A stretch of DNA of 44,176 nt, from the IMG/VR virus record IMGVR_UViG_3300046025_000011, positions 1 through 44,176 of that record. One strand, given 5' to 3'. The translations under genes were made by a program, and so were the position numbers. This stretch comes from a virus. Taxonomy: Duplodnaviria > Caudoviricetes. Below, piece after piece: positions 1 through 44,176 of this stretch. Within the stretch, counting starts at the first letter, position 1. Every line of letters starts with the position of its first letter. The notes beneath the pieces were generated by a model that saw nothing but the letters and a program-made list of their open reading frames with translations, was not told where the DNA came from and did not search any database.

Positions 1-27
1 CGGAGCTGATGACTATGACTGACACGG
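1..27. repeat. Terminal direct repeat / circular overlap, left copy
   Basis: cggagctgatgactaTgactgacacgg (1-27) matches 44150-44176 (cggagctgatgactaGgactgacacgg) at 26/27 positions. Confidence 0.9.
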
Positions 28-425
28 ACGATCCGCCAGACCTGGACCGCCTGGAAGAAGGCGACGACGTGAAGGTTCACTACCTGTCGAAGCGGTCGGG
101 AAACGAAGTGGACCGGACAGGCGAATTCGTGTTCACGACGTCGAACCCAGACGACGACACGACCCTGTTCTGGGTCCACACGGACCAGCCCAGCCCGCTA
201 AAACATCAGTACGTCGTCCTGTCCAAAGCCGAAACCACGGACGGCGACGACGTCGTCATCGCTACGTCCGCGACCGTCGCGGCGGACGACCCGAACGACG
301 GCGACCCGCCGCGTCCAGGAACCCATCACGCGGTCCAGTTCACTGCTGAACGGACGTCCCACCTGGGTATCGTGGACCGCGTGATGAAGAACGGCTGGAA
401 CATCAACGTCCAGGGTAGACGATGA
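15..425 (+). CDS. Hypothetical protein
   Basis: Acidic ORF. The ATG at 15 would overlap the end of the last gene across the circular junction; the ORF track starts it at 9. Confidence 0.75.
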   Translation: MTDTDDPPDLDRLEEGDDVKVHYLSKRSGNEVDRTGEFVFTTSNPDDDTTLFWVHTDQPSPLKHQYVVLSKAETTDGDDVVIATSATVAADDPNDGDPPRPGTHHAVQFTAERTSHLGIVDRVMKNGWNINVQGRR

Positions 426-796
426 CGGACCCGTCGCTGAAGTTCGCCCACGCGAACGTCGGCTACGTCCTGGACGGCCTGGAAACAGCGACCGTTCGCT
501 ACGGCCTGGACCGCGAAATCCAGGCGGACGACCTGGTCGTGTTCCTGACGCCGGGCGGCCAGCCGTTCGCCCAGGCGGTCGTCCGCGACGTCGTCCAGGT
601 TCCGGTCCGTCACGCCATGATGCCGCTACAGGCTGAAGCCCATCCGGCGGACGACGTCTTCGACCTGCTGGACCGCCTGAACGGACACTACGACGATGAC
701 CTGACGATGGACACGCCGGTCCAGGTCGTGAAATTCGACGTCCAGGACATCCCGCTGGAACAGCCCGTTGACCGACGACAGACTACTGACCCATGA
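422..796 (+). CDS. ASCH/PUA-like domain protein
   Basis: N-terminal LKFAHANVGYVLDGLETATVR resembles the ASCH F...I..G.KT.T.R signature; 124 aa; ATGA overlap with the upstream gene. Confidence 0.6.
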   Translation: MTDPSLKFAHANVGYVLDGLETATVRYGLDREIQADDLVVFLTPGGQPFAQAVVRDVVQVPVRHAMMPLQAEAHPADDVFDLLDRLNGHYDDDLTMDTPVQVVKFDVQDIPLEQPVDRRQTTDP

Positions 797-1089
797 ACCA
801 CGACGAAGCCGCCGAACTACGGGACGAACTGAACGACGTGGACAGCGTCGAAGGAACCGCCGACAGCATGACGAACGCGCCCTACCGCTACGCCCGCATC
901 ATCCAGCCGGGCTTCACGAACGGGAAACCTGAATACGGGGTGGTCCTGGACGCGGCGGCCCAGACCGCGACTTTCCCCTATATCCCGCGGGACGTCATCG
1001 ACGTCGTCACGGACGCCGCGCCGGACGCCTACATCCGGGTTGAACCGGAGGAAGACCGCATCCAGGTCAGGCGTCCGATGGATTCGTAG
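793..1089 (+). CDS. Hypothetical protein
   Basis: Acidic ORF with ATGA overlap. Confidence 0.75.
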   Translation: MNHDEAAELRDELNDVDSVEGTADSMTNAPYRYARIIQPGFTNGKPEYGVVLDAAAQTATFPYIPRDVIDVVTDAAPDAYIRVEPEEDRIQVRRPMDS

Positions 1090-1104
1090 GCGCGTTTCGT
1101 CTTC

Positions 1105-1122
1105 GGATTTACACTTAAGAGT
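1105..1122 (+). promoter_or_regulatory. Putative archaeal TATA-box promoter
   Basis: AT-rich gatttacacTTAAGag. The ~29-nt spacing seen at other promoters places the start site near 1144, just before structured element copy 1. Confidence 0.5.
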
Positions 1123-1147
1123 GAGGAACTCCCTACTCCCTGGTAAC

Positions 1148-1217
1148 GCCGTCTTACCGCCCTGGGTCACTACGGCCCTGGCGGGGCGGTCGCCCTGGGC
1201 CGGGCGCGAACGGTCCA
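1148..1217 (+). ncRNA. Structured leader element, copy 1 (hairpin plus H-type pseudoknot)
   Basis: ccgtc/ggcgg, ccgc/gcgg and ggtc/ggcc helices, then pseudoknot cgcc/ggcg with tgggccg/cggtcca; 22 nt before ATG 1240. Confidence 0.75.
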
Positions 1218-1239
1218 CCCTTCGAACTATTCGAAAACC

Positions 1240-1674
1240 ATGACGAAGAACTACAAACCCGGTGAACTGCCGGGAGGATTTGAAGAACAGCTACAGAACG
1301 GATCGCCCTTCGCCCTGCTGGTCGCGGACCAGAACCTGTCGCGGCCCCAGGTTCTGGCGCGGATCGAAGACGCCGCCGGCGTCGATCTATCCAGCGCCCA
1401 GTCCGGCCACCTGACCCAGCAGGACCTGGCGCGACTGGTCCATCACCTGGACGACGACGCCCGTCCCGCGGACTGCCTGTCGCGTCACTACCCGAAGCGC
1501 GGGCTGGCCCAGATGGTCGCGGACGCCGCCGGCGCGAACATCGAAGTCGACGACGGCCAGGACGGCTTTCGAAAACAGCAGGCCATCCAGGTCTGGTTCG
1601 CCATCCACGCCGACATCAGCCTGGGGGACAGCCCGGACAGCATCACGACCGGCGACTACACGGTGGAAGCATGA
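1240..1674 (+). CDS. Hypothetical protein
   Basis: ORF directly after the leader element; codon usage typical of this genome. Confidence 0.75.
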   Translation: MTKNYKPGELPGGFEEQLQNGSPFALLVADQNLSRPQVLARIEDAAGVDLSSAQSGHLTQQDLARLVHHLDDDARPADCLSRHYPKRGLAQMVADAAGANIEVDDGQDGFRKQQAIQVWFAIHADISLGDSPDSITTGDYTVEA

Positions 1675-2198
1675 CGGGAAACCTACTGGCCCACGCCGCG
1701 GACTACTTCAAGTCCCGCGAAGTGATGGTCCGCTTCAAGGATGACGACCGCGGACGCTACGCGTTTACGTGCATGATGCCAGGCGTGGACGGCTACAAAA
1801 CGCCGATGGTCGTCACGGCGAAGAAGTACCTGGTCAACCGCGACGGCGTCCAGGTCGCGTCGTTCATGGAACGAAAGGTCTGTCAGCGCGCCAGCGACAT
1901 GGACGGGAAAGTCGTCCTGTTCGTAGGCGGAAGCGACCGCTGGCTGGTCTTCGATCCCGACGCCATTCTGGAACACGGCCTGGAACCGGACAGCAGATCG
2001 ACGCGGCGGAAGTCCGAAGACTGGCTGGACGTCCCGGCGGCCTGGGGCTGTCGCCTGGAATCCTATGCGGACCGGGCCGCGTCGCCCCAGACCGAACCGA
2101 ACGGACGCTGGCCGCCGACCCAGTCCGGGAAGCCGACCGCGGCGGACGGCGGGTCAGCTCCGGCTGGCGGCCAGCAGGGCCTGGACAGGTGGTCCTGA
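1671..2198 (+). CDS. Hypothetical protein, possibly a degenerate restriction-endonuclease-like fold
   Basis: ATGA-coupled ORF; the fold guess rests only on an alpha/beta pattern (MVVTAKK...VVLFV...WLVFDP). Confidence 0.6.
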   Translation: MTGNLLAHAADYFKSREVMVRFKDDDRGRYAFTCMMPGVDGYKTPMVVTAKKYLVNRDGVQVASFMERKVCQRASDMDGKVVLFVGGSDRWLVFDPDAILEHGLEPDSRSTRRKSEDWLDVPAAWGCRLESYADRAASPQTEPNGRWPPTQSGKPTAADGGSAPAGGQQGLDRWS

Positions 2199-2551
2199 TG
2201 GCGGGCGACAGCGACCTGGCCGACCGCATCCGACAGTTCCGCGACCGCCTGGACGACCGGGTCTGTCCCGACGAAGACCATCTGGACCAGGTGGTCAGCG
2301 CGAAGGACGTCCGGGACGATCTGGACACGATTCTGGACGACGCCGACGCCCAGCATCCTGGTCTGGAACTGGTCGTCGAATTCCGCCAGCAGTTCACGGT
2401 GAAGCCGCCCGACGACTACACGGACCCGGTCAGCGCGGAAGACTGGTTCTGGAACATCTACCCGGACATGGGCCGCGACGTCGTCGACACGCGTTCGAAG
2501 GACCACTACGAAGTCGTCGCGGTCCGCCCGCGGGGGAACGGATGGTCCTGA
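2198..2551 (+). CDS. Hypothetical protein
   Basis: TGATG overlap at 2196-2200 gives MAGDSDLADRIRQ..., the acidic 3' part of track ORF 1769..2551. Confidence 0.7.
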   Translation: MAGDSDLADRIRQFRDRLDDRVCPDEDHLDQVVSAKDVRDDLDTILDDADAQHPGLELVVEFRQQFTVKPPDDYTDPVSAEDWFWNIYPDMGRDVVDTRSKDHYEVVAVRPRGNGWS

Positions 2552-2709
2552 AGCGGCTGACGGTCGGCGGCATCATCAGCGCCATCCTGCTGGTCGTGGG
2601 CTCCGGCCTGGTCGCCATCGACCACCCAGTCCACGGGCTTCCCTGGCTGGCCGGCGGCGTCGGCATCGGAACGATGGCTATCGTGTCCTACTGGCGGGGG
2701 CGACGATGA
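2542..2709 (+). CDS. Small membrane protein with two hydrophobic segments
   Basis: MVLKRLTVGGIISAILLVVGSGLVAI...WLAGGVGIGTMAIVSYW; 3' part of track ORF 2065..2709. Confidence 0.7.
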   Translation: MVLKRLTVGGIISAILLVVGSGLVAIDHPVHGLPWLAGGVGIGTMAIVSYWRGRR

Positions 2710-3110
2710 CGGACCGCGACCAGGGGCCGGAAGACATCTTCAGCCTGCAGGGGTTCGCCTACACCCTGCAGTCCAGCCCGACGACGAAGACCCACAAGGG
2801 CGGGGACGACCTGCTGACGTTCGGCGTCACGCTGACCGCCGACGTGACCCTCGCCCTGGACCACCGGGTCCTGAACTGCTGTCGATGCGGCGCGTTCCTG
2901 GAACCGCCCCGGACGGGCTGGGCGCGGTGGTTCGCCTGGAACAAGGCGCTGAACCAGGCGAAGGGGCTGGACGGAACGACGTGTGTCGCCTGCATGGCCG
3001 ACGCCTACGACGTCGAACCCAGGTTCACGACCCACGCCGACGACCGCGCCCGCCGGGAAGCGAAAGCCCAGATCGACGCGACCGACGCCGTAGCCAGCAG
3101 CGACGACTAA
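2706..3110 (+). CDS. Zn-finger (CxxC...CxxC) protein
   Basis: CCRC and CVAC motifs; ATGA overlap. Confidence 0.7.
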   Translation: MTDRDQGPEDIFSLQGFAYTLQSSPTTKTHKGGDDLLTFGVTLTADVTLALDHRVLNCCRCGAFLEPPRTGWARWFAWNKALNQAKGLDGTTCVACMADAYDVEPRFTTHADDRARREAKAQIDATDAVASSDD

Positions 3111-3133
3111 CCCCGACCGTATCACTCCCCCGG

Positions 3134-3159
3134 CAGTACGTCAGCCCAGGTTAAGTTAT
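3134..3159 (+). promoter_or_regulatory. Putative late-class promoter
   Basis: CAGTACGTCA-N7-TTAAG, with the same spacing as the motif before the portal and protease genes. Confidence 0.6.
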
Positions 3160-3396
3160 CGTCCCGACGACGGTTTACACGGGGTGATGACACTCACTGA
3201 CACGAACCTGGTTCACTGACGCCCGCGGGCGGGACAGCCCAGGCGAACCGTTCACCTTCGTCGTCCCTGTCGCTCGTCGACCGACGACACGTCCCGGACG
3301 TCCCCGCGTTCACGACCCAGGCCGCCGCGGACCCGGCGACCAGGTCACGACCTGAACGTGACGGACGTCCAACCCCTACCCGATTCGATGCGGTCC

Positions 3397-3460
3397 TGAC
3401 GCGTTTTCCGGTAGCCAGTCCCCGTAGCGACTGGTCCAGGTTCGAATCCTGGCGCGTCGA
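3397..3460 (+). ncRNA. tRNA-like element lacking a D-stem
   Basis: Acceptor stem tgacgcg/cgcgtcg plus discriminator A; 11-nt unpaired segment containing GG; ccagtc/gactgg stem; canonical T-arm ccagg-TTCGAAT-cctgg. Confidence 0.7.
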
Positions 3461-3463
3461 TGT

Positions 3464-4984
3464 ATGTCCCAGGAAGCTGTCGGGACCCAGTCCGACCCGG
3501 ACCACGATCCGGACGCGGACGACGTCTCAGACTGGAACCAGGTCGTTCAGGGGATGAACCTGGACGTCCTGCAGAAGATGGAACAGAACAGCGTCGATGC
3601 CGTGGTCACGTCCCCGCCCTACTGGGGACTCCGCGACTACGACGGCGCGGATGTCACCTGGCCGGACGGCTGGGAAGGCCAACTGGGCCAGGAACCCGAC
3701 GTCGATCTGTTCCTGGACCACCTGCTGATGGTCTTCGAAGCAGTCCGTCGCGTCCTGAAGCCTACCGGCGCGCTGTGGGTGAACATCGACGACAAATATT
3801 CGAACAGCGTCACGGGAAGCCAGCCGTCCGGAGCTGACGGACGCCCCAGCCGCGACGCGTCCGAACACGCCGACCAGGGCCTGGACTTCGCCGCGCCCTA
3901 CAAGTCCCGGAACGCCATCCCGGAACGCTTCGTCGTCCGGATGGTCCAGGACGGCTGGGTCTACCGGAACGACGTCGTCTGGAACAAGTCGAACGCCATG
4001 CCGGAAGCCGTGAAGGACCGCCTGGCGCGACGCTGGGAACACGTCTACCTGTTCACGCCGACGGCGGACACATGGTTCGACCTGGACGCCATCCGCCAGC
4101 CCCACGTCGAAAGCAGTCAGCGACGCGTCCAGCGGAACACCTCCGGCCAGCAGAAGAACCCCGCCGACGGGATGCCGGACGACTTCCAGGGCGGCGAAAA
4201 CGACGGCCTGACCGCCGGTTCGACCGACCAGTGGATGCATCCGAACGGGAAGAACCCCGGCGACGTCTGGGAATTCGCTACCGCGTCCTACAGCGACGCC
4301 CACTTCGCGGTCTTCCCCGATGACCTCCCCCAGCGCGCCATCCAGGCGACGACGCCGCCGAAGGTCTGTCCCCAGTGTGGAACGCCGTTCGAACGCGTCA
4401 CGGAGCCCGCCGACCCGTGGTCCATCGAAGCGACCGGCAGGCCCCAGGCCGTCCGCGCTGTCGAACTGGCGCGGGAACACGACCTGACCACCGACCACCT
4501 GGAAGCCATCCGCGCCCGCGGCCTGAACGATCCGGGCAGAAAGACCGAAGAAGCGCAGACCGGAACCGGGCGAAACACCGACGACGTCGAACGCCTGGCG
4601 ATGGAAGCGAAAGACGCCCTGGGCGGCTACTACCGTGAATTCACGGCGACCGGCGAAGTCCCCATCGGCTGGGAACCCGGATGCGACCACGACGCGACCG
4701 CCAGCGACGCACCCGCCGGAACCGTCATCGACCCGTTCGGCGGCGCGGGAACCACCGGCCTGGTAGCGAAACACCTGAACCGACGCTGGTTGACCATCGA
4801 AATCAGCGACGACTACGCCCAGCAGGCCCGCGACCGCATCAGCGGAAAGATGGAACGAACCAAACAGTCACGACGCCGCGCGGAACGCGTCCAGAAACAG
4901 GCCCAGGACGCCGGCCAGACCCAGGCGTCCCTGAACACCTTCCAGGACACGTCCACCGACGCGGACGACGACACGGACGCGTAG
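3464..4984 (+). CDS. DNA amino-methyltransferase (N4-C/N6-A family, beta-class motif order)
   Basis: Motif IV VVTSPPYWGLRDY near the N-terminus, HFAVFP, and motif I VIDPFGGAGTTG near the C-terminus; CPQC-containing insert. Confidence 0.92.
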   Translation: MSQEAVGTQSDPDHDPDADDVSDWNQVVQGMNLDVLQKMEQNSVDAVVTSPPYWGLRDYDGADVTWPDGWEGQLGQEPDVDLFLDHLLMVFEAVRRVLKPTGALWVNIDDKYSNSVTGSQPSGADGRPSRDASEHADQGLDFAAPYKSRNAIPERFVVRMVQDGWVYRNDVVWNKSNAMPEAVKDRLARRWEHVYLFTPTADTWFDLDAIRQPHVESSQRRVQRNTSGQQKNPADGMPDDFQGGENDGLTAGSTDQWMHPNGKNPGDVWEFATASYSDAHFAVFPDDLPQRAIQATTPPKVCPQCGTPFERVTEPADPWSIEATGRPQAVRAVELAREHDLTTDHLEAIRARGLNDPGRKTEEAQTGTGRNTDDVERLAMEAKDALGGYYREFTATGEVPIGWEPGCDHDATASDAPAGTVIDPFGGAGTTGLVAKHLNRRWLTIEISDDYAQQARDRISGKMERTKQSRRRAERVQKQAQDAGQTQASLNTFQDTSTDADDDTDA

Positions 4985-5039
4985 CGCGCCCACACGACGA
5001 CCGACAGCTTCCACCGACGACACACGACACACGACCCAC

Positions 5040-5090
5040 GCCCCTGCAGATCGACCCGGCGAAAGCCGGCCAGGTCTGCAGGGGCCTTTT
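5040..5090 (+). terminator. Stem-loop with T-tract after the methyltransferase
   Basis: gcccctgcaga/tctgcaggggc stem with inner ccggc-GAAA-gccgg, followed by ctttt. Confidence 0.6.
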
Positions 5091-5240
5091 CGTCATCCCG
5101 CCCGCCAGCTCCGCGCCCACGCCCACGACGCCGCCGTAACACACTCCTACCACCTGTCAGCCATCCGAACGGCGGGGTGGTAATCCCCGCCTACCTGGCG
5201 CTCCGAACCTATATCCGGAAACGATTCAAAAGCATCAGAT

Positions 5241-6095
5241 ATGCCACCTGACCCTGGCGGTGACGCCGACATCAGGACCTACGACGACGTGGACCCGTCG
5301 TTCACCGACGACGACGGGACGGTCCGATGCGGCGTTCCGAAGACGACGAACGGTGAACCCTGCAGGCATCCAGTCCCGAACAGCGACTGTCCGACCCACG
5401 GCGACCGGGACGCGCGGATCGACGCCGTGACCGACGGCGACGTCCAGCTCCCCGACGGCGTCGGGTCCGGCGACCCAGGCCATCAGCAGGGCGACGGCCA
5501 GCCGCCGGACGGGAACAAGAACGCGATGACCCACGGCGTCTACGCGTCCCGGAACGATCCGTGGGGGACGCTGGACTACCTGCAGGACGAAGCGCCCCAG
5601 GTGTACGCCCGCGTCGTTCGCTGGTTCTGGGACGAAGCCCTGGACGCCCCGTTCGACGTCTACACCGACGGCCACATTCCGGACGTCCCCGGCGACCCGA
5701 CGGAAGACGACGGCATCCCCGGCATCGACGTGGGGCGGCTGACGTCGCGCGCGGCGGATCTGCTACTGGTCAGCCTGGACCGCGGCATCACGTTCAACGC
5801 GACGATGTCCCAGGCGAAGCGCGGCCTGGCCTACGAACAGACGAAGGCGACGTCCGACGGCGCGGTCCAGACCATAGACGAAAACCCGGTGAACCTGCCG
5901 AAGAACCGGATGCGGCGGGAGGACCGCGCCCAACTGAAGGACCTGGGGCTACGGGACGACAGCCCGGACGCGGTCGCCGCCCAGGGCCAGCAGGACCTGG
6001 CCGCCGCTGCTGAACGCGTCGCCCAGCGGAAGGACCAGGACGACGGTCGATCTACCGACGCCGACGACGGCCAGGACGGGGGCGGTAGTGAATGA
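5241..6095 (+). CDS. Putative terminase small subunit
   Basis: N-terminal C-x9-C-x8-C-x2-HG cluster and GNKNAMTHG motif, typical of a TerS family; lies upstream of TerL. Confidence 0.65.
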   Translation: MPPDPGGDADIRTYDDVDPSFTDDDGTVRCGVPKTTNGEPCRHPVPNSDCPTHGDRDARIDAVTDGDVQLPDGVGSGDPGHQQGDGQPPDGNKNAMTHGVYASRNDPWGTLDYLQDEAPQVYARVVRWFWDEALDAPFDVYTDGHIPDVPGDPTEDDGIPGIDVGRLTSRAADLLLVSLDRGITFNATMSQAKRGLAYEQTKATSDGAVQTIDENPVNLPKNRMRREDRAQLKDLGLRDDSPDAVAAQGQQDLAAAAERVAQRKDQDDGRSTDADDGQDGGGSE

Positions 6096-6173
6096 CCCGC
6101 GAAAGACGGCCTTCGCCCGCGCCCGCGCGTAGGGCGGGACTGTCCGAACCCCACACGACTGGGGTGGTCTGCC

Positions 6174-6575
6174 GTGTCTGACGGCGGCGACACGGCGGGC
6201 GTGGGCGTCCGGGACGTCAGCGTCCGCGACATCCCCGCCGACCGGAAGCAGAAGACGCCGGACGGCGACTACGCCGATGCCAGCCAGGACACGTTCATCC
6301 AGGAACTGACGGTGGTCGCCCAGCGTCACGAAGGCCCGCTGACCCGCGGCCAGATCGTTCAGACGCTGTTCGACTTCGCAGACAGCTACGCGACGGTCGA
6401 ATGCGTGGACGTTCAGATCGACCCGACGACGGACCACGAAGGGAACGACGTCGCGCTGGCGCGCTTCCCCGACCAGGACGACCTACTGCCGTCCCCGCTG
6501 GGGAACTGGGACCCGGACGACATCGACGACCCGGACCGCTACGACCTGTCGGCGCGGGGTGGTCGGGATGCGTAG
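6174..6575 (+). CDS. Hypothetical protein
   Basis: GTG start after ggggtgg; acidic ORF. Confidence 0.65.
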   Translation: MSDGGDTAGVGVRDVSVRDIPADRKQKTPDGDYADASQDTFIQELTVVAQRHEGPLTRGQIVQTLFDFADSYATVECVDVQIDPTTDHEGNDVALARFPDQDDLLPSPLGNWDPDDIDDPDRYDLSARGGRDA

Positions 6576-6693
6576 GAAGCGACACGTCGCCTACTGGCTG
6601 TTCATCGGCGGCCTGTTCGTCCTGTTCCCGCCTGGCGCGGTCATCATGGCCGCGGGCTACGCCGGCCAGTGGGCCTGGGAACGGTGGTCCTGA
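6568..6693 (+). CDS. 41-aa membrane micro-protein (not in ORF track)
   Basis: MRRKRHVAYWLFIGGLFVLFPPGAVIMAAGYAGQWAWERWS; overlaps both neighbouring genes. Confidence 0.65.
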   Translation: MRRKRHVAYWLFIGGLFVLFPPGAVIMAAGYAGQWAWERWS

Positions 6694-6824
6694 TGACCGA
6701 CGACACGACGATGCGGACGTGTCTGTCCGGAACGTGTCTGGAACCGACCGAACACCGGCGCGACGGCGGCCAGTGGGTCTGTCAGTCGTGTGGTCGCCGG
6801 GAAGCCGTGGGGGCCGACGCGTGA
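6693..6824 (+). CDS. 43-aa Zn-finger micro-protein (not in ORF track)
   Basis: MTDDTTMRTCLSGTC...WVCQSCG...; TGATG and GTGA overlaps. Confidence 0.65.
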   Translation: MTDDTTMRTCLSGTCLEPTEHRRDGGQWVCQSCGRREAVGADA

Positions 6825-7117
6825 CGCGGACGAACGCCCCCATCATCGACGTCTACCTACCCAGCCTGGACACGGCGGCGATGGTCCAGGTGATGGAACG
6901 CGCCGGCGACCTGGACGACTACCAGCAAGCCGACGGGACGCTGTCGATGGACGACCATCTGGACGTCATCGCTGACCACGTCGTCGAACCCGACCTGGCC
7001 CGCGACGACGTCGAAACGCTGGCCGCCCCCGACGCGGCGGCGCTGTTCGAACAGATCGTCCAGGACGCGACGAACAAAGCGGCTGTCCCCGGCCAGGACC
7101 AGGGGACCCGGAGCTGA
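6821..7117 (+). CDS. Hypothetical protein
   Basis: GTG start overlapping the upstream stop; acidic 3' part of track ORF 6401..7117. Confidence 0.65.
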   Translation: MTRTNAPIIDVYLPSLDTAAMVQVMERAGDLDDYQQADGTLSMDDHLDVIADHVVEPDLARDDVETLAAPDAAALFEQIVQDATNKAAVPGQDQGTRS

Positions 7118-7119
7118 CG

Positions 7120-7998
7120 ATGGCGGTGTTCGAAGACGAACTGAACGACATGACCCAGGCCGCGCTGGACGCCCTGCAGGCTCCGGACGGCCCGTTCGGC
7201 ATCGACCAGTACGTGACGGAATTTCCCTACGGGTACGGCGCGACCTACCGGACGGACATCGCCGGCGTCCAGATAGACGGCGACGCCCTGAACGAACGCG
7301 TCCGGCGCGTGGGCGTCGGGACGGACCTGGACGGGACCGCCATGTGGACGCCGCTGAACGAACGCTGGCGCTACCTGAAGACCTACCTGTCCTGTCGGCG
7401 GCTGGCCGCGCCCGACGATGCCGACTTCCGCGACGTCATCCACGCGCGGGCTCCGGCGGACGGGACCATCACCTACGACGGCTTCCTGGAAGCGAACAAC
7501 TACAGTTCGAAGGAAGGGAACTGGGCCTGGCTGGAAGACAAGGGGTTCATCCAGCCGGGGGACTGGCGGGAAGACGACTACGGCGACCTGGTTCAGCCAG
7601 CGGACGTCGTCGATGTCCCGTTCCACGGCGACCAGTGGGCGTTCGAACTGAAGCCCCGCGACTGGGAACACGCGCTGGAACAGGCCAGCCGGGCGTGGAC
7701 AGGGACGTTCCCGGACTTCTGGGACGACAGGGACAGGGAACCCGCCCACGGCGGCTACGCGGACTTCGCGGTGGTCGTGATGGACGCCGACCACGCCGGT
7801 CCGGCGCTGGACCACGCCGACCGCTTCGAAGCCCTGGGCGTCGGCCTGGCGTCGCTGGACCGGGACGACGTCCTCCTTCACGTCGAACCCCAGCGGAAGA
7901 AGCCGCCCCAGTGGTCGCGGAACCGCCTGGATTTGAACGAACGAACGCTACCGGACGACTTCGGGCTGGCAGATCGACGTCAGCCCGACCGACGATGA
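7120..7998 (+). CDS. PD-(D/E)XK-superfamily nuclease-like protein
   Basis: RTDIAGV...WAFELKPRDWEHALEQA...ADFAVVVMD...GVGL, with a long insert between the D and ExK motifs. Confidence 0.6.
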   Translation: MAVFEDELNDMTQAALDALQAPDGPFGIDQYVTEFPYGYGATYRTDIAGVQIDGDALNERVRRVGVGTDLDGTAMWTPLNERWRYLKTYLSCRRLAAPDDADFRDVIHARAPADGTITYDGFLEANNYSSKEGNWAWLEDKGFIQPGDWREDDYGDLVQPADVVDVPFHGDQWAFELKPRDWEHALEQASRAWTGTFPDFWDDRDREPAHGGYADFAVVVMDADHAGPALDHADRFEALGVGLASLDRDDVLLHVEPQRKKPPQWSRNRLDLNERTLPDDFGLADRRQPDRR

Positions 7999-8153
7999 CC
8001 GACAGGAACACCTACAGATGCCAGTCATGCCCCGACGACGCCGACCGACAGACCGATTTCGAAAAGTGAGAACGGATGACCGACCACGTCGTGGATGTCC
8101 ACGATGGACGCGCCCAGTTCACGCTGATGGCCGTAGCAGGTGGTAGTCGATGA
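7995..8153 (+). pseudogene. C2H2 Zn-finger micro-gene interrupted by an in-frame TGA at 8067-8069
   Basis: MTDRNTYRCQSCPDDADRQTDFEK*ERMTDHVVDVHDG...; the frame continues to a TGA that overlaps the next ATG at 8150. Confidence 0.55.
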
Positions 8154-8311
8154 CGGGGAACAACCTGGAAACCCTGGACGACGTCAGGAAGCGTCTGGAC
8201 GAACTGATAGATGAACGCGGCCCCGACCGGGAAGTCCATAGTGACGCCGACGGCGTCCTGCTGGATGGCGTCAGGATCGACGACACGGACGAACGGACGG
8301 TGTTCTACTGA
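8150..8311 (+). CDS. 53-aa hypothetical protein (not in ORF track)
   Basis: MTGNNLETLDDVRKRLDELIDERG...; overlaps neighbours at both ends. Confidence 0.65.
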   Translation: MTGNNLETLDDVRKRLDELIDERGPDREVHSDADGVLLDGVRIDDTDERTVFY

Positions 8312-8811
8312 TGACGAACGGTTCGAATCACGAACGCTACTTTGCCCGCGTCTTCGACCACGCCGACTACGCCGTGATGAAGGGCGGCGCGTCCGGCTCC
8401 GGGAACTACCGCGGCATCGACTTCCCCGGTCCGACCGACGACCGCGCCCAGCCCGACGTCTTCGCCGCCGGCGACGGGGACCGCTTCGCGTTCGAACTGA
8501 AGTCCGGCGACCCGCCCCACTACTTTACGGCGGACGAAGTCGCGGCGCTGAAGTGGTTCGCCCGGCAGTTCGACGCCCACGCCCTGCTGGCGTCCCGCTT
8601 CCCCAGGGACGGCTATCGACTGTTCGACCCGGACGACGTCCACACGACCAGCTCCGGATCGCGACGGACGAAGCCAGGCGACGACCCGCTGACAGTCCTG
8701 GCGGACCCGCGGTCCGAAGCGGACGACCCACCGGGCCACCACTGGCGCGCGGTCAAAGAACACGGCCTGGCGAAGATGGTCCGGGACGGCCCAGGTGGTC
8801 GTGATGACTGA
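8311..8811 (+). CDS. hjc: Archaeal Holliday junction resolvase (Hjc family)
   Basis: GSNHER...GGASGS...PDVFA...AFELKS catalytic pattern. Confidence 0.8.
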   Translation: MTNGSNHERYFARVFDHADYAVMKGGASGSGNYRGIDFPGPTDDRAQPDVFAAGDGDRFAFELKSGDPPHYFTADEVAALKWFARQFDAHALLASRFPRDGYRLFDPDDVHTTSSGSRRTKPGDDPLTVLADPRSEADDPPGHHWRAVKEHGLAKMVRDGPGGRDD

Positions 8812-8974
8812 CTGTCTGTCGTGTGGCGGCGACGTCGTGGACGCCTACCGCCTGCCGGGCGGCGACGTCGTCCACGCCGCCGACGTCCCGTTCAGCGATG
8901 TACCCCAGGGCGTCGAAGCTATCCGGGTCTGTCGGTCGTGTGGGGACGAAGTCGGGGTGATGGACAGCCGATGA
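8804..8974 (+). CDS. 56-aa Zn-finger micro-protein (not in ORF track)
   Basis: MTDCLSCGG...VCRSCG...; its stop overlaps the TerL ATG. Confidence 0.7.
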   Translation: MTDCLSCGGDVVDAYRLPGGDVVHAADVPFSDVPQGVEAIRVCRSCGDEVGVMDSR

Positions 8975-10587
8975 CTGACGTCGACGATCGACGCCTGGTC
9001 ATCGACGCCGAAGCGGACAGCATCGCGGACGACGTCATCACCTACTACCAGCAGAACCCGGTGGACTGGCTGGAACAGGAAGCCGACCTGACGGTTCCGA
9101 AGAACCAGGGCGACCTGGTCCGGCTGGTCGCGGACGACGACACGAACCGCATCGTCGTGGTCAGTGGGAACGCGCTGGGAAAGACCATCGGGGCGACGAT
9201 GGCGGCAGGGTGGCATTTCAGCCTTCACTGGAACAGCCTGACGATGGCGACGTCTGGGAACTACGACATCCTCCGGGACACCTCCTGGCGGTTCCTGAAG
9301 TCGCTTCACAAGAACGCGAAGCGGGCCGCGTCCTGGCCGGGCGAACGGAAAGAGTCGCCGCCGCGGATCGAAATCCCGGACTACGAACAGTGGTTCCTTC
9401 GCTACCTGTCGCCCAGGTACGCGCGGAACCTGGAAGGGCGACACGCGCGAAAGGCGCTGGTCATCATCGAAGAAGCTGACAAGCCCGACATCACGGCGGA
9501 ACATATCGACAGCGCGGAATCGACGGCCAGCGACGCTGAAGACACGGTCCTGGTCCTGGCGAACCCGCCGGAAGACAAATCGAATTCTGTCTACGACCTG
9601 CTGGAAGACGACGCCTGGACGAACATCTACTGGGACTGGACGGACAGCCGGAACGTCCGACTGGACCTGGGCGAACTGGACGGCGACGCCCACGACCGCA
9701 TCCCTGGCGTGGTCGATCTGGCCCAGGTGAAGTCCGACTGGGAGAACTGGAACCGGCGGCCCTGGCCCGGAGCTGACGCGGCGGCTGTCGCCCATCCAGA
9801 CCTGGGCGGGGACCAGTATCGGAACCTGGACCCGCGCTGGTATCGGCGGCGGATGGGGCGGATGGCCCCGACGGGCTCCGCGACGCTTCGCCCCTTCTAC
9901 GAAGGCGACGTGGACCGCGCGGTGGGGCGCTGGGAAGACTGGATGGCCGCCGAACTGACGCGCCTGGAAGACGCCGGCGACCCAGACGTGGAACAGCATC
10001 TACGCGTCGGCGTCGGGGCCGACATGGCGCGCGACGGCGGCGACCGGATGGTCGTGGTCGATCGTCGAAGCGACGGCATCCTGAACACCTTCGCGGACCT
10101 TCAGCCGGGCGACCACAACGTCAGCGACACGGTCCTGGACGCCGCCGCGAACGCGGGCGCTATCGACGGCTGGTTCTGGATCGACGCGCTGGGCGAAGGG
10201 TCCGGGTCCGCCGACCGGGCGCGGAAGAAGTACGCCGCGGTTCGCCGGTTCCAGGCCAGCGACAAGGCCGAAGAAGAATCCGAATTCTACGACCGGCGGA
10301 CGGAAGCGATGTATCACCTGGGACTGAAGCTGAAGAACGACGAAGTCATCGTCCCGCCGAACAGCGACCTGGAAGACGAACTACGGGAGGCGGCGCGGAC
10401 CCTTCGCCTGGAAAAGCGGTCGCGGGGTTCGGACACGGTCCTGAACCTGAAGGGAAAGGACGACCTGAAGTCCAGCGCCCGGCTGGGGCGGTCGCCGGAC
10501 ATCCTGGACGCGGCGGCGCTGGCCTGCTACGAACCCCGCCCCCGGCAGAACTACACGGAACCGAACGTGGGCGGCGTGGTCGGCTGA
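8971..10587 (+). CDS. terL: Terminase large subunit
   Basis: Walker A SGNALGKT, Walker B LVIIEEAD, nuclease motifs GADMARDGGD and SPDILDA; ATG 8971 is the likely start. Confidence 0.9.
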   Translation: MTDVDDRRLVIDAEADSIADDVITYYQQNPVDWLEQEADLTVPKNQGDLVRLVADDDTNRIVVVSGNALGKTIGATMAAGWHFSLHWNSLTMATSGNYDILRDTSWRFLKSLHKNAKRAASWPGERKESPPRIEIPDYEQWFLRYLSPRYARNLEGRHARKALVIIEEADKPDITAEHIDSAESTASDAEDTVLVLANPPEDKSNSVYDLLEDDAWTNIYWDWTDSRNVRLDLGELDGDAHDRIPGVVDLAQVKSDWENWNRRPWPGADAAAVAHPDLGGDQYRNLDPRWYRRRMGRMAPTGSATLRPFYEGDVDRAVGRWEDWMAAELTRLEDAGDPDVEQHLRVGVGADMARDGGDRMVVVDRRSDGILNTFADLQPGDHNVSDTVLDAAANAGAIDGWFWIDALGEGSGSADRARKKYAAVRRFQASDKAEEESEFYDRRTEAMYHLGLKLKNDEVIVPPNSDLEDELREAARTLRLEKRSRGSDTVLNLKGKDDLKSSARLGRSPDILDAAALACYEPRPRQNYTEPNVGGVVG

Positions 10588-10591
10588 CGCC

Positions 10592-10610
10592 GGAAAAGGT
10601 TTCGAAAAGG
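10592..10610 (-). terminator. T-rich terminator between convergent genes
   Basis: The minus strand reads cccttttcgaaaccttttcc right after the stop at 10612. Confidence 0.45.
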
Positions 10611-10611
10611 G

Positions 10612-10818
10612 TTACTGGCGGTCCAGTTCGTCAGCTCCGGGCGGCCCGTCGTCCTGGTCCTGGTCCTGGAACGCGGCCATCGCCAGCAGGCCGACAGACG
10701 CGACGACGCCGCCGGCGATGGCGGCGACATCCCCGACGACGAAGAACAGGATGACCGCCCAGATGATGCCCAGGAAGAACAGCATCGCCCCGGCGCTGCC
10801 GGGCTTCAGTTCAGTCAT
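10612..10818 (-). CDS. Small membrane protein with two hydrophobic segments
   Basis: MTELKPGSAGAMLFFLGIIWAVILFFVVG...; 3' part of track ORF 10612..11415. Confidence 0.7.
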   Translation of the reverse strand: MTELKPGSAGAMLFFLGIIWAVILFFVVGDVAAIAGGVVASVGLLAMAAFQDQDQDDGPPGADELDRQ

Positions 10819-11530
10819 CGTCCTGGTCCCCCTGCCGGATGAACGGCATGACGTCGTCTTCGACCCACTGAACGAATTCGTGGGTTCCCCAGTCCGGGGA
10901 CCAGACTTCGACCCAGCCCGACTGGGCGATGTTACAGTGGACCGCCCAGCCGTCGTAGGTGTAGGTCCCTGGGGCGATGGGCGTCGTATCGGACTGCTTG
11001 TTCGCATCGACCAGGTCGCCCAGGTCTTCGTCTTCGTCCAGGCGGTCGCCCCAGGACATGAACTTGTCCGCGTTCGCCCCCAGGGCGACGCCGCCCGCGC
11101 CCTGTAGGTTGTAGTCGTCCTTCCCGGACAGGAACCCGCCCAGGGCGATTTCCGTCCGTTCGATCCGGACGCCGGGAAGCTGGCGGGCGACGACGTCGAA
11201 CACGAATTCCGCTTTCGACGTTGACACGGCGACGAAGCCAGGATGCCCGTCGCGGGCTTCCACGGCGACGAAGTCGGCCCAGGTCTGGTCCTTCTGGCGA
11301 CTGTCGCGGATGCGGATGGACCCGTCTTCGACTTCAGCGCGGTCCACTTCTTCCTGTTCTTCCCGAAGGGCGGTCCCTTCGATGAACTTCGTTTCGCCGG
11401 ACAGGTCTTCGACACGCTGGACGTCCAGCGTCGTGTGGAATTCCATCCCGTAGCGTTCGTCCACGTCGTCCTGGCTTTCGATGCGGTCGATCTGGCCGTC
11501 CACCGGGACGCCGATGATGCCGGCCTTCAT
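10811..11530 (-). CDS. Hypothetical protein
   Basis: 239-aa acidic ORF in a coupled minus-strand operon. Confidence 0.8.
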   Translation of the reverse strand: MKAGIIGVPVDGQIDRIESQDDVDERYGMEFHTTLDVQRVEDLSGETKFIEGTALREEQEEVDRAEVEDGSIRIRDSRQKDQTWADFVAVEARDGHPGFVAVSTSKAEFVFDVVARQLPGVRIERTEIALGGFLSGKDDYNLQGAGGVALGANADKFMSWGDRLDEDEDLGDLVDANKQSDTTPIAPGTYTYDGWAVHCNIAQSGWVEVWSPDWGTHEFVQWVEDDVMPFIRQGDQDDD

Positions 11531-11532
11531 CG

Positions 11533-11811
11533 TCAGGCGTCCCCCGCGTCGATCTGGACGGTCACTTCCAGGCGCGCGCCCTGGTAGGCGACGTGGTCGA
11601 TGCGGACGTGTCCCTGAACGGACCCGCCCGTGACCTGGTCGATGGCTGACCGGATGGCCTGGAACAGTTCGTCGCTGGGTTCCTGGTCGCCGGTGAACGT
11701 CCGCGTCCCCTGGCCGTGTTCCCCGAAGCCAGCAGCGGCGCGGATGCGGCGGCTGTAGTCTTCGCCGCTGGGGAAGTCGAAGACGACCTGGGGCGGGTAG
11801 GTCGCCGCCAT
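11533..11811 (-). CDS. Hypothetical protein
   Basis: MAATYPPQVVFDF...; start overlaps the PadR stop. Confidence 0.7.
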   Translation of the reverse strand: MAATYPPQVVFDFPSGEDYSRRIRAAAGFGEHGQGTRTFTGDQEPSDELFQAIRSAIDQVTGGSVQGHVRIDHVAYQGARLEVTVQIDAGDA

Positions 11812-12152
11812 CACGCGGCCCCCCGCTTGTTCAGCGTCAGTTCGCCGGCTCCGCGGTGTTCGATGACGTGTTCCTGCTTCGCCTGCTGGTCGATCCACTG
11901 CAGGCGGGCTTCGACGACGTCCAGCCCCTGGTCTGTCAGTTCGTAGCTGTTCGTCCGCTTATCGACTTCGGACTTTTCGATAAGTCCGGCGTCGGCCAGT
12001 TTGTCCAGGTTCGGGTAAAGCCGTCCGTGGTTCACTTCTTCGCCGCGGTAGTCGGACAGCGCCCGCTTCAGGCCCAGTCCGTAGTCGGAACCGCCCAGCA
12101 GGGTGAACAGGATGTCCCACTGGAACGCGGTCATGTCTTTCGGGTCAGTCAT
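11811..12152 (-). CDS. PadR-family winged-helix transcription regulator
   Basis: TAFQWDIL...GLGLKRAL...VNHGRLYPNLDKL...DKRTNSYELT, the typical haloarchaeal PadR pattern. Confidence 0.88.
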   Translation of the reverse strand: MTDPKDMTAFQWDILFTLLGGSDYGLGLKRALSDYRGEEVNHGRLYPNLDKLADAGLIEKSEVDKRTNSYELTDQGLDVVEARLQWIDQQAKQEHVIEHRGAGELTLNKRGAA

Positions 12153-12217
12153 GTTACGACGTCTTCGTGTGTCGCTGACAAGCCTATTAACTTTCGCCTA
12201 CGCCAGTGTAAGAGGGT

Positions 12218-12245
12218 CCTACCAGTCCGTCACGGTCACTTATCG
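12218..12245 (+). promoter_or_regulatory. Putative late promoter (17-bp motif plus TATA-like box)
   Basis: CCTACCAGTCCGTCACG-N5-TTAT; ATG at 12268, 28 nt from the TT. Confidence 0.7.
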
Positions 12246-12267
12246 CCCATCGGAACAGTCGCCCAGT

Positions 12268-12465
12268 ATGGCGAACCGAAAAATGAATCCGAAGCTGGTC
12301 CTGCTGATGCGTCTGGCCGGCATCCTGGGCGTCGTGGGCGCGTTCGTCGTCTTCAGCCAGTTCGACGTCGGTCCCTACGCCCTGGTCGTGGTCGTGACCG
12401 GCATCGTCGCCGTAGTCGCGCCCGAAGCCGTGGACGCGCTTCCCTTCGGCCCGCGGAAGCCCTGA
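12268..12465 (+). CDS. Small two-TM membrane protein, holin-like candidate
   Basis: MANRKMNPKLVLLMRLAGILGVVGAFVVF...YALVVVVTGIVAVVAP; behind a late-type promoter. The holin role is inference. Confidence 0.6.
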   Translation: MANRKMNPKLVLLMRLAGILGVVGAFVVFSQFDVGPYALVVVVTGIVAVVAPEAVDALPFGPRKP

Positions 12466-12477
12466 CAGTAGGGAACC

Positions 12478-12505
12478 CCTACCAGTCCGTCACGCGTCCT
12501 TAAGA
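12478..12505 (+). promoter_or_regulatory. Putative late promoter of the portal gene
   Basis: CCTACCAGTCCGTCACG-N5-TTAAG; ATG 29 nt from the TT, consistent with a leaderless mRNA. Confidence 0.75.
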
Positions 12506-12528
12506 ATCCCGGACGTCCTGATACTACC

Positions 12529-15153
12529 ATGTCCGACCAGTCCGACCAGGACCCGGACGCTGACCCTGCTGACGGCGACGCCGGAGCTGACGCGTCGGGC
12601 GTCGCTGTCGATGGCGTGACCGACGCCGACCACGTTCAGGGAAGCGTTCAGATCGACGGCCAGGAAGCGCCCGTCCACCTATCCGACGACATCGTGGAAG
12701 CAGTCGAACAGCGCGACGACGTCGATCTGGAAGACGTCGCGCGGGCCGCCGCCCCGTCGGACGGCCAGACAGACTTCAGCCTACGCGCCCAGACCGACGC
12801 CGGCGACACGCTGACCATCCCGGTCCACGACGTCCACGATCTGAACCTGACGCGGTCCGGCATCAACGGGCGGAACAGCTTCAGCCTGATAGGCGACGAC
12901 CGAATCGAAAAGCTGGAACAGAACAGCGTCACATACAGCGAACAGGTGGGCGACTGGATACTGGCCCGCGACGATCTGGTCCCCGCCATCAAAGAGCGCC
13001 TGAAGGCGCTGCTGATGGGCGAAGACGGCCTGCAGGTCGAACCGGAAAACCCCGGCAGTGACGCCGACAAGAAGCTGGCCGACCACCTGGAAGACGTCTA
13101 CAACGGCGGCGTCCGGCCCACCCAGGTCGTGGACACGATCCTGGACGAAAACATGAAGAACGCCCGCGTGGTCCTTCGCGCGACGGACCTTCAGCCCCTG
13201 GACCTGGGGACGCTGGACTACATCCGCGACGGCGTCACAGGAGAAGAAATCTACTGGCAGTCAGACACACGCGTCACGACGTTCGACATCCCGGACGACG
13301 CTGACGCGGACGACATCGAAGACATCGACCTGGACACGCGCGAAATCGACGGCCAGCCGCTGGTCATCGGGGACCACGTCTTCGACGTCAGCCTTTACGA
13401 AAAGCCGCCCCTGGAAGCGGTCGCGGACACGGTCGTAAACAAGAAGCAGATGCAACGCCTGAAGGCCCGGAAAGCCGAAATCGTGTCCTTCGGGGCCATC
13501 TACGCGAAGGTGAACCCACCGGACTACCTGCCGGAAGACGAATACTTCGACCGCGTCGAAGACGGCGACGGCGACCAGGTCACGAAGCTGGAACGCGCCC
13601 TGGAACAGAACCTGGACGCGGCGTTCGACTGGCTGAAAGACTACCAGTCCGGGACGACCGGGGCCATCCCGATGCACTGGGACCTGGAACAGCTTCAGAT
13701 GCCGGAAGGCGACGAACCCCTGGACGACCAAATCCGGGGCTACAATAAGGACATCAGCCGCCGCCTGCTGGTCCCTATCGACCTGATAGAACTACGCGAA
13801 GGGTCCGAACTGTCGCGGAAGACCCTGATGCAGACCCTACTGACGACCATCCAGGGCTGGCGGCAGGAAATCCTTCGCGTCTTTGAACAGTTCGCCCAGG
13901 TCCAGGCCGACGTTCACGACCTGAACGGGAGCGTCGAACATCAGTTCCCGCCGATGAACGACGCGAACGTGGAAGCCATCACGTCCCTGCTTCAGTACGC
14001 CGGCGTCCTGGGGGCGACCAGCGACGAACTTCGCCAGATGGTGAATCAAATCCAGGGCGTCGAACTGCCGACCGGCGACGACGTCGATGGGGACGGCGAC
14101 AGCGACCTTCCCCCGTCTGGCGGCCCCGACGACGTCGACGATCGACAGGACCAGATGTCCACCTTCCTGGACGACCAGAACCGGCGCGGGTCAGCTCCGA
14201 ACGACGACCAGCCGGGCGGTCAGGACGGCGACCAGGACGGCGCGGATCGCGACGACGACCCGGCGTCCGCGGCGGTCGCGTGTGGACTGCAGGCGGACGC
14301 GTTCACACCGCCCGAAGGGTTAGACCTGTATGAACTGGACGGCTGGGACCAGACGTCGGTCTGGCAGGCGTTCATCAGCCTGGGCGGAACCCATACGACC
14401 TGCAGTAAGCGGATGGCCGCTGAAGTTCGGAACGCGGACGCGTGGTGTGCCGCCCTGAAGGACCAGGCCCTGGGAACGGACCTTTGGCGGTCGGGCTCCG
14501 GGTCCGCGGTTCAGATCGACGCCAGCGCCCACTACGACGTCATCGAAGCCCAGGACTTCCAGATCGACTACGACGGGACGCTGTCCGACGTCGCTGACGT
14601 GGTCGCGGACGTCCTGTCGTCGAACGGCGCGGACGCTACCCGGTTGATGGAACAGGACGACTACGTCGCGTTCAACCTGGGCGATGCCGACCCGACCGAC
14701 GACGAAGCGTCCGGCGACTTCGAACCCGTCGCCATCGTCCAGGACACGGATGGCTTCCAGGTCACGGGACTGTCGAAGTCCGACGACGTCCTGGACGGCC
14801 TGGACGACGCCCTGCAGAACGCCCAGGCGTCGCTGACAGCCGCCCACGACTTCCAGGCCCCGTCCCTCCGGGAAGCCGCCCAGAAGACCCGCCGGGCGGT
14901 CGAAGACCAGCTACCCGGCGGTCAGACCGTGTCCATGAAGCGACGCGGTTCTGACCGGATGGCGGTCATCATCCACGACGGGGACGGGGACATCGCCGGA
15001 TCGCTGATGGTCCAGGAAAGCAGCGTCCGCCCGGACCAGTACCTGGTCACGGGAACGGACCGCTTCTTCCGTCATCTGTCCGACTTCCACGACCGCGACC
15101 GCCGGGCTGAAGGCGGCCTGCTGGCGTCCATCCGGTCGATGCTGGACCTGTAA
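12529..15153 (+). CDS. Putative portal protein with long C-terminal extension
   Basis: Position after TerL and before a MuF-like gene; helical core (YNKDISRRLLVPIDLI...); acidic linker then extra domains. Confidence 0.65.
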   Translation: MSDQSDQDPDADPADGDAGADASGVAVDGVTDADHVQGSVQIDGQEAPVHLSDDIVEAVEQRDDVDLEDVARAAAPSDGQTDFSLRAQTDAGDTLTIPVHDVHDLNLTRSGINGRNSFSLIGDDRIEKLEQNSVTYSEQVGDWILARDDLVPAIKERLKALLMGEDGLQVEPENPGSDADKKLADHLEDVYNGGVRPTQVVDTILDENMKNARVVLRATDLQPLDLGTLDYIRDGVTGEEIYWQSDTRVTTFDIPDDADADDIEDIDLDTREIDGQPLVIGDHVFDVSLYEKPPLEAVADTVVNKKQMQRLKARKAEIVSFGAIYAKVNPPDYLPEDEYFDRVEDGDGDQVTKLERALEQNLDAAFDWLKDYQSGTTGAIPMHWDLEQLQMPEGDEPLDDQIRGYNKDISRRLLVPIDLIELREGSELSRKTLMQTLLTTIQGWRQEILRVFEQFAQVQADVHDLNGSVEHQFPPMNDANVEAITSLLQYAGVLGATSDELRQMVNQIQGVELPTGDDVDGDGDSDLPPSGGPDDVDDRQDQMSTFLDDQNRRGSAPNDDQPGGQDGDQDGADRDDDPASAAVACGLQADAFTPPEGLDLYELDGWDQTSVWQAFISLGGTHTTCSKRMAAEVRNADAWCAALKDQALGTDLWRSGSGSAVQIDASAHYDVIEAQDFQIDYDGTLSDVADVVADVLSSNGADATRLMEQDDYVAFNLGDADPTDDEASGDFEPVAIVQDTDGFQVTGLSKSDDVLDGLDDALQNAQASLTAAHDFQAPSLREAAQKTRRAVEDQLPGGQTVSMKRRGSDRMAVIIHDGDGDIAGSLMVQESSVRPDQYLVTGTDRFFRHLSDFHDRDRRAEGGLLASIRSMLDL

Positions 15154-15176
15154 ACCGTATACCGCTATACTAAATC

Positions 15177-16241
15177 ATGACCCACGACCACGACCCAGGC
15201 CGGGCCTGCTGTTCCATCGGGAACGTTCCGCTGGAAGCCGCCGTGTCCGGCGATGATGATGACGACCGTCCCGTAGCGACGTCGGACATCACCGACCTAC
15301 GTCGGGCGCGACAGCGGGCGCGGGCGACCATCCGCGACCTGGCGGACGTCATCATCGACTTCCTGTCGATGCGTCAGCTTGAACAGACGCTGGGCGACGG
15401 TCCGCAATCTGCCCAGGACCTGAACCGGCTTATCAGCCGGACGGCGTCGGACCATATTCAGCGGGAACTGCTGGACTGGTTGGACGAACGGAAGCGCATC
15501 ACGATGGGGCGCGCGGCGCGGGCGGCGTTCGACACGATGCAGTCCGCGCTTCCCGGCGATGTCAACCGCGACGACCTGGTCGGGTCCGACGGGTTCACGA
15601 ACGCCGACGCTGGTCTACTTCGTCAGCTCCGGCAGATCGACGCTGGCCTGCTGACCGACGACGACGGCGACAGCCTGGCGTCGGAAATCGGGGACGAAGT
15701 CACACGTCAGCTACGCGTGGGTTTTCGAAAAGACGAACCTATCCGCGACCACCGGGACGACAAGACCGACCTGGCGACCCGCGTGGACATGGCCCTGAAC
15801 GGCCCGGACTACGAACAGTCGAAGAAGCAGGAAGCCGGTATCACGGGCCAGTCAAAGCGGACGAAGGGCGAACTAATCGCCCACGACAGCATTCAGGACG
15901 CCTACAACGCCCAGGCGCGGCGTCGCTACCTGCAGAATGGCTTCCGGTTCGTCGTCTACGACGCGACGCTGGACACGCGGACGACGGACCTATGCCGGCG
16001 GATGGACGGGGAAGTCATCGACATCCTGGAAAATCCGCATCTGGTCCCGCCGAACCATCCCTACTGTCGGTCCGGCATCCGTCCCGTCCTGGACCCCGAC
16101 CGGGAAGCGATCCGGGAAGCGGACATCGCTGACGGCTTCCTGCAGGACATCTGGTCCACGGAAAGCTACCGCCCAACCGTCCAGGACGACGACGCGTTCC
16201 AGCCGACAGCCATCACGCGCCGGCTGGGCCAGGCCGGGTAA
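15177..16241 (+). CDS. Minor head protein, SPP1 gp7/MuF-like
   Basis: LDTRTTDLCRRMDG...PPNHPYCRS motif. Confidence 0.85.
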   Translation: MTHDHDPGRACCSIGNVPLEAAVSGDDDDDRPVATSDITDLRRARQRARATIRDLADVIIDFLSMRQLEQTLGDGPQSAQDLNRLISRTASDHIQRELLDWLDERKRITMGRAARAAFDTMQSALPGDVNRDDLVGSDGFTNADAGLLRQLRQIDAGLLTDDDGDSLASEIGDEVTRQLRVGFRKDEPIRDHRDDKTDLATRVDMALNGPDYEQSKKQEAGITGQSKRTKGELIAHDSIQDAYNAQARRRYLQNGFRFVVYDATLDTRTTDLCRRMDGEVIDILENPHLVPPNHPYCRSGIRPVLDPDREAIREADIADGFLQDIWSTESYRPTVQDDDAFQPTAITRRLGQAG

Positions 16242-16318
16242 GATGGGATTACTGGGGTGGTAGGGGTATGTTACGGACGAAGTGAATCCTGATAAGTCAG
16301 AAGTTCGGACACACCGAC

Positions 16319-16810
16319 ATGGCCCAGGACGATAGCGGGGACGAAGACACGCGCCCGCTGCTGGAACGCGAAAAGTCGAAGGTCTGGGGGCGGCGGCCCT
16401 GGGCCGACAAGAAGGCGAAAGAAATCCTGAACGACGTGTCCTTCGGCGTCCTCCGCGACCAGCCCGACTACGTGGACGAACCGGGCGACCCGTCGCTGTC
16501 GGACCTGCTGGAACATCACTACGGACACGAAGGTACGAAGGCCCCGACGCTGGTCGATCTGCTGGGCCGCGGTCTGAACTATCAGGAAGCCGTCGTCTGG
16601 TACTTCTTCCGGTTCTGTGGAATGTCCATCATGGACATCTACTACAGTACCAACCGGACGGATACGGGCGGCGGCGTCCAGGATCGACGGAACGCGACGC
16701 GAAACATCCGTCGCGTTCTGAACAGCGCGGCGCGGAAGATGGGCAAAGACATCAGCGTTCCAGATCCGGACGACCCATCGAACGACGCCGAACCCGAACC
16801 TGACCTATGA
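16319..16810 (+). CDS. Putative HTH DNA-binding protein (sigma-region-4-like)
   Basis: LNYQEAVVWYF...GMSIMDI...IRRVLNSAARKM; own promoter-like GATAAG at 16291. Confidence 0.5.
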   Translation: MAQDDSGDEDTRPLLEREKSKVWGRRPWADKKAKEILNDVSFGVLRDQPDYVDEPGDPSLSDLLEHHYGHEGTKAPTLVDLLGRGLNYQEAVVWYFFRFCGMSIMDIYYSTNRTDTGGGVQDRRNATRNIRRVLNSAARKMGKDISVPDPDDPSNDAEPEPDL

Positions 16811-17517
16811 ACCTGAACACCGGAGTCATCACGGACGTCATCGCATCGAACCTGAACATCGCCGCGCCGGTCGCGGCCTTCCTGGTCGCCTGGCTGGTCT
16901 ACGGCATCCTGGGGAAGCGGTTCCTGGGCGCGAACGACGACTTCTGGCCGCGCATCCGCCGCTGGCTTCTACCGAAGATCGACGCGCTGGGCCAGGCTTC
17001 CGGCCTTTACGCGACCGGCCAGATGGGGACCCACGAACGCGTCGGTATCGTCCCGAAGGACATCGACGTCGTCGAACAGTATCTGGAAACGATGGGCTAC
17101 CACCGGAACCCGCTGGCGGCCTACAAGACGTCGCCCCAGGGCTGGAAGTCGAACGGGTCCTGGGCGCGACGCTACGGTTACATCCGCGGGACCGGCGATG
17201 TCCTTCGGGCGATGGGGCGGAACAGTCGTCGCCTGCCGGTCGATCCGCGCTGGCTGATGGGGACGCTGGGTCGGTTCCTGCAGGGGCTGGGCGACGTCCT
17301 GGCGCTTCGCCAGGTCCACGTCACGCTGTTCGTCCAGGACCGTGACGACGGCCAGGTGGTCCACGTCTACGGACACGACGAACCGAACAGCCTGAACCCG
17401 CTGACGGCGCTGGCTCACTACCAGGCGACCACCTGGAACGCGGCGAAGGGCGTCCGAAAGGCGCGCGACGACTTCCAGAACAACGCGGTTCCGCTTCGGA
17501 CCAGCGGCGACAGGTAG
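16807..17517 (+). CDS. Membrane-anchored hypothetical protein
   Basis: N-terminal hydrophobic helix; relatively basic for this proteome. Confidence 0.7.
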   Translation: MNLNTGVITDVIASNLNIAAPVAAFLVAWLVYGILGKRFLGANDDFWPRIRRWLLPKIDALGQASGLYATGQMGTHERVGIVPKDIDVVEQYLETMGYHRNPLAAYKTSPQGWKSNGSWARRYGYIRGTGDVLRAMGRNSRRLPVDPRWLMGTLGRFLQGLGDVLALRQVHVTLFVQDRDDGQVVHVYGHDEPNSLNPLTALAHYQATTWNAAKGVRKARDDFQNNAVPLRTSGDR

Positions 17518-17523
17518 GGGCTA

Positions 17524-17551
17524 CCTACCAGTCCGTCACGTCCCCTTAAGT
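17524..17551 (+). promoter_or_regulatory. Putative late promoter of the capsid operon
   Basis: Third identical CCTACCAGTCCGTCACG-N5-TTAAG. Confidence 0.75.
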
Positions 17552-17581
17552 ACGTCCTACGACCAGTGAGTAGCGTAGGCC

Positions 17582-19567
17582 ATGCGCCGGAAACACCTGC
17601 TGGAACGGTTTGAAGCCTTCCAGCGTCAGACAAACCGCTTTCTGGACCTACTGGCCCAGGAAGACGGCGTCGCCTACCGCGTTCCTTCCTTCGACCCGTC
17701 CGACGTCAAAACTGTTTCGACCGACTGGGACGGGGGCGAAGCGGAAGCGTCCTACCCGAACCCTTCAGCCGACGACACGGACCTGGACTTCCTGGCAGAC
17801 CACTACCTACTGGTCCCCGGCGAAGACGCCGACCGGACCGTGAAGTCGAACTACAAGATGCCCATCCGGATGGGTCCCGGCGGCCCTGTGAACACGAACG
17901 CCGTGGAAGCGGCCATCGCCGCCATCAACGGGGCCAGGGGCGGCGTGGAAGGCGTCAGCGAAGACGCCCTACGCCGCGCCTACGACAACGCCGTGGACAT
18001 CCTGGTCGCCGCTGGCGTCTACGACGAAGCGGACGACGCGCCGGACTTCGATCCGGCGAACGTGTCCGCGTCGATCGTCGATGACCAGGACGACCCGGAC
18101 GATGGTCAGGCCGATGCATCCGGAGCTGACCAGGACCCGACCGATGACCCGCCCGGCGGCGACGACCAGGCCCAGGCTGGCGACCAGGACGGCGCGGACG
18201 ACGTCTTCGATGACGTCGATCTGACCGCCCAGGTCACGGCCCGGTTCAGTCCGGACGACGGCCTGACGCATCGGGAAGCCATCGCCCAGGCCGGCGGCGT
18301 GGAAGCGTCCGCCGATGGGCTGGTCGGCATCATCTGGGGCGCGGGAAACCACGACCTGGGGCTGGGCGGCGAACCTACGCGGGTTCACGTCCCCCCGAAA
18401 ACGGTGGAACCCACGTTCCAGGCGCTGAACGAAGACGTCCAGGCGGACCAGGTCGAAATCGGCCTGGACCACGCCCCCGACGACAGCGTCCTGGCCCAGT
18501 CCGGGCTCCGGGAAATCGCTGTCGCGGACGACGTAGCGATGGCCGCCGACGGGAAGAACATCGTCCTGACGGACAGTTCGTTCACGTCGGACCAGGCGCT
18601 ACAAGCCCACGAACAGGGCGAATTCGACCACTTCGACTTTTCGGTGGTCGCGGACGTCGCGATCCGGACAGAAGAAGACGGGAACCGCGTGACCACGGAA
18701 GCCGGTCGCCTGGTTCTGGACGCGGTCCGCGTCACGCGGATCGACGTCGTGGAAGAAGGCGCGGTGAACGCCGCCAGTGTAGGCCGGGTTCCGGAGCTAG
18801 CCGCTGGACTGGAAACGGTCCAGCAGGCCGCCCAGAACCTGAACCAATCGAACACCCAGGACGCGGTCCAGGCGCTTCAGGCGTCCGCGACCGCCCTGGA
18901 CGACCTTTCGAAAACCATGCAAAACGGAGACATCGACCCTGACGACGTCGATGACCTGGACGCCGCGAAGGAACAGCTTTCCGCGGCGGCTGACGTCATC
19001 GACGATCTTCAGGAAGACAAGGACAGCCTTTCGGCCCAGGCTTCGGCGTTCGAAGACGTCGCGTCCGCCCACGGGGTGGACGTCGACGACTACGACGACG
19101 TCGAAGCGGCGGCCCAGGCTGTCGTAGACGAACAGACCGAAGACATCCGGGCGTCCATCGCCCAGATCGAATCCGAACTACCCAGCTTCGACATCGACGA
19201 CGTCGAAGCGCGCCAGGAAGACCTGACGGGTCGTTCGAAGGACGACCTGCAGAACCTCCTGAACGCCCGGAAGGCGGACAAGCTGGATGCGGTCGAAGCC
19301 CAGCAGAACAAGGGCCGGGCCGCGTCGAAGAAGGACCAGTCGTCCGGTCGATCTTCCGCCCTTCAGGCCAGCGGGTCTGGCGACGCCGACGCCGACGAAC
19401 TGGCGCTGGCGGCGCTGGGCGGACGCGACCGAATCGAACAGCAGGCGGGCGACAAGTCGCCCGCGGCGTTCGTCGCGGAAAAGTACGACGTCCAGGCGTC
19501 CCAGTACGACGCCCCGGACGAACTGGCCGACGACATCAACGCCGCCGCTGCTGGGGGCGATAACTGA
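17582..19567 (+). CDS. Putative prohead protease/scaffold fusion
   Basis: Position before decoration and capsid genes; N-terminal YKMPI...AAINGARGGV domain, central GLDH...FSV region, C-terminal coiled coil. Confidence 0.6.
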   Translation: MRRKHLLERFEAFQRQTNRFLDLLAQEDGVAYRVPSFDPSDVKTVSTDWDGGEAEASYPNPSADDTDLDFLADHYLLVPGEDADRTVKSNYKMPIRMGPGGPVNTNAVEAAIAAINGARGGVEGVSEDALRRAYDNAVDILVAAGVYDEADDAPDFDPANVSASIVDDQDDPDDGQADASGADQDPTDDPPGGDDQAQAGDQDGADDVFDDVDLTAQVTARFSPDDGLTHREAIAQAGGVEASADGLVGIIWGAGNHDLGLGGEPTRVHVPPKTVEPTFQALNEDVQADQVEIGLDHAPDDSVLAQSGLREIAVADDVAMAADGKNIVLTDSSFTSDQALQAHEQGEFDHFDFSVVADVAIRTEEDGNRVTTEAGRLVLDAVRVTRIDVVEEGAVNAASVGRVPELAAGLETVQQAAQNLNQSNTQDAVQALQASATALDDLSKTMQNGDIDPDDVDDLDAAKEQLSAAADVIDDLQEDKDSLSAQASAFEDVASAHGVDVDDYDDVEAAAQAVVDEQTEDIRASIAQIESELPSFDIDDVEARQEDLTGRSKDDLQNLLNARKADKLDAVEAQQNKGRAASKKDQSSGRSSALQASGSGDADADELALAALGGRDRIEQQAGDKSPAAFVAEKYDVQASQYDAPDELADDINAAAAGGDN

Positions 19568-20133
19568 TGACGAACGAATACGTCTACAGCGAAGGCCGGG
19601 AAGTCCCCGTGGAAGTCCTGGCCGACGGAACCGGAACCGTCGCGCGTGAAGGCGAAGGCGTCGCCCTGGTCGGGGAAAACGCCGACGCCGTCACGGTCGA
19701 ACTGGTCGAAGCGGAAAGCGACCGCGCGGTCGGCATCCTGACCGAAGACCCGCGGGACTTCCAGATGGACGAAGACGCCGCCCAGGCCGACTACGCGGCT
19801 GGGGACAGCGCCGGGATGGCGTCCACTGCCATCCTGTTCCCCATCGTCTGGGTGGACACGGACGGCGGCTACAACCCATCCGTAGGCGACTACGCGAAGA
19901 TGGCCGACGGTGGGGACATCGAAGCCTTCACTGGCCCGACCGCGTCCGGCCTGGGTGGAGCTGTCACGAACAACCTGGGCATCGACGGAAACGGGAACCT
20001 GGAAACCGACAACGGCGGGGACATCGACGTGAACTTCACTCAAGACGCGTTCCCGTTCGGGACCGTGTTCACGACCATCGCCCGTGAGTGGGGCGTCGGT
20101 GATCGAACCGGCGTCATCAAGGGGGTGCTGTAA
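19567..20133 (+). CDS. Putative head decoration/cement protein
   Basis: Gly/Ala-rich, beta-rich 188 aa between scaffold and major capsid genes. Confidence 0.55.
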   Translation: MTNEYVYSEGREVPVEVLADGTGTVAREGEGVALVGENADAVTVELVEAESDRAVGILTEDPRDFQMDEDAAQADYAAGDSAGMASTAILFPIVWVDTDGGYNPSVGDYAKMADGGDIEAFTGPTASGLGGAVTNNLGIDGNGNLETDNGGDIDVNFTQDAFPFGTVFTTIAREWGVGDRTGVIKGVL

Positions 20134-20136
20134 ACC

Positions 20137-21231
20137 ATGACCTGGACACTTCGACAGGCGAACCTGCTTTCGCCCGACGCGATCCTGAACGACATCGTCC
20201 GCCAACTGAACCAGATGGAAGACACGGGTCGTCTCATCGTAGGCGACGTCTTCCCGATGGTCGAACTGTCGGACAGCAAGGAAACGTACTTCACCCACGA
20301 CGGGCTTCGGACCGGGATGGACCCGACCGCGCTGGGTTCGGAAAGCCCGGTCGGTGACATCGAAGACCTGGGGACCGAAGACGTCACGGTCCACACGTAC
20401 AAAAAGAAAATCCAGGCCGACAAGGGGGCCGATACGGAGCTGAACAGCCAGCAGGAAATCCTGAACCTCTACGAAGCCATCGTGTCCGCGCTTCGTGAAG
20501 ACGTCGTCCTGACGCGCGCGAAGGCCGCCTGGCAGGGCGACGCGAACATCGACGGCATCATCGGGGAAGACGGCGCGACGGCCCACCCTGACCTGGACAG
20601 TTCCCACGTCGTCACGCCGGGGACCGCCTACAGCGACACGGCGAACTCCACGCCCCTGACGGACTTCCTGGAAGCGGAAGAACGCATCAACCAGGACGGC
20701 GGCGACCTGGGCGCGGCTGGGTCCATCACGGCCTACGTGACGCCCAGCGAACTGACGGACCTGAAGCAGAACGACGACCTGACCGGGAAGTATCGGGACA
20801 TCGCCGCGCTTTCCGACGAACAGGTCGCGGAAGCCCTGCAGGTGGACCGCATCGTGACGGTCCGGACCCAGGTCCCCCGGAAGGACGCGAACGGGAACCT
20901 GGTCGATGAAAACGGGAACGTCGTGGAAGACGCGTCCAACGCGGCCCGCGACAACATCCTGGAACCCCACGACGGGGCGTCCAACGTCCGGAACATCGTC
21001 ATCATGGCCCCCGGTCAGGAAACGGCCTTCATGCCGTGGTTCGCCGCCCGGCTGGCCGAACGCGCGTCCGGCGTCGATCCGACCGGCGACTTCGCGGTGG
21101 ACATGACGAACGGTTGGATGTCCCAGACGTGGACCCAGCCCGATCCCGCCGTGTCCTGGTTCAAGGTCGCCCAGGAATTCGGCTTCCACGTCCGTCGCCC
21201 CGGAAACATCGTCGTCATCCAGGACATCTAA
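20137..21231 (+). CDS. Major capsid protein (HK97 fold)
   Basis: 364 aa at the expected position; C-terminal FGFHVRRPGNIVVI resembles typical capsid protein ends. Confidence 0.75.
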   Translation: MTWTLRQANLLSPDAILNDIVRQLNQMEDTGRLIVGDVFPMVELSDSKETYFTHDGLRTGMDPTALGSESPVGDIEDLGTEDVTVHTYKKKIQADKGADTELNSQQEILNLYEAIVSALREDVVLTRAKAAWQGDANIDGIIGEDGATAHPDLDSSHVVTPGTAYSDTANSTPLTDFLEAEERINQDGGDLGAAGSITAYVTPSELTDLKQNDDLTGKYRDIAALSDEQVAEALQVDRIVTVRTQVPRKDANGNLVDENGNVVEDASNAARDNILEPHDGASNVRNIVIMAPGQETAFMPWFAARLAERASGVDPTGDFAVDMTNGWMSQTWTQPDPAVSWFKVAQEFGFHVRRPGNIVVIQDI

Positions 21232-21234
21232 ACG

Positions 21235-21621
21235 ATGTCCCGGAAACTCAAATGGCCGGAAGGCCGCGGCGACTTCGTGGACCGGGACCCGGACCGGACC
21301 GCGGAAGCTGGCGACACGGACGGACGGGGACGGTTCCGCGCGACGCCAGGGACCGTCATCCAGATCGACGACCCCGACGTCGCGGACCACTACCTGGACC
21401 GCGGCTGGGTGGTCGCTGAAGCCGACGACGACGTCGGCAGTTCGGACACGGACGACGAACCGATGCCCTGGGACGACTTCCAGGACATGGGCTACGAAGA
21501 CCGTGTCGCGGCTGTCGAAGCCGGCGACGTGGACCACCTGCTGGACCAGATCGAAGACGAAGACGACAGTTCAAACGTCCAGGAAGCAGTCGAACAGCGC
21601 CGGACGGAAGTCGGGGGCTGA
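21235..21621 (+). CDS. Hypothetical head-associated protein
   Basis: Acidic ORF immediately after the capsid gene. Confidence 0.65.
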   Translation: MSRKLKWPEGRGDFVDRDPDRTAEAGDTDGRGRFRATPGTVIQIDDPDVADHYLDRGWVVAEADDDVGSSDTDDEPMPWDDFQDMGYEDRVAAVEAGDVDHLLDQIEDEDDSSNVQEAVEQRRTEVGG

Positions 21622-21624
21622 ACG

Positions 21625-22242
21625 ATGCCTGGTCTGGTGGACGTCGCCTGGTTCGTCTATTCGAATTCCGGGCCGGCCCTGGACCTGGCGTTCATCGGTC
21701 TGGTCGTTCTGGGCTACAAGTTCGAAATCCAACCGCGGCTGACAGACCTGGAAGACGTCCAGGACGACCACGCCGACGACCTGCAGAACAAGGCGCTGAA
21801 CGCGTCCGAACGCGACGTGATGCTGGAAAATGCACACGAACGCGTCGACGATGCAGAAGACCTGGCCCAGCAGGCCGAAGAAGCGCGCGCGTCACTACGC
21901 GCCCGCATCAACCGTCTGGAACGCCGGGAAGCCTGGCGGTCCGGCGGCGGCGAAGACGACGGGGGCGGTCCCCCGCCCATCGGCCCGGACGGCCAGCGCG
22001 ACGCCCATCAGTCCGTTTCCCCCGATGGCGGACAGCCCCCGCCCGGCGGCGACCCTGGCCGGAACGCGATGACCGACGGCGGCGCGACGGCGTCCCAGGA
22101 AGCCCACGGGTCCGATGACGACCACCTGGACCTGACGCTGAACATCGACGTCGAAGGCGACGGCTACGTCCACGTCGAAACGACGCCGACCGGGACGTCC
22201 TGGATGCCGGACATCTGTTCAGGCGGTGGTTCTGATGGCTGA
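21625..22242 (+). CDS. Membrane-anchored coiled-coil protein
   Basis: Hydrophobic N-terminus, then a heptad-rich segment and a Gly/Pro linker. Confidence 0.65.
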   Translation: MPGLVDVAWFVYSNSGPALDLAFIGLVVLGYKFEIQPRLTDLEDVQDDHADDLQNKALNASERDVMLENAHERVDDAEDLAQQAEEARASLRARINRLERREAWRSGGGEDDGGGPPPIGPDGQRDAHQSVSPDGGQPPPGGDPGRNAMTDGGATASQEAHGSDDDHLDLTLNIDVEGDGYVHVETTPTGTSWMPDICSGGGSDG

Positions 22243-22690
22243 AGTCCAGGACGCCGACCTGGGCGACGGATCGAACCAGGACTACTGGGCGACGACCGCC
22301 CAGGTCCGCGACCGCCTGCAGATCGAAATCAAGAACCAGGAACCCGACTTCGAAACCGCCATCATCGAAGCGACCGACGCCATGCAGTCCCGCTGGGAAG
22401 GCGCGACAGGGAAGACGTCCGGCGACTACCCGGCGGACGTTCCGTCGCTGCTGCAGTACGCGACGGCCTACCTGGCGGCGTCGGAAGCCCATCTACACTT
22501 CGCCGCGAACGTCAGCGGCGAAAACCAGGGGGACCAGAAACACGTCTTCCTGGAGAACAAGGCGGAGCAGAAGTTCAGCGACTGGAAACAGCAGGCCGAC
22601 CTGGACGCCGGGTCCGAACCCGCGGGCTCCGATGACGGCATCGGGTCCGTGTCCGGACGTCGGGGAAGTCTGACGGACGACATCATCTAA
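22235..22690 (+). CDS. Putative head-tail adaptor
   Basis: YWATTAQVRDRL...VPSLLQYATAYLAA pattern; position in the neck region. Confidence 0.6.
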   Translation: MAEVQDADLGDGSNQDYWATTAQVRDRLQIEIKNQEPDFETAIIEATDAMQSRWEGATGKTSGDYPADVPSLLQYATAYLAASEAHLHFAANVSGENQGDQKHVFLENKAEQKFSDWKQQADLDAGSEPAGSDDGIGSVSGRRGSLTDDII

Positions 22691-22692
22691 CC

Positions 22693-23202
22693 ATGTCAGG
22701 AAACACCGTAGAACTGGACATCGACGTGGACGGGGCGACGCGCGCCCTGGACCGCATCCAGGACAGCGTCCCGGATGCCGGTCGATCTGCCGTCCGTCAG
22801 CTCACCGTCCTGGCCGAAGGGGCGATGAAGCGGGAAGCGCCGGAAGGCGCTGGCCGCCAGGCCCACCTTCGGGACACGATCCGGACGGAATTCGACCGCG
22901 GCGGCCTGCAGGGACTGGTTCGGCCCCAGAAGAAGGTCAGCGACGGCATCCCCCTGGTCGAAATCCTGGTAAACGGGGCGTCCTGGGACCCGGACAGCCC
23001 ACCGCCGCTAGCTCCGCTTCAAGAGTGGACGGCGGCGAAGTGGGGCGATGGGTCCGTGGAAGCGGCGGCCATCCTTCGGAACCACCTGGTCGAAGAAGGG
23101 ATGGACCCGAACCCGTTCGTCGCCCGGTCCATCCGCGACTGGCAAGACCAGGTCGAAGACATCGCTGGACGCGCTGTCCGCGACGAACTGGGGGTGGACT
23201 GA
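22693..23202 (+). CDS. Neck protein, HK97 gp10-like
   Basis: MKREAP...LRDTI...GMDPNPFV pattern. Confidence 0.65.
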   Translation: MSGNTVELDIDVDGATRALDRIQDSVPDAGRSAVRQLTVLAEGAMKREAPEGAGRQAHLRDTIRTEFDRGGLQGLVRPQKKVSDGIPLVEILVNGASWDPDSPPPLAPLQEWTAAKWGDGSVEAAAILRNHLVEEGMDPNPFVARSIRDWQDQVEDIAGRAVRDELGVD

Positions 23203-23205
23203 CCG

Positions 23206-23733
23206 ATGCCCATCGACCTGTCGAACCCGTCCGGCTTTTCGAAAACCTGGGACGACATCGTCACGGCGTTCCGGGAAGTCGCCATCGACCAGCCGATGAA
23301 CGGCGGGAACCTGACCGACGGAAACGGCGACCCGGTCCTAAACGACCACATCACGGGTCCGGTAGACGGTCAGACGCTGGCGTCCCAGTACGCCTACCCG
23401 GTCGTGTGGTCCGTTCCCCAGACCTGGAACCCAGACTACCGGACGACGTCCGCCGACCACGGCGAACTGCAGGCCCAGGTCGTGGTCTTCACCCAGGACC
23501 AGGACCAGGACTACGCGTTCCGGAAAGCCCGTGAACTGCTGGCCCGGATCGTGACGAACATCGAAGACGACAGGGAACTGTCCGCGGGGACGACCGACGC
23601 CGCCGGGAAAGTCGGCGGGACCTGGATGACGAACTTCCAGATGGACTACGTCCTGGCGTCTGGGGGCGGTCAGCGCGCCCAGATAAACTACGGCCAGGCG
23701 CTGTTCCAGATCGACGCGAAACGACTACTGTAA
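23206..23733 (+). CDS. Putative tail terminator/completion protein
   Basis: Size and position before the tail tube gene. Confidence 0.5.
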   Translation: MPIDLSNPSGFSKTWDDIVTAFREVAIDQPMNGGNLTDGNGDPVLNDHITGPVDGQTLASQYAYPVVWSVPQTWNPDYRTTSADHGELQAQVVVFTQDQDQDYAFRKARELLARIVTNIEDDRELSAGTTDAAGKVGGTWMTNFQMDYVLASGGGQRAQINYGQALFQIDAKRLL

Positions 23734-23737
23734 CACG

Positions 23738-24175
23738 ATGACACGAAAACTACCTACGACCGACGCGGGCCAGGACGTCATCCAGTTCCGCGGCCCACAG
23801 ACGTCGGTCACGCATGACGGGACGGGCGTCCACTTCGGGACCGAACACCGTCACGACCAGGTCGCCCACCGGGCCTACCCGGTGGTCGATCCGGACGCTG
23901 ACCCGGATGACGTTCCGGACCACGCGGTCGCCCGTCCCGTAGCCGAACAGCTTGTCGAACAGTCGCCCCTGGTCTGCTGGGGCGTCGCCTGCGAACACGT
24001 CGATGCGAACGGCGTGGTCTGTGGGGAAGTCTTCGAAACCCCACGCGGCGAAGCCAGTCACTACGGAAGCGTCCACGGCGACGCGGACGCGTCCGGAGCT
24101 GACCAGGACGACGAATCGACCGAAACAGACGACCAGTCCGTCGGGGACACTGAAGCCGGTGGGGGTGAAGCCTAA
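23738..24175 (+). CDS. Hypothetical protein with C2H2-like finger
   Basis: CEH...CGEVF......SHYGSVH. Confidence 0.6.
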   Translation: MTRKLPTTDAGQDVIQFRGPQTSVTHDGTGVHFGTEHRHDQVAHRAYPVVDPDADPDDVPDHAVARPVAEQLVEQSPLVCWGVACEHVDANGVVCGEVFETPRGEASHYGSVHGDADASGADQDDESTETDDQSVGDTEAGGGEA

Positions 24176-24178
24176 CCC

Positions 24179-25192
24179 ATGAGCATCGGACAAATCCCGT
24201 CCAGTTACCGCGGCTACGTAGGGATGGCGAAGGAAGGGTCCTACAAGGCCGGCGGGGCTCCGGCGTACTACGTCGATGCCTTCAGCGACGGCTTCGAAGG
24301 CGACAACCAGACGGACTACCAGAACACGACCCGCGCCAGGGAGAACATCAAGGGCGAAGCCGGCGCGTTCGACGCGTCCGGTTCGCTGGACCTGCCGGCG
24401 AACCCGGAAAACGGGATCGGCCTGCTTCTGCTGGCCTGCTTCGGGTCGGAAGTGTTCACGGCTCAAGACCCCGACGGCGACAGTACGAACGAAGTCGGGA
24501 AACACGCCTACACGCCGGCGGAAACGACGCCCAGCCTGGCTGTCGAAGTCGGGCTGGACACCCACGTCGTTCGCTACGACGGCGTCGGGGTGGACACGCT
24601 GGAATTCAGTCACGCCGCCGAAGATCGACTGACCGTGTCCACGGACCTGCCGGCGTCCGAACCGGACAGCAGCGTGAACGCCGCCAGTCCGACCTACAGC
24701 GACCTTCGGAACTTCTGGTTCCAGGACGCGACCATCAACCTGCTGGGGGCGGACCGGACCGCTGACGTCCAGGACCTGACCGCGACGTTCACGAACGACA
24801 TCACGCGCTACTGGCGCGGAAGTCGCGTTCCCGACAAGGCCGGCCTGGGCCAGCTTGTCGCGGAGTACGAAGTGACGGTGGACTTCGAAAACGAAGACAT
24901 CTGGGAAGCGTTCCTGGGCGACCCGACGGGGAACCCGACGACGCCGCAGGACACGCTGGGAACGGTCGCGTTCGACGCGACCTGGTCGTCCGCGGAAACC
25001 ATCGACGACACGACCGAACCCTACAGCCTGCAGGTCGAAAGCCCCCAGTGTATCGTGGACACGCGGTCCGCGAACCTGAACGAAAACGACCTGATAGCTG
25101 AAAACGTGACCCTGACCGCGGTGAAGGACATCGGCGGCATCGGGGCCAGCGCCCAGGTCACGCTGAAGAACGGCATCACGTCCGCCTACTGA
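24179..25192 (+). CDS. Major tail (tube) protein
   Basis: 337 aa, beta-rich, YVGMAKEGSY start; no sheath gene seen, which implies a non-contractile tail. Confidence 0.75.
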   Translation: MSIGQIPSSYRGYVGMAKEGSYKAGGAPAYYVDAFSDGFEGDNQTDYQNTTRARENIKGEAGAFDASGSLDLPANPENGIGLLLLACFGSEVFTAQDPDGDSTNEVGKHAYTPAETTPSLAVEVGLDTHVVRYDGVGVDTLEFSHAAEDRLTVSTDLPASEPDSSVNAASPTYSDLRNFWFQDATINLLGADRTADVQDLTATFTNDITRYWRGSRVPDKAGLGQLVAEYEVTVDFENEDIWEAFLGDPTGNPTTPQDTLGTVAFDATWSSAETIDDTTEPYSLQVESPQCIVDTRSANLNENDLIAENVTLTAVKDIGGIGASAQVTLKNGITSAY

Positions 25193-25210
25193 ACAGGCTG
25201 ACGATGCCAT

Positions 25211-25236
25211 CGCCCAGCTTTCGGGCGCTTTTCTTC
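25211..25236 (+). terminator. Hairpin with T-tract after the tail tube gene
   Basis: cgccc-agctttc-gggcg followed by cttttctt. Confidence 0.55.
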
Positions 25237-25381
25237 CCGTGTTAGGAACATCTTAACGGGTCATTACTGAATCTGTAGGATGCCCATAACAAAGTGGGCA
25301 TCTTGTGAAACAGTGACAACGGTCCTGGTCGGGGGCGTCGAAGGAAGAACCTACCCGTCAGGGACCGGGGAGGAACGTACC

Positions 25382-25852
25382 ATGACCCAGACCACGGCGA
25401 CGTCGACGACCGACGGAACAGACTTCGAAACGCTGGCGGACAAGCTGGACCAGGCCGACGCCCCGGCGGCGGACGGCGTCAGCCAGATCGACCTGGACCA
25501 TATCCTTCGCCTGCTGTCGAACGAACGGCGACGGGTCGCCCTGGCGGCCATCGCGGAACACGGGACAATCCGGAAGTCGCGGCTGGCCGACCTGGTCGCC
25601 GCGCGGCTGGCCGGGACGGACCCGGACGACGTGGACCGGGACTTCCGAAAGACGGTGTACGTGACGCTGCATCAGGACCACCTGCCGAAGCTGGCGGACC
25701 ACGACGTCGTTCGGGACGATGACGGGGCGTTCAGCCTGGGCGCGAACGCGGACCAGGTAGTGGACATCCTGGGACGGATCGAACAGAACCAGGCCGTCCT
25801 GGACGCGGTCGGGAACGCGCTGGGCCGTGTCACGAAGGCGTTCCGGAGCTGA
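25382..25852 (+). CDS. Haloarchaeal winged-helix protein (DUF7344-like)
   Basis: LLSNERRR...LADLVAA...RKTVYVTLHQDHLPKLADHDVV signature; ATG 25382 is the likely start. Confidence 0.75.
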   Translation: MTQTTATSTTDGTDFETLADKLDQADAPAADGVSQIDLDHILRLLSNERRRVALAAIAEHGTIRKSRLADLVAARLAGTDPDDVDRDFRKTVYVTLHQDHLPKLADHDVVRDDDGAFSLGANADQVVDILGRIEQNQAVLDAVGNALGRVTKAFRS

Positions 25853-25882
25853 CGACGCGGACCGCGTCGATCTTCTTCGCTG

Positions 25883-26094
25883 TTACAGCGTCGTAAGAGC
25901 GTAGCGACCGCGCCCAGTCGGCCTGTTCTCCCTCTTTTCGGTAGAACAGGCCCGGCCCCACGTCTATCCATACGAAAAATGTGTAAGCGGTAGCGGTGGA
26001 AAGAAGAAAGGGTGTTAGCCTATCTTCATTTTCCCCCGTTCGTGGGCTTCGTGTTCTGACGCGGTTTCGTGGTCATGTTCTTACGACGCTGTAA
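25883..26094. repeat. 16-bp perfect inverted repeat flanking a lower-GC spacer; candidate replication origin
   Basis: ttacagcgtcgtaaga (25883-25898) and tcttacgacgctgtaa (26079-26094). Confidence 0.7.
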
Positions 26095-26100
26095 GTGGGT

Positions 26101-26823
26101 TCAGTCGTCCGCGTGTTCGGCCTGCAGTAGCTCCGGACGCTTCAGGACAAGCACCTTCGACGTGTCGTTCCCGTCCGTCCACGGGTCCGACCAGGACGGA
26201 ATGAACCTGAACGCGCCGTCGTCGATGCTGTCGTCTTCGCCGCCGGACTTCCGGGCGACCATCTTCATGGCGCGGTAGACTTCGTTCCATGCCAGACCGC
26301 CCCGGTCGTAGCCGTGTTCCTTCAGCGCCTGTTCCAGAAGCTGTTTTACCTTCGCGCGACCATCGTTCCCGGTCGCGGTGGACAGGACGGGACCGTTCTT
26401 CGTCTGTCGCGCCCAGTCGCTGAAGTTTTCGTAAAGGAACGCGGCGCGTCGATCTGAAGGACCCAGGCTGTCCCGCGCTTCGGGCGGGATGGCGGCGAAC
26501 TGCTGGATGGTCGTGGGCTGTTCGACAACTTCCTGGGCGCTGTCTTCTTCCAGGTCGCTGACGCGGCCAGCGATGCCCTGGGCTTCCAGCGCCTGGGCGT
26601 AGGCGATGCCGGACTGATGGCGGTCGAAGCGGTCCTGCAGGGCGCGGACTTCGTCAGATAGGTCCCCGACCAGGTGGGCCAGGTCCCTGATGGCGTCCGC
26701 GGCTTCGTCCGGCTGGGCGTCGCCCTGTTCGATGCGATCCGCGACGTCTTCGGCCTGGCGCTGGACAGCGACCACGCCGGGGACGTCGGTTCCGTCGTCC
26801 GTGTCGTCTGTATTCGTGGACAT
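26101..26823 (-). CDS. Coiled-coil plus putative DNA-binding protein; candidate replication/regulatory protein
   Basis: Acidic heptad-rich N-terminus and a more basic C-terminal domain (LAWNEVYRAMKMVA); lone minus-strand gene next to the inverted repeat. Confidence 0.6.
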   Translation of the reverse strand: MSTNTDDTDDGTDVPGVVAVQRQAEDVADRIEQGDAQPDEAADAIRDLAHLVGDLSDEVRALQDRFDRHQSGIAYAQALEAQGIAGRVSDLEEDSAQEVVEQPTTIQQFAAIPPEARDSLGPSDRRAAFLYENFSDWARQTKNGPVLSTATGNDGRAKVKQLLEQALKEHGYDRGGLAWNEVYRAMKMVARKSGGEDDSIDDGAFRFIPSWSDPWTDGNDTSKVLVLKRPELLQAEHADD

Positions 26824-27181
26824 CGTTCGGTCTGTGGGCGACGAAGACCCGGCGCGGTAGGGGACTCCGCGATGACGACCGAACGATTAAAACCGTGACG
26901 CGGCGTAGGATGAACCACGCCCGGCGTCGTTCGGTTTTCATCACGACGTCCGCGGCGGAAGCCCCGCCAGGGCATCGGCCCGTTCAATCGGGCCGTGTTT
27001 CCAGACCGCGTAGCCGTGTCTTCGTCATCACTGAACGAAGTAGGACACTCCTATGAATCCTTCGGATGTCCTGACAAGCCGCCGTATTCCGCAAAATTGG
27101 GATGTAGGGACCCGTTACGTGTCACTTTCACTTTCAGCGCGGGCGGTAAGACGACGTTTCCCAGTCCAGGGTTCCCCCCGT

Positions 27182-27204
27182 CACTACGTCCGTCCAGGTT
27201 AAGG
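27182..27204 (+). promoter_or_regulatory. Putative late-class promoter restarting the tail operon
   Basis: CACTACGTCC-N7-TTAAG; ATG 27228 lies 29 nt from the TT. Confidence 0.6.
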
Positions 27205-27227
27205 ACAGGCTATCTGAAAGGTCTGGT

Positions 27228-27680
27228 ATGTCATCCGGTCCATCCGACGCGCCGGGCGAACAGGAACGGCAGATCGCCAGTCAGGACGCCTACGAACAGG
27301 AAGTCGTAGAAAGCGACTGGTTTGAAACCCAGTCCGGCTGGTTCCAGGTTCAGACCATCCGCCCGCTGAAGCTTCTACGTGACGCCCGGAAGTACGGCGT
27401 CCTGGACCTGCTGGGCGGCGACGCCGACGACGACGCCATCCGGGAAGCGATGGTCAGCGGGGGTTTCGACCTGTTCATGGGCGAAACCATCGTCCCCAGC
27501 ATCATTCAGCCGACCGCCTACTGGGACGAAGACGATCTGGGCGACGACGTCGAAGCGGACGACGCGTTCGATGTCGCGGCGCTGGACCCGGAAGACCTGT
27601 TCGGGATGATCGAAACGATGACCGGGGCCAGTCAGGAAGAACTGTCCGACAAGGCTGACCAGCTCCGGGGAAACCAATAG
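27228..27680 (+). CDS. Tail assembly chaperone (lambda G-like)
   Basis: Lies before the tape measure gene; ends in a slippery heptamer. Confidence 0.7.
   Translation: MSSGPSDAPGEQERQIASQDAYEQEVVESDWFETQSGWFQVQTIRPLKLLRDARKYGVLDLLGGDADDDAIREAMVSGGFDLFMGETIVPSIIQPTAYWDEDDLGDDVEADDAFDVAALDPEDLFGMIETMTGASQEELSDKADQLRGNQ
27668..27674 (+). other. Programmed -1 frameshift site G GGA AAC
   Basis: X XXY YYZ heptamer in the correct phase; the -1 frame is open into ORF 27698..27991. Confidence 0.75.
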
Positions 27681-27697
27681 CGGTCCAGGCCGGACTA

Positions 27698-27991
27698 ATG
27701 GGTGAGACATACGGAGAACTGCCGACGGACGTCCTGGACCAGCCAGCGTCGCTGTTCTGGCTAAACGCGAACATCCGGATGGCGACCGAACAGTTCAAAC
27801 AGGACATGAAAAAGCAGGCGGACAGCGCCCAGACCGACGCCGGCGTCGCGTCCCCGTCGGAAAAGAACGAACTGGTCGAAGCGAACGAAGACCGCGCGGA
27901 TCGACGCGAAGAACTGCAGGAACAGGGCGGTCAGCCTGGACTGGCCGACCAGATGGAAGCCCTGCAGGACGTCGAACGGGGTGGTCAGTAG
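27698..27991 (+). CDS. Tail chaperone frameshift extension (lambda T-like)
   Basis: In the -1 frame relative to the chaperone; YGELPTDVLD pattern. Confidence 0.7.
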   Translation: MGETYGELPTDVLDQPASLFWLNANIRMATEQFKQDMKKQADSAQTDAGVASPSEKNELVEANEDRADRREELQEQGGQPGLADQMEALQDVERGGQ

Positions 27992-30439
27992 ATGGCGGAA
28001 CGCGCGACGGTCGAAGTCCTGATAAACGCGTTCACGGAAGCCGCCGAAGACGCCATCGGGGACGTGGGCGACACGCTGAACGGGATGACCGCGGACGCCG
28101 CGCCCGCCCAGGCCGCGGTGGACGAAGTCGGGGACGAACTGAACGACGTGACCGAAAGCGGCGCTGTCGCCCAGGCCGCCCTGAACGAAGTCGGGGACGA
28201 AGCCGCGTCCGCTGCCGCCCGGAACCGCATCCTGGCGTCCCAGATCGACCGGGCCGGGGACGACATGACGACGACCGCGGCGAAGGCCGGCGTCCTGTCG
28301 GGGGCCTACAGCCGCGTGTCCGCGTCCGCGGGCGGGCTGACCGTGTCCACCGGGGCGCTGTCCGCGGTCACGACGGCGTCCCTTATCCCGGCGATGTTCA
28401 CGCTGTCCACCGCGCTACTCCCGCTGGCTGGGATAATGGCCGCCGCCGCCGCCGCGGCTGGTAGCCTGGTCGCGGTCTTCGGTGGCCTGACCGCCATCGG
28501 GGCGGCGACCCACATGAAGGAACTTCAGGCGGCGTTCAAAGAGGCGAAAAAGGCCATCACGGAAATCATCCAGCCCCTGGGGGACGTGTTCGGACCGTTA
28601 CTGGTAGACGCCGTTCAGGCGCTACCGGCGCTGGTCCAGAACATCATGGACGCCATAGGCCCCCTGGACCAGTTCAAACAGGCGTTCCGGGAACTGGGCC
28701 AGCGGGCGTTCCAGGTCATCCCGGACCTGGTCGCGGCGATGGTCGAACTGGCGACCGTCGCGCTCCCTGTGTTCATGGACCTGGTAGACTTCCTGATAAA
28801 CAACGTCGGGCCGGCGTTCGACCGCGTCCGCCAGACTACCCAGGAATTCGCCCCGGCCATCATGGAACTGGGGGCCGCCGTGGGCGACCTACTCCCCGAC
28901 CTCTACCGTATCGGGGAAATCGTCCTGTCGCTGGTCCTGCCGGCGCTTACGGACATCATCAACGTGATCGACAGCGTCGCGGAATTCGTCCTGGGCCTGG
29001 ACGAAAACCTTCGAAGACTGGCAGTCGCGGGGGCCATCACGGCCCCGGCCATCTTCAGCGTCGCGTCCAGCCTGGGGGCGCTTCTGGGTCCCATCGGCCT
29101 GGCCGCCGCCGCGGTCACGGCGTTCGTCGCGGCTTACAGATCGAACTTCATGGGCGTCCAGGACATCACGGACAGCGTCATCGGGGACGTCATCGACTAC
29201 TTTAGCCAGTTCAGCGACGAAGTCACCGAATACCTGGACGCGGTCCAGGAAAGCGTCGAAGCGTTCACTGGCGGGTTGTCCGACGGCTTCGGTGACACGG
29301 AAGGCCCCGCGGGCGACCTGCTGGCGAACCTGCAGGGCCTGGGTAGTCAGCTCCGCGACGTCGGAAGCATCATCGCTTCGACCCTGGTCCCGCTGTTCCA
29401 CCGGGTCATCGACACGGTCGCGTCCGCCCGCGGCCAGTTCCGTGAACTGGGCCGGAACGTCACACGGATCGTGAACGGCATCGTCAGCGTCGTCCGCGGC
29501 ATCGTCAGCGTGTTCCAGTTTGTTTTCGAAAACTACACGGCCCAGGTCCTGGAAGGGATGACGTCGCTTTTCGAAACCCACTTCGGAAGCATCCTATCCG
29601 AAGTGAACCAGACGCTGACAGCCGTGATGGGCTACGTGAACTGGTTCGCCGGCGTCTTCGGGGCCGCCTGGTCGGAGTGGGGCGACGAAATCATGGCCGT
29701 CGCCAGGGTGGTCTTCGACGTCCTGTCCGCGACCATCATCACGGCGATGGACGCCCTGCTGACCACGATAAACGTCATCCTGAACGTCATCCAGGGGGAC
29801 TGGGGCGAAGCCTGGGAAGCGGTCGTGGGGCTGTTCGAACGGGTCAGCGAACGCCTGACGTCGATGGTCGAAGACTGGAACCTGGGACAAGTCATCAGCG
29901 ACGTCTGGTCCGCCGTGGTCAGCGTGTCCCTGGACTTCGTCCGCGGGTTCAGTAGCCTGATTATGGACGCGTTCACGTCCGTCATGGCCTTCTTCGACGT
30001 CGTGACGAACACGATCTTCAATATGTTCGCTGATATGTGGAACGCCATCAGTTCGAACGCGATCCGGGCTGTCGAAGGGCTGATAGACACGGTGGTCGAT
30101 GGCGTGAACGCCGTCATCGACCGCGCGAACAGCCTTATCCGGGAAATCAATTCGAAGGTCCCGAAAGTCAACATATCGACGATCGACAGCCTGCAGTCGG
30201 CGGACCTGAACGAACAGGCACTGCAGATAGACCAGCGGTCCACGAACTTCAGCCAGCTACAGGGCCAGCGTGAATCCCAACTGTCGGGCGTTCTGGAACT
30301 GGCCGTCCAGGGCGATGGCCCGCTGTCGGAATTCGTTCAGCAGAACGCCGACGACCAGGTCCAGGTCGCGGAAGACGACCGCCGACGTGTCCTTCGCCGG
30401 CAGGGCATCGGCGGCCCAGGGGTGAGTAGCACACGATGA
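27992..30439 (+). CDS. Tape measure protein
   Basis: 815 aa, Ala-rich and helical with periodic W/F (IQGDWGEAWEAV). Confidence 0.88.
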   Translation: MAERATVEVLINAFTEAAEDAIGDVGDTLNGMTADAAPAQAAVDEVGDELNDVTESGAVAQAALNEVGDEAASAAARNRILASQIDRAGDDMTTTAAKAGVLSGAYSRVSASAGGLTVSTGALSAVTTASLIPAMFTLSTALLPLAGIMAAAAAAAGSLVAVFGGLTAIGAATHMKELQAAFKEAKKAITEIIQPLGDVFGPLLVDAVQALPALVQNIMDAIGPLDQFKQAFRELGQRAFQVIPDLVAAMVELATVALPVFMDLVDFLINNVGPAFDRVRQTTQEFAPAIMELGAAVGDLLPDLYRIGEIVLSLVLPALTDIINVIDSVAEFVLGLDENLRRLAVAGAITAPAIFSVASSLGALLGPIGLAAAAVTAFVAAYRSNFMGVQDITDSVIGDVIDYFSQFSDEVTEYLDAVQESVEAFTGGLSDGFGDTEGPAGDLLANLQGLGSQLRDVGSIIASTLVPLFHRVIDTVASARGQFRELGRNVTRIVNGIVSVVRGIVSVFQFVFENYTAQVLEGMTSLFETHFGSILSEVNQTLTAVMGYVNWFAGVFGAAWSEWGDEIMAVARVVFDVLSATIITAMDALLTTINVILNVIQGDWGEAWEAVVGLFERVSERLTSMVEDWNLGQVISDVWSAVVSVSLDFVRGFSSLIMDAFTSVMAFFDVVTNTIFNMFADMWNAISSNAIRAVEGLIDTVVDGVNAVIDRANSLIREINSKVPKVNISTIDSLQSADLNEQALQIDQRSTNFSQLQGQRESQLSGVLELAVQGDGPLSEFVQQNADDQVQVAEDDRRRVLRRQGIGGPGVSSTR

Positions 30440-31035
30440 CCGTCAGTAACACGCTATACGACCCAGAACTGCCCGACGACCTGACCTGGCGGATCGACAC
30501 GGACCGCGCGGACGGCGGCATCGTAGCGAACGGCGTCCAGGAAGATATGCCTGAATACAGGCGCGGCGGCGACCTGTCCCTGACGTTCCTGTTCTGGGAC
30601 GCTGCTGGGATGACGGGTCAGTCGGGACTGCTGTTCGGGGACCCAGACCACGGCGGGACGTTCGGCGGCGACCACGGTGGGACGTTCGGCGTCGCGGACG
30701 CCCAGGCGACCCACATGGACCGCTACCGGCAGGCGCGGCAGTACCTGGATTACGCGGGCTCCGCGACGGTGAAGCAGTCGATGAACGGGAAGCCCCATTA
30801 CATCGAACGCCTGCCGGCTGACGCGGACGTGGACAGCCTGGTCGTCGCGGTCGAACCGGGGCCGGGCCTGGAAGCGACGAACGGCTTCTGGGGCGTCGTG
30901 ATGGGCGGCGACGACAGTACGCGGTTCGTCCGCGATATGGCCGCCCTGCAGATAGACTTCAAAATCCTGGCCGAACGCGACACCTACCTGACCCGGTCGG
31001 ACATCGAAGCCGATCTGGGAAGCGCCATCATCTGA
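30436..31035 (+). CDS. Putative distal tail protein
   Basis: Follows the tape measure gene with an ATGA overlap. Confidence 0.5.
   Translation: MTVSNTLYDPELPDDLTWRIDTDRADGGIVANGVQEDMPEYRRGGDLSLTFLFWDAAGMTGQSGLLFGDPDHGGTFGGDHGGTFGVADAQATHMDRYRQARQYLDYAGSATVKQSMNGKPHYIERLPADADVDSLVVAVEPGPGLEATNGFWGVVMGGDDSTRFVRDMAALQIDFKILAERDTYLTRSDIEADLGSAII
30646..30690 (+). repeat. In-frame tandem duplication with a 24-bp period (DHGGTFG twice)
   Basis: gaccacggcgggacgttcggcggc followed by gaccacggtgggacgttcggc. Confidence 0.8.
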
Positions 31036-31039
31036 ACAC

Positions 31040-31795
31040 ATGACAACCGAAACAGTCGATAACGGACAAGCTGTCCACGCGGTCTACCTGAACGCCGAAC
31101 GGAAGGCGCGACGGGGCTACAGCGTGGACACCGGCGGAACAGTCACGATAAACAGCGGGAACCTGAACGATCCGGACACGCTGACGGTCGCCGCCGCGGA
31201 CTACTGGTTCGGCGGCCAGCCTGTCAGCTCCGCCCAGCAGGACGTCCGAATCGACGGCGGCGCGGGCGACCCGCGTAAGGACATCATCTACCTGGACGGC
31301 GCTGGGAACGTTCAGGTCGAAAAGGGAAGCCCCGCGCCCGTCCCCAGCGACCAGCAGGGGACCATCCGGTTCGCTACATACCGTCCGACGCCGCCAGACC
31401 TGGCGGCCACAGACGCGGTCCTGCTGGCCGAAGTCTGGGTTCCGGCGGGCGCGAACGCTATCACCAGGGACGACGTCGCGGACCGCCGCAAATTCGAAAA
31501 CAGACGGACTGTCCTGACGTCCCAGTCCATCACGCTGACCGGCGGGGGCGACCCGGCGGCGGACGTGACCCTGGACGGCGTCGTGGACGACCAGTTTCAG
31601 GACATGGCTGTCATCGTAACGACCGACACGGACCCAGGGTTCGCCGCGGACTACGGGTATAACTACGACTGGACCCGGACCTGGGACGACACGAACCAAC
31701 AGATCGACGTGGACGTAGGCGTGTCCTGGGACCCGGACCCTGGCGCGGGGAACGACGTGTCCGCGACCGTCTACGTCGTCCACAAAGACCTGTAA
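31040..31795 (+). CDS. Tail/baseplate structural protein
   Basis: DPRKDIIYL...LLAEVWVPAGANAIT...DRR pattern common in virion tail proteins. Confidence 0.6.
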   Translation: MTTETVDNGQAVHAVYLNAERKARRGYSVDTGGTVTINSGNLNDPDTLTVAAADYWFGGQPVSSAQQDVRIDGGAGDPRKDIIYLDGAGNVQVEKGSPAPVPSDQQGTIRFATYRPTPPDLAATDAVLLAEVWVPAGANAITRDDVADRRKFENRRTVLTSQSITLTGGGDPAADVTLDGVVDDQFQDMAVIVTTDTDPGFAADYGYNYDWTRTWDDTNQQIDVDVGVSWDPDPGAGNDVSATVYVVHKDL

Positions 31796-31802
31796 CAGAA
31801 CG

Positions 31803-32333
31803 ATGGGAATTAGAAAAGTCTACCAACGGCTGGCTGTCACCGCCCGCCAGTATTTCGGTTCGGCCGAAAACGTCAGCCAGCGATACGACAGTGGCGCGGG
31901 ACAGTACGTCCAGCGGGACGAAACGAACGGCGTGGACCAGGTAATCATCCGGAACGGGAACGACCTGACCGACGAACTGGAAGAAAACGGCGCGATGGAA
32001 CTGGTCATCGGGAAACTTCTGAACTTCGACCCGAAGCGCGTAATCGTGGATACGCGGGCGAACCAGCCCGCCGCGGGGACCGCCGACCGGGTCATGTTCG
32101 TGACGGACGACCAGGTCCTGGAATACGACGACGGCGCGGCCTGGAACGAACTGGGCGCGTCCGCCGCGGCGCTGAAGGATGGCGGCGCGTCCGAACTGGA
32201 CGCCGCGGACCTGTCCGGCGCGGACGGGAACGACGGCCAGGTCTTGACCACGAACGGGGCCGCGGCGTCCTGGGCGTCGGCTACGGGTATCGGCGCGGAC
32301 GACGCGCTGGCATACGACTTCGTAATGAATTGA
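31803..32333 (+). CDS. Tail-fibre-like protein
   Basis: GNDGQVLTTNGAAASW fibre-type repeat; FVTD...YDDGAAW. Confidence 0.55.
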   Translation: MGIRKVYQRLAVTARQYFGSAENVSQRYDSGAGQYVQRDETNGVDQVIIRNGNDLTDELEENGAMELVIGKLLNFDPKRVIVDTRANQPAAGTADRVMFVTDDQVLEYDDGAAWNELGASAAALKDGGASELDAADLSGADGNDGQVLTTNGAAASWASATGIGADDALAYDFVMN

Positions 32334-32344
32334 GGTAAGTAAAA

Positions 32345-32653
32345 ATGACACAAGCAACCGTTGAAAACACTCCGGTCAGCATCCAACTAAATGAGGGCGA
32401 ATCGACGACCGTACCGAACGGCGAAACGTGGCGCGTGACCCTGTGCATGGGCCATTCCGGCACAAACGCCGACAATAATACTAAGGTAGATATTAATAGT
32501 ACGACAGTAATGGGAACGCGACAGGACAACAGTACCGGCTACGGCCACACGTCCGGTGACGTGATGGAGACCGTACTCACCGCAGGCGATTCAATCTCGT
32601 GTAGCGGTGGCTTGAACGGCGGCGTCCACATCGGCGGGTTTGTGGTGGCCTAA
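32345..32653 (+). CDS. Small beta-rich protein, putative receptor-binding tip
   Basis: TVPNGETWRV...LTAGDSI motif; lower GC and atypical codon usage. Confidence 0.55.
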   Translation: MTQATVENTPVSIQLNEGESTTVPNGETWRVTLCMGHSGTNADNNTKVDINSTTVMGTRQDNSTGYGHTSGDVMETVLTAGDSISCSGGLNGGVHIGGFVVA

Positions 32654-32655
32654 TC

Positions 32656-32889
32656 ATGTACGAGCGAGAGACCAATTCCGGGCACACGGTCAAATGGAAC
32701 CCGGAACATTCCGACCTGGCCGCCCAGGCGATGGCGGACGTAGCCGGTTCGGGCGTTTCGACCGCGACTGAAGCCCGTCAGAAGGCGAAGGTAGACTTCG
32801 GAGAGGACGCGGGCGGGTTGGCTCAACAGGTCACGGAGCGGTATCAGGAACTGGTCAATCAGCAGAAATCAACGTCATCCACGGCGTAG
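32656..32889 (+). CDS. Hypothetical protein (atypical composition)
   Basis: 77-aa ORF that uses GAG codons. Confidence 0.6.
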   Translation: MYERETNSGHTVKWNPEHSDLAAQAMADVAGSGVSTATEARQKAKVDFGEDAGGLAQQVTERYQELVNQQKSTSSTA

Positions 32890-32899
32890 GTAGGCGACC

Positions 32900-34906
32900 A
32901 TGTCTTACAGAATCGAACTGGTCGCGCCGTCGGGCGACACGGCGACCATCGTGGACGACGACATCTACGACCTGGACGTCGTCCGGCCACACACGGCGCT
33001 GGCGGACTTCAAGGCGACCATCCCCTACAGCGCGAAGGCCATCCGCGACTGGGTCACGACGGTCGTGGAAGCCCGCATCAGCTACGACGGCGAACTGCTG
33101 TTCAGGGGCTACCTGGAAAGCGCGGACAGTAACGAACGCGACGGGACGACGACGCTGGAAGGCCGCGGCATCGGACGCGACCTGAAGGACCTGGAAACGT
33201 CCATCCGATTCACTGACACGGAAACCCACGTCGCCATCCAGCAGGTCTGGGACCTGTCCGACTTCGACGCGACGGTCTACAATCCGTCCGGGATTGGATC
33301 GACGAACCAGGACGGCCAGAACGCGACGACAACCGCGGAATTCGAAAACATCCTGTCTACACCGGCGACCAGCCCGTTCGACATCGCCGGCGACCAGGTC
33401 CAACCGCACAAAACCGCGTGGACGACCGAAGCGGAAAACTACGACGGCCAGACGGACACGTCTGACCCAGGTCACGCGGAATTCTCCGGCGGGTCCGGCG
33501 TTCGACTGGACGCCGACGGGGAAAGCGCCTACTGGGACTTCACGCCCCAGCATGATGTCCCCGTGGACGACGTCCAGCTATGGGTTCGGGAATACAGCGC
33601 CAGCGGAACCGGAAACGTCAGAATTTACTTCGGGACGCCGGGCGACCTGTCCCAGATCGACAACATCCGTGACACGAAGGACGCCATCGACCGGAGCTGG
33701 CGGGACTACGCGAACAACCCGCGAAACGGGACTGGCTACCAGGACGGCGACCTGCAGGCGGGGACGACCTATCGGTTCTTCATCGAAGCCGGGCCGACTG
33801 GCGGGACGAACGACGGTTACGACATCGACGTCGTCAGTCCACTGGACGCGCTGACCAGGTACGACCCGACGCCGACCTACACGTTCGACAACGACAACGG
33901 CGGGAACAGCGGCTACCTGGACGGCCCGGAATACTTCCCGACCAACGGCGTCCCGCTGGACTTCCAGATTATCGACGATGACGATAACATCGACGCCGCG
34001 GATTTGGTCACGACGTGGGACGACACGTCGAACGGTCAGGCGGTGAAGCTGTCGAACGACGGCGGCGGTTCGTTCCCACTGACGGCGTCGAACGCGACGG
34101 ACCTGTCCGGGGACTTCACGACGACCTACGGGTCGCGCCTGCAGTTCCGCGCGGTCATCGCCAGCTACGGGTCCAGATCGACGGCGACGCCCCAGCAGGG
34201 CTATCAGTTCCAGGCCATCCAGTCGATGGACCTGGACTACGAAAGCAGTCCGGTGAACGTCATCGAAGACAAGACGTTCAGCGGAAGCCTGCTGAACATC
34301 CTGCAGAAGCTTCACAAGAAGGCGGGCTACCGCTTTGCTATCGACCACGGGGCGATGGACGGAAACGGCGACCCGACGAAGGTGGTCGAAAGCTTCGAAC
34401 AGGGCGACCAGACGCGGCAGGCGGACTTCGTCGTGAACAATCGGAACCCGACGCGGGACCTGGAAGACTACGCGAACCGGGTCACGGTCTACGGGGCGCT
34501 GCTGGATGACGGGACCAGGCCGTCCGCGACCGTCCAGGACGACGCGGAAATCGCCGCGCTGGGTGGCGACCCGGACGGCGTTCGTCACGTCACGCTGGTC
34601 AGGCCGGACATGACGACGCTGGACGACGTCCGGGCGGAAGCGCGGTCCGAACTGGGTAGTCGCGTGTCGGAACGGAAGGACACGGGTTCGCTGGACATTC
34701 AGCCGGCGAACGTCCTTCCGGGCTACGACTACGACGTAGACTGGTACGGCGACGGAAATCCGACGGCGACGCCAAACGAAAAGGTCCAGTTCACGGCGGG
34801 GTATCAGAAGGCGTCTGGTCGCCTGCAGTTCACGCGGGACCGCGGGACGGCGTTCGCTTTGGTTCAGGCGCGCTACGCCCAGTCCATCACGGAAGACGCA
34901 ATCTGA
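32900..34906 (+). CDS. Baseplate hub/tail-tip protein with inserted beta-rich domain
   Basis: LFRGYLES...LEGRG at the N-terminus, YANRVTVYG near the C-terminus, and a large central Thr/Asp/Gly-rich insert. Confidence 0.65.
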   Translation: MSYRIELVAPSGDTATIVDDDIYDLDVVRPHTALADFKATIPYSAKAIRDWVTTVVEARISYDGELLFRGYLESADSNERDGTTTLEGRGIGRDLKDLETSIRFTDTETHVAIQQVWDLSDFDATVYNPSGIGSTNQDGQNATTTAEFENILSTPATSPFDIAGDQVQPHKTAWTTEAENYDGQTDTSDPGHAEFSGGSGVRLDADGESAYWDFTPQHDVPVDDVQLWVREYSASGTGNVRIYFGTPGDLSQIDNIRDTKDAIDRSWRDYANNPRNGTGYQDGDLQAGTTYRFFIEAGPTGGTNDGYDIDVVSPLDALTRYDPTPTYTFDNDNGGNSGYLDGPEYFPTNGVPLDFQIIDDDDNIDAADLVTTWDDTSNGQAVKLSNDGGGSFPLTASNATDLSGDFTTTYGSRLQFRAVIASYGSRSTATPQQGYQFQAIQSMDLDYESSPVNVIEDKTFSGSLLNILQKLHKKAGYRFAIDHGAMDGNGDPTKVVESFEQGDQTRQADFVVNNRNPTRDLEDYANRVTVYGALLDDGTRPSATVQDDAEIAALGGDPDGVRHVTLVRPDMTTLDDVRAEARSELGSRVSERKDTGSLDIQPANVLPGYDYDVDWYGDGNPTATPNEKVQFTAGYQKASGRLQFTRDRGTAFALVQARYAQSITEDAI

Positions 34907-34980
34907 CCCTGGCGTCGATCTTCTGCTGGTAATGCGTCGTTACTCCGGGCGTCGGCCAGCGGTAAGACGTCCCTGCTTTT

Positions 34981-34994
34981 CGAAAAGTATTAGT
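34981..34994 (+). promoter_or_regulatory. Putative BRE/TATA promoter of the accessory (early) region
   Basis: cgaaaAGTATTAg: a CGAAA BRE-like element next to an AT-rich box. Confidence 0.5.
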
Positions 34995-35413
34995 GGGGTG
35001 GTCGCATATGTCGAAGTAGGAAACACCTACACACGTTCGCTCCCGGCTGGCCCAGACCGGCCACAATTCTTCTGGGCGCGTCACCTGGCGGGGCGCGGTG
35101 GATCGAACACTGCAGTCGTCGATCTGCCGACCTGGGTGATGGCTACAGGACGCCCCCGGTCCCTTTCAGGCCAGCGTCGGCCTGCAGCGCGGGGCCGCCG
35201 ACCGCGTCCGTGACAGCCGGTTCACGGCAGGACGCGAAACAGGACACGAAACCGACGTCCAGACGGACGGCGACGAAGCGTCCGGCGGCCCACGGGTCGC
35301 CAGGGCGTGAAGGCTGGAACAGGCGGGCGTCGGTGGAACGGGCTGGGGCGAACCCGCCCGCGACCACGGTCAGGCATCACACGCTGACAGCCGTGGACGT
35401 GACGCTGGACACT

Positions 35414-35488
35414 ACCGTCTAACCGCTTCTGGTCAGCTCCGGCTGGCCCTGGCGGGACGGTCGCCCTGGGCCGGGCGCGAACGGTCCA
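35414..35488 (+). ncRNA. Structured leader element, copy 2
   Basis: ccgtc/gacgg, ccgc/gcgg, ggtcagc/gctggcc; pseudoknot cgcc/ggcg with tgggccg/cggtcca; 16 nt before ATG 35505. Confidence 0.8.
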
Positions 35489-35504
35489 CTTCACTTTTTC
35501 AACC

Positions 35505-36362
35505 ATGAACATCGGAAACACGGTCTACGAAATCGGCGGCCTGGAACAGACAGTTCGAACGTGGAAGATCGAAGACGTGGTCCGCGGCGACAGTGACGAC
35601 CCGTATTGGTGGGTCATCATGACCAGCGACCAGTTCCGCGTCATCGTGAAGGAACAGGACCTGAAGGCCCGCCTGGCCGAACAGAAATCCCGCGACGAAC
35701 TGACGGGACCGACGGACACACGGGACAAGGGCCGATGGCGGACGTTCAACCCCCGCCGGCGCGGCCAGGGCATCGTCCCCGCGGAACCGGACACGGACTT
35801 CGACCGAATCGACCGCGCCCTGTCCCCGCGCCGGGGGTCAGACCTGGACTTCGAACGGACACGCGATCTGTCCACGGTAAACGACTTCCTGGACCACCCC
35901 GCGCTGGTCAGCCATGACCTGGGCGGGACGAACTTCCCGGTCGCCATCTTCACCGCGCGGTCGCCCTACGACGGAAGCATCGTCGGAACGGTTGTCCTGA
36001 AGAAGCCGTCCGCCCGCGCCCTGGACGACTGGGAAGACGGCGGCCCCCACAACGGCGGCGATGGAACGCGGGTCGAAGTCGCCCGCCTGGCGACCCGCGT
36101 GGATCGACCAGCGAACACGGCGTCCTGGATGCTGGCCCGCTCCGCCCGCTGGGCCGACCAGCAGGGCTTCGGCATCATCCAGGCATACGCCGGAATGGCA
36201 AACAACCGCGGAACCTGCTACGACGCCGCCGGTTTCGACGTCCAGGCGACGGACGCTGAAGCGGACGGGGCGGCCTGGAACAGCGCGGATGACCGCGACG
36301 GACGCGTGGTCGTTCAGGACGGCGGAACCTGGACGCGACGCCGCTGGGAACGCGACCTATGA
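35505..36362 (+). CDS. Mom-like GNAT-fold DNA-modification protein
   Basis: VEVARLA...PANTASWMLARS...IQAYAG...GTCYDAAGF matches the Mom/XF1762-type EL.RL...N..S.....YAD....G..Y.AA.F pattern. Confidence 0.7.
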   Translation: MNIGNTVYEIGGLEQTVRTWKIEDVVRGDSDDPYWWVIMTSDQFRVIVKEQDLKARLAEQKSRDELTGPTDTRDKGRWRTFNPRRRGQGIVPAEPDTDFDRIDRALSPRRGSDLDFERTRDLSTVNDFLDHPALVSHDLGGTNFPVAIFTARSPYDGSIVGTVVLKKPSARALDDWEDGGPHNGGDGTRVEVARLATRVDRPANTASWMLARSARWADQQGFGIIQAYAGMANNRGTCYDAAGFDVQATDAEADGAAWNSADDRDGRVVVQDGGTWTRRRWERDL

Positions 36363-37543
36363 CTGACGACGACATCATCACGACCCGCGACCAGTACGGC
36401 CTGGACCACGACCTAAGCGACGTTCGATTCTACTGGGGCGTCGCATCAGGCGGGACCCACGCGGCGCTGTCCCGCGCGGTCGACGACGACAGCCTGCCGG
36501 ACCCGGACCACCTGATGGTTTCCTGGATGACGGCGATGAACGGCGTCTGGGAAGGCCCGGCGTGGTTCATCGACAGCGGCGGGGCTCCGGACACGATAAA
36601 GGCAAACGGCGGTCATCCGAAGCCCATCAGCGACCACCTGGACTACCTGGAAACCCCGCCGACGAAGTACGGGTCCGATCCGGAAGACGTCCAAATAGAC
36701 CGCTTCGCCCTTCGGGACTGGCCGTGTGAACCCGCGGTCCGCGACGAACTGGGGCTGACGGTCGAAGAACTACAGCAGAAGACCCTGGACGACCATATCC
36801 GGATGCTGGAAGCCGCCGACGGGCGCGACATCGACGCCCGGCCCGTCGCGGTCCTGCAGGGCTGGACGCCCGACGACTACCTGGACTGTCTGGACCTGTT
36901 CCGCGACCACGGCCTGGTTACGGACGCCATCGGCCTGGGTTCCGTGTGTAGGCGCGGCGGCCTGGATGACATCCAGGACATCGCCCACCGCGTCCGCCGG
37001 AACCTCCCTCCGCGCGTCGATCTACACGGCTTCGGCCTGAAGCAGTCGATGCTGGAACAGCCGGATGCCCTGGACGTCTTCGACAGCGTGGACAGCGCGG
37101 CCTGGGAAAACACACTACGGCAGGCGACCCGCGACGGCATCGACAAGGCCCCGCCCCAGCCGGACCTGACCTACCAGGACTGGGACGACTGGGACGACCG
37201 CGGAAACCCGCGCTACACGTTCGGGAACGTTCAGACCTGCTTCGACGGCTACGCGGCGAAGGTGAACGGCATCCGCGCGTCGAACGGGAAGGACGCGCGG
37301 ATCGTGGACCTGGCCGACTGGCCCGCGGTCATCGACCGCCTGGACGGCGACGGAACGGACGGCTACCCACTGCTGAAGTGTGTCTGTGGGACCATCGTCG
37401 ATCCAGGCCGTCCGGACCCTGGCCCGGACGTCGGCTGTCGTCACTGCCAGATGGCCGCGGTGAACATTTGGGACCGACACGTCGCCCACCGGGACCAGAC
37501 GCTTCACGGCGACTACCCGGACACGGACCTGCCGACGCCGTGA
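36359..37543 (+). CDS. TGT-fold, DpdA-like 7-deazaguanine DNA transglycosylase
   Basis: FIDSGG, DWPCEP, VLQGW, GLGSVCRR, LHGFGLK and DSVDSAAW motifs in TGT/DpdA order; C-terminal CVC...CRHC. Confidence 0.8.
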   Translation: MTDDDIITTRDQYGLDHDLSDVRFYWGVASGGTHAALSRAVDDDSLPDPDHLMVSWMTAMNGVWEGPAWFIDSGGAPDTIKANGGHPKPISDHLDYLETPPTKYGSDPEDVQIDRFALRDWPCEPAVRDELGLTVEELQQKTLDDHIRMLEAADGRDIDARPVAVLQGWTPDDYLDCLDLFRDHGLVTDAIGLGSVCRRGGLDDIQDIAHRVRRNLPPRVDLHGFGLKQSMLEQPDALDVFDSVDSAAWENTLRQATRDGIDKAPPQPDLTYQDWDDWDDRGNPRYTFGNVQTCFDGYAAKVNGIRASNGKDARIVDLADWPAVIDRLDGDGTDGYPLLKCVCGTIVDPGRPDPGPDVGCRHCQMAAVNIWDRHVAHRDQTLHGDYPDTDLPTP

Positions 37544-37550
37544 CCCGACC

Positions 37551-37626
37551 ACCGTCTAACCGCCCGTGGTCAGCTCCGGTTGACCCTGGCGGGGCGGTCG
37601 CCCACGGCCCTGGGCGTCGAACAGGG
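37551..37626 (+). ncRNA. Structured leader element, copy 3
   Basis: ggtcagc/gttgacc hairpin; pseudoknot cgcc/ggcg with ccctg/caggg; 14 nt before ATG 37641. Confidence 0.75.
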
Positions 37627-37640
37627 GACCAACTACCGAC

Positions 37641-37919
37641 ATGACCGTGACAGACGTCTACAGCCCATCAGAAACGGCGCTGGTAGATGCGATGGTCGGG
37701 GACACGCTGGAACTGTCCCAGTACGTCCAGGAAGTCAGTATCCTGGAACGCCGCCTGACCATCTACGGACTGGTCGTCATCGTCCAGTCCACGCATCCCG
37801 CCGCGTCAGCGAAGTATCGACTACGCGCGACCCACGGGGACGACCGCCTACTGCTGGAAAAGCAGGACGGCGACGACTGGACGTCCCACTGTCGCGTCGA
37901 AGCGACGAAGACCAACTGA
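37641..37919 (+). CDS. Hypothetical protein
   Basis: ORF directly after the leader element. Confidence 0.7.
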   Translation: MTVTDVYSPSETALVDAMVGDTLELSQYVQEVSILERRLTIYGLVVIVQSTHPAASAKYRLRATHGDDRLLLEKQDGDDWTSHCRVEATKTN

Positions 37920-37932
37920 CCTTTTCGAAATC

Positions 37933-38517
37933 ATGTCAGAACTACCGATGAGCCAGATCGACAGCGACGCATCGAACGACGAAGACGACCGCGACCCAGC
38001 CCAGCGACGCCGCGACCGCGGCATCACGAAGGAAATGGACGACCTGGACTGTCACGACTGCCAGACGCCCATCAGCCCGAACACCGGCATCCACGCCGAC
38101 GGCTGGTCCTACCGCGGCGGGACGTGTCCGAACTGCCGGTTCGGGGACGCCGCCAGGGTGGACGTCGATCCGGACGCCATCAGCGACAGGCGGAAACAGC
38201 GGCTGGCCCAGAAGCGCCGGTCGCCCCAGGCCCAGTCCTGCTTCCAGGCGGCGCTGTTCCTGGATCAGCAGGTCCCGGCTGGCCGCTACGTCATCCGACG
38301 CGTGACCGCCCACACGGTCCAGGTCCAGCTTCCGGACGACATCGACCAGGACGCCCGTCACGCGCTGGCTGACCGCTACAAGAACGCGACGAAGACGTCC
38401 GGGGAACGCGTCTGGTACGTGCAAAGCTTCCCGGACCGCATCAACCTGGTAGACTTCCAGTTCGGAACCCAGAACGAAGGGGAAAAGCCCCTGGTCACGG
38501 CCAACAGTGGTCCCTGA
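37933..38517 (+). CDS. Zn-finger protein
   Basis: CHDC...CPNC motifs. Confidence 0.7.
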   Translation: MSELPMSQIDSDASNDEDDRDPAQRRRDRGITKEMDDLDCHDCQTPISPNTGIHADGWSYRGGTCPNCRFGDAARVDVDPDAISDRRKQRLAQKRRSPQAQSCFQAALFLDQQVPAGRYVIRRVTAHTVQVQLPDDIDQDARHALADRYKNATKTSGERVWYVQSFPDRINLVDFQFGTQNEGEKPLVTANSGP

Positions 38518-38519
38518 CG

Positions 38520-38858
38520 ATGGAAGACATCATCACGAAAGCGGTCGCCCGCGCGGTCGCGGAACAGGAACAGAAGATGAAGGACGCGCTGGCGAACACC
38601 GACTGGGACCAGACCGCGGTCGTCCACTTCGTCCAGTACCAGCCCGACCTGGCGCGGGCGGTCGCCGGCCCGGACGACGACGTCGAAAAGGCCGACGTGG
38701 TCGGGGAAGTCAAAGTCCACCGCTACGGCGACCACGCGCCCCCGCTGGACGTCTACGCCGACGGACGGCGGAAGTATAACGTCCGGACGGTCACGAAGCC
38801 GCTTCTGGACCGCATCCAGGACGACCACGACGTGGACCTGCCGGAACAGTCCAGGTAG
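38520..38858 (+). CDS. Hypothetical protein
   Basis: Acidic ORF. Confidence 0.7.
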   Translation: MEDIITKAVARAVAEQEQKMKDALANTDWDQTAVVHFVQYQPDLARAVAGPDDDVEKADVVGEVKVHRYGDHAPPLDVYADGRRKYNVRTVTKPLLDRIQDDHDVDLPEQSR

Positions 38859-38873
38859 GTCCCGCGTCGATCT

Positions 38874-38952
38874 ACCGTCAAACCGCCGCGTGGTCAGCTC
38901 CGGCTGGCCCTGGCGGGGCGGTCGCCCTGGTCCTGGGCGGCGGACAGGACCA
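38874..38952 (+). ncRNA. Structured leader element, copy 4
   Basis: Same hairpin; pseudoknot cgcc/ggcg with a perfect 8-bp tggtcctg/caggacca; 14 nt before ATG 38967. Confidence 0.8.
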
Positions 38953-38966
38953 TCGACGATCGAAAC

Positions 38967-39500
38967 ATGGCGAACGAACTAATCGAACGGCTGGAAGGTC
39001 AGGGAACTGGCTACACAGTCATGGCGAAGCGAATCGACCCGGATGAACACCCAGCGATGGAACACGTCGGCTACAGCAGTCCGACGACCATCTTCACGGT
39101 CTGGACCGACGGCGGCGTCGCGGTTACGTCCCACGACGCCTACCAGGTCGTCCGCGACCTGGACGGCGACGACGACTGGCTTCTGGACGACCTGCAGGCG
39201 ATGGACGACGCCCTACGCGCTGCTGACGACCAGCCGGAAGTCGAAGAAGACGCTGGGAACCTGTTCATGGACCTGGCCCGCTACTACCACACGCAAACGC
39301 GGAAGGCCCAGGACAGCGCCCAGACCGCTGAAACGGACAGCGGCGGCGCGGTCCACGACGCCCGCGCTGGAGCCTACAGTCACGCCGCGACGGCGGCCCG
39401 CGAAACCGCCAGGTTCGCCCGCGGGGAACGCGACGACACGCCGACCGCGGTCGTGGTCGGGGAAGCGACGATGGCCGACGACGCGGGGACCGATGACTGA
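38967..39500 (+). CDS. Hypothetical protein
   Basis: ORF directly after the leader element. Confidence 0.75.
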   Translation: MANELIERLEGQGTGYTVMAKRIDPDEHPAMEHVGYSSPTTIFTVWTDGGVAVTSHDAYQVVRDLDGDDDWLLDDLQAMDDALRAADDQPEVEEDAGNLFMDLARYYHTQTRKAQDSAQTAETDSGGAVHDARAGAYSHAATAARETARFARGERDDTPTAVVVGEATMADDAGTDD

Positions 39501-39732
39501 CCAGGATCGACCGGGGACGGTCATCGAACACGGCGCGGACATTCAATTCACCGACGACCAGGACGTCCATCCCGCGAACTACGTTCGCATCCTGCCGAAC
39601 GGCTACGTGGAAGCCATCACGGCGACGTCCTACCAGGTGGACTACTACCCGCCCCACAAGGTCGCCGGCGTCCACACGCACACGACCGACGAACAGGAAG
39701 ACGACATCCTGGGCATCGACAAAGATGACTGA
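39493..39732 (+). CDS. Hypothetical protein
   Basis: MTDQDRPGTVIEHG...; 3' part of track ORF 39043..39732. Confidence 0.7.
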   Translation: MTDQDRPGTVIEHGADIQFTDDQDVHPANYVRILPNGYVEAITATSYQVDYYPPHKVAGVHTHTTDEQEDDILGIDKDD

Positions 39733-39895
39733 AACCAAAGCGTGTCGGGGCTACGGCGACCGACATGACTGTTCGAACGAAGTTCCCGAACACCTGCTGG
39801 ACGGCGGGCTTTGCCCGAAGTGCCGGGAACTGCAGCGAATCGACGCGGAAGAACGCCATCAGCAGACCAGGGACCCGACCCTGGAACCCTACTGA
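39725..39895 (+). CDS. 56-aa Zn-finger micro-protein (not in ORF track)
   Basis: MTETKACRGYGDRHDC...LCPKC... Confidence 0.65.
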   Translation: MTETKACRGYGDRHDCSNEVPEHLLDGGLCPKCRELQRIDAEERHQQTRDPTLEPY

Positions 39896-39897
39896 CC

Positions 39898-40371
39898 ATG
39901 TCGAAAAAGAAGACCTACAAGCAGTGGCTGGTCCTGGACTGGAAGACCGGGGACAGTCGCACACGAAAGAATAAGCCGTCGTCTTCGGAGCTGAAGGCGA
40001 ACGAAATACTGGCCGAACTGAAGGTGGACGTCGAAGTCCCGGAAGTGGACGTCCCGACGCTGGCCGTTCAGATCGACGTCCCCGAACCCCAGGTCTACCA
40101 GGCGACGCTGGAAGCCATCGACGACGAAGACCTGCCGGACTGGACCGACGCCGCGAACGAAATCCTGGCCGACCACCGGGGCGTCATCACCGACGCCTAC
40201 GACGAAGCTGAACTGGACGGCGTCGTGGACCAGATGGCGACCCAGACGCTGATGAACGCGCCCGGCAGGCCGCCGGTGGACCAGGTCCACGAATACCTGG
40301 ACGCCCAGGCGGTCCAGATGTTCCGCGACTACAAGAACGACGCTGACGACCAGGGGGAAGCCGATGTCTGA
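39898..40371 (+). CDS. Hypothetical protein
   Basis: MSKKKTYKQWLVLDWKTG...; ATG 39898 is the likely start. Confidence 0.75.
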   Translation: MSKKKTYKQWLVLDWKTGDSRTRKNKPSSSELKANEILAELKVDVEVPEVDVPTLAVQIDVPEPQVYQATLEAIDDEDLPDWTDAANEILADHRGVITDAYDEAELDGVVDQMATQTLMNAPGRPPVDQVHEYLDAQAVQMFRDYKNDADDQGEADV

Positions 40372-40813
40372 CATGGACTTCGACGGCGCGGCGGACATCG
40401 CTGACGCCATCGAACAGGCCGGCGGGCGCGTTCGTGACTTCGACGTCGGACAGGCCGCGCCCCAACCCCAGGGCATCATCGACCTGACGGCGCTGATGAA
40501 GTCCAGCGTCACGGTCTACCACTTCGCGGTCGAAGTCCCCAGCGACACGACGCGGGACATCGACATCGACCAGCAGGACCCGGTCGAACGCGAAGCCATC
40601 GTCAGCTTCCTGGCGTCGATGCTGGAAGCGGGCGACGGGATGCCGGTGGACCCGGACATGACGCCGGCCCAGAACCTTCGGGCGGTCGTGGGTCAGACCG
40701 ACTACGATCTGTCGATGTTCCGCGAAGCCTACGACCGCGTCCACGACGACCTACCGACTGGGTGGGACGCTGGTCCGCCGCCGGAACCAGACGCCGAAGC
40801 GGACGACGCGTAG
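40364..40813 (+). CDS. Hypothetical protein
   Basis: Acidic ORF overlapping the upstream gene. Confidence 0.75.
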   Translation: MSDMDFDGAADIADAIEQAGGRVRDFDVGQAAPQPQGIIDLTALMKSSVTVYHFAVEVPSDTTRDIDIDQQDPVEREAIVSFLASMLEAGDGMPVDPDMTPAQNLRAVVGQTDYDLSMFREAYDRVHDDLPTGWDAGPPPEPDAEADDA

Positions 40814-40837
40814 CCAGCCGACCTTTCGAATTCTTTC

Positions 40838-40914
40838 CCGTCTAACCGTCCACGGTCAGCCGCGACTACTGACCTGGCGGGGCGGTCGCCCGCGGGCTGG
40901 GCGTCAAACAGTCC
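40838..40914 (+). ncRNA. Structured leader element, copy 5
   Basis: ggtcag/ctgacc hairpin; pseudoknot cgcc/ggcg with gggctg/cagtcc; 13 nt before ATG 40928. Confidence 0.75.
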
Positions 40915-40927
40915 AGGTGTTAGAACG

Positions 40928-41560
40928 ATGCCAGACCACACGGCAGACTACGACGAAGGCGAACAGTACCACTTCAGGAACGACATCCGGCCCGGCGACG
41001 TCGTCCACGACCTGGCCCAGATGGGCTGGCCGCGGATGCGGGTCATCAGGCAGGAAGCCCCGTCCGTCGCGGACTACATCGACAGCCGCGGACAGGACCT
41101 TCGGGACTACGAAAAGAACGCGCTGGCCGGCGCTGACCTGGACGACCGCGTCTTCCTGACCACGTTCCTGACCGACAGCCCGATGAACGCCGCGAAGACC
41201 CACTACCCGATCCCGGAAAGCCGGATCGCGAAGCAGGACCTGACCAGCCAGGCGTCCCATATCGGGGACGACCCGGACCAGGTGTTCCATCCCGCGGACC
41301 AGGCGGTCTACGAATTCCTGGTCGCGCTGCTGACCGAACTGAAGACCGTCGTCAGCGTGGAGTACGCGAACGACGTCCGGTCCGCCGTGGACGAAGTCCT
41401 GGACCATCCGGAGCTGACCGACGCCGCCGACGACGTGTCCCACGCGCGGATGCGGGACCGCCAGGACCAGCAGGCCGACACGGACGACGACCAGGACCAG
41501 GACCAGGACGTCGACGATGACGGCTTGGGCGACTTCGAAGACTTCGACGGGGACGCCTGA
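40928..41560 (+). CDS. Hypothetical protein
   Basis: IRPGDVVHDL...YPIPESRI pattern, possibly SH3-like; acidic tail. Confidence 0.75.
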   Translation: MPDHTADYDEGEQYHFRNDIRPGDVVHDLAQMGWPRMRVIRQEAPSVADYIDSRGQDLRDYEKNALAGADLDDRVFLTTFLTDSPMNAAKTHYPIPESRIAKQDLTSQASHIGDDPDQVFHPADQAVYEFLVALLTELKTVVSVEYANDVRSAVDEVLDHPELTDAADDVSHARMRDRQDQQADTDDDQDQDQDVDDDGLGDFEDFDGDA

Positions 41561-41562
41561 CC

Positions 41563-41877
41563 ATGACGGGAACGAAGGACTTCGGGAAGATCGACGCCGA
41601 CCTTCGGGACGTCCTGGAAGACGTCGCGGACGACACGCTGGAACGGTCGTTCGGGTCGCTGAAGACGGCGTCCCACGAAGCCGCCATCTTCTGGCTACTG
41701 GCCCGCGGGGACGACGACGCCCTACAGGCCGCGCTGGACGCCCACGGCTACGACAGCGTGTCCGCGCTTATCGAAGCCGTCCAGGAACGCCAGTTCGGCG
41801 GCCAGTTCGACGCCGGGTTCAGCCCCCAGGACATCATCCAGACGCCCGACGACCTGGACGGTGGTCGTGATGACTGA
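41563..41877 (+). CDS. Hypothetical protein, possibly ribbon-helix-helix-like
   Basis: FGKIDADLRDVLEDVA...ASHEAAIFWLL; the fold guess is weak. Confidence 0.65.
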   Translation: MTGTKDFGKIDADLRDVLEDVADDTLERSFGSLKTASHEAAIFWLLARGDDDALQAALDAHGYDSVSALIEAVQERQFGGQFDAGFSPQDIIQTPDDLDGGRDD

Positions 41878-42250
41878 ACGCCTGGGAGAAACGACCATCC
41901 CGATGAAGGCAGAAGCGTTCCGGTCCGAACCCGACGGCTTCACTGGCGACGACGGCGACACGTTCACGGGCTACCTGAAAGGCCCGCGCGGCCAGTACCA
42001 CTACGCGTTCCCCGCGTCGTTCCGCTGGGTCTACGCGTGTCCGACGATGGACCTGGTCGCCATCGCCGTCCAGCCGTCCCTGAACGGTCCGCCCACGTTT
42101 CTGGCCTACTACCAGTGTGACGGCGGGGCCTACGTCCTGAAGCGGAACGCGCGGAACGACACGCGCGGGTCGGAAGCCGACGTCGATCTGGACGGCTTTC
42201 TGGACGACGACCACACGGTCCTATGGACCAGGGACCAGGGGGACGACTGA
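41870..42250 (+). CDS. Hypothetical protein
   Basis: MTERLGETTIPM...; coupled to both neighbours. Confidence 0.7.
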   Translation: MTERLGETTIPMKAEAFRSEPDGFTGDDGDTFTGYLKGPRGQYHYAFPASFRWVYACPTMDLVAIAVQPSLNGPPTFLAYYQCDGGAYVLKRNARNDTRGSEADVDLDGFLDDDHTVLWTRDQGDD

Positions 42251-42540
42251 TGTCCGCCCGGCTGACCGAAACCCACGGCGACACGATCCGGGACCTGGTC
42301 CCGGACGACCTGGCGGACATCCAGGCCGACGCCTACCGCGACGGCGAAGACGCCGACTTGTGGGCGTCCGACATCCCGGTCTGTGTGAACTGCCAGTCCG
42401 CGAACCTGGCGGCCTACGGTGGCGGGAAGCAGGTCGTCCGCGTGAACGGCGTGGACCTGGTAGCCGACCAGTGTCACGACTGCGACCAGATGACCGTCCA
42501 GGTCCTGGACGTTCACGACCAGGACAAGGGGGACGACTGA
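42250..42540 (+). CDS. Zn-ribbon protein
   Basis: CVNC...CHDC; TGATG overlaps. Confidence 0.7.
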   Translation: MSARLTETHGDTIRDLVPDDLADIQADAYRDGEDADLWASDIPVCVNCQSANLAAYGGGKQVVRVNGVDLVADQCHDCDQMTVQVLDVHDQDKGDD

Positions 42541-43268
42541 TGGTCATCAGCTTCAGCGACGACACGGCGTTCGGTTTCCTGGCCGACGAAGGCTTCGTGG
42601 TCACGGCCCGCGCGTCCCGACGCGCGAACCCGAACAGCCCGACGTGGGCGAACCGCGGACGCGGTCAGGAAAAGGTCGCGGACGTGAACGTGTTCGAACT
42701 GGGCGACCCAGTCGATCCCCTGGACCGCGGCATCGACCGGCTAGCTCCGTTCAGCGGGTTCGACAGCGGCGACGCCTGGCGGCAGGCGATGCGGGACCTG
42801 AACGACGGGTTTCCGGACCAGGTCTGGCTTTACTTCGTGTCCATCGACCAGTGGGCCGAAGAAGCCCAGGGCGAAGCGCGGCTGGTCACGGACGGCGGCC
42901 ATCCTGGCGACCACGTCGTGGTCGGGTCCTGGAACGACATCGACGACGCGCCGGGCGTCGTGTCCGGACGGGACAAGGACCTGGTCGCCAGCGTGTTCCG
43001 GGACCAGAACTGGACCTACGTCGTCTGGATACCGGACTTCATCCTGGACGACGCGGATCGCGACGTCGATCTGGTCGAAAGCAGTGACCACCTGGCCGCC
43101 GGGGGAGTCAGCGACTACAGCGACAAAGCCTGGAAGTTCAGCCAGCCCTACCGGGAAACCGCGACCGACGACGCGACCAGCTTCCTGCCGAAGTCCCAGG
43201 TCGTAGTCTTCGAACGACTGGACGACCTGGACCTGAACACGCCCCAGCAGGGGCTGACGGACTTCTGA
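42540..43268 (+). CDS. Two-domain protein, N-terminal ASCH/PUA-like domain
   Basis: ISFS....FL..EGFVVTAR...SGFDSGDAW...VWLYFV; LVTDGG linker, then a second domain. Confidence 0.55.
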   Translation: MVISFSDDTAFGFLADEGFVVTARASRRANPNSPTWANRGRGQEKVADVNVFELGDPVDPLDRGIDRLAPFSGFDSGDAWRQAMRDLNDGFPDQVWLYFVSIDQWAEEAQGEARLVTDGGHPGDHVVVGSWNDIDDAPGVVSGRDKDLVASVFRDQNWTYVVWIPDFILDDADRDVDLVESSDHLAAGGVSDYSDKAWKFSQPYRETATDDATSFLPKSQVVVFERLDDLDLNTPQQGLTDF

Positions 43269-43270
43269 CC

Positions 43271-43843
43271 ATGACCAGCGAAGACACGATCCACGACAGC
43301 GACAGCATCACGCGGACGAAGACCGCGCTGGTCCTGGACCTGGCCGACGGGCGGACGGTCGAACTGACCGCCCACGTCGCTACGCCGCGCGACGACGGCC
43401 TACGCGGGATGGAACCCAGGGACCGGAAGTCCGAAACCCAGGCTGGCTTCCAGGCCGGCCCGGCGACGCTGATACTCCGCGACCTGGACGGCGAAGACGC
43501 CGACCCTATCGGCCTACTGCCGGTCGATCTGCAGGCCGACATCGACGCCCCGGATGACTGGCGACGCCTGGACGACGACGAAGTCGGGAAGCGCATCTGT
43601 CCCGACCCGTCTATCCTGGGGCCGGTGTTCGAACACGACAGCGGCGAAGCCTGGCTACAGATCGAACGGAAGTTCCAGGACGGCAGGCCGCGGTTCCGCG
43701 TCTACATAGAAGCCGGCGACCCGTCGTCCGGCATCTGGCCGGTCGAAGAACGCGACCGCGGCCAGAACCACGACCAGGTCGCTGCTGACGCGCGGAGCCT
43801 GATGCAGAACTACGACCACGACGCCGGGGGCGACGATGACTGA
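43271..43843 (+). CDS. Hypothetical protein
   Basis: Acidic ORF. Confidence 0.75.
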   Translation: MTSEDTIHDSDSITRTKTALVLDLADGRTVELTAHVATPRDDGLRGMEPRDRKSETQAGFQAGPATLILRDLDGEDADPIGLLPVDLQADIDAPDDWRRLDDDEVGKRICPDPSILGPVFEHDSGEAWLQIERKFQDGRPRFRVYIEAGDPSSGIWPVEERDRGQNHDQVAADARSLMQNYDHDAGGDDD

Positions 43844-44165
43844 CGTCGCCCTGCTGGCCGGGACCGCGGTCGTCCTGGTCGCCATCACGGGCGTCCTGGC
43901 CTACAAGGCGGGGAAGAACGACGCCGACGCCCCGCCGGTCCTGGTCCCACTGGACTACGACCCGGACTCCCACTACGGCGACCACGTCATCGTCGCCCGC
44001 GTGAAGTACGACCAGACCGGGAACCGCGAAACGCTGGCCGTCCTGGACGATGGCCGGTCTGACCACGAAGCGAAGCAGGCCATCCAGAACCAGGTCCGCG
44101 GCGTCGAAGTCGACGAACTGATAGACACGCCGCTTAACGAATGCGGACCCGGAGCTGATGACTAG
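43836..44165 (+). CDS. Membrane-anchored hypothetical protein
   Basis: N-terminal hydrophobic helix; the stop position depends on the mismatched base in the terminal repeat. Confidence 0.7.
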   Translation: MTDVALLAGTAVVLVAITGVLAYKAGKNDADAPPVLVPLDYDPDSHYGDHVIVARVKYDQTGNRETLAVLDDGRSDHEAKQAIQNQVRGVEVDELIDTPLNECGPGADD

Positions 44166-44176
44166 GACTGACACGG
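44150..44176. repeat. Terminal direct repeat / circular overlap, right copy
   Basis: 26/27 match to positions 1-27. Confidence 0.9.

Follow-up and report, generated by a model that had tools for sequence, protein, structure and literature searches.

How does a virus of haloarchaea come to lose the triplet GAG, together with its complement CTC, from nearly its entire genome? The window analyzed here is the whole of an IMG/VR record of 44,176 bases, the + strand of which contains 61 GAG and 74 CTC, i.e., 135 sites, compared with 1,720 expected under a first-order Markov model (ratio 0.08, z -38) and about 2,312 when scaled to five non-avoiding haloviruses (0.06). This is the lowest ratio among the 32 trimer pairs, and the density is 0–6 sites per kb throughout, except for one island. 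The original prediction, made by eye, of genome-wide avoidance affecting both strands is thus borne out by the counts.

The effect is most visible in codon choice: as the prediction had it, in 52 hand-picked genes, Glu is encoded by GAA 641 times and by GAG 28 times, and Leu by CTG (728), CTT (74), CTA (66) and rarely by CTC (24). The proportion E/(D+E) in the proteome is 0.29, compared with 0.48–0.51. Nevertheless, the depletion persists in the proposed check with Markov and codon controls. With the genome's own codon usage fixed, GAG is found 15 and 7 times in the two other frames against 87 and 109 expected, and CTC 11 and 14 times against 41 and 186; no such out-of-frame deficit is seen in a control genome (G024). 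CGAG/CTCG, likewise predicted to be nearly absent, is present at 5 sites genome-wide (1 vs 728 in a protein-preserving null), and a scan for one-strand depletion in the window yields no strand-biased 4- or 6-mers and one 5-mer. Hence the purge acts at the DNA level, on both strands, in any frame and across the whole genome, and is not translational, in agreement with the preference originally expressed for DNA-level selection. Among the survivors, 98 of the 135 are GGAG, and GGAGCT/AGCTCC is indeed frequent (31 sites). Retention of Shine-Dalgarno sequences was considered as the source of the GGAG survivors and rejected, given that all but a few survivors are farther than 25 bases from a start. 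Three surviving CTC sites are explained by the loops of a leader hairpin present in three copies (Table 1), for which an Rfam search of positions 34900-39100 gave no match.

Table 1. Features of the window referred to in the text.
Feature	Positions	Strand	Remarks
Whole virus record	1..44176	.	IMG/VR record, 44,176 bases; GAG/CTC loss even along length
Hjc/D212-like PD-(D/E)xK-fold protein	1671..2198	+	Homologue of HHTV-1 gene 64
N6/N4 DNA methyltransferase	3464..4984	+	PF01555, E 1e-42
Terminase large subunit	8971..10587	+	CGphi46/ChaoS9 type, not HHTV-1 type
Probable portal protein	12529..15153	+	Position and resemblance to the gene preceding the HHTV-1 Mu-F-like gene; 42% to HHTV-1
Major capsid protein	20137..21231	+	55% identity to HHTV-1 capsid
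GAG-rich island	32330..32840	.	Two small ORFs, 32345-32653 and 32656-32889
Leader hairpin, three copies	35411..35482, 37548-37619, 38872-38944	+ (first copy)	C(UCCG)G loop keeps a CTC
Mom-like acyltransferase-fold protein	35505..36362	+	PF25680, E 1e-3, weak, below cut-off
DpdA-family transglycosylase (predicted 7-deazaguanine insertion)	36359..37543	+	PF23859, E 4e-20

The first 14 bases of the window are repeated at about 44,150, so the record probably represents a complete circularly permuted genome. A profile search identifies a tail tube protein (PF18906) and a tape-measure-like gene, with no match to a sheath; judging from gene content, this is apparently a complete HHTV-1-like haloarchaeal siphovirus. 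The capsid tree places it together with HHTV-1 (Madisaviridae), its nearest cultured relative, with which it has in common the GAG purge as well as genes for capsid, portal and tail. About 15 of the 55 ORFs match HHTV-1 at E 1e-4, within the 20-50% of homologous proteins shared by Madisaviridae members according to the available text of PMC8651126, although the terminase and the tail-end module differ and dpdA is additional. The only match in a nucleotide search of cultured phages is ChaoS9 (65% over 600 bases); a tail-tube scan gave no matches, and no capsid relative in host genomes exceeds 41% identity. No viral tRNA was found in the window. The GAG-rich island, a stretch picked post hoc, holds 13 GAG/CTC sites where 1.6 would be expected (p about 1e-8), and no homologues of its ORFs were found in any of 19 further genomes; it is likely a recent gain of DNA in which the purge is still pending.

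GAG loss characterizes the HHTV-1-like clade. When the clade is delimited by the major capsid protein, with the portal gene as a second marker for trees, 16 of 19 loci show a GAG observed/expected ratio of 0.02–0.50 (quick tree, clade support 100), e.g., 0.22 in HHTV-1, 0.16 in G005, 0.02 in G007 and 0.27 in G016; in the window and most relatives, over 80–98% of GAG is gone from both strands. None of 75 halovirus loci outside the clade falls under 0.84 (the minimum), and 42 host loci have a minimum of 1.10, with a host DNA median of 1.39. The trait is relaxed in a nested integrase-bearing lineage: G012 has the structural genes of the HHTV-1 group (capsid 79–83%, tail tube 74–89% to HHTV-1, G009 and G010) and encodes an integrase (E 6e-15), but its GAG share among Glu codons is 0.60, compared with 0.01–0.20 in most avoiders, and neither a strongly avoided motif nor a bipartite hole was found in it. 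The stronger avoidance in the non-temperate than in the temperate relative amounts to one independent contrast, with lifestyles predicted from genes. The G012 reversal is a single event, confounded with replacement of the whole non-structural module. A 7-kb locus within the clade, L206, also lacks the purge (1.47).

Each lineage retains GAG in its own flanking contexts only. In HHTV-1, five short flank rules cover the loss, and other Glu sites are GAG at the normal 85–90%. Among its potential sites, GGAG is found at 0/617, TGAG at 1/398 and GAGNNC at 1/373; the 49-kb genome contains zero GGAG, zero GAGC and no copies of CATTC, CCTTG or CTGGAG, with independent purges of GAC (0.13) and CAA (0.15). 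HHTV-1 retains CGAGG, whereas the window bans CGAG most strongly (1 of 724 potential sites) and retains GAC. In both the window and G007 (34 GAG in 47 kb, all flanks 0.01–0.04) every flank of GAG is depleted, and in G003 YGAG alone nearly suffices (remainder 0.75). Permitted hexamers are all-or-none between lineages: AACGAG is found at 1/16 sites in the HHTV-1 group vs 44/68 in G016, and ATCGAG at 156/241 vs 0/12. A test for non-additivity of the flank rules gave significant results in the controls too.

The surviving GAGs avoid the A-to-T spacing of type I restriction sites. A T located 8-9 bases downstream of the GAG adenine is underrepresented (observed/expected) in the window (30/50, p 0.002), HHTV-1 (65/152), G010 (66/130), G014 (64/114) and G016 (106/173), compared with 0.96–0.98 in five control viruses and 0.91–1.05 in the clade when GAA serves as the anchor; G007, with 34 sites only, shows no dip (15/15). 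In HSTV-1, HRTV-4 and Hardycor1, the dip after GAA equals that after GAG and is therefore not GAG-specific. In the pooled HHTV-1 group, GAG anchors 12 of 27 bipartite holes (GAG-N7-TGG 6/51, GAG-N6-TCC 1/32, GAG-N6-TGC 0/15), and the unrelated Hardycor1 has GAG-N7-TGG at 0/21, N6-TGG at 0/17, N6-TGC at 0/14 and N5-GTG at 1/23. The window has holes with other half-sites (GCA-N6-GT 2/23, CAC-N6-TC 12/43) and lacks GCAB-N6-VTGC (0/14). The missing bipartite sites have 5-7-base spacers and would-be methylated adenines 8-9 bases apart, as is typical of type I recognition. A measured haloarchaeal type I site with equal spacing and a TGG half-site, GGAY-N6-TGG (one of seven haloarchaeal rows in one file, Table S4 of PMC4752239, Blow 2016, in its available part), shows clear depletion in none of 10 genomes (window 18/14); homology-based predictions for haloarchaea include GAG-N4-6 type I sites (PMC6471742 Table 2). 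Type I sites cover only part of the GAG loss, and in HHTV-1 the bulk comes from four-base rules.

Other words are depleted as well. The predicted scarcity of GCAC/GTGC holds (17 vs 106), as does the abundance of TCGA (401) and ACGT (318), but GATC, which was called common, is not: its 123 sites are 0.50 of the Markov expectation and 0.39 of controls. CTAG is rare as stated (4 sites), but this is so in nearly all haloviruses (8 vs 21 relative to controls). Depletion of CAA/TTG (0.29) and GCA/TGC (0.44) in the window had been missed. The 18 most depleted hexamers of the window include 13 six-base palindromes at zero copies, likewise overlooked, and the GAG-avoiding genomes have also lost many words of restriction type, both palindromic and asymmetric. 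Avoidance of a CRISPR PAM was dropped as a candidate because TTC/GAA, a type I-B PAM, is enriched 1.6-fold.

We consider it probable that the loss reflects cumulative selection by many methylation-based host defences with a common GAG core. The defence part of the original prediction is the best supported, but in place of one very short target we favour many overlapping contiguous and bipartite GAG targets, all of which would be removed at one stroke by losing the core. Candidate agents would include type I systems with a putative GAG half-site that recurs as HsdS domains are shuffled; HsdS is present in 58 of 201 Halobacteria genomes, and among 30 proteins its domains recur with different partners. 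BREX-5 PglX variants may target CTGGAG, listed as a BREX motif (PMC10609329), and likely related NNNGAG words. PglX is above the cut-off in 25 of 151 genomes, and CTGGAG (4/43) and CAGGAG (5/33) are selectively missing from the pooled, near-identical G001, G004 and G005; the values in HHTV-1 (0/18) and the window (2/10) are inseparable from the general GAG loss. HHTV-2 shares its host species with HHTV-1 but retains GAG (1.60), with 70 CTGGAG in 25 kb, which speaks against the proposed selection. Type II enzymes for CTCGAG and GDGCHC could contribute, along with putative enzymes with four-base rules (CGAG in the window; GGAG, TGAG, GAGC and GAGNNS in HHTV-1), for which we found no documented haloarchaeal enzyme; 'GAG' is absent from the supplement of an archaeal RM survey. 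A purged state would be self-reinforcing: with few sites left, a new GAG could be the sole target of some host system and be removed, but with thousands of GAGs in a genome the loss of one would bring little gain, which could explain why one clade, and not others, is in this state. In return, codon choice would run counter to that of the host, and Glu would give way to Asp and Gln. A further, doubtful possibility is that an undescribed haloarchaeal defence family reads GAG words of three to four bases (CGAG, GGAG, TGAG, GAGC, GAGNNS), shorter than documented restriction targets, to which the clade responded by deleting the triplet, leaving a readable list of specificities.

It seems unlikely that one widespread undescribed host defence recognizes GAG with no more than one adjacent base, with the lineages reflecting enzyme variants. 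Such an enzyme would fit the uniform depletion of all flanks in the window and G007 equally well, and is consistent with the near-sufficiency of YGAG in G003, the extreme losses of CGAG in the window and GGAG in HHTV-1, and parallel four-base losses around CAG in Hardycor1 (CAGC 1/364, CCAG 8/345; see also the available part of PMC7911831, Table 2). However, HHTV-1 needs at least five separate rules besides the GAC and CAA purges, the permitted hexamers differ all-or-none, and the holes at 5-7-base spacers require bipartite recognition. A distinctly improbable alternative is that the virus itself makes a factor, the Hjc-fold protein being the most plausible candidate, that cleaves or blocks host DNA rich in GAG, and that the viral genome was recoded to escape it. 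The gene for this protein is present in each of the 11 avoiders with records covering it, was found neither in G012 nor in controls, and is the sole non-structural gene with an avoider-linked distribution (the gene at 41563-41877 is nearly so); furthermore, GAG is the only core common to all avoiding lineages and is plentiful in host DNA. The structural model (pLDDT 83.6) suggests a nuclease-like fold, with a best Z of 7.4 to Hjc, a middling value (rmsd 3.4, 108 aligned, VIA-align), and Foldseek against PDB gave nothing at E 0.001 or better; among 99 homologues, D25 (89%) and K51 (77%) are conserved, and a C-terminal motif resembles a PCNA-binding box. Nevertheless, the acidic residue two before K51 in the (D/E)xK motif is missing (residue roles were assigned by eye), a family member (HMM E 3e-38) occurs, in one case, in the unrelated polymerase-encoding halovirus L251 with a GAG ratio of 1.28, and the absence from G012 is confounded with the module swap. 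One protein would not cover the bipartite holes, the palindromes and the reappearance of these in Hardycor1, a virus in which a search for the gene gave nothing. The family alignment is nowhere conserved enough to serve for a locus scan, and single distant members as queries returned one locus or none, and no cultured phage.

Very little speaks for the originally suggested cost of the virus's own modification enzymes, whereby GAG is modified by DpdA, the Mom-like protein or the methyltransferase or, once modified, is attacked by a host enzyme. Genes for all three proteins are present in the window, and GGAG is tolerated in the DpdA-bearing window, G001 and G004 but not in the DpdA-free G007 or HHTV-1 group, so that DpdA might modulate the surviving flank. 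However, of 25 related records, two encode DpdA and one, which does not avoid GAG, has a member of the N6/N4 family; the Mom-like gene recurs among 19 genomes in HHTV-1 alone. The closed-end records G005, G007 and G016 avoid GAG with neither DpdA nor methyltransferase, HHTV-1 also avoids it, and G007, the strongest avoider, lacks the Mom-like gene too. A 2.9-kb indel that separates G001 from G005, the latter without dpdA, contains this gene, yet the two have the same GAG pattern and match in GGAG (103/381 vs 95/328), and DpdA-bearing genomes still purge GG-containing palindromes. Thus, DpdA and the methyltransferase are not required for GAG loss. Mutation bias or translational selection, suggested by the prominence of the Glu and Leu codons, is scarcely tenable and already largely refuted by the out-of-frame and template-strand deficit without a viral tRNA, the shift of Leu to CTG rather than CTT, the complete absence of GGAG and GAGC from HHTV-1 next to normal GAG in permitted flanks, and the rebound in G012.

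Some published systems are comparable in part. In the available text of Rusinov et al. (2018; PMC6286503), avoidance is described for orthodox type II sites and in general not for type I or IIG, and temperate phages avoid sites more weakly. The present case is similar in that short words are lost strand-symmetrically, strongly in a non-integrating virus and less so in an integrase-bearing relative, but differs in the genome-wide loss of an asymmetric three-base core, the type I-like holes and the Glu/Leu recoding. Hardycor1, a lytic halovirus without replicase, lacks palindromes and strongly avoids CAGC, CATC and CCAG, which was ascribed to RM; the available text of PMC7911831 reports neither a trinucleotide purge nor bipartite sites, such as the GAG-N5-7 holes found here. 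It belongs to another family and has another core (CAG 0.28; GAG kept, 1.44). Virulent phages have been reported to avoid asymmetric m6A targets of MANTIS and type III systems, with depletion favouring one strand (bioRxiv 10.64898/2026.09.23.753747, in its available part); here asymmetric targets are avoided too, but both strands are depleted. DUF1156 methyltransferases are encoded in 41 of 121 Halobacteria genomes. HHTV-1 has been noted as a 5-mer outlier (PMC7962313), but GAG loss is not named in the available text of PMC3950731, PMC8651126 or PMC7962313, and we found no earlier report of such a purge.

If the proposed explanation is correct, deleting a short core common to a combinatorial family evades defences thought to change specificity too fast for site loss; type I and IIG sites would then be avoided, contrary to the general rule in the literature. 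Codon usage and the Glu/Asp balance of a halophilic proteome would also clearly be shaped here by host defence rather than translation, and the flank tables and bipartite holes would become predicted haloarchaeal target motifs, comparable with methylomes. Both HHTV-1 and its host, Haloarcula hispanica, are in culture and provide a test system.

GAG and its complement CTC occur 135 times in the window (65% G+C), whereas dinucleotide frequencies predict 1,720 occurrences (ratio 0.08, z -38), and the surviving sites are divided evenly between the strands (61 GAG, 74 CTC), which bears out the avoidance on both strands claimed in the original prediction. Glutamate is encoded 641 times by GAA and 28 times by GAG, and CTC accounts for 24 of the 906 leucine codons. 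Because out-of-frame sites are also missing when codon usage is held fixed by shuffling the genome's own codons (observed vs. expected: GAG, 15 and 7 vs. 87 and 109; CTC, 11 and 14 vs. 41 and 186), the loss is at the DNA level, and the outcome by which the original prediction was to be refuted, a loss confined to in-frame codons, does not hold. The most extreme word is CGAG, seen once as opposed to 728 times under a protein-preserving null. GCAC is indeed rare as well; CTAG is rare but likewise so in most haloviruses, and GATC, which had been described as common, is instead moderately depleted. The density of GAG/CTC is even along the window (0-6/kb) except for one island of 13 sites within 0.5 kb that covers two small genes without homologs, and a conserved hairpin whose loop, C(UCCG)G, is of the UNCG tetraloop type holds three of the surviving sites.

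The IMG/VR virus record has overlapping ends and encodes acidic proteins, and its genes comprise those for a terminase, a Mu-F-like head protein and a tail tube as well as a tape-measure-like gene; the capsid protein and the tail tube are, respectively, 55 and 42% identical to those of HHTV-1. No tRNA was found in the window, and none of the 50 ORFs scanned matched a polymerase or integrase. The terminase is of the CGphi46/ChaoS9 type, while portal, capsid and tail follow HHTV-1, a swap that is common to the window's subclade. Genes of the modification type encode an N6/N4 methyltransferase, DpdA and a weakly matching Mom-like protein. The Mom-like gene is directly followed by dpdA, and no preQ0 synthesis genes were detected; this dpdA would depend on a host precursor, and such dependence has been proposed for HRTV-29 (PMC8651126). 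HHTV-1 and several relatives encode PCNA, for which there is no match in the window. Four non-structural proteins of the window end in a motif that, judged by eye, resembles a PCNA-binding box.

A quick capsid tree places the window together with HHTV-1 and 17 further rows in a single group (support 100), in which the observed/expected ratio of GAG is 0.02-0.50 in 16 of the 19 rows; the 10 rows outside the group range from 0.88 to 1.73. Across whole records, several of them near-identical and not independent, the ratio is 0.02 in G007, 0.15-0.18 in three further avoiders (G001, G004, and G005), 0.16-0.22 in the HHTV-1 group (HHTV-1, G009, G010, and G014) and 0.27 in G016. Outside the clade, 75 terminase-related loci of haloviruses all reach at least 0.84 (median 1.32), the minimum among 42 host loci is 1.10, and 25-30-kb stretches of six cultured haloviruses of other families yield 0.85-1.68. 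The feature is real, large and clade-wide.

Two exceptions are nested within the clade. The lineage of G011, G012, and G013 (ratio 0.83-0.97) combines structural genes of the HHTV-1 group with a non-structural module of another kind and an integrase. GAG makes up 0.60 of its Glu codons, compared with 0.14 for HHTV-1 and 0.71-0.85 among five controls. The other, a fragment of 6,963 bases (L206) with an in-clade portal (49%), is without GAG avoidance (1.47) and may represent a second reversal or another lifestyle. The purge thus appears to be old, dependent on continuing selection and relaxed where the virus can integrate; the reversal in the G012 lineage is a single event and is confounded. The G012 genome (L077-L079) is chimeric, combining virion genes of the HHTV-1 type with an integrase (42348-43589), a HerA-like ATPase and an Hjc module; judged by gene content, it is a natural lifestyle switch in which motif avoidance is decaying.

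The likely mechanism is that a GAG core is common to many host systems and that a lytic virus, which relies on its hosts for replication, deletes this core for broad immunity. Such a virus, moving among hosts, would gain wide protection through the loss of the shared core, and bistability would account for this clade alone reaching the purged state. As a type I fingerprint, the A of surviving GAGs is seldom followed by T at a distance of 8-9 bases, with 12 of 13 avoider records at 0.43-0.82 of expectation (seen/expected, 30/50 in the window, p 0.002; 65/152 in HHTV-1) and the remaining one, G007, at 15/15. Five control viruses are at 0.96-0.98; within the clade, a GAA anchor gives 0.91-1.05 and distances of 10-13 give 0.84-1.07. 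In HSTV-1, HRTV-4 and Hardycor1, the dip is not GAG-specific. All trimer pairs with spacers of 4-9 were scanned against same-phase long spacers. For the HHTV-1 group, taken as a pool, this identified 27 bipartite holes, of which 12 are GAG-anchored; Hardycor1, which is unrelated, has 26, and these make up a grid of half-sites (CAC, GAC, GCA, CGA, CCA, and GAG). The number is 0-1 in G012, the control G024, G025 and CGphi46. There is overlap between this grid and the depleted trimers of the window (GAG, CAA, GCA, and CAC) and of HHTV-1 (GAG, GAC, and CAA); the window's own holes are on GCA, CAC, GAC, and CGA, with many patterns tested at a threshold of p 5e-4. The 26 sites missing from Hardycor1 (L098 and L112), which also displays a CAG-core purge (0.28), amount to a list from which specificities of type I-like and interrupted-palindrome kind can be read. 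A type I motif is known for Haloferax volcanii. The hole geometry matches the measured haloarchaeal type I site GGAY-N6-TGG (PMC4752239, Table S4), although that exact site is not depleted.

Flanks were scored at every position at which GAG could arise through synonymous codon choice: on the coding strand at Glu codons, on the template strand at CTN Leu codons. Both classes show concordant flank effects, and controls show none. Five rules (GAGNNS, KGAG, GAGY, GNNGAG, and TTNGAG) remove the HHTV-1 deficit, and Glu sites outside them use GAG at 0.90; among the words thus banned there are GGAG and TGAG, whereas YCGAGRNW is allowed. YGAG nearly suffices in G003 (remainder 0.75) and is the strongest rule in the window, with the remainder still at 0.07; the rules of G016 are different again. 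The hexamers that are allowed also vary with lineage: AACGAG is used at 1/16 potential sites in the HHTV-1 group vs. 44/68 in G016, GCCGAG at 3/46 vs. 23/62, and ATCGAG at 156/241 vs. 0/12. Under a conditional codon model, each of nine avoider sets has 9-38 strongly avoided words, including palindromes, CANTG, CATTC, CCTTG, and CTGGAG, compared with 0 in G012 and 1 in G024. A likelihood test for non-additivity of the rules was significant in controls as well and so proves nothing. HHTV-1 (L011), G009, G010, and G014 also purge GAC/GTC (0.13-0.20) and CAA/TTG, as a result of which their Asp is shifted to GAT (GAC share 0.07-0.13) and their G+C is lowered to 55-57%.

The cost of the purge is visible in the Glu/Asp balance. 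Members of the window's subclade have E/(D+E) values of 0.27-0.34, compared with 0.46-0.52 for the HHTV-1 group, which bans GAC as well, and 0.48-0.51 for controls, and positions aligned with HHTV-1 have D in the window and E in the other 54 times vs. 26 for the reverse (p 0.002).

A single host enzyme with a three- or four-base target would fit G007, G003 and the zero counts but fails on the bipartite holes, and is an unlikely cause. A virus-encoded factor has one candidate in the window's homolog of HHTV-1 gene 64, which has a predicted Hjc-like fold and in which Asp and Lys are conserved although the catalytic motif is not complete; its family is present in 11 avoiders and was not found in G012. 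Because the family extends past the clade (103 representatives), with one member in a halovirus of normal GAG (1.28), we regard this explanation as improbable. The virus's own modification enzymes are very improbable as the cause: among 25 related records, several of them incomplete, DpdA is found in two and the N6/N4 methyltransferase family in one, a non-avoider, and neither gene is present in HHTV-1 or in three avoiders with closed ends (G005, G007, and G016). Moreover, G001 and G005 share their GAG profile and, across most blocks, 86-96% identity; dpdA sits within a 2.9-kb indel by which the two differ. Mutation bias or translation is scarcely credible.

With respect to shared host defenses, hosts possess candidate machinery with putative target specificities. 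HsdS is encoded in 58 of 201 Halobacteria genomes, and 60 domains from 30 such proteins fall into 46 clusters, several reused with new partners; BREX-5 PglX, with variable residues in a putative recognition region, is present in 25 of 151, and DUF1156 methyltransferases in 41 of 121. Several haloarchaea (G089:C30 14132-26021, G131:C2 134641-151861, G050, G147, G165, and G130) carry clustered DUF1156 methyltransferases, up to three copies within 12-17 kb, and paired BREX-5 pglX, which are candidate specificity cassettes. Against host defense count HHTV-2, which has the same host species as HHTV-1 and keeps GAG and CTGGAG, and the four-base rules behind most of the loss, for which no documented haloarchaeal enzyme was found.

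The purge is best read as restriction-site avoidance in a new and extreme form, marked by the half-sites of type I systems. No report of GAG loss was found in the literature searched, which included PMC11431627, PMC7962313, PMC3950731, PMC7911831, PMC10609329, PMC6471742, PMC11001535, PMC12707154, PMC6286503, PMC8651126 and the MANTIS preprint but neither the original HHTV-1 genome paper nor S1 Text of PMC8651126, either of which might mention HHTV-1 codon use; HHTV-1 is an outermost element of a 5-mer dendrogram (PMC7962313).

Features of the window discussed in the text
Feature	Positions	Strand	Context
Repeated structured leader	1149-1210, 35411-35482, 37548-37619, 38872-38944, 40838-40902	+	directly upstream of small early-type genes
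Hjc-like-fold protein; PCNA-box-like end	1671-2198
Other proteins with PCNA-box-like end	3464-4984, 40928-41560, 42540-43268
Terminase	8971-10587
Mom-like gene and dpdA	35505-37543

The leader copies have conserved arms that pair to form a stem, which encloses an apical hairpin that is variable (fold z -2.2 to -3.3 in three copies). Rfam yielded no match at positions 34900-39100 of the window; relatives contain weaker matches, five in G007 and two in G016. The element may serve the virus as a promoter, an antiterminator or a regulatory RNA.

Follow-up and report, generated by a model that had tools for sequence, protein, structure and literature searches.

The 64-nt tRNA-like element that lies 3 nt ahead of a DNA methyltransferase gene in this virus is a real element that most likely works like a t-element, with its cutting predicted by analogy to host systems. 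The specific proposal, in which the tRNase Z and RNase P of the host would cut it as a viral t-element that stands in for a promoter, falls in our estimate slightly on the probable side.

The window, by which we mean the whole stretch of DNA analysed (44,176 nt), is a linear virus record, ~90% complete. The terminase is similar to its counterparts in CGphi46, ChaoS9 and Haloarcula tailed virus 3, the capsid protein resembles that of HHTV-1 (55%), and it encodes an archaeal Hjc, so that the host is probably a haloarchaeon; the window is, judged by its genes, a haloarchaeal tailed virus. The following features are considered below.

3139..3155, plus strand: predicted viral late promoter, a CGTC-N8-TTAAG box (from motif count and conservation in kin)
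3180..3396, plus strand: non-coding leader of ~217 nt, released by a putative RNase P cut (from the leader profile of three relatives)
3296..3370, plus strand: long, imperfectly paired hairpin within the leader (folding of 3290-3375 gives -40.7 kcal/mol, z -2.83)
3376..3414, plus strand: competing hairpin, a possible switch or a folding-model artefact, occupying the 5' strand of the acceptor and the GG loop (from the folding model)
3397..3460, plus strand: tRNA-like element of t-element type (from sequence, fold and simulation; kept in a close relative)
3461..3463, plus strand: 3-nt leader left by the predicted tRNase Z cut after A3460 (from sequence)
3464..4984, plus strand: beta-class amino DNA methyltransferase, 506 aa, with an SPPY motif (PF01555, E 1.3e-42; phrog_67)
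5241..6095, plus strand: likely terminase small subunit (phrog_9231, E 9e-7)

The best homologues of the methyltransferase are all acidic; a single fragment reaches 75%, and the others stay at or below 45%. An in-frame stop at 3425 means that the protein has no N-terminal extension through the element. The terminase small subunit is probably encoded on the methyltransferase transcript, since the scan detected no promoter box between 3155 and 12488. The 256-nt gap that separates the two genes (4985-5240) holds a 13-bp hairpin and no promoter box. Elsewhere in the window, a Mom-like and a DpdA-like gene adjoin as a DNA-modification pair (35505-37543), at least four copies of an intergenic 40-70-nt repeat (families D5, D6 and D19) lie within 35411-40911, and many 6-base palindromes have 0 copies across 1-44176, e.g. 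three with 53-59 expected.

Anatomy and class of the element

Reading the sequence reproduced exactly the parts of the fold, their positions and the ATG at 3464 as given in an earlier note on this DNA. The acceptor stem of 7 bp (3397-3403/3453-3459) consists of six Watson-Crick pairs and a terminal U1.G72 wobble, the latter with a pair probability of 0.58 in isolation, and is followed by A3460 as the discriminator. The T-arm (3436-3452) has 5 bp and a TTCGAAT loop, yielding an acceptor/T helix of 12 bp with a consensus T-loop. Between the 5' strand of the acceptor and an extra stem of 6 bp with an 8-nt loop (3415-3420/3429-3434) runs a stemless segment of 11 nt (3404-3414), whose GG at 3410-3411 presumably contacts the T-loop in the elbow. 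Base 3435 alone separates the extra stem from the T-arm, and RNAfold pairs it with G3414 as a seventh pair. Among the traits by which t-elements are recognized, the element displays an acceptor stacked on a T-arm with a consensus T-loop, the discriminator, and a GG without a full D-arm.

The claim that this is not a decoding tRNA holds: the D-stem and the variable loop are missing, the 8-nt loop lacks U33, the vertical arm has 6-7 bp, and ARAGORN, RF00005 and Rfam at gathering scores made no call on the element, with Rfam at these scores giving 0 matches across the window and 7 related loci. Of the RNA families, mascRNA-menRNA (RF01684) matches the element best, at 20.3 bits and E 2.7, where the cut-off is 42.5. 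The idea that the element is a decoy for anticodon nucleases gained nothing beyond a GUA triplet in the loop. A tmRNA was rejected, ARAGORN finding none, with the tag reading frame absent and A3-U70 rather than G3.U70 in the window, and so was charging with alanine or glycine, the identity pairs not being common to the window and its relative.

Folded alone, the element reaches -26.3 kcal/mol (z -3.14), a stability equalled by 0 of 200 shuffles. In 2000 simulated third-order Markov genomes, a T-arm occurred in 491, a T-arm with a 7-bp acceptor in 41, and the full feature set, with the GG and the abutting 6-bp stem added, in 3, by criteria that were picked after the element had been seen. Chance, or the by-product of a 103-codon frame on the opposite strand (3194-3505), could produce such a fold, an explanation that we hold to be highly improbable. 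A bare T-arm is common in the simulation, the window contains a second one at 11154, and the opposite-strand frame stays open in the relative too, because the two indels of the relative cancel. The full set is nevertheless rare, the element is intergenic and on the sense strand, and the frame has less than 10% acidic residues, with 0 matches among 50,697 phage records and one weak match (E 0.06) in related loci. The T-arm at 11154 was itself dropped as a further candidate, being inside a gene on the other strand and without a full acceptor.

When 26 nt of upstream sequence are included, the folding model favours the 3376-3414 hairpin (-13.5 kcal/mol alone) by 5.7 kcal/mol and the acceptor pairing probability falls to ~0; with coaxial stacking included, the advantage shrinks to 0.8-3.0 kcal/mol. 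An uncut structural switch or brake, in which the tRNA-like fold and this hairpin set the access to the ATG, or in which the fold shields the mRNA from decay, is congruent with two folds that are mutually exclusive and within 0.8-5.7 kcal/mol of each other, and with the five differences of the relative in 3376-3414, all of which fall, as judged by hand, at unpaired sites of the competing hairpin. We nonetheless find such a switch quite unlikely, as occlusion needs neither a consensus T-loop nor a correctly placed GG, and a ligand-sensing part is not evident. Real tRNAs moreover often show competing folds in the model, with 11 of 52 failing the same context test, as do 5 of 9 elements of the ChaoS9-like family described below, and the competing hairpin is therefore a caution and a possible switch rather than a refutation.

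Predicted promoter, leader and proposed processing

The window contains 5 copies of the CGTC-N8-TTAAG box where 0.11 would be expected, an enrichment that is inflated because the motif was derived from those same 5 sites, and the box precedes matching genes in three related viruses (G001, G004 and G005) too. On the plus strand, three copies precede the start codons of the portal, protease/scaffold-like and tail-region genes by 29, 36 and 29 nt, respectively, and the tail-tube gene has a relaxed match 28 nt ahead of it; from these downstream genes we infer late timing of the promoter. The family in the window comprises 3139-3155, 12488-12515, 17534-17550, 27187-27203 and 24139, with 12488-12515 being two overlapping boxes back to back that face the portal gene and a PadR-like gene. 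The box at 3139-3155 is located 242 nt upstream of the element; its distance is 36 nt to a 10-codon ORF and 313 nt to the methyltransferase ATG. Transcription would start near 3180, with a methyltransferase leader of ~284 nt that ends in the element. A box scan of the window found none at leaderless distance (29 nt) before the ATG at 3464, and a Shine-Dalgarno sequence before this ATG was not found. A sigma-70 promoter scan was set aside as inapplicable to archaea.

The leader begins with a GTGA-N6-TCAC palindrome (3184-3197) and holds the 10-codon upstream ORF (3187-3219), the ATG of which is missing in the relatives. In the close relative, one change in the long hairpin converts a G.U pair to A-U and another, at 3320, breaks a predicted pair. 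A C/D-box or kink-turn at 3184-3220 was considered and dropped, the closing stem being absent and the relatives keeping just the palindrome. A non-coding leader of 200-290 nt before packaging genes, which opens with a palindrome and contains a long hairpin, is common to five viruses (window 3160-3375; L212:1255-1540 on the minus strand; L215:3410-3650, minus; L216:3955-4235, minus; L218:18153-18218). The leader is without an Rfam match, and its conservation may mean that it acts as a non-coding RNA of the virus or as a signal in the DNA.

In the proposed mechanism, a late transcript would begin at ~3180 and run through the leader and the element into the methyltransferase. The GG at 3410-3411 would dock on the T-loop, forming a tRNA-like elbow, and tRNase Z would cut after A3460, leaving UGU-AUG and splitting an out-of-frame AUG (ATG 3460-3462, which opens a 125-codon ORF and overlaps the predicted cut). 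RNase P would cut before 3397 and release a leader RNA of ~217 nt. The methyltransferase would then be translated from a cut, 5'-monophosphate and effectively leaderless end with a 3-base leader, and its high late output would allow progeny DNA to be modified ahead of packaging. All features read by RNase P and tRNase Z are intact, namely the 12-bp helix, the consensus T-loop, the GG and the discriminator, which argues for processing; RNase P reads the G19-C56 elbow and the distance of the elbow to the acceptor end, according to the accessible text of PMC10941002. Leaders of 0-5 nt count as leaderless and constitute the main class in H. volcanii, with 72% of protein-coding transcripts in the available part of PMC4983044, figures that concern primary transcripts, not cut ends. 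The folding model keeps the AUG region largely paired even after the predicted cut.

A more elaborate version is conceivable and rather unlikely as a whole: one late transcript would give three products, the ~217-nt leader, a CCA-tailed 64-nt mini-tRNA and the methyltransferase mRNA, with a leaderless end made by tRNase Z, gating by the hairpin, and a portable mimic in place of a promoter. If this version is true, archaeal ribosomes would start on a cut 5'-monophosphate end that is deliberately made by tRNA enzymes. The element poses two questions testable in Haloferax, on the punctuation of viral mRNAs by tRNase Z and RNase P, and on leaderless translation from cut as compared with primary ends; if both are answered positively, it would also provide a small transferable module with which leaderless mRNAs can be produced.

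Homologues and syntenic kin

The sole true homologue was recovered from three brine metagenome runs of one study (contig depth 4-8, ~95% identical). None of the runs listed for this stretch is an RNA run, which carries no weight on expression. In a hand alignment, C1-G72 and G3.U70 replace the U1.G72 and A3-U70 of the window, both acceptor changes still pairing; the GG loop is longer by one base, and the out-of-frame ATG at 3460 is lost. The divergence, 3 events in the 64 nt of the element against 7/209 in intergenic sequence and 30/588 in the gene, is the background rate, with 55 nt unchanged (P 0.06-0.15), and the relative is, as a sequence, too close to reveal selection on the element.

Further homologues were sought by pattern, by blastn and through the adjacent genes. 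A T-arm element just before the gene was found at 0 of 80 methyltransferase loci, including 9 halophile-like ones inspected directly, and the pairing of element and methyltransferase is thus not conserved. The exact 3'-end pattern gave 0 matches in viral contigs and a close pattern 0 in metagenomes, and a loose pattern gave 53 loci in viral contigs, with 0 homologues on inspection, and at least 120 in metagenomes (5/64 parts), all spaced like ordinary tRNAs. Blastn against phages and plasmids returned T-arm matches only, and single-protein scans with the methyltransferase and the terminase no viral locus. A side observation concerns phage genes of tRNA-like form in which the anticodon arm is shortened (L007, L036, L040, L042, L045, L047, L049 and L053, near 1501); they are mostly uncalled by ARAGORN, and several of them are inside tRNA clusters.

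A further set comprises the 35 loci related by capsid alignment, with most of the remaining sequence added for 21 of these records. Four of these viruses are syntenic with the window around the element. G001, G004 and G005 have the same first promoter and a homologous leader; the profile of three kin leaders matches the window solely at 3154-3228 (E 0.002), and G007 has a related leader hairpin (E 0.00056). In the corresponding slot of G001, G004 and G005 there is no tRNA-like element and no methyltransferase; all three have there, ~43 nt before the gene of a 64-aa membrane protein, another promoter-like box, of which the TATA part is weak. The kin hence place a second promoter-like box in the slot where the window has the element, so that the element would achieve by processing what the kin appear to do by promoter, the making of a leaderless mRNA; this comparison of sequences is the main new support for processing, and circumstantial. 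In G004 (L215), the leader before the 64-aa gene is interrupted, relative to G001 and G005, by ~520 extra bases of lower GC, which indicates that the slot takes insertions.

The same comparison bears on two other readings. The element and the methyltransferase appear as a joint cassette that is absent from the syntenic kin, as expected if a tRNA gene, captured or in decay, or else a former attachment site had arrived with the methyltransferase and were functionless now. Haloviruses carry tRNA fragments as attP in the accessible text of PMC8707807 and PMC7230728, the divergence of the relative is at background, and the D-loop letters match bacterial-type tRNA-Pro/Met, where in ordinary tRNAs the same letters stand inside a full D-arm. 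Yet the three stems are fully paired, while both strands of the D-stem and the variable loop are lost, a combination that would be rare under random decay, and both acceptor strands are present, unlike in 5'-truncated attP fragments. The 24-nt 3'-end pattern, by which host tRNAs were compared, has no archaeal match and occurs in 2 actinobacterial stretches only (one genome for each of 185,579 species, so that a match in a particular host strain may still exist), and neither the 64 ORFs scanned with Pfam nor the 24 scanned with PHROGs included an integrase, in a record that is ~90% complete; on these two grounds an attP was also rejected as a class. We therefore regard a remnant as unlikely.

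An equally modest chance is given to the released RNAs being the purpose, that is, 3'-end maturation of the leader together with a CCA-tailed, mascRNA-like small RNA, possibly a tRNA-Tyr-like decoy, with the start of the methyltransferase incidental. In four viruses the leader keeps its place and part of its sequence, and a related hairpin exists in G007; the best RNA-family match is mascRNA-menRNA, at the 20.3 bits given above; the loop contains GUA and, in the relative, C1-G72 is joined by A73, which we take to be archaeal tyrosine identity elements. The kin, however, retain the leader although they lack a tRNA-like element, the mascRNA score falls far short of the cut-off of 42.5, and the window has U1.G72 and an 8-nt loop without U33, with the alanine-type G3.U70 of the relative being A3-U70 in the window. 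As the identity pairs differ between the two, they have no charging identity in common.

Comparison with known tRNA-like systems

No viral t-element is described in the accessible parts of the literature searched, which lies mostly outside subscription journals. The tRNA-like domain of tmRNA combines an acceptor, a stemless D-loop with GG and a helix leading into the T-arm; the element differs in having neither a tag frame nor pseudoknots, and G3.U70 is found solely in the relative. The mascRNA/menRNA type is a small, D-stem-poor tRNA mimic whose two-sided cutting parts the upstream RNA from what follows. Here the element departs by its 20.3 bits against a cut-off of 42.5, and mascRNA belongs to a eukaryotic long non-coding RNA context without a downstream gene.

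Odd tRNA genes are known from haloviruses, such as the tRNA-Arg of ChaoS9 and the tRNA-Pro of HF1/HF2 (in the accessible text of PMC6471424, PMC7230728 and PMC8707807), and odd tRNA-like sequences in these viruses are of uncertain function in the papers that are accessible. The element resembles them as a tRNA-like sequence whose function is uncertain and which lies close to lysis or packaging genes, and is unlike them in that those are scanner-detected full cloverleaves, or 3' fragments beside an integrase. Among the related loci, odd and fuller cloverleaves with a shared D-arm stand before small genes at L195:668, L233:1115 and L238:14608, with a second T-loop motif ~120 nt upstream of the cloverleaf in L233, and the ChaoS9 cloverleaf (annotated as tRNA-Arg) precedes a membrane-protein gene.

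A closer parallel in design is found at 10 of the 35 capsid-related loci (all in the more distant, ChaoS9-like group), where an element of the same design lies 16-21 nt before the ATG of the prohead protease. These D-stem-less elements sit between the head-assembly and prohead-protease genes, are followed by a RUGA..CUGA motif and are unannotated in the ChaoS9 record (L194:2171, L195:7835, L196:7815, L197:2621, L198:1086, L199:7922, L200:5096, L208:7909, L210:5293 and L211:7828; L199:1365-1407 is a further match to the family). Across 9 distinct rows, 7 of 18 pairs are changed on both sides and 87.5% of the cells pair, above shuffled (1 of 500 shuffles) and slid controls, an excess that the kinship of the rows inflates. 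The family model ranks the window element first of 90 matches, at 18.7 bits and E 0.014, via the T-arm alone, where the training members score 37-81 bits. Judged by sequence, the window element has the same architecture and is of a different family. Common to both are a stemless GG loop, a variable stem 0-1 nt from the T-arm and a location just before a late-gene ATG; the window element differs in its sequence and gene slot, in the 3 nt to the ATG as against 16-21, and in lacking the RUGA..CUGA motif.

The t-element proper is the haloarchaeal one that precedes 5S rRNA (Hoelzle et al. 2008, 2012, as described in the accessible text of PMC4326828, PMC7714728, PMC3296008 and PMC5627344), and natural t-elements of haloarchaea are, in the accessible papers, known only from this location. 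In Haloferax cells, both RNase P and tRNase Z cleave t-elements that stand on either side of a crRNA, according to the available part of PMC4326828. Directly before 5S rRNA on pNMAG01 of N. magadii, we find an acceptor, a GG mini-loop and a T-arm, one copy with a clean and one with an imperfect acceptor and both without the extra stem; by position, these stretches are taken as host t-elements. Hoelzle and colleagues are said to have found, in 2012, that other computed tRNA-like elements of Haloferax remain uncut in vitro. The window element differs from the 5S t-element in being viral, in preceding an mRNA start rather than an rRNA, in an extra 6-7-bp stem-loop in the anticodon position and in its length (64 nt versus ~46 nt), the sequence likeness is limited to the T-loop, and its cutting is predicted only. 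It shares with the 5S t-element an acceptor with a consensus T-arm, a short GG loop in place of a full D-arm, the same host group and enzymes, and a downstream RNA that starts right after the discriminator.

What the first reader, a model, noticed from the sequence alone, without database searches (positions are those of the whole stretch)
35414..40914. Five-copy RNA element with compensatory changes (hairpin plus H-type pseudoknot) just upstream of start codons
Seen: related 70-80-nt elements at 1148-1217, 35414-35488, 37551-37626, 38874-38952 and 40838-40914. Domain 1 is ccgtc/grcgg, a 3-nt bulge, ccgy/gcgg, an internal loop and a variable apical hairpin (ggtcagc/gctggcc, ggtcagc/gttgacc, ggtcag/ctgacc, ggtc/ggcc). 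Domain 2 is an H-type pseudoknot with invariant stem 1 cgcc/ggcg. Its stem 2 changes sequence but keeps pairing (tgggccg/cggtcca twice, ccctg/caggg, tggtcctg/caggacca, gggctg/cagtcc), and loop 3 is 4-5 nt. Each copy ends 13-22 nt before an ATG across a mostly G-poor spacer with no clear Shine-Dalgarno (copy 5 has aggtg). Copies 3-5 start 7-24 nt after the upstream stop, with no obvious TATA box. Inference: the compensatory changes mean selection acts on the folded single strand. Candidate roles are an IRES-like internal initiation element, a 5'-3' exonuclease block or processing site, or an antitermination element. I do not recognise it as a known family.
Basis: partly seen in the sequence, partly recalled or inferred. 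Interest (0 to 1): 0.92.

Follow-up and report, generated by a model that had tools for sequence, protein, structure and literature searches.

The report
Repeated pseudoknot RNA in haloarchaeal viruses
Six related viruses of salt-loving archaea each carry three to five copies of an RNA element that matches no Rfam family and is predicted from paired mutations to fold as a hairpin plus a pseudoknot; it likely protects the front end of messages cut from one long early transcript.

Summary
The element is real. The window is an HHTV-1-like halovirus (capsid 55% identical). The five copies are present (0.01 expected by chance) and have no Rfam match. I found 25 copies in six related viruses, including four in cultured HHTV-1. 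All are on the sense strand at the head of early gene blocks. Both pseudoknot stems change sequence but keep pairing (13 and 20 distinct stems; 29 G-U against 0 A-C). The constraint lies on the 5' side. A U-rich, G-poor patch abuts the hairpin, one copy starts 3-4 nt after a tRNA, and each first copy follows a 400-500-nt structured leader behind a TATA-like promoter. The distance to the start codon varies from 7 to 58 nt, which argues against a fixed-register IRES. Best reading (inferred, 0.4): the element marks and guards the 5' end of downstream mRNAs released from a long early transcript, like the T4 gene 32 cut-plus-pseudoknot. Rivals are a put-like antiterminator, an initiation enhancer and a translational operator. 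No RNA data were available. The function can be tested in HHTV-1 and Haloarcula hispanica.

The parts
35414..35488 (+). Element copy 2 (first in the early transcript): P1, 3-nt bulge, P2, apical hairpin (35414-35461), then H-type pseudoknot (35462-35488). A T5C run (about 35495-35500) follows, then the ATG of a Mom-like gene at 35505
37551..37626 (+). Element copy 3 (weakest pseudoknot), 7 nt after the DpdA gene stop, before the ATG at 37641
38874..38952 (+). Element copy 4, behind a predicted long hairpin that spans the upstream stop and ends 4 nt before it; ATG at 38967
40837..40914 (+). Element copy 5, preceded by a T-rich patch, before the gene at 40928. A homologue of that gene follows a copy in G001, and is the second gene behind a copy in HHTV-1
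1148..1217 (+). Element copy 1 (last in the early region of the permuted genome), ATG at 1240
1113..1121 (+). TATA-like motif 34 nt before copy 1; by the 30-nt spacing of leaderless genes in this genome the start site would be about 4 nt before the hairpin (inferred)
34982..34994 (+). Predicted early promoter (purine-rich BRE-like plus TATA-like motif); a counterpart lies 427-533 nt before the first copy in 6 of 6 viruses
35016..35413 (+). Large structured non-coding leader that ends at copy 2. The mechanical ORFs 34932-35213 and 35210-35422 over it have no family hit and are probably not genes
35059..35067 (+). Hairpin-loop motif of the leader (GGCCACAAT, one-letter variant in G004), present in the leader of 6 of 6 viruses on differing stems

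Best explanation
The element is a 65-150-nt sense-strand RNA fold, supported by covariation, that sits directly behind a U-rich patch, a tRNA or a large leader RNA, and it likely serves as the protected 5' end of the next mRNA segment. Shown by sequence: an 11-12-bp bulged hairpin with near-invariant base pairs leads over 0-2 nt into a compact pseudoknot that is conserved in shape only; the copies head blocks of overlapping early genes. Inferred steps: (1) a TATA-like promoter starts one long early transcript; (2) host nucleases cut it in the unpaired U patch or behind the tRNA (aCPSF1/FttA, tRNase Z or another enzyme); (3) the fold leaves only a few unpaired nucleotides at the new end and stops 5'-to-3' decay, with the pseudoknot as a second barrier; (4) the downstream block survives as a stable leadered mRNA.
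For: T at position -3 in 18 of 25 copies, G at -3 to -1 only once, and TTT within 12 nt in 14 of 25 against 2-5% of genome windows. 7 of 25 sense T4 runs in the early regions lie within 14 nt before a copy, against 0.13 expected if uniform. Positions -6 to -1 are predicted unpaired (0.64 against 0.48 with shuffled upstream sequence). One G001 copy starts 3-4 nt after an Rfam tRNA hit. The first copy in 6 of 6 viruses directly follows the leader RNA. No TATA enrichment at -25 to -30, although TATA boxes are visible 30 nt before leaderless structural-region genes. The start-codon side is unconstrained. Precedents, passages read: T4 gene 32 mRNA is cut at -71, its pseudoknot lies at -67, and it is the most stable T4 mRNA (PMC3014915). 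Haloferax intergenic RNA 3' ends map to a T stretch plus C (PMC7237163). FttA cuts U-rich RNA and then degrades 5' to 3' (PMC11616081).
Against: Nothing here shows expression, cut sites or nuclease resistance. FttA cuts 22 nt from the growing 3' end, before a 70-nt element exists, so the fold cannot shield a co-transcriptional cut; by that geometry the cut would fall about 7 nt inside the hairpin. In a Haloferax reporter no downstream fragment was seen after T5C. In the window itself none of the five copies has a T4 run before it, and copy 2 has T5C behind it. T runs are expected between genes anyway, and my control was genome-wide, not intergenic. Upstream hairpins are only slightly more paired than shuffles (0.37 against 0.43 unpaired). 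No xrRNA-type ring pairing around the 5' end is evident. A plain hairpin would protect a 5' end, so the invariant pairs, the bulge and the pseudoknot are not fully explained. A tRNA-like structure at 3398-3459 is followed by no copy.
Confidence: 0.4

Rival explanations
1. Put-like or EAR-like antiterminator: the nascent fold would bind the archaeal elongation complex (RNA polymerase, Spt4/5) or exclude FttA, letting transcription pass the T tracts of the early operon.
For: About 70 nt, two helical domains, a bulge, and base pairs invariant across viruses with 44-55% capsid identity to the window, as expected for a conserved host partner. HK022 put is about 70 nt with two stems, lies in early transcripts, and putR is about 270 nt from its start (PMC9378689 passages). 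Copy 2 has T5C 6-7 nt behind it, and T5C terminates 95% in Haloferax. Copies recur every 1-5 kb.
Against: Most T patches lie 5' of the element, where a nascent RNA cannot yet act. Put works over 10 kb without tethering, so 3-5 copies would be redundant. The pseudoknot has no conserved sequence.
Confidence: 0.2
2. Translation-initiation enhancer (IRES-like): the fold would recruit 30S subunits or initiation factors to the first, uncoupled gene of each block.
For: The copies precede start codons of genes not overlapped by an upstream gene. In HHTV-1, 3 of the 6 gaps of 10 nt or more among 31 early junctions hold a copy, and they are the three largest. Window and G001 spacers are mostly short (8-22 nt in 8 of 9) and nearly unstructured; 15 of 23 called starts lack an SD-like motif.
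Against: The distance is 7-58 nt with an optional hairpin between, so there is no fixed register. 8 of 23 have SD-like motifs. It does not explain the 5' U patch or the tRNA and leader adjacency.
Confidence: 0.17
3. Translational operator: a viral protein would bind the bulged hairpin or pseudoknot and shut off the first cistron, and through coupling the whole block, as T4 gp32 does.
For: 17 of 25 pseudoknots fit the CPK-1 geometry of the gene 32 operator, 23 of 25 if an 8-bp stem 2 is allowed. The domain 1 core is more alike within genomes (0.90) than between them (0.74). One early protein (window 1671-2198, HHTV-1 gp64) is detected in 6 of 6 carriers and not in G008.
Against: That protein has only a weak PD-(D/E)XK/Hjc-like lead, and G008 lacks nearly the whole early module, so the co-occurrence is uninformative. 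Within-genome similarity can come from duplication or gene conversion.
Confidence: 0.13
4. Self-cleaving ribozyme, or tRNA mimic that directs RNase P/tRNase Z to cut at its base; or a DNA-level hairpin (attC-like).
For: Position 3-4 nt behind a tRNA, as for theta ribozymes. P1 plus P2 make 11-12 bp. CCA lies near the 3' end in 8 of 25 copies. The variable apex of 12-94 nt resembles attC (recalled).
Against: No nested double pseudoknot and no invariant unpaired nucleotide in loops 1 and 3; T-loop in 0 of 25 apices. The loop geometry is that of A-form RNA (CPK-1). No integrase among the window's family hits or the HHTV-1 annotation. Copies keep orthologous positions.
Confidence: 0.1

Closest known systems
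T4/T2 gene 32 mRNA leader (CPK-1 pseudoknot; PMC3014915 and PMC3835772, passages)
   Same: Compact H-type pseudoknot with a 6-7-bp stem 2 and a 1-2-nt loop 1 in a phage leader; an endonuclease cut 4 nt 5' of it gives the stable species.
   Different: Here a conserved bulged hairpin precedes the pseudoknot, there are 3-5 copies per genome before unrelated genes, the host is archaeal, and no long A+U tract runs to the start codon.
Viral xrRNAs (PMC8374639, passages)
   Same: Pseudoknot-containing, shape-conserved viral RNA proposed to block 5'-to-3' nucleases; known xrRNAs also stop RNase J1.
   Different: No three-way junction or loop-to-3' pairing that would ring the 5' end is evident; the hairpin and pseudoknot lie in series; dsDNA archaeal virus; resistance untested.
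HK022 put RNA (PMC9378689, passages)
   Same: About 70 nt, two helical domains with bulges, repeated in early phage transcripts.
   Different: Put has two stem-loops and binds the bacterial beta' zinc domain; here the second domain is a pseudoknot, and most copies are kilobases from the predicted promoter, right behind U patches.
Theta (HDV-like) ribozymes (PMC10879173, passages)
   Same: Directly 3' of a viral tRNA (1 of 25 copies).
   Different: No nested double pseudoknot and no catalytic cytosine junction.
T7 early RNase III sites (recalled, no call)
   Same: About five related structured sites between early genes that segment one long transcript.
   Different: Those are simple hairpins cut within by a bacterial enzyme; these carry a pseudoknot and appear to start at the boundary.
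Hardycor1 intergenic repeats (PMC7911831, passage)
   Same: Related repeats upstream of several ORFs in a halovirus.
   Different: AT-rich and promoter-like; no strict descriptor hit in that genome.

Membership tests
Any Rfam 15 family | Covariance-model hit over a copy | tested here: not met
   No hit over any copy at E up to 5 in the window, E up to 1 in G001 and in one 20-kb stretch each of G004, G006 and G009, E up to 10 on the leader plus first copy
CPK-1 pseudoknot (fold class, domain 2 only) | Stem 2 of 6-7 bp, loop 1 of 1-2 nt, no spacer between the stems | tested here: met
   17 of 25 strictly, 23 of 25 allowing 8 bp (definition). The zero spacer was imposed by my parser
xrRNA | Ring of 15-16 nt encircling the 5' end, closed by a pseudoknot | tested here: inconclusive
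   The secondary structure shows the hairpin and pseudoknot in series; tertiary docking cannot be modelled here (definition)
xrRNA | Halts a 5'-to-3' exoribonuclease | not testable with these tools
   Needs a nuclease assay
HDV-like/theta ribozyme | Nested double pseudoknot with catalytic C in J4/2 | tested here: not met
   Helix order is hairpin then single pseudoknot; loops 1 and 3 have no invariant base
HK022 put | Two stem-loops downstream of an early promoter | tested here: not met
   The second domain is a pseudoknot; first copies are 427-533 nt from the TATA-like motif and most others are kilobases away
HK022 put | Binds RNA polymerase and suppresses termination | not testable with these tools
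   Needs reporter or in vitro transcription
Fixed-register IRES (HCV/dicistrovirus type; features recalled) | Constant distance from pseudoknot to first codon | tested here: not met
   7-58 nt
tRNA-like structure / t-element | T-loop on a 12-bp stack and a 3' NCCA | tested here: not met
   T-loop 0 of 25; CCA near the end 8 of 25; ARAGORN negative on the window
Frameshift or read-through pseudoknot | Slippery heptamer or stop codon at fixed spacing upstream | tested here: not met
   Slippery site 0 of 25; stop-to-element gaps 7-205 nt
Kink-turn (consensus recalled) | GA directly after the 3-nt bulge | tested here: not met
   0 of 25

The most novel reading that the evidence does not exclude
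HHTV-1-like viruses run an RNA-only programme for early gene expression. A 400-500-nt structured leader and 3-5 pseudoknot elements together turn host termination and processing cuts (FttA, tRNase Z) into cut-and-continue junctions. This would be an archaeal exonuclease-resistant or anti-torpedo RNA in a DNA virus, with the leader possibly acting as the antiterminator or processing ribozyme.
Probability: 0.25. Interest if true: 0.93.

Novelty: categorically new. Interest (0 to 1): 0.82.

Why it matters
My searches of the held library found no description of this element or of a pseudoknotted cis-acting RNA in a halovirus (subscription papers and supplements were not seen). How archaeal viruses express long operons against FttA termination, and how leadered SD-less haloarchaeal mRNAs are protected and initiated, are open questions. 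Here is a repeated, covariation-proven element with natural variants in a cultured virus on a named host, so each rival role can be tested directly. Whatever it does, it could be a portable expression part for haloarchaea. The adjacent large leader RNA is a second uncatalogued structure.

Tried and rejected
Pattern scans: viral contigs gave only G001 for window-type patterns. L131 and the non-G001 hits lacked the second domain. All 17 of 17 metagenome hits lacked the paired structure on inspection. The genome scan gave 6 bacterial hits; one scored E 0.0039 with model R2 but has only a 3-bp stem 1 and a 4-bp stem 2 and was pattern-selected, so it was dropped. No blastn match in plasmids and only chance matches in phages. 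No copy in HCTV-2, HHTV-2, HATV-3, ChaoS9, CGphi46, phiH1, Hardycor1 or G003, nor in G007, G008 or G011. G005, G010 and G012 are fragments of structural genes. Haloarchaeal host genomes could not be searched with the model because no handle to one was obtained, so absence from hosts is not shown. No RNA holder listed; three brine DNA runs hold close relatives only. An RNase P identity for the leader was considered from recalled motifs and not supported: no Rfam hit, and the candidate 3' stretch pairs locally. The HHTV-1-clade leader profile does not hit the window or G001, so full homology of the leaders across the two groups is not shown. Bulge-helix-bulge geometry is not met by inspection. 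No earlier findings. In one search two copies got no automatic start and one has two in-frame candidates (2 or 41 nt). One G009 start was entered one base off, which accounts for the G-G and A-G cells in its P1 and P2 table. A5 includes 2 weak or partial rows and the bacterial row, and it misregisters stem 1 for window-type rows.
Full report
Source. The window is a 44,176-nt virus record with terminase, capsid, tape measure, Mom-like and DpdA genes. Its capsid protein is 55.5% identical to that of Haloarcula hispanica tailed virus 1, family Madisaviridae. The first 27 nt recur at the end with one mismatch, so the five copies lie in one non-structural region running from 35.4 kb through the end to 1.2 kb.

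Observation. The five copies and their stems are as described. The core pattern is expected 0.01 times by chance. Rfam has no match. Energy z-scores of single copies are weak.

Homologues. A pattern scan found virus G001, which holds four copies. A model built from eight copies gave a marginal hit in HHTV-1 just before gp55. Reading the intergenic DNA showed a diverged form, and HHTV-1 has four copies. A structure-only descriptor recovered 12 of the 13 copies then known, with no hit in 8 other halovirus genomes on both strands or in 6 shuffles. A capsid-alignment search gave 11 loci. Of the 9 new records, G004, G006 and G009 hold 4, 3 and 5 copies. G007, G008 and G011 hold none, and three are structural-gene fragments. 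G008 is nearly complete and has a different early module. The total is 25 copies in 6 viruses, all on the sense strand in the early region.

Structure. The shared frame is four paired bases ending CCG, five bases, five paired bases starting CC, a variable apex of 12-94 nt, the partner strand, two purines, and CGGT. After 0-2 nt come stem 1 (4 bp), loop 1 (1-2 nt in 23 of 25), stem 2 (6-8 bp as parsed) and loop 3 (4-6 nt in 23 of 25). In the 5-by-2 loop the window type pairs its first two bases and the HHTV-1 type its last one or two, leaving an A-containing bulge. There are 13 distinct stem 1 and 20 distinct stem 2 versions. Stem 1 pairs 100% within copies and 52% across copies; stem 2 pairs 98% and 61%. 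There are 29 G-U pairs and no A-C oppositions, which points to the sense strand. My parse chose registers that pair, so a cleaner test is this: 21 of 25 hairpins are followed at once by a descriptor pseudoknot, against 0.14% of genome windows. Tool counts agree. On eight window and G001 copies, 9 of 21 pairs change on both sides and 0 of 500 shuffles reach it. On 27 rows, 15 of 23 pairs do so, with 1 of 500 shuffles. These shuffles ignore relatedness, and the slid controls fall to 27-61% paired. The pseudoknot is conserved in shape only; the hairpin base is conserved in sequence.

Context on the 3' side. The copies precede start codons of genes that do not overlap an upstream gene. In HHTV-1 the three largest of six gaps among 31 early junctions hold copies, and the fourth copy overlaps the annotated gp43 start, with an in-frame ATG 29 nt behind it. 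The distance to the start is 7-58 nt, often with an added hairpin, and 8 of 23 called starts have an SD-like motif. Orthologous positions are kept across viruses.

Context on the 5' side. Positions -7 to -1 are T-rich and nearly G-free at -3 to -1, and there is no TATA enrichment at -25 to -30. Seven of 25 early T4 runs abut a copy, though none does in the window itself. This resembles the Haloferax T-stretch-plus-C 3'-end motif (PMC7237163, passages) and the U-rich, G-depleted ends of Methanosarcina (PMC13675443, section 18). One G001 copy starts 3-4 nt after an intron-bearing tRNA. The first copy in each virus follows a non-coding stretch that is 70% conserved in four viruses, with 33 of 94 predicted pairs changed on both sides. 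That stretch starts behind a TATA-like motif found in 6 of 6 viruses and carries a conserved hairpin loop in 6 of 6. It has no Rfam match and is absent from G008. Window copy 1 lies about 4 nt behind a predicted start site.

Mechanism. In every setting an RNA end is plausible just 5' of P1: a start site, a tRNA trailer cut, the end of a large RNA or a terminator-like tract. The start-codon side floats. I therefore infer that the element is the guarded 5' end of the downstream mRNA segment (0.4). The nearest precedent is T4 gene 32, cut 4 nt before a CPK-1 pseudoknot to give the most stable T4 mRNA (PMC3014915, PMC3835772; passages). The main objection is timing. FttA cuts 22 nt from the growing end and then degrades 5' to 3' (PMC11616081, passages), before the element could fold, so only later cuts could be survived, and passage of strong tracts would need something else, perhaps the leader. 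A plain hairpin would also suffice for protection, so the invariant pairs suggest a bound partner. Antitermination (0.2), initiation enhancement (0.17), a viral operator (0.13) and ribozyme, tRNA-mimic or DNA roles (0.1) remain.

Known families. Domain 2 fits the CPK-1 fold class. The whole element fails the tests that could be run for theta ribozymes, put, fixed-register IRESs, tRNA-like structures, recoding pseudoknots and kink-turns. xrRNA membership is untested. Papers seen: passages only of PMC5974055, PMC7911831, PMC8374639, PMC13675443 (plus section 18), PMC7237163, PMC8651126, PMC9378689, PMC8716108, PMC11616081, PMC3014915, PMC3835772 and PMC10879173; the others as search listings. 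No supplements were read. A large viral RNA-motif survey or the original HHTV-1 genome paper could mention these repeats there or outside the held library. T7 RNase III sites, EAR, attC, RNase P and IRES features are recalled.

Verdict. A real, strongly covarying RNA element family of HHTV-1-like viruses, not found in Rfam or in the papers searched, with a second large structured RNA beside it. The function is inferred and directly testable in a cultured virus.

Noticed in passing
window 35016-35413; L007 34622-35048; L263 14620-14190 (-); L265 8600-8167 (-); L274 11020-11420; L129 about 4270-3772 (-): A 400-500-nt conserved, covarying non-coding leader RNA with a conserved hairpin loop and no Rfam match; deserves its own study. 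HHTV-1's annotated 34585-34842 ORF overlaps it and may be spurious.
   Followed up: partly
window 3398-3459: tRNA-like fold with acceptor stem, anticodon-like arm and T arm but almost no D arm; missed by ARAGORN and Rfam. It ends 4 nt before the DNA methyltransferase ATG at 3464, so a 3' cut would leave a leaderless mRNA.
   Followed up: partly
L129 1400-1227 (-): Viral tRNA with a long intron-like insert and long variable arm in G001.
   Followed up: no
L007 40300-40326 and orthologues in G001, G004, G006, G009: A TATA-like run abuts the element in this orthologous position, in most of them behind a small covarying hairpin. As a promoter it would start inside the element; in G004 and G009 it forms a palindrome with the P1 5' strand. 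Unexplained.
   Followed up: partly
L007 6560-6605, 24060-24105, 31060-31107 and relatives: Repeated promoter-like motif in the structural region of the HHTV-1 clade: a short inverted repeat, then a TATA box 30-31 nt before leaderless ATGs.
   Followed up: no
window 1671-2198: The only early protein detected in all six carriers (HHTV-1 gp64); 6 homologues besides itself in the protein database and a weak PD-(D/E)XK/Hjc-like fold lead.
   Followed up: partly
window 35505-37543 and 3464-4984: Mom-like, DpdA and DNA methyltransferase genes together: several DNA-modification systems in one halovirus.
   Followed up: no
G008 (L270-L272), G007, G011: Close capsid relatives of HHTV-1 (79-80%); in G008 the early module is swapped and both element and leader are lacking, and G007 shares the start of that other module.
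   Followed up: partly
window 422-796: ASCH-domain (RNA-binding fold) early protein, not matched in the other carriers.
   Followed up: no
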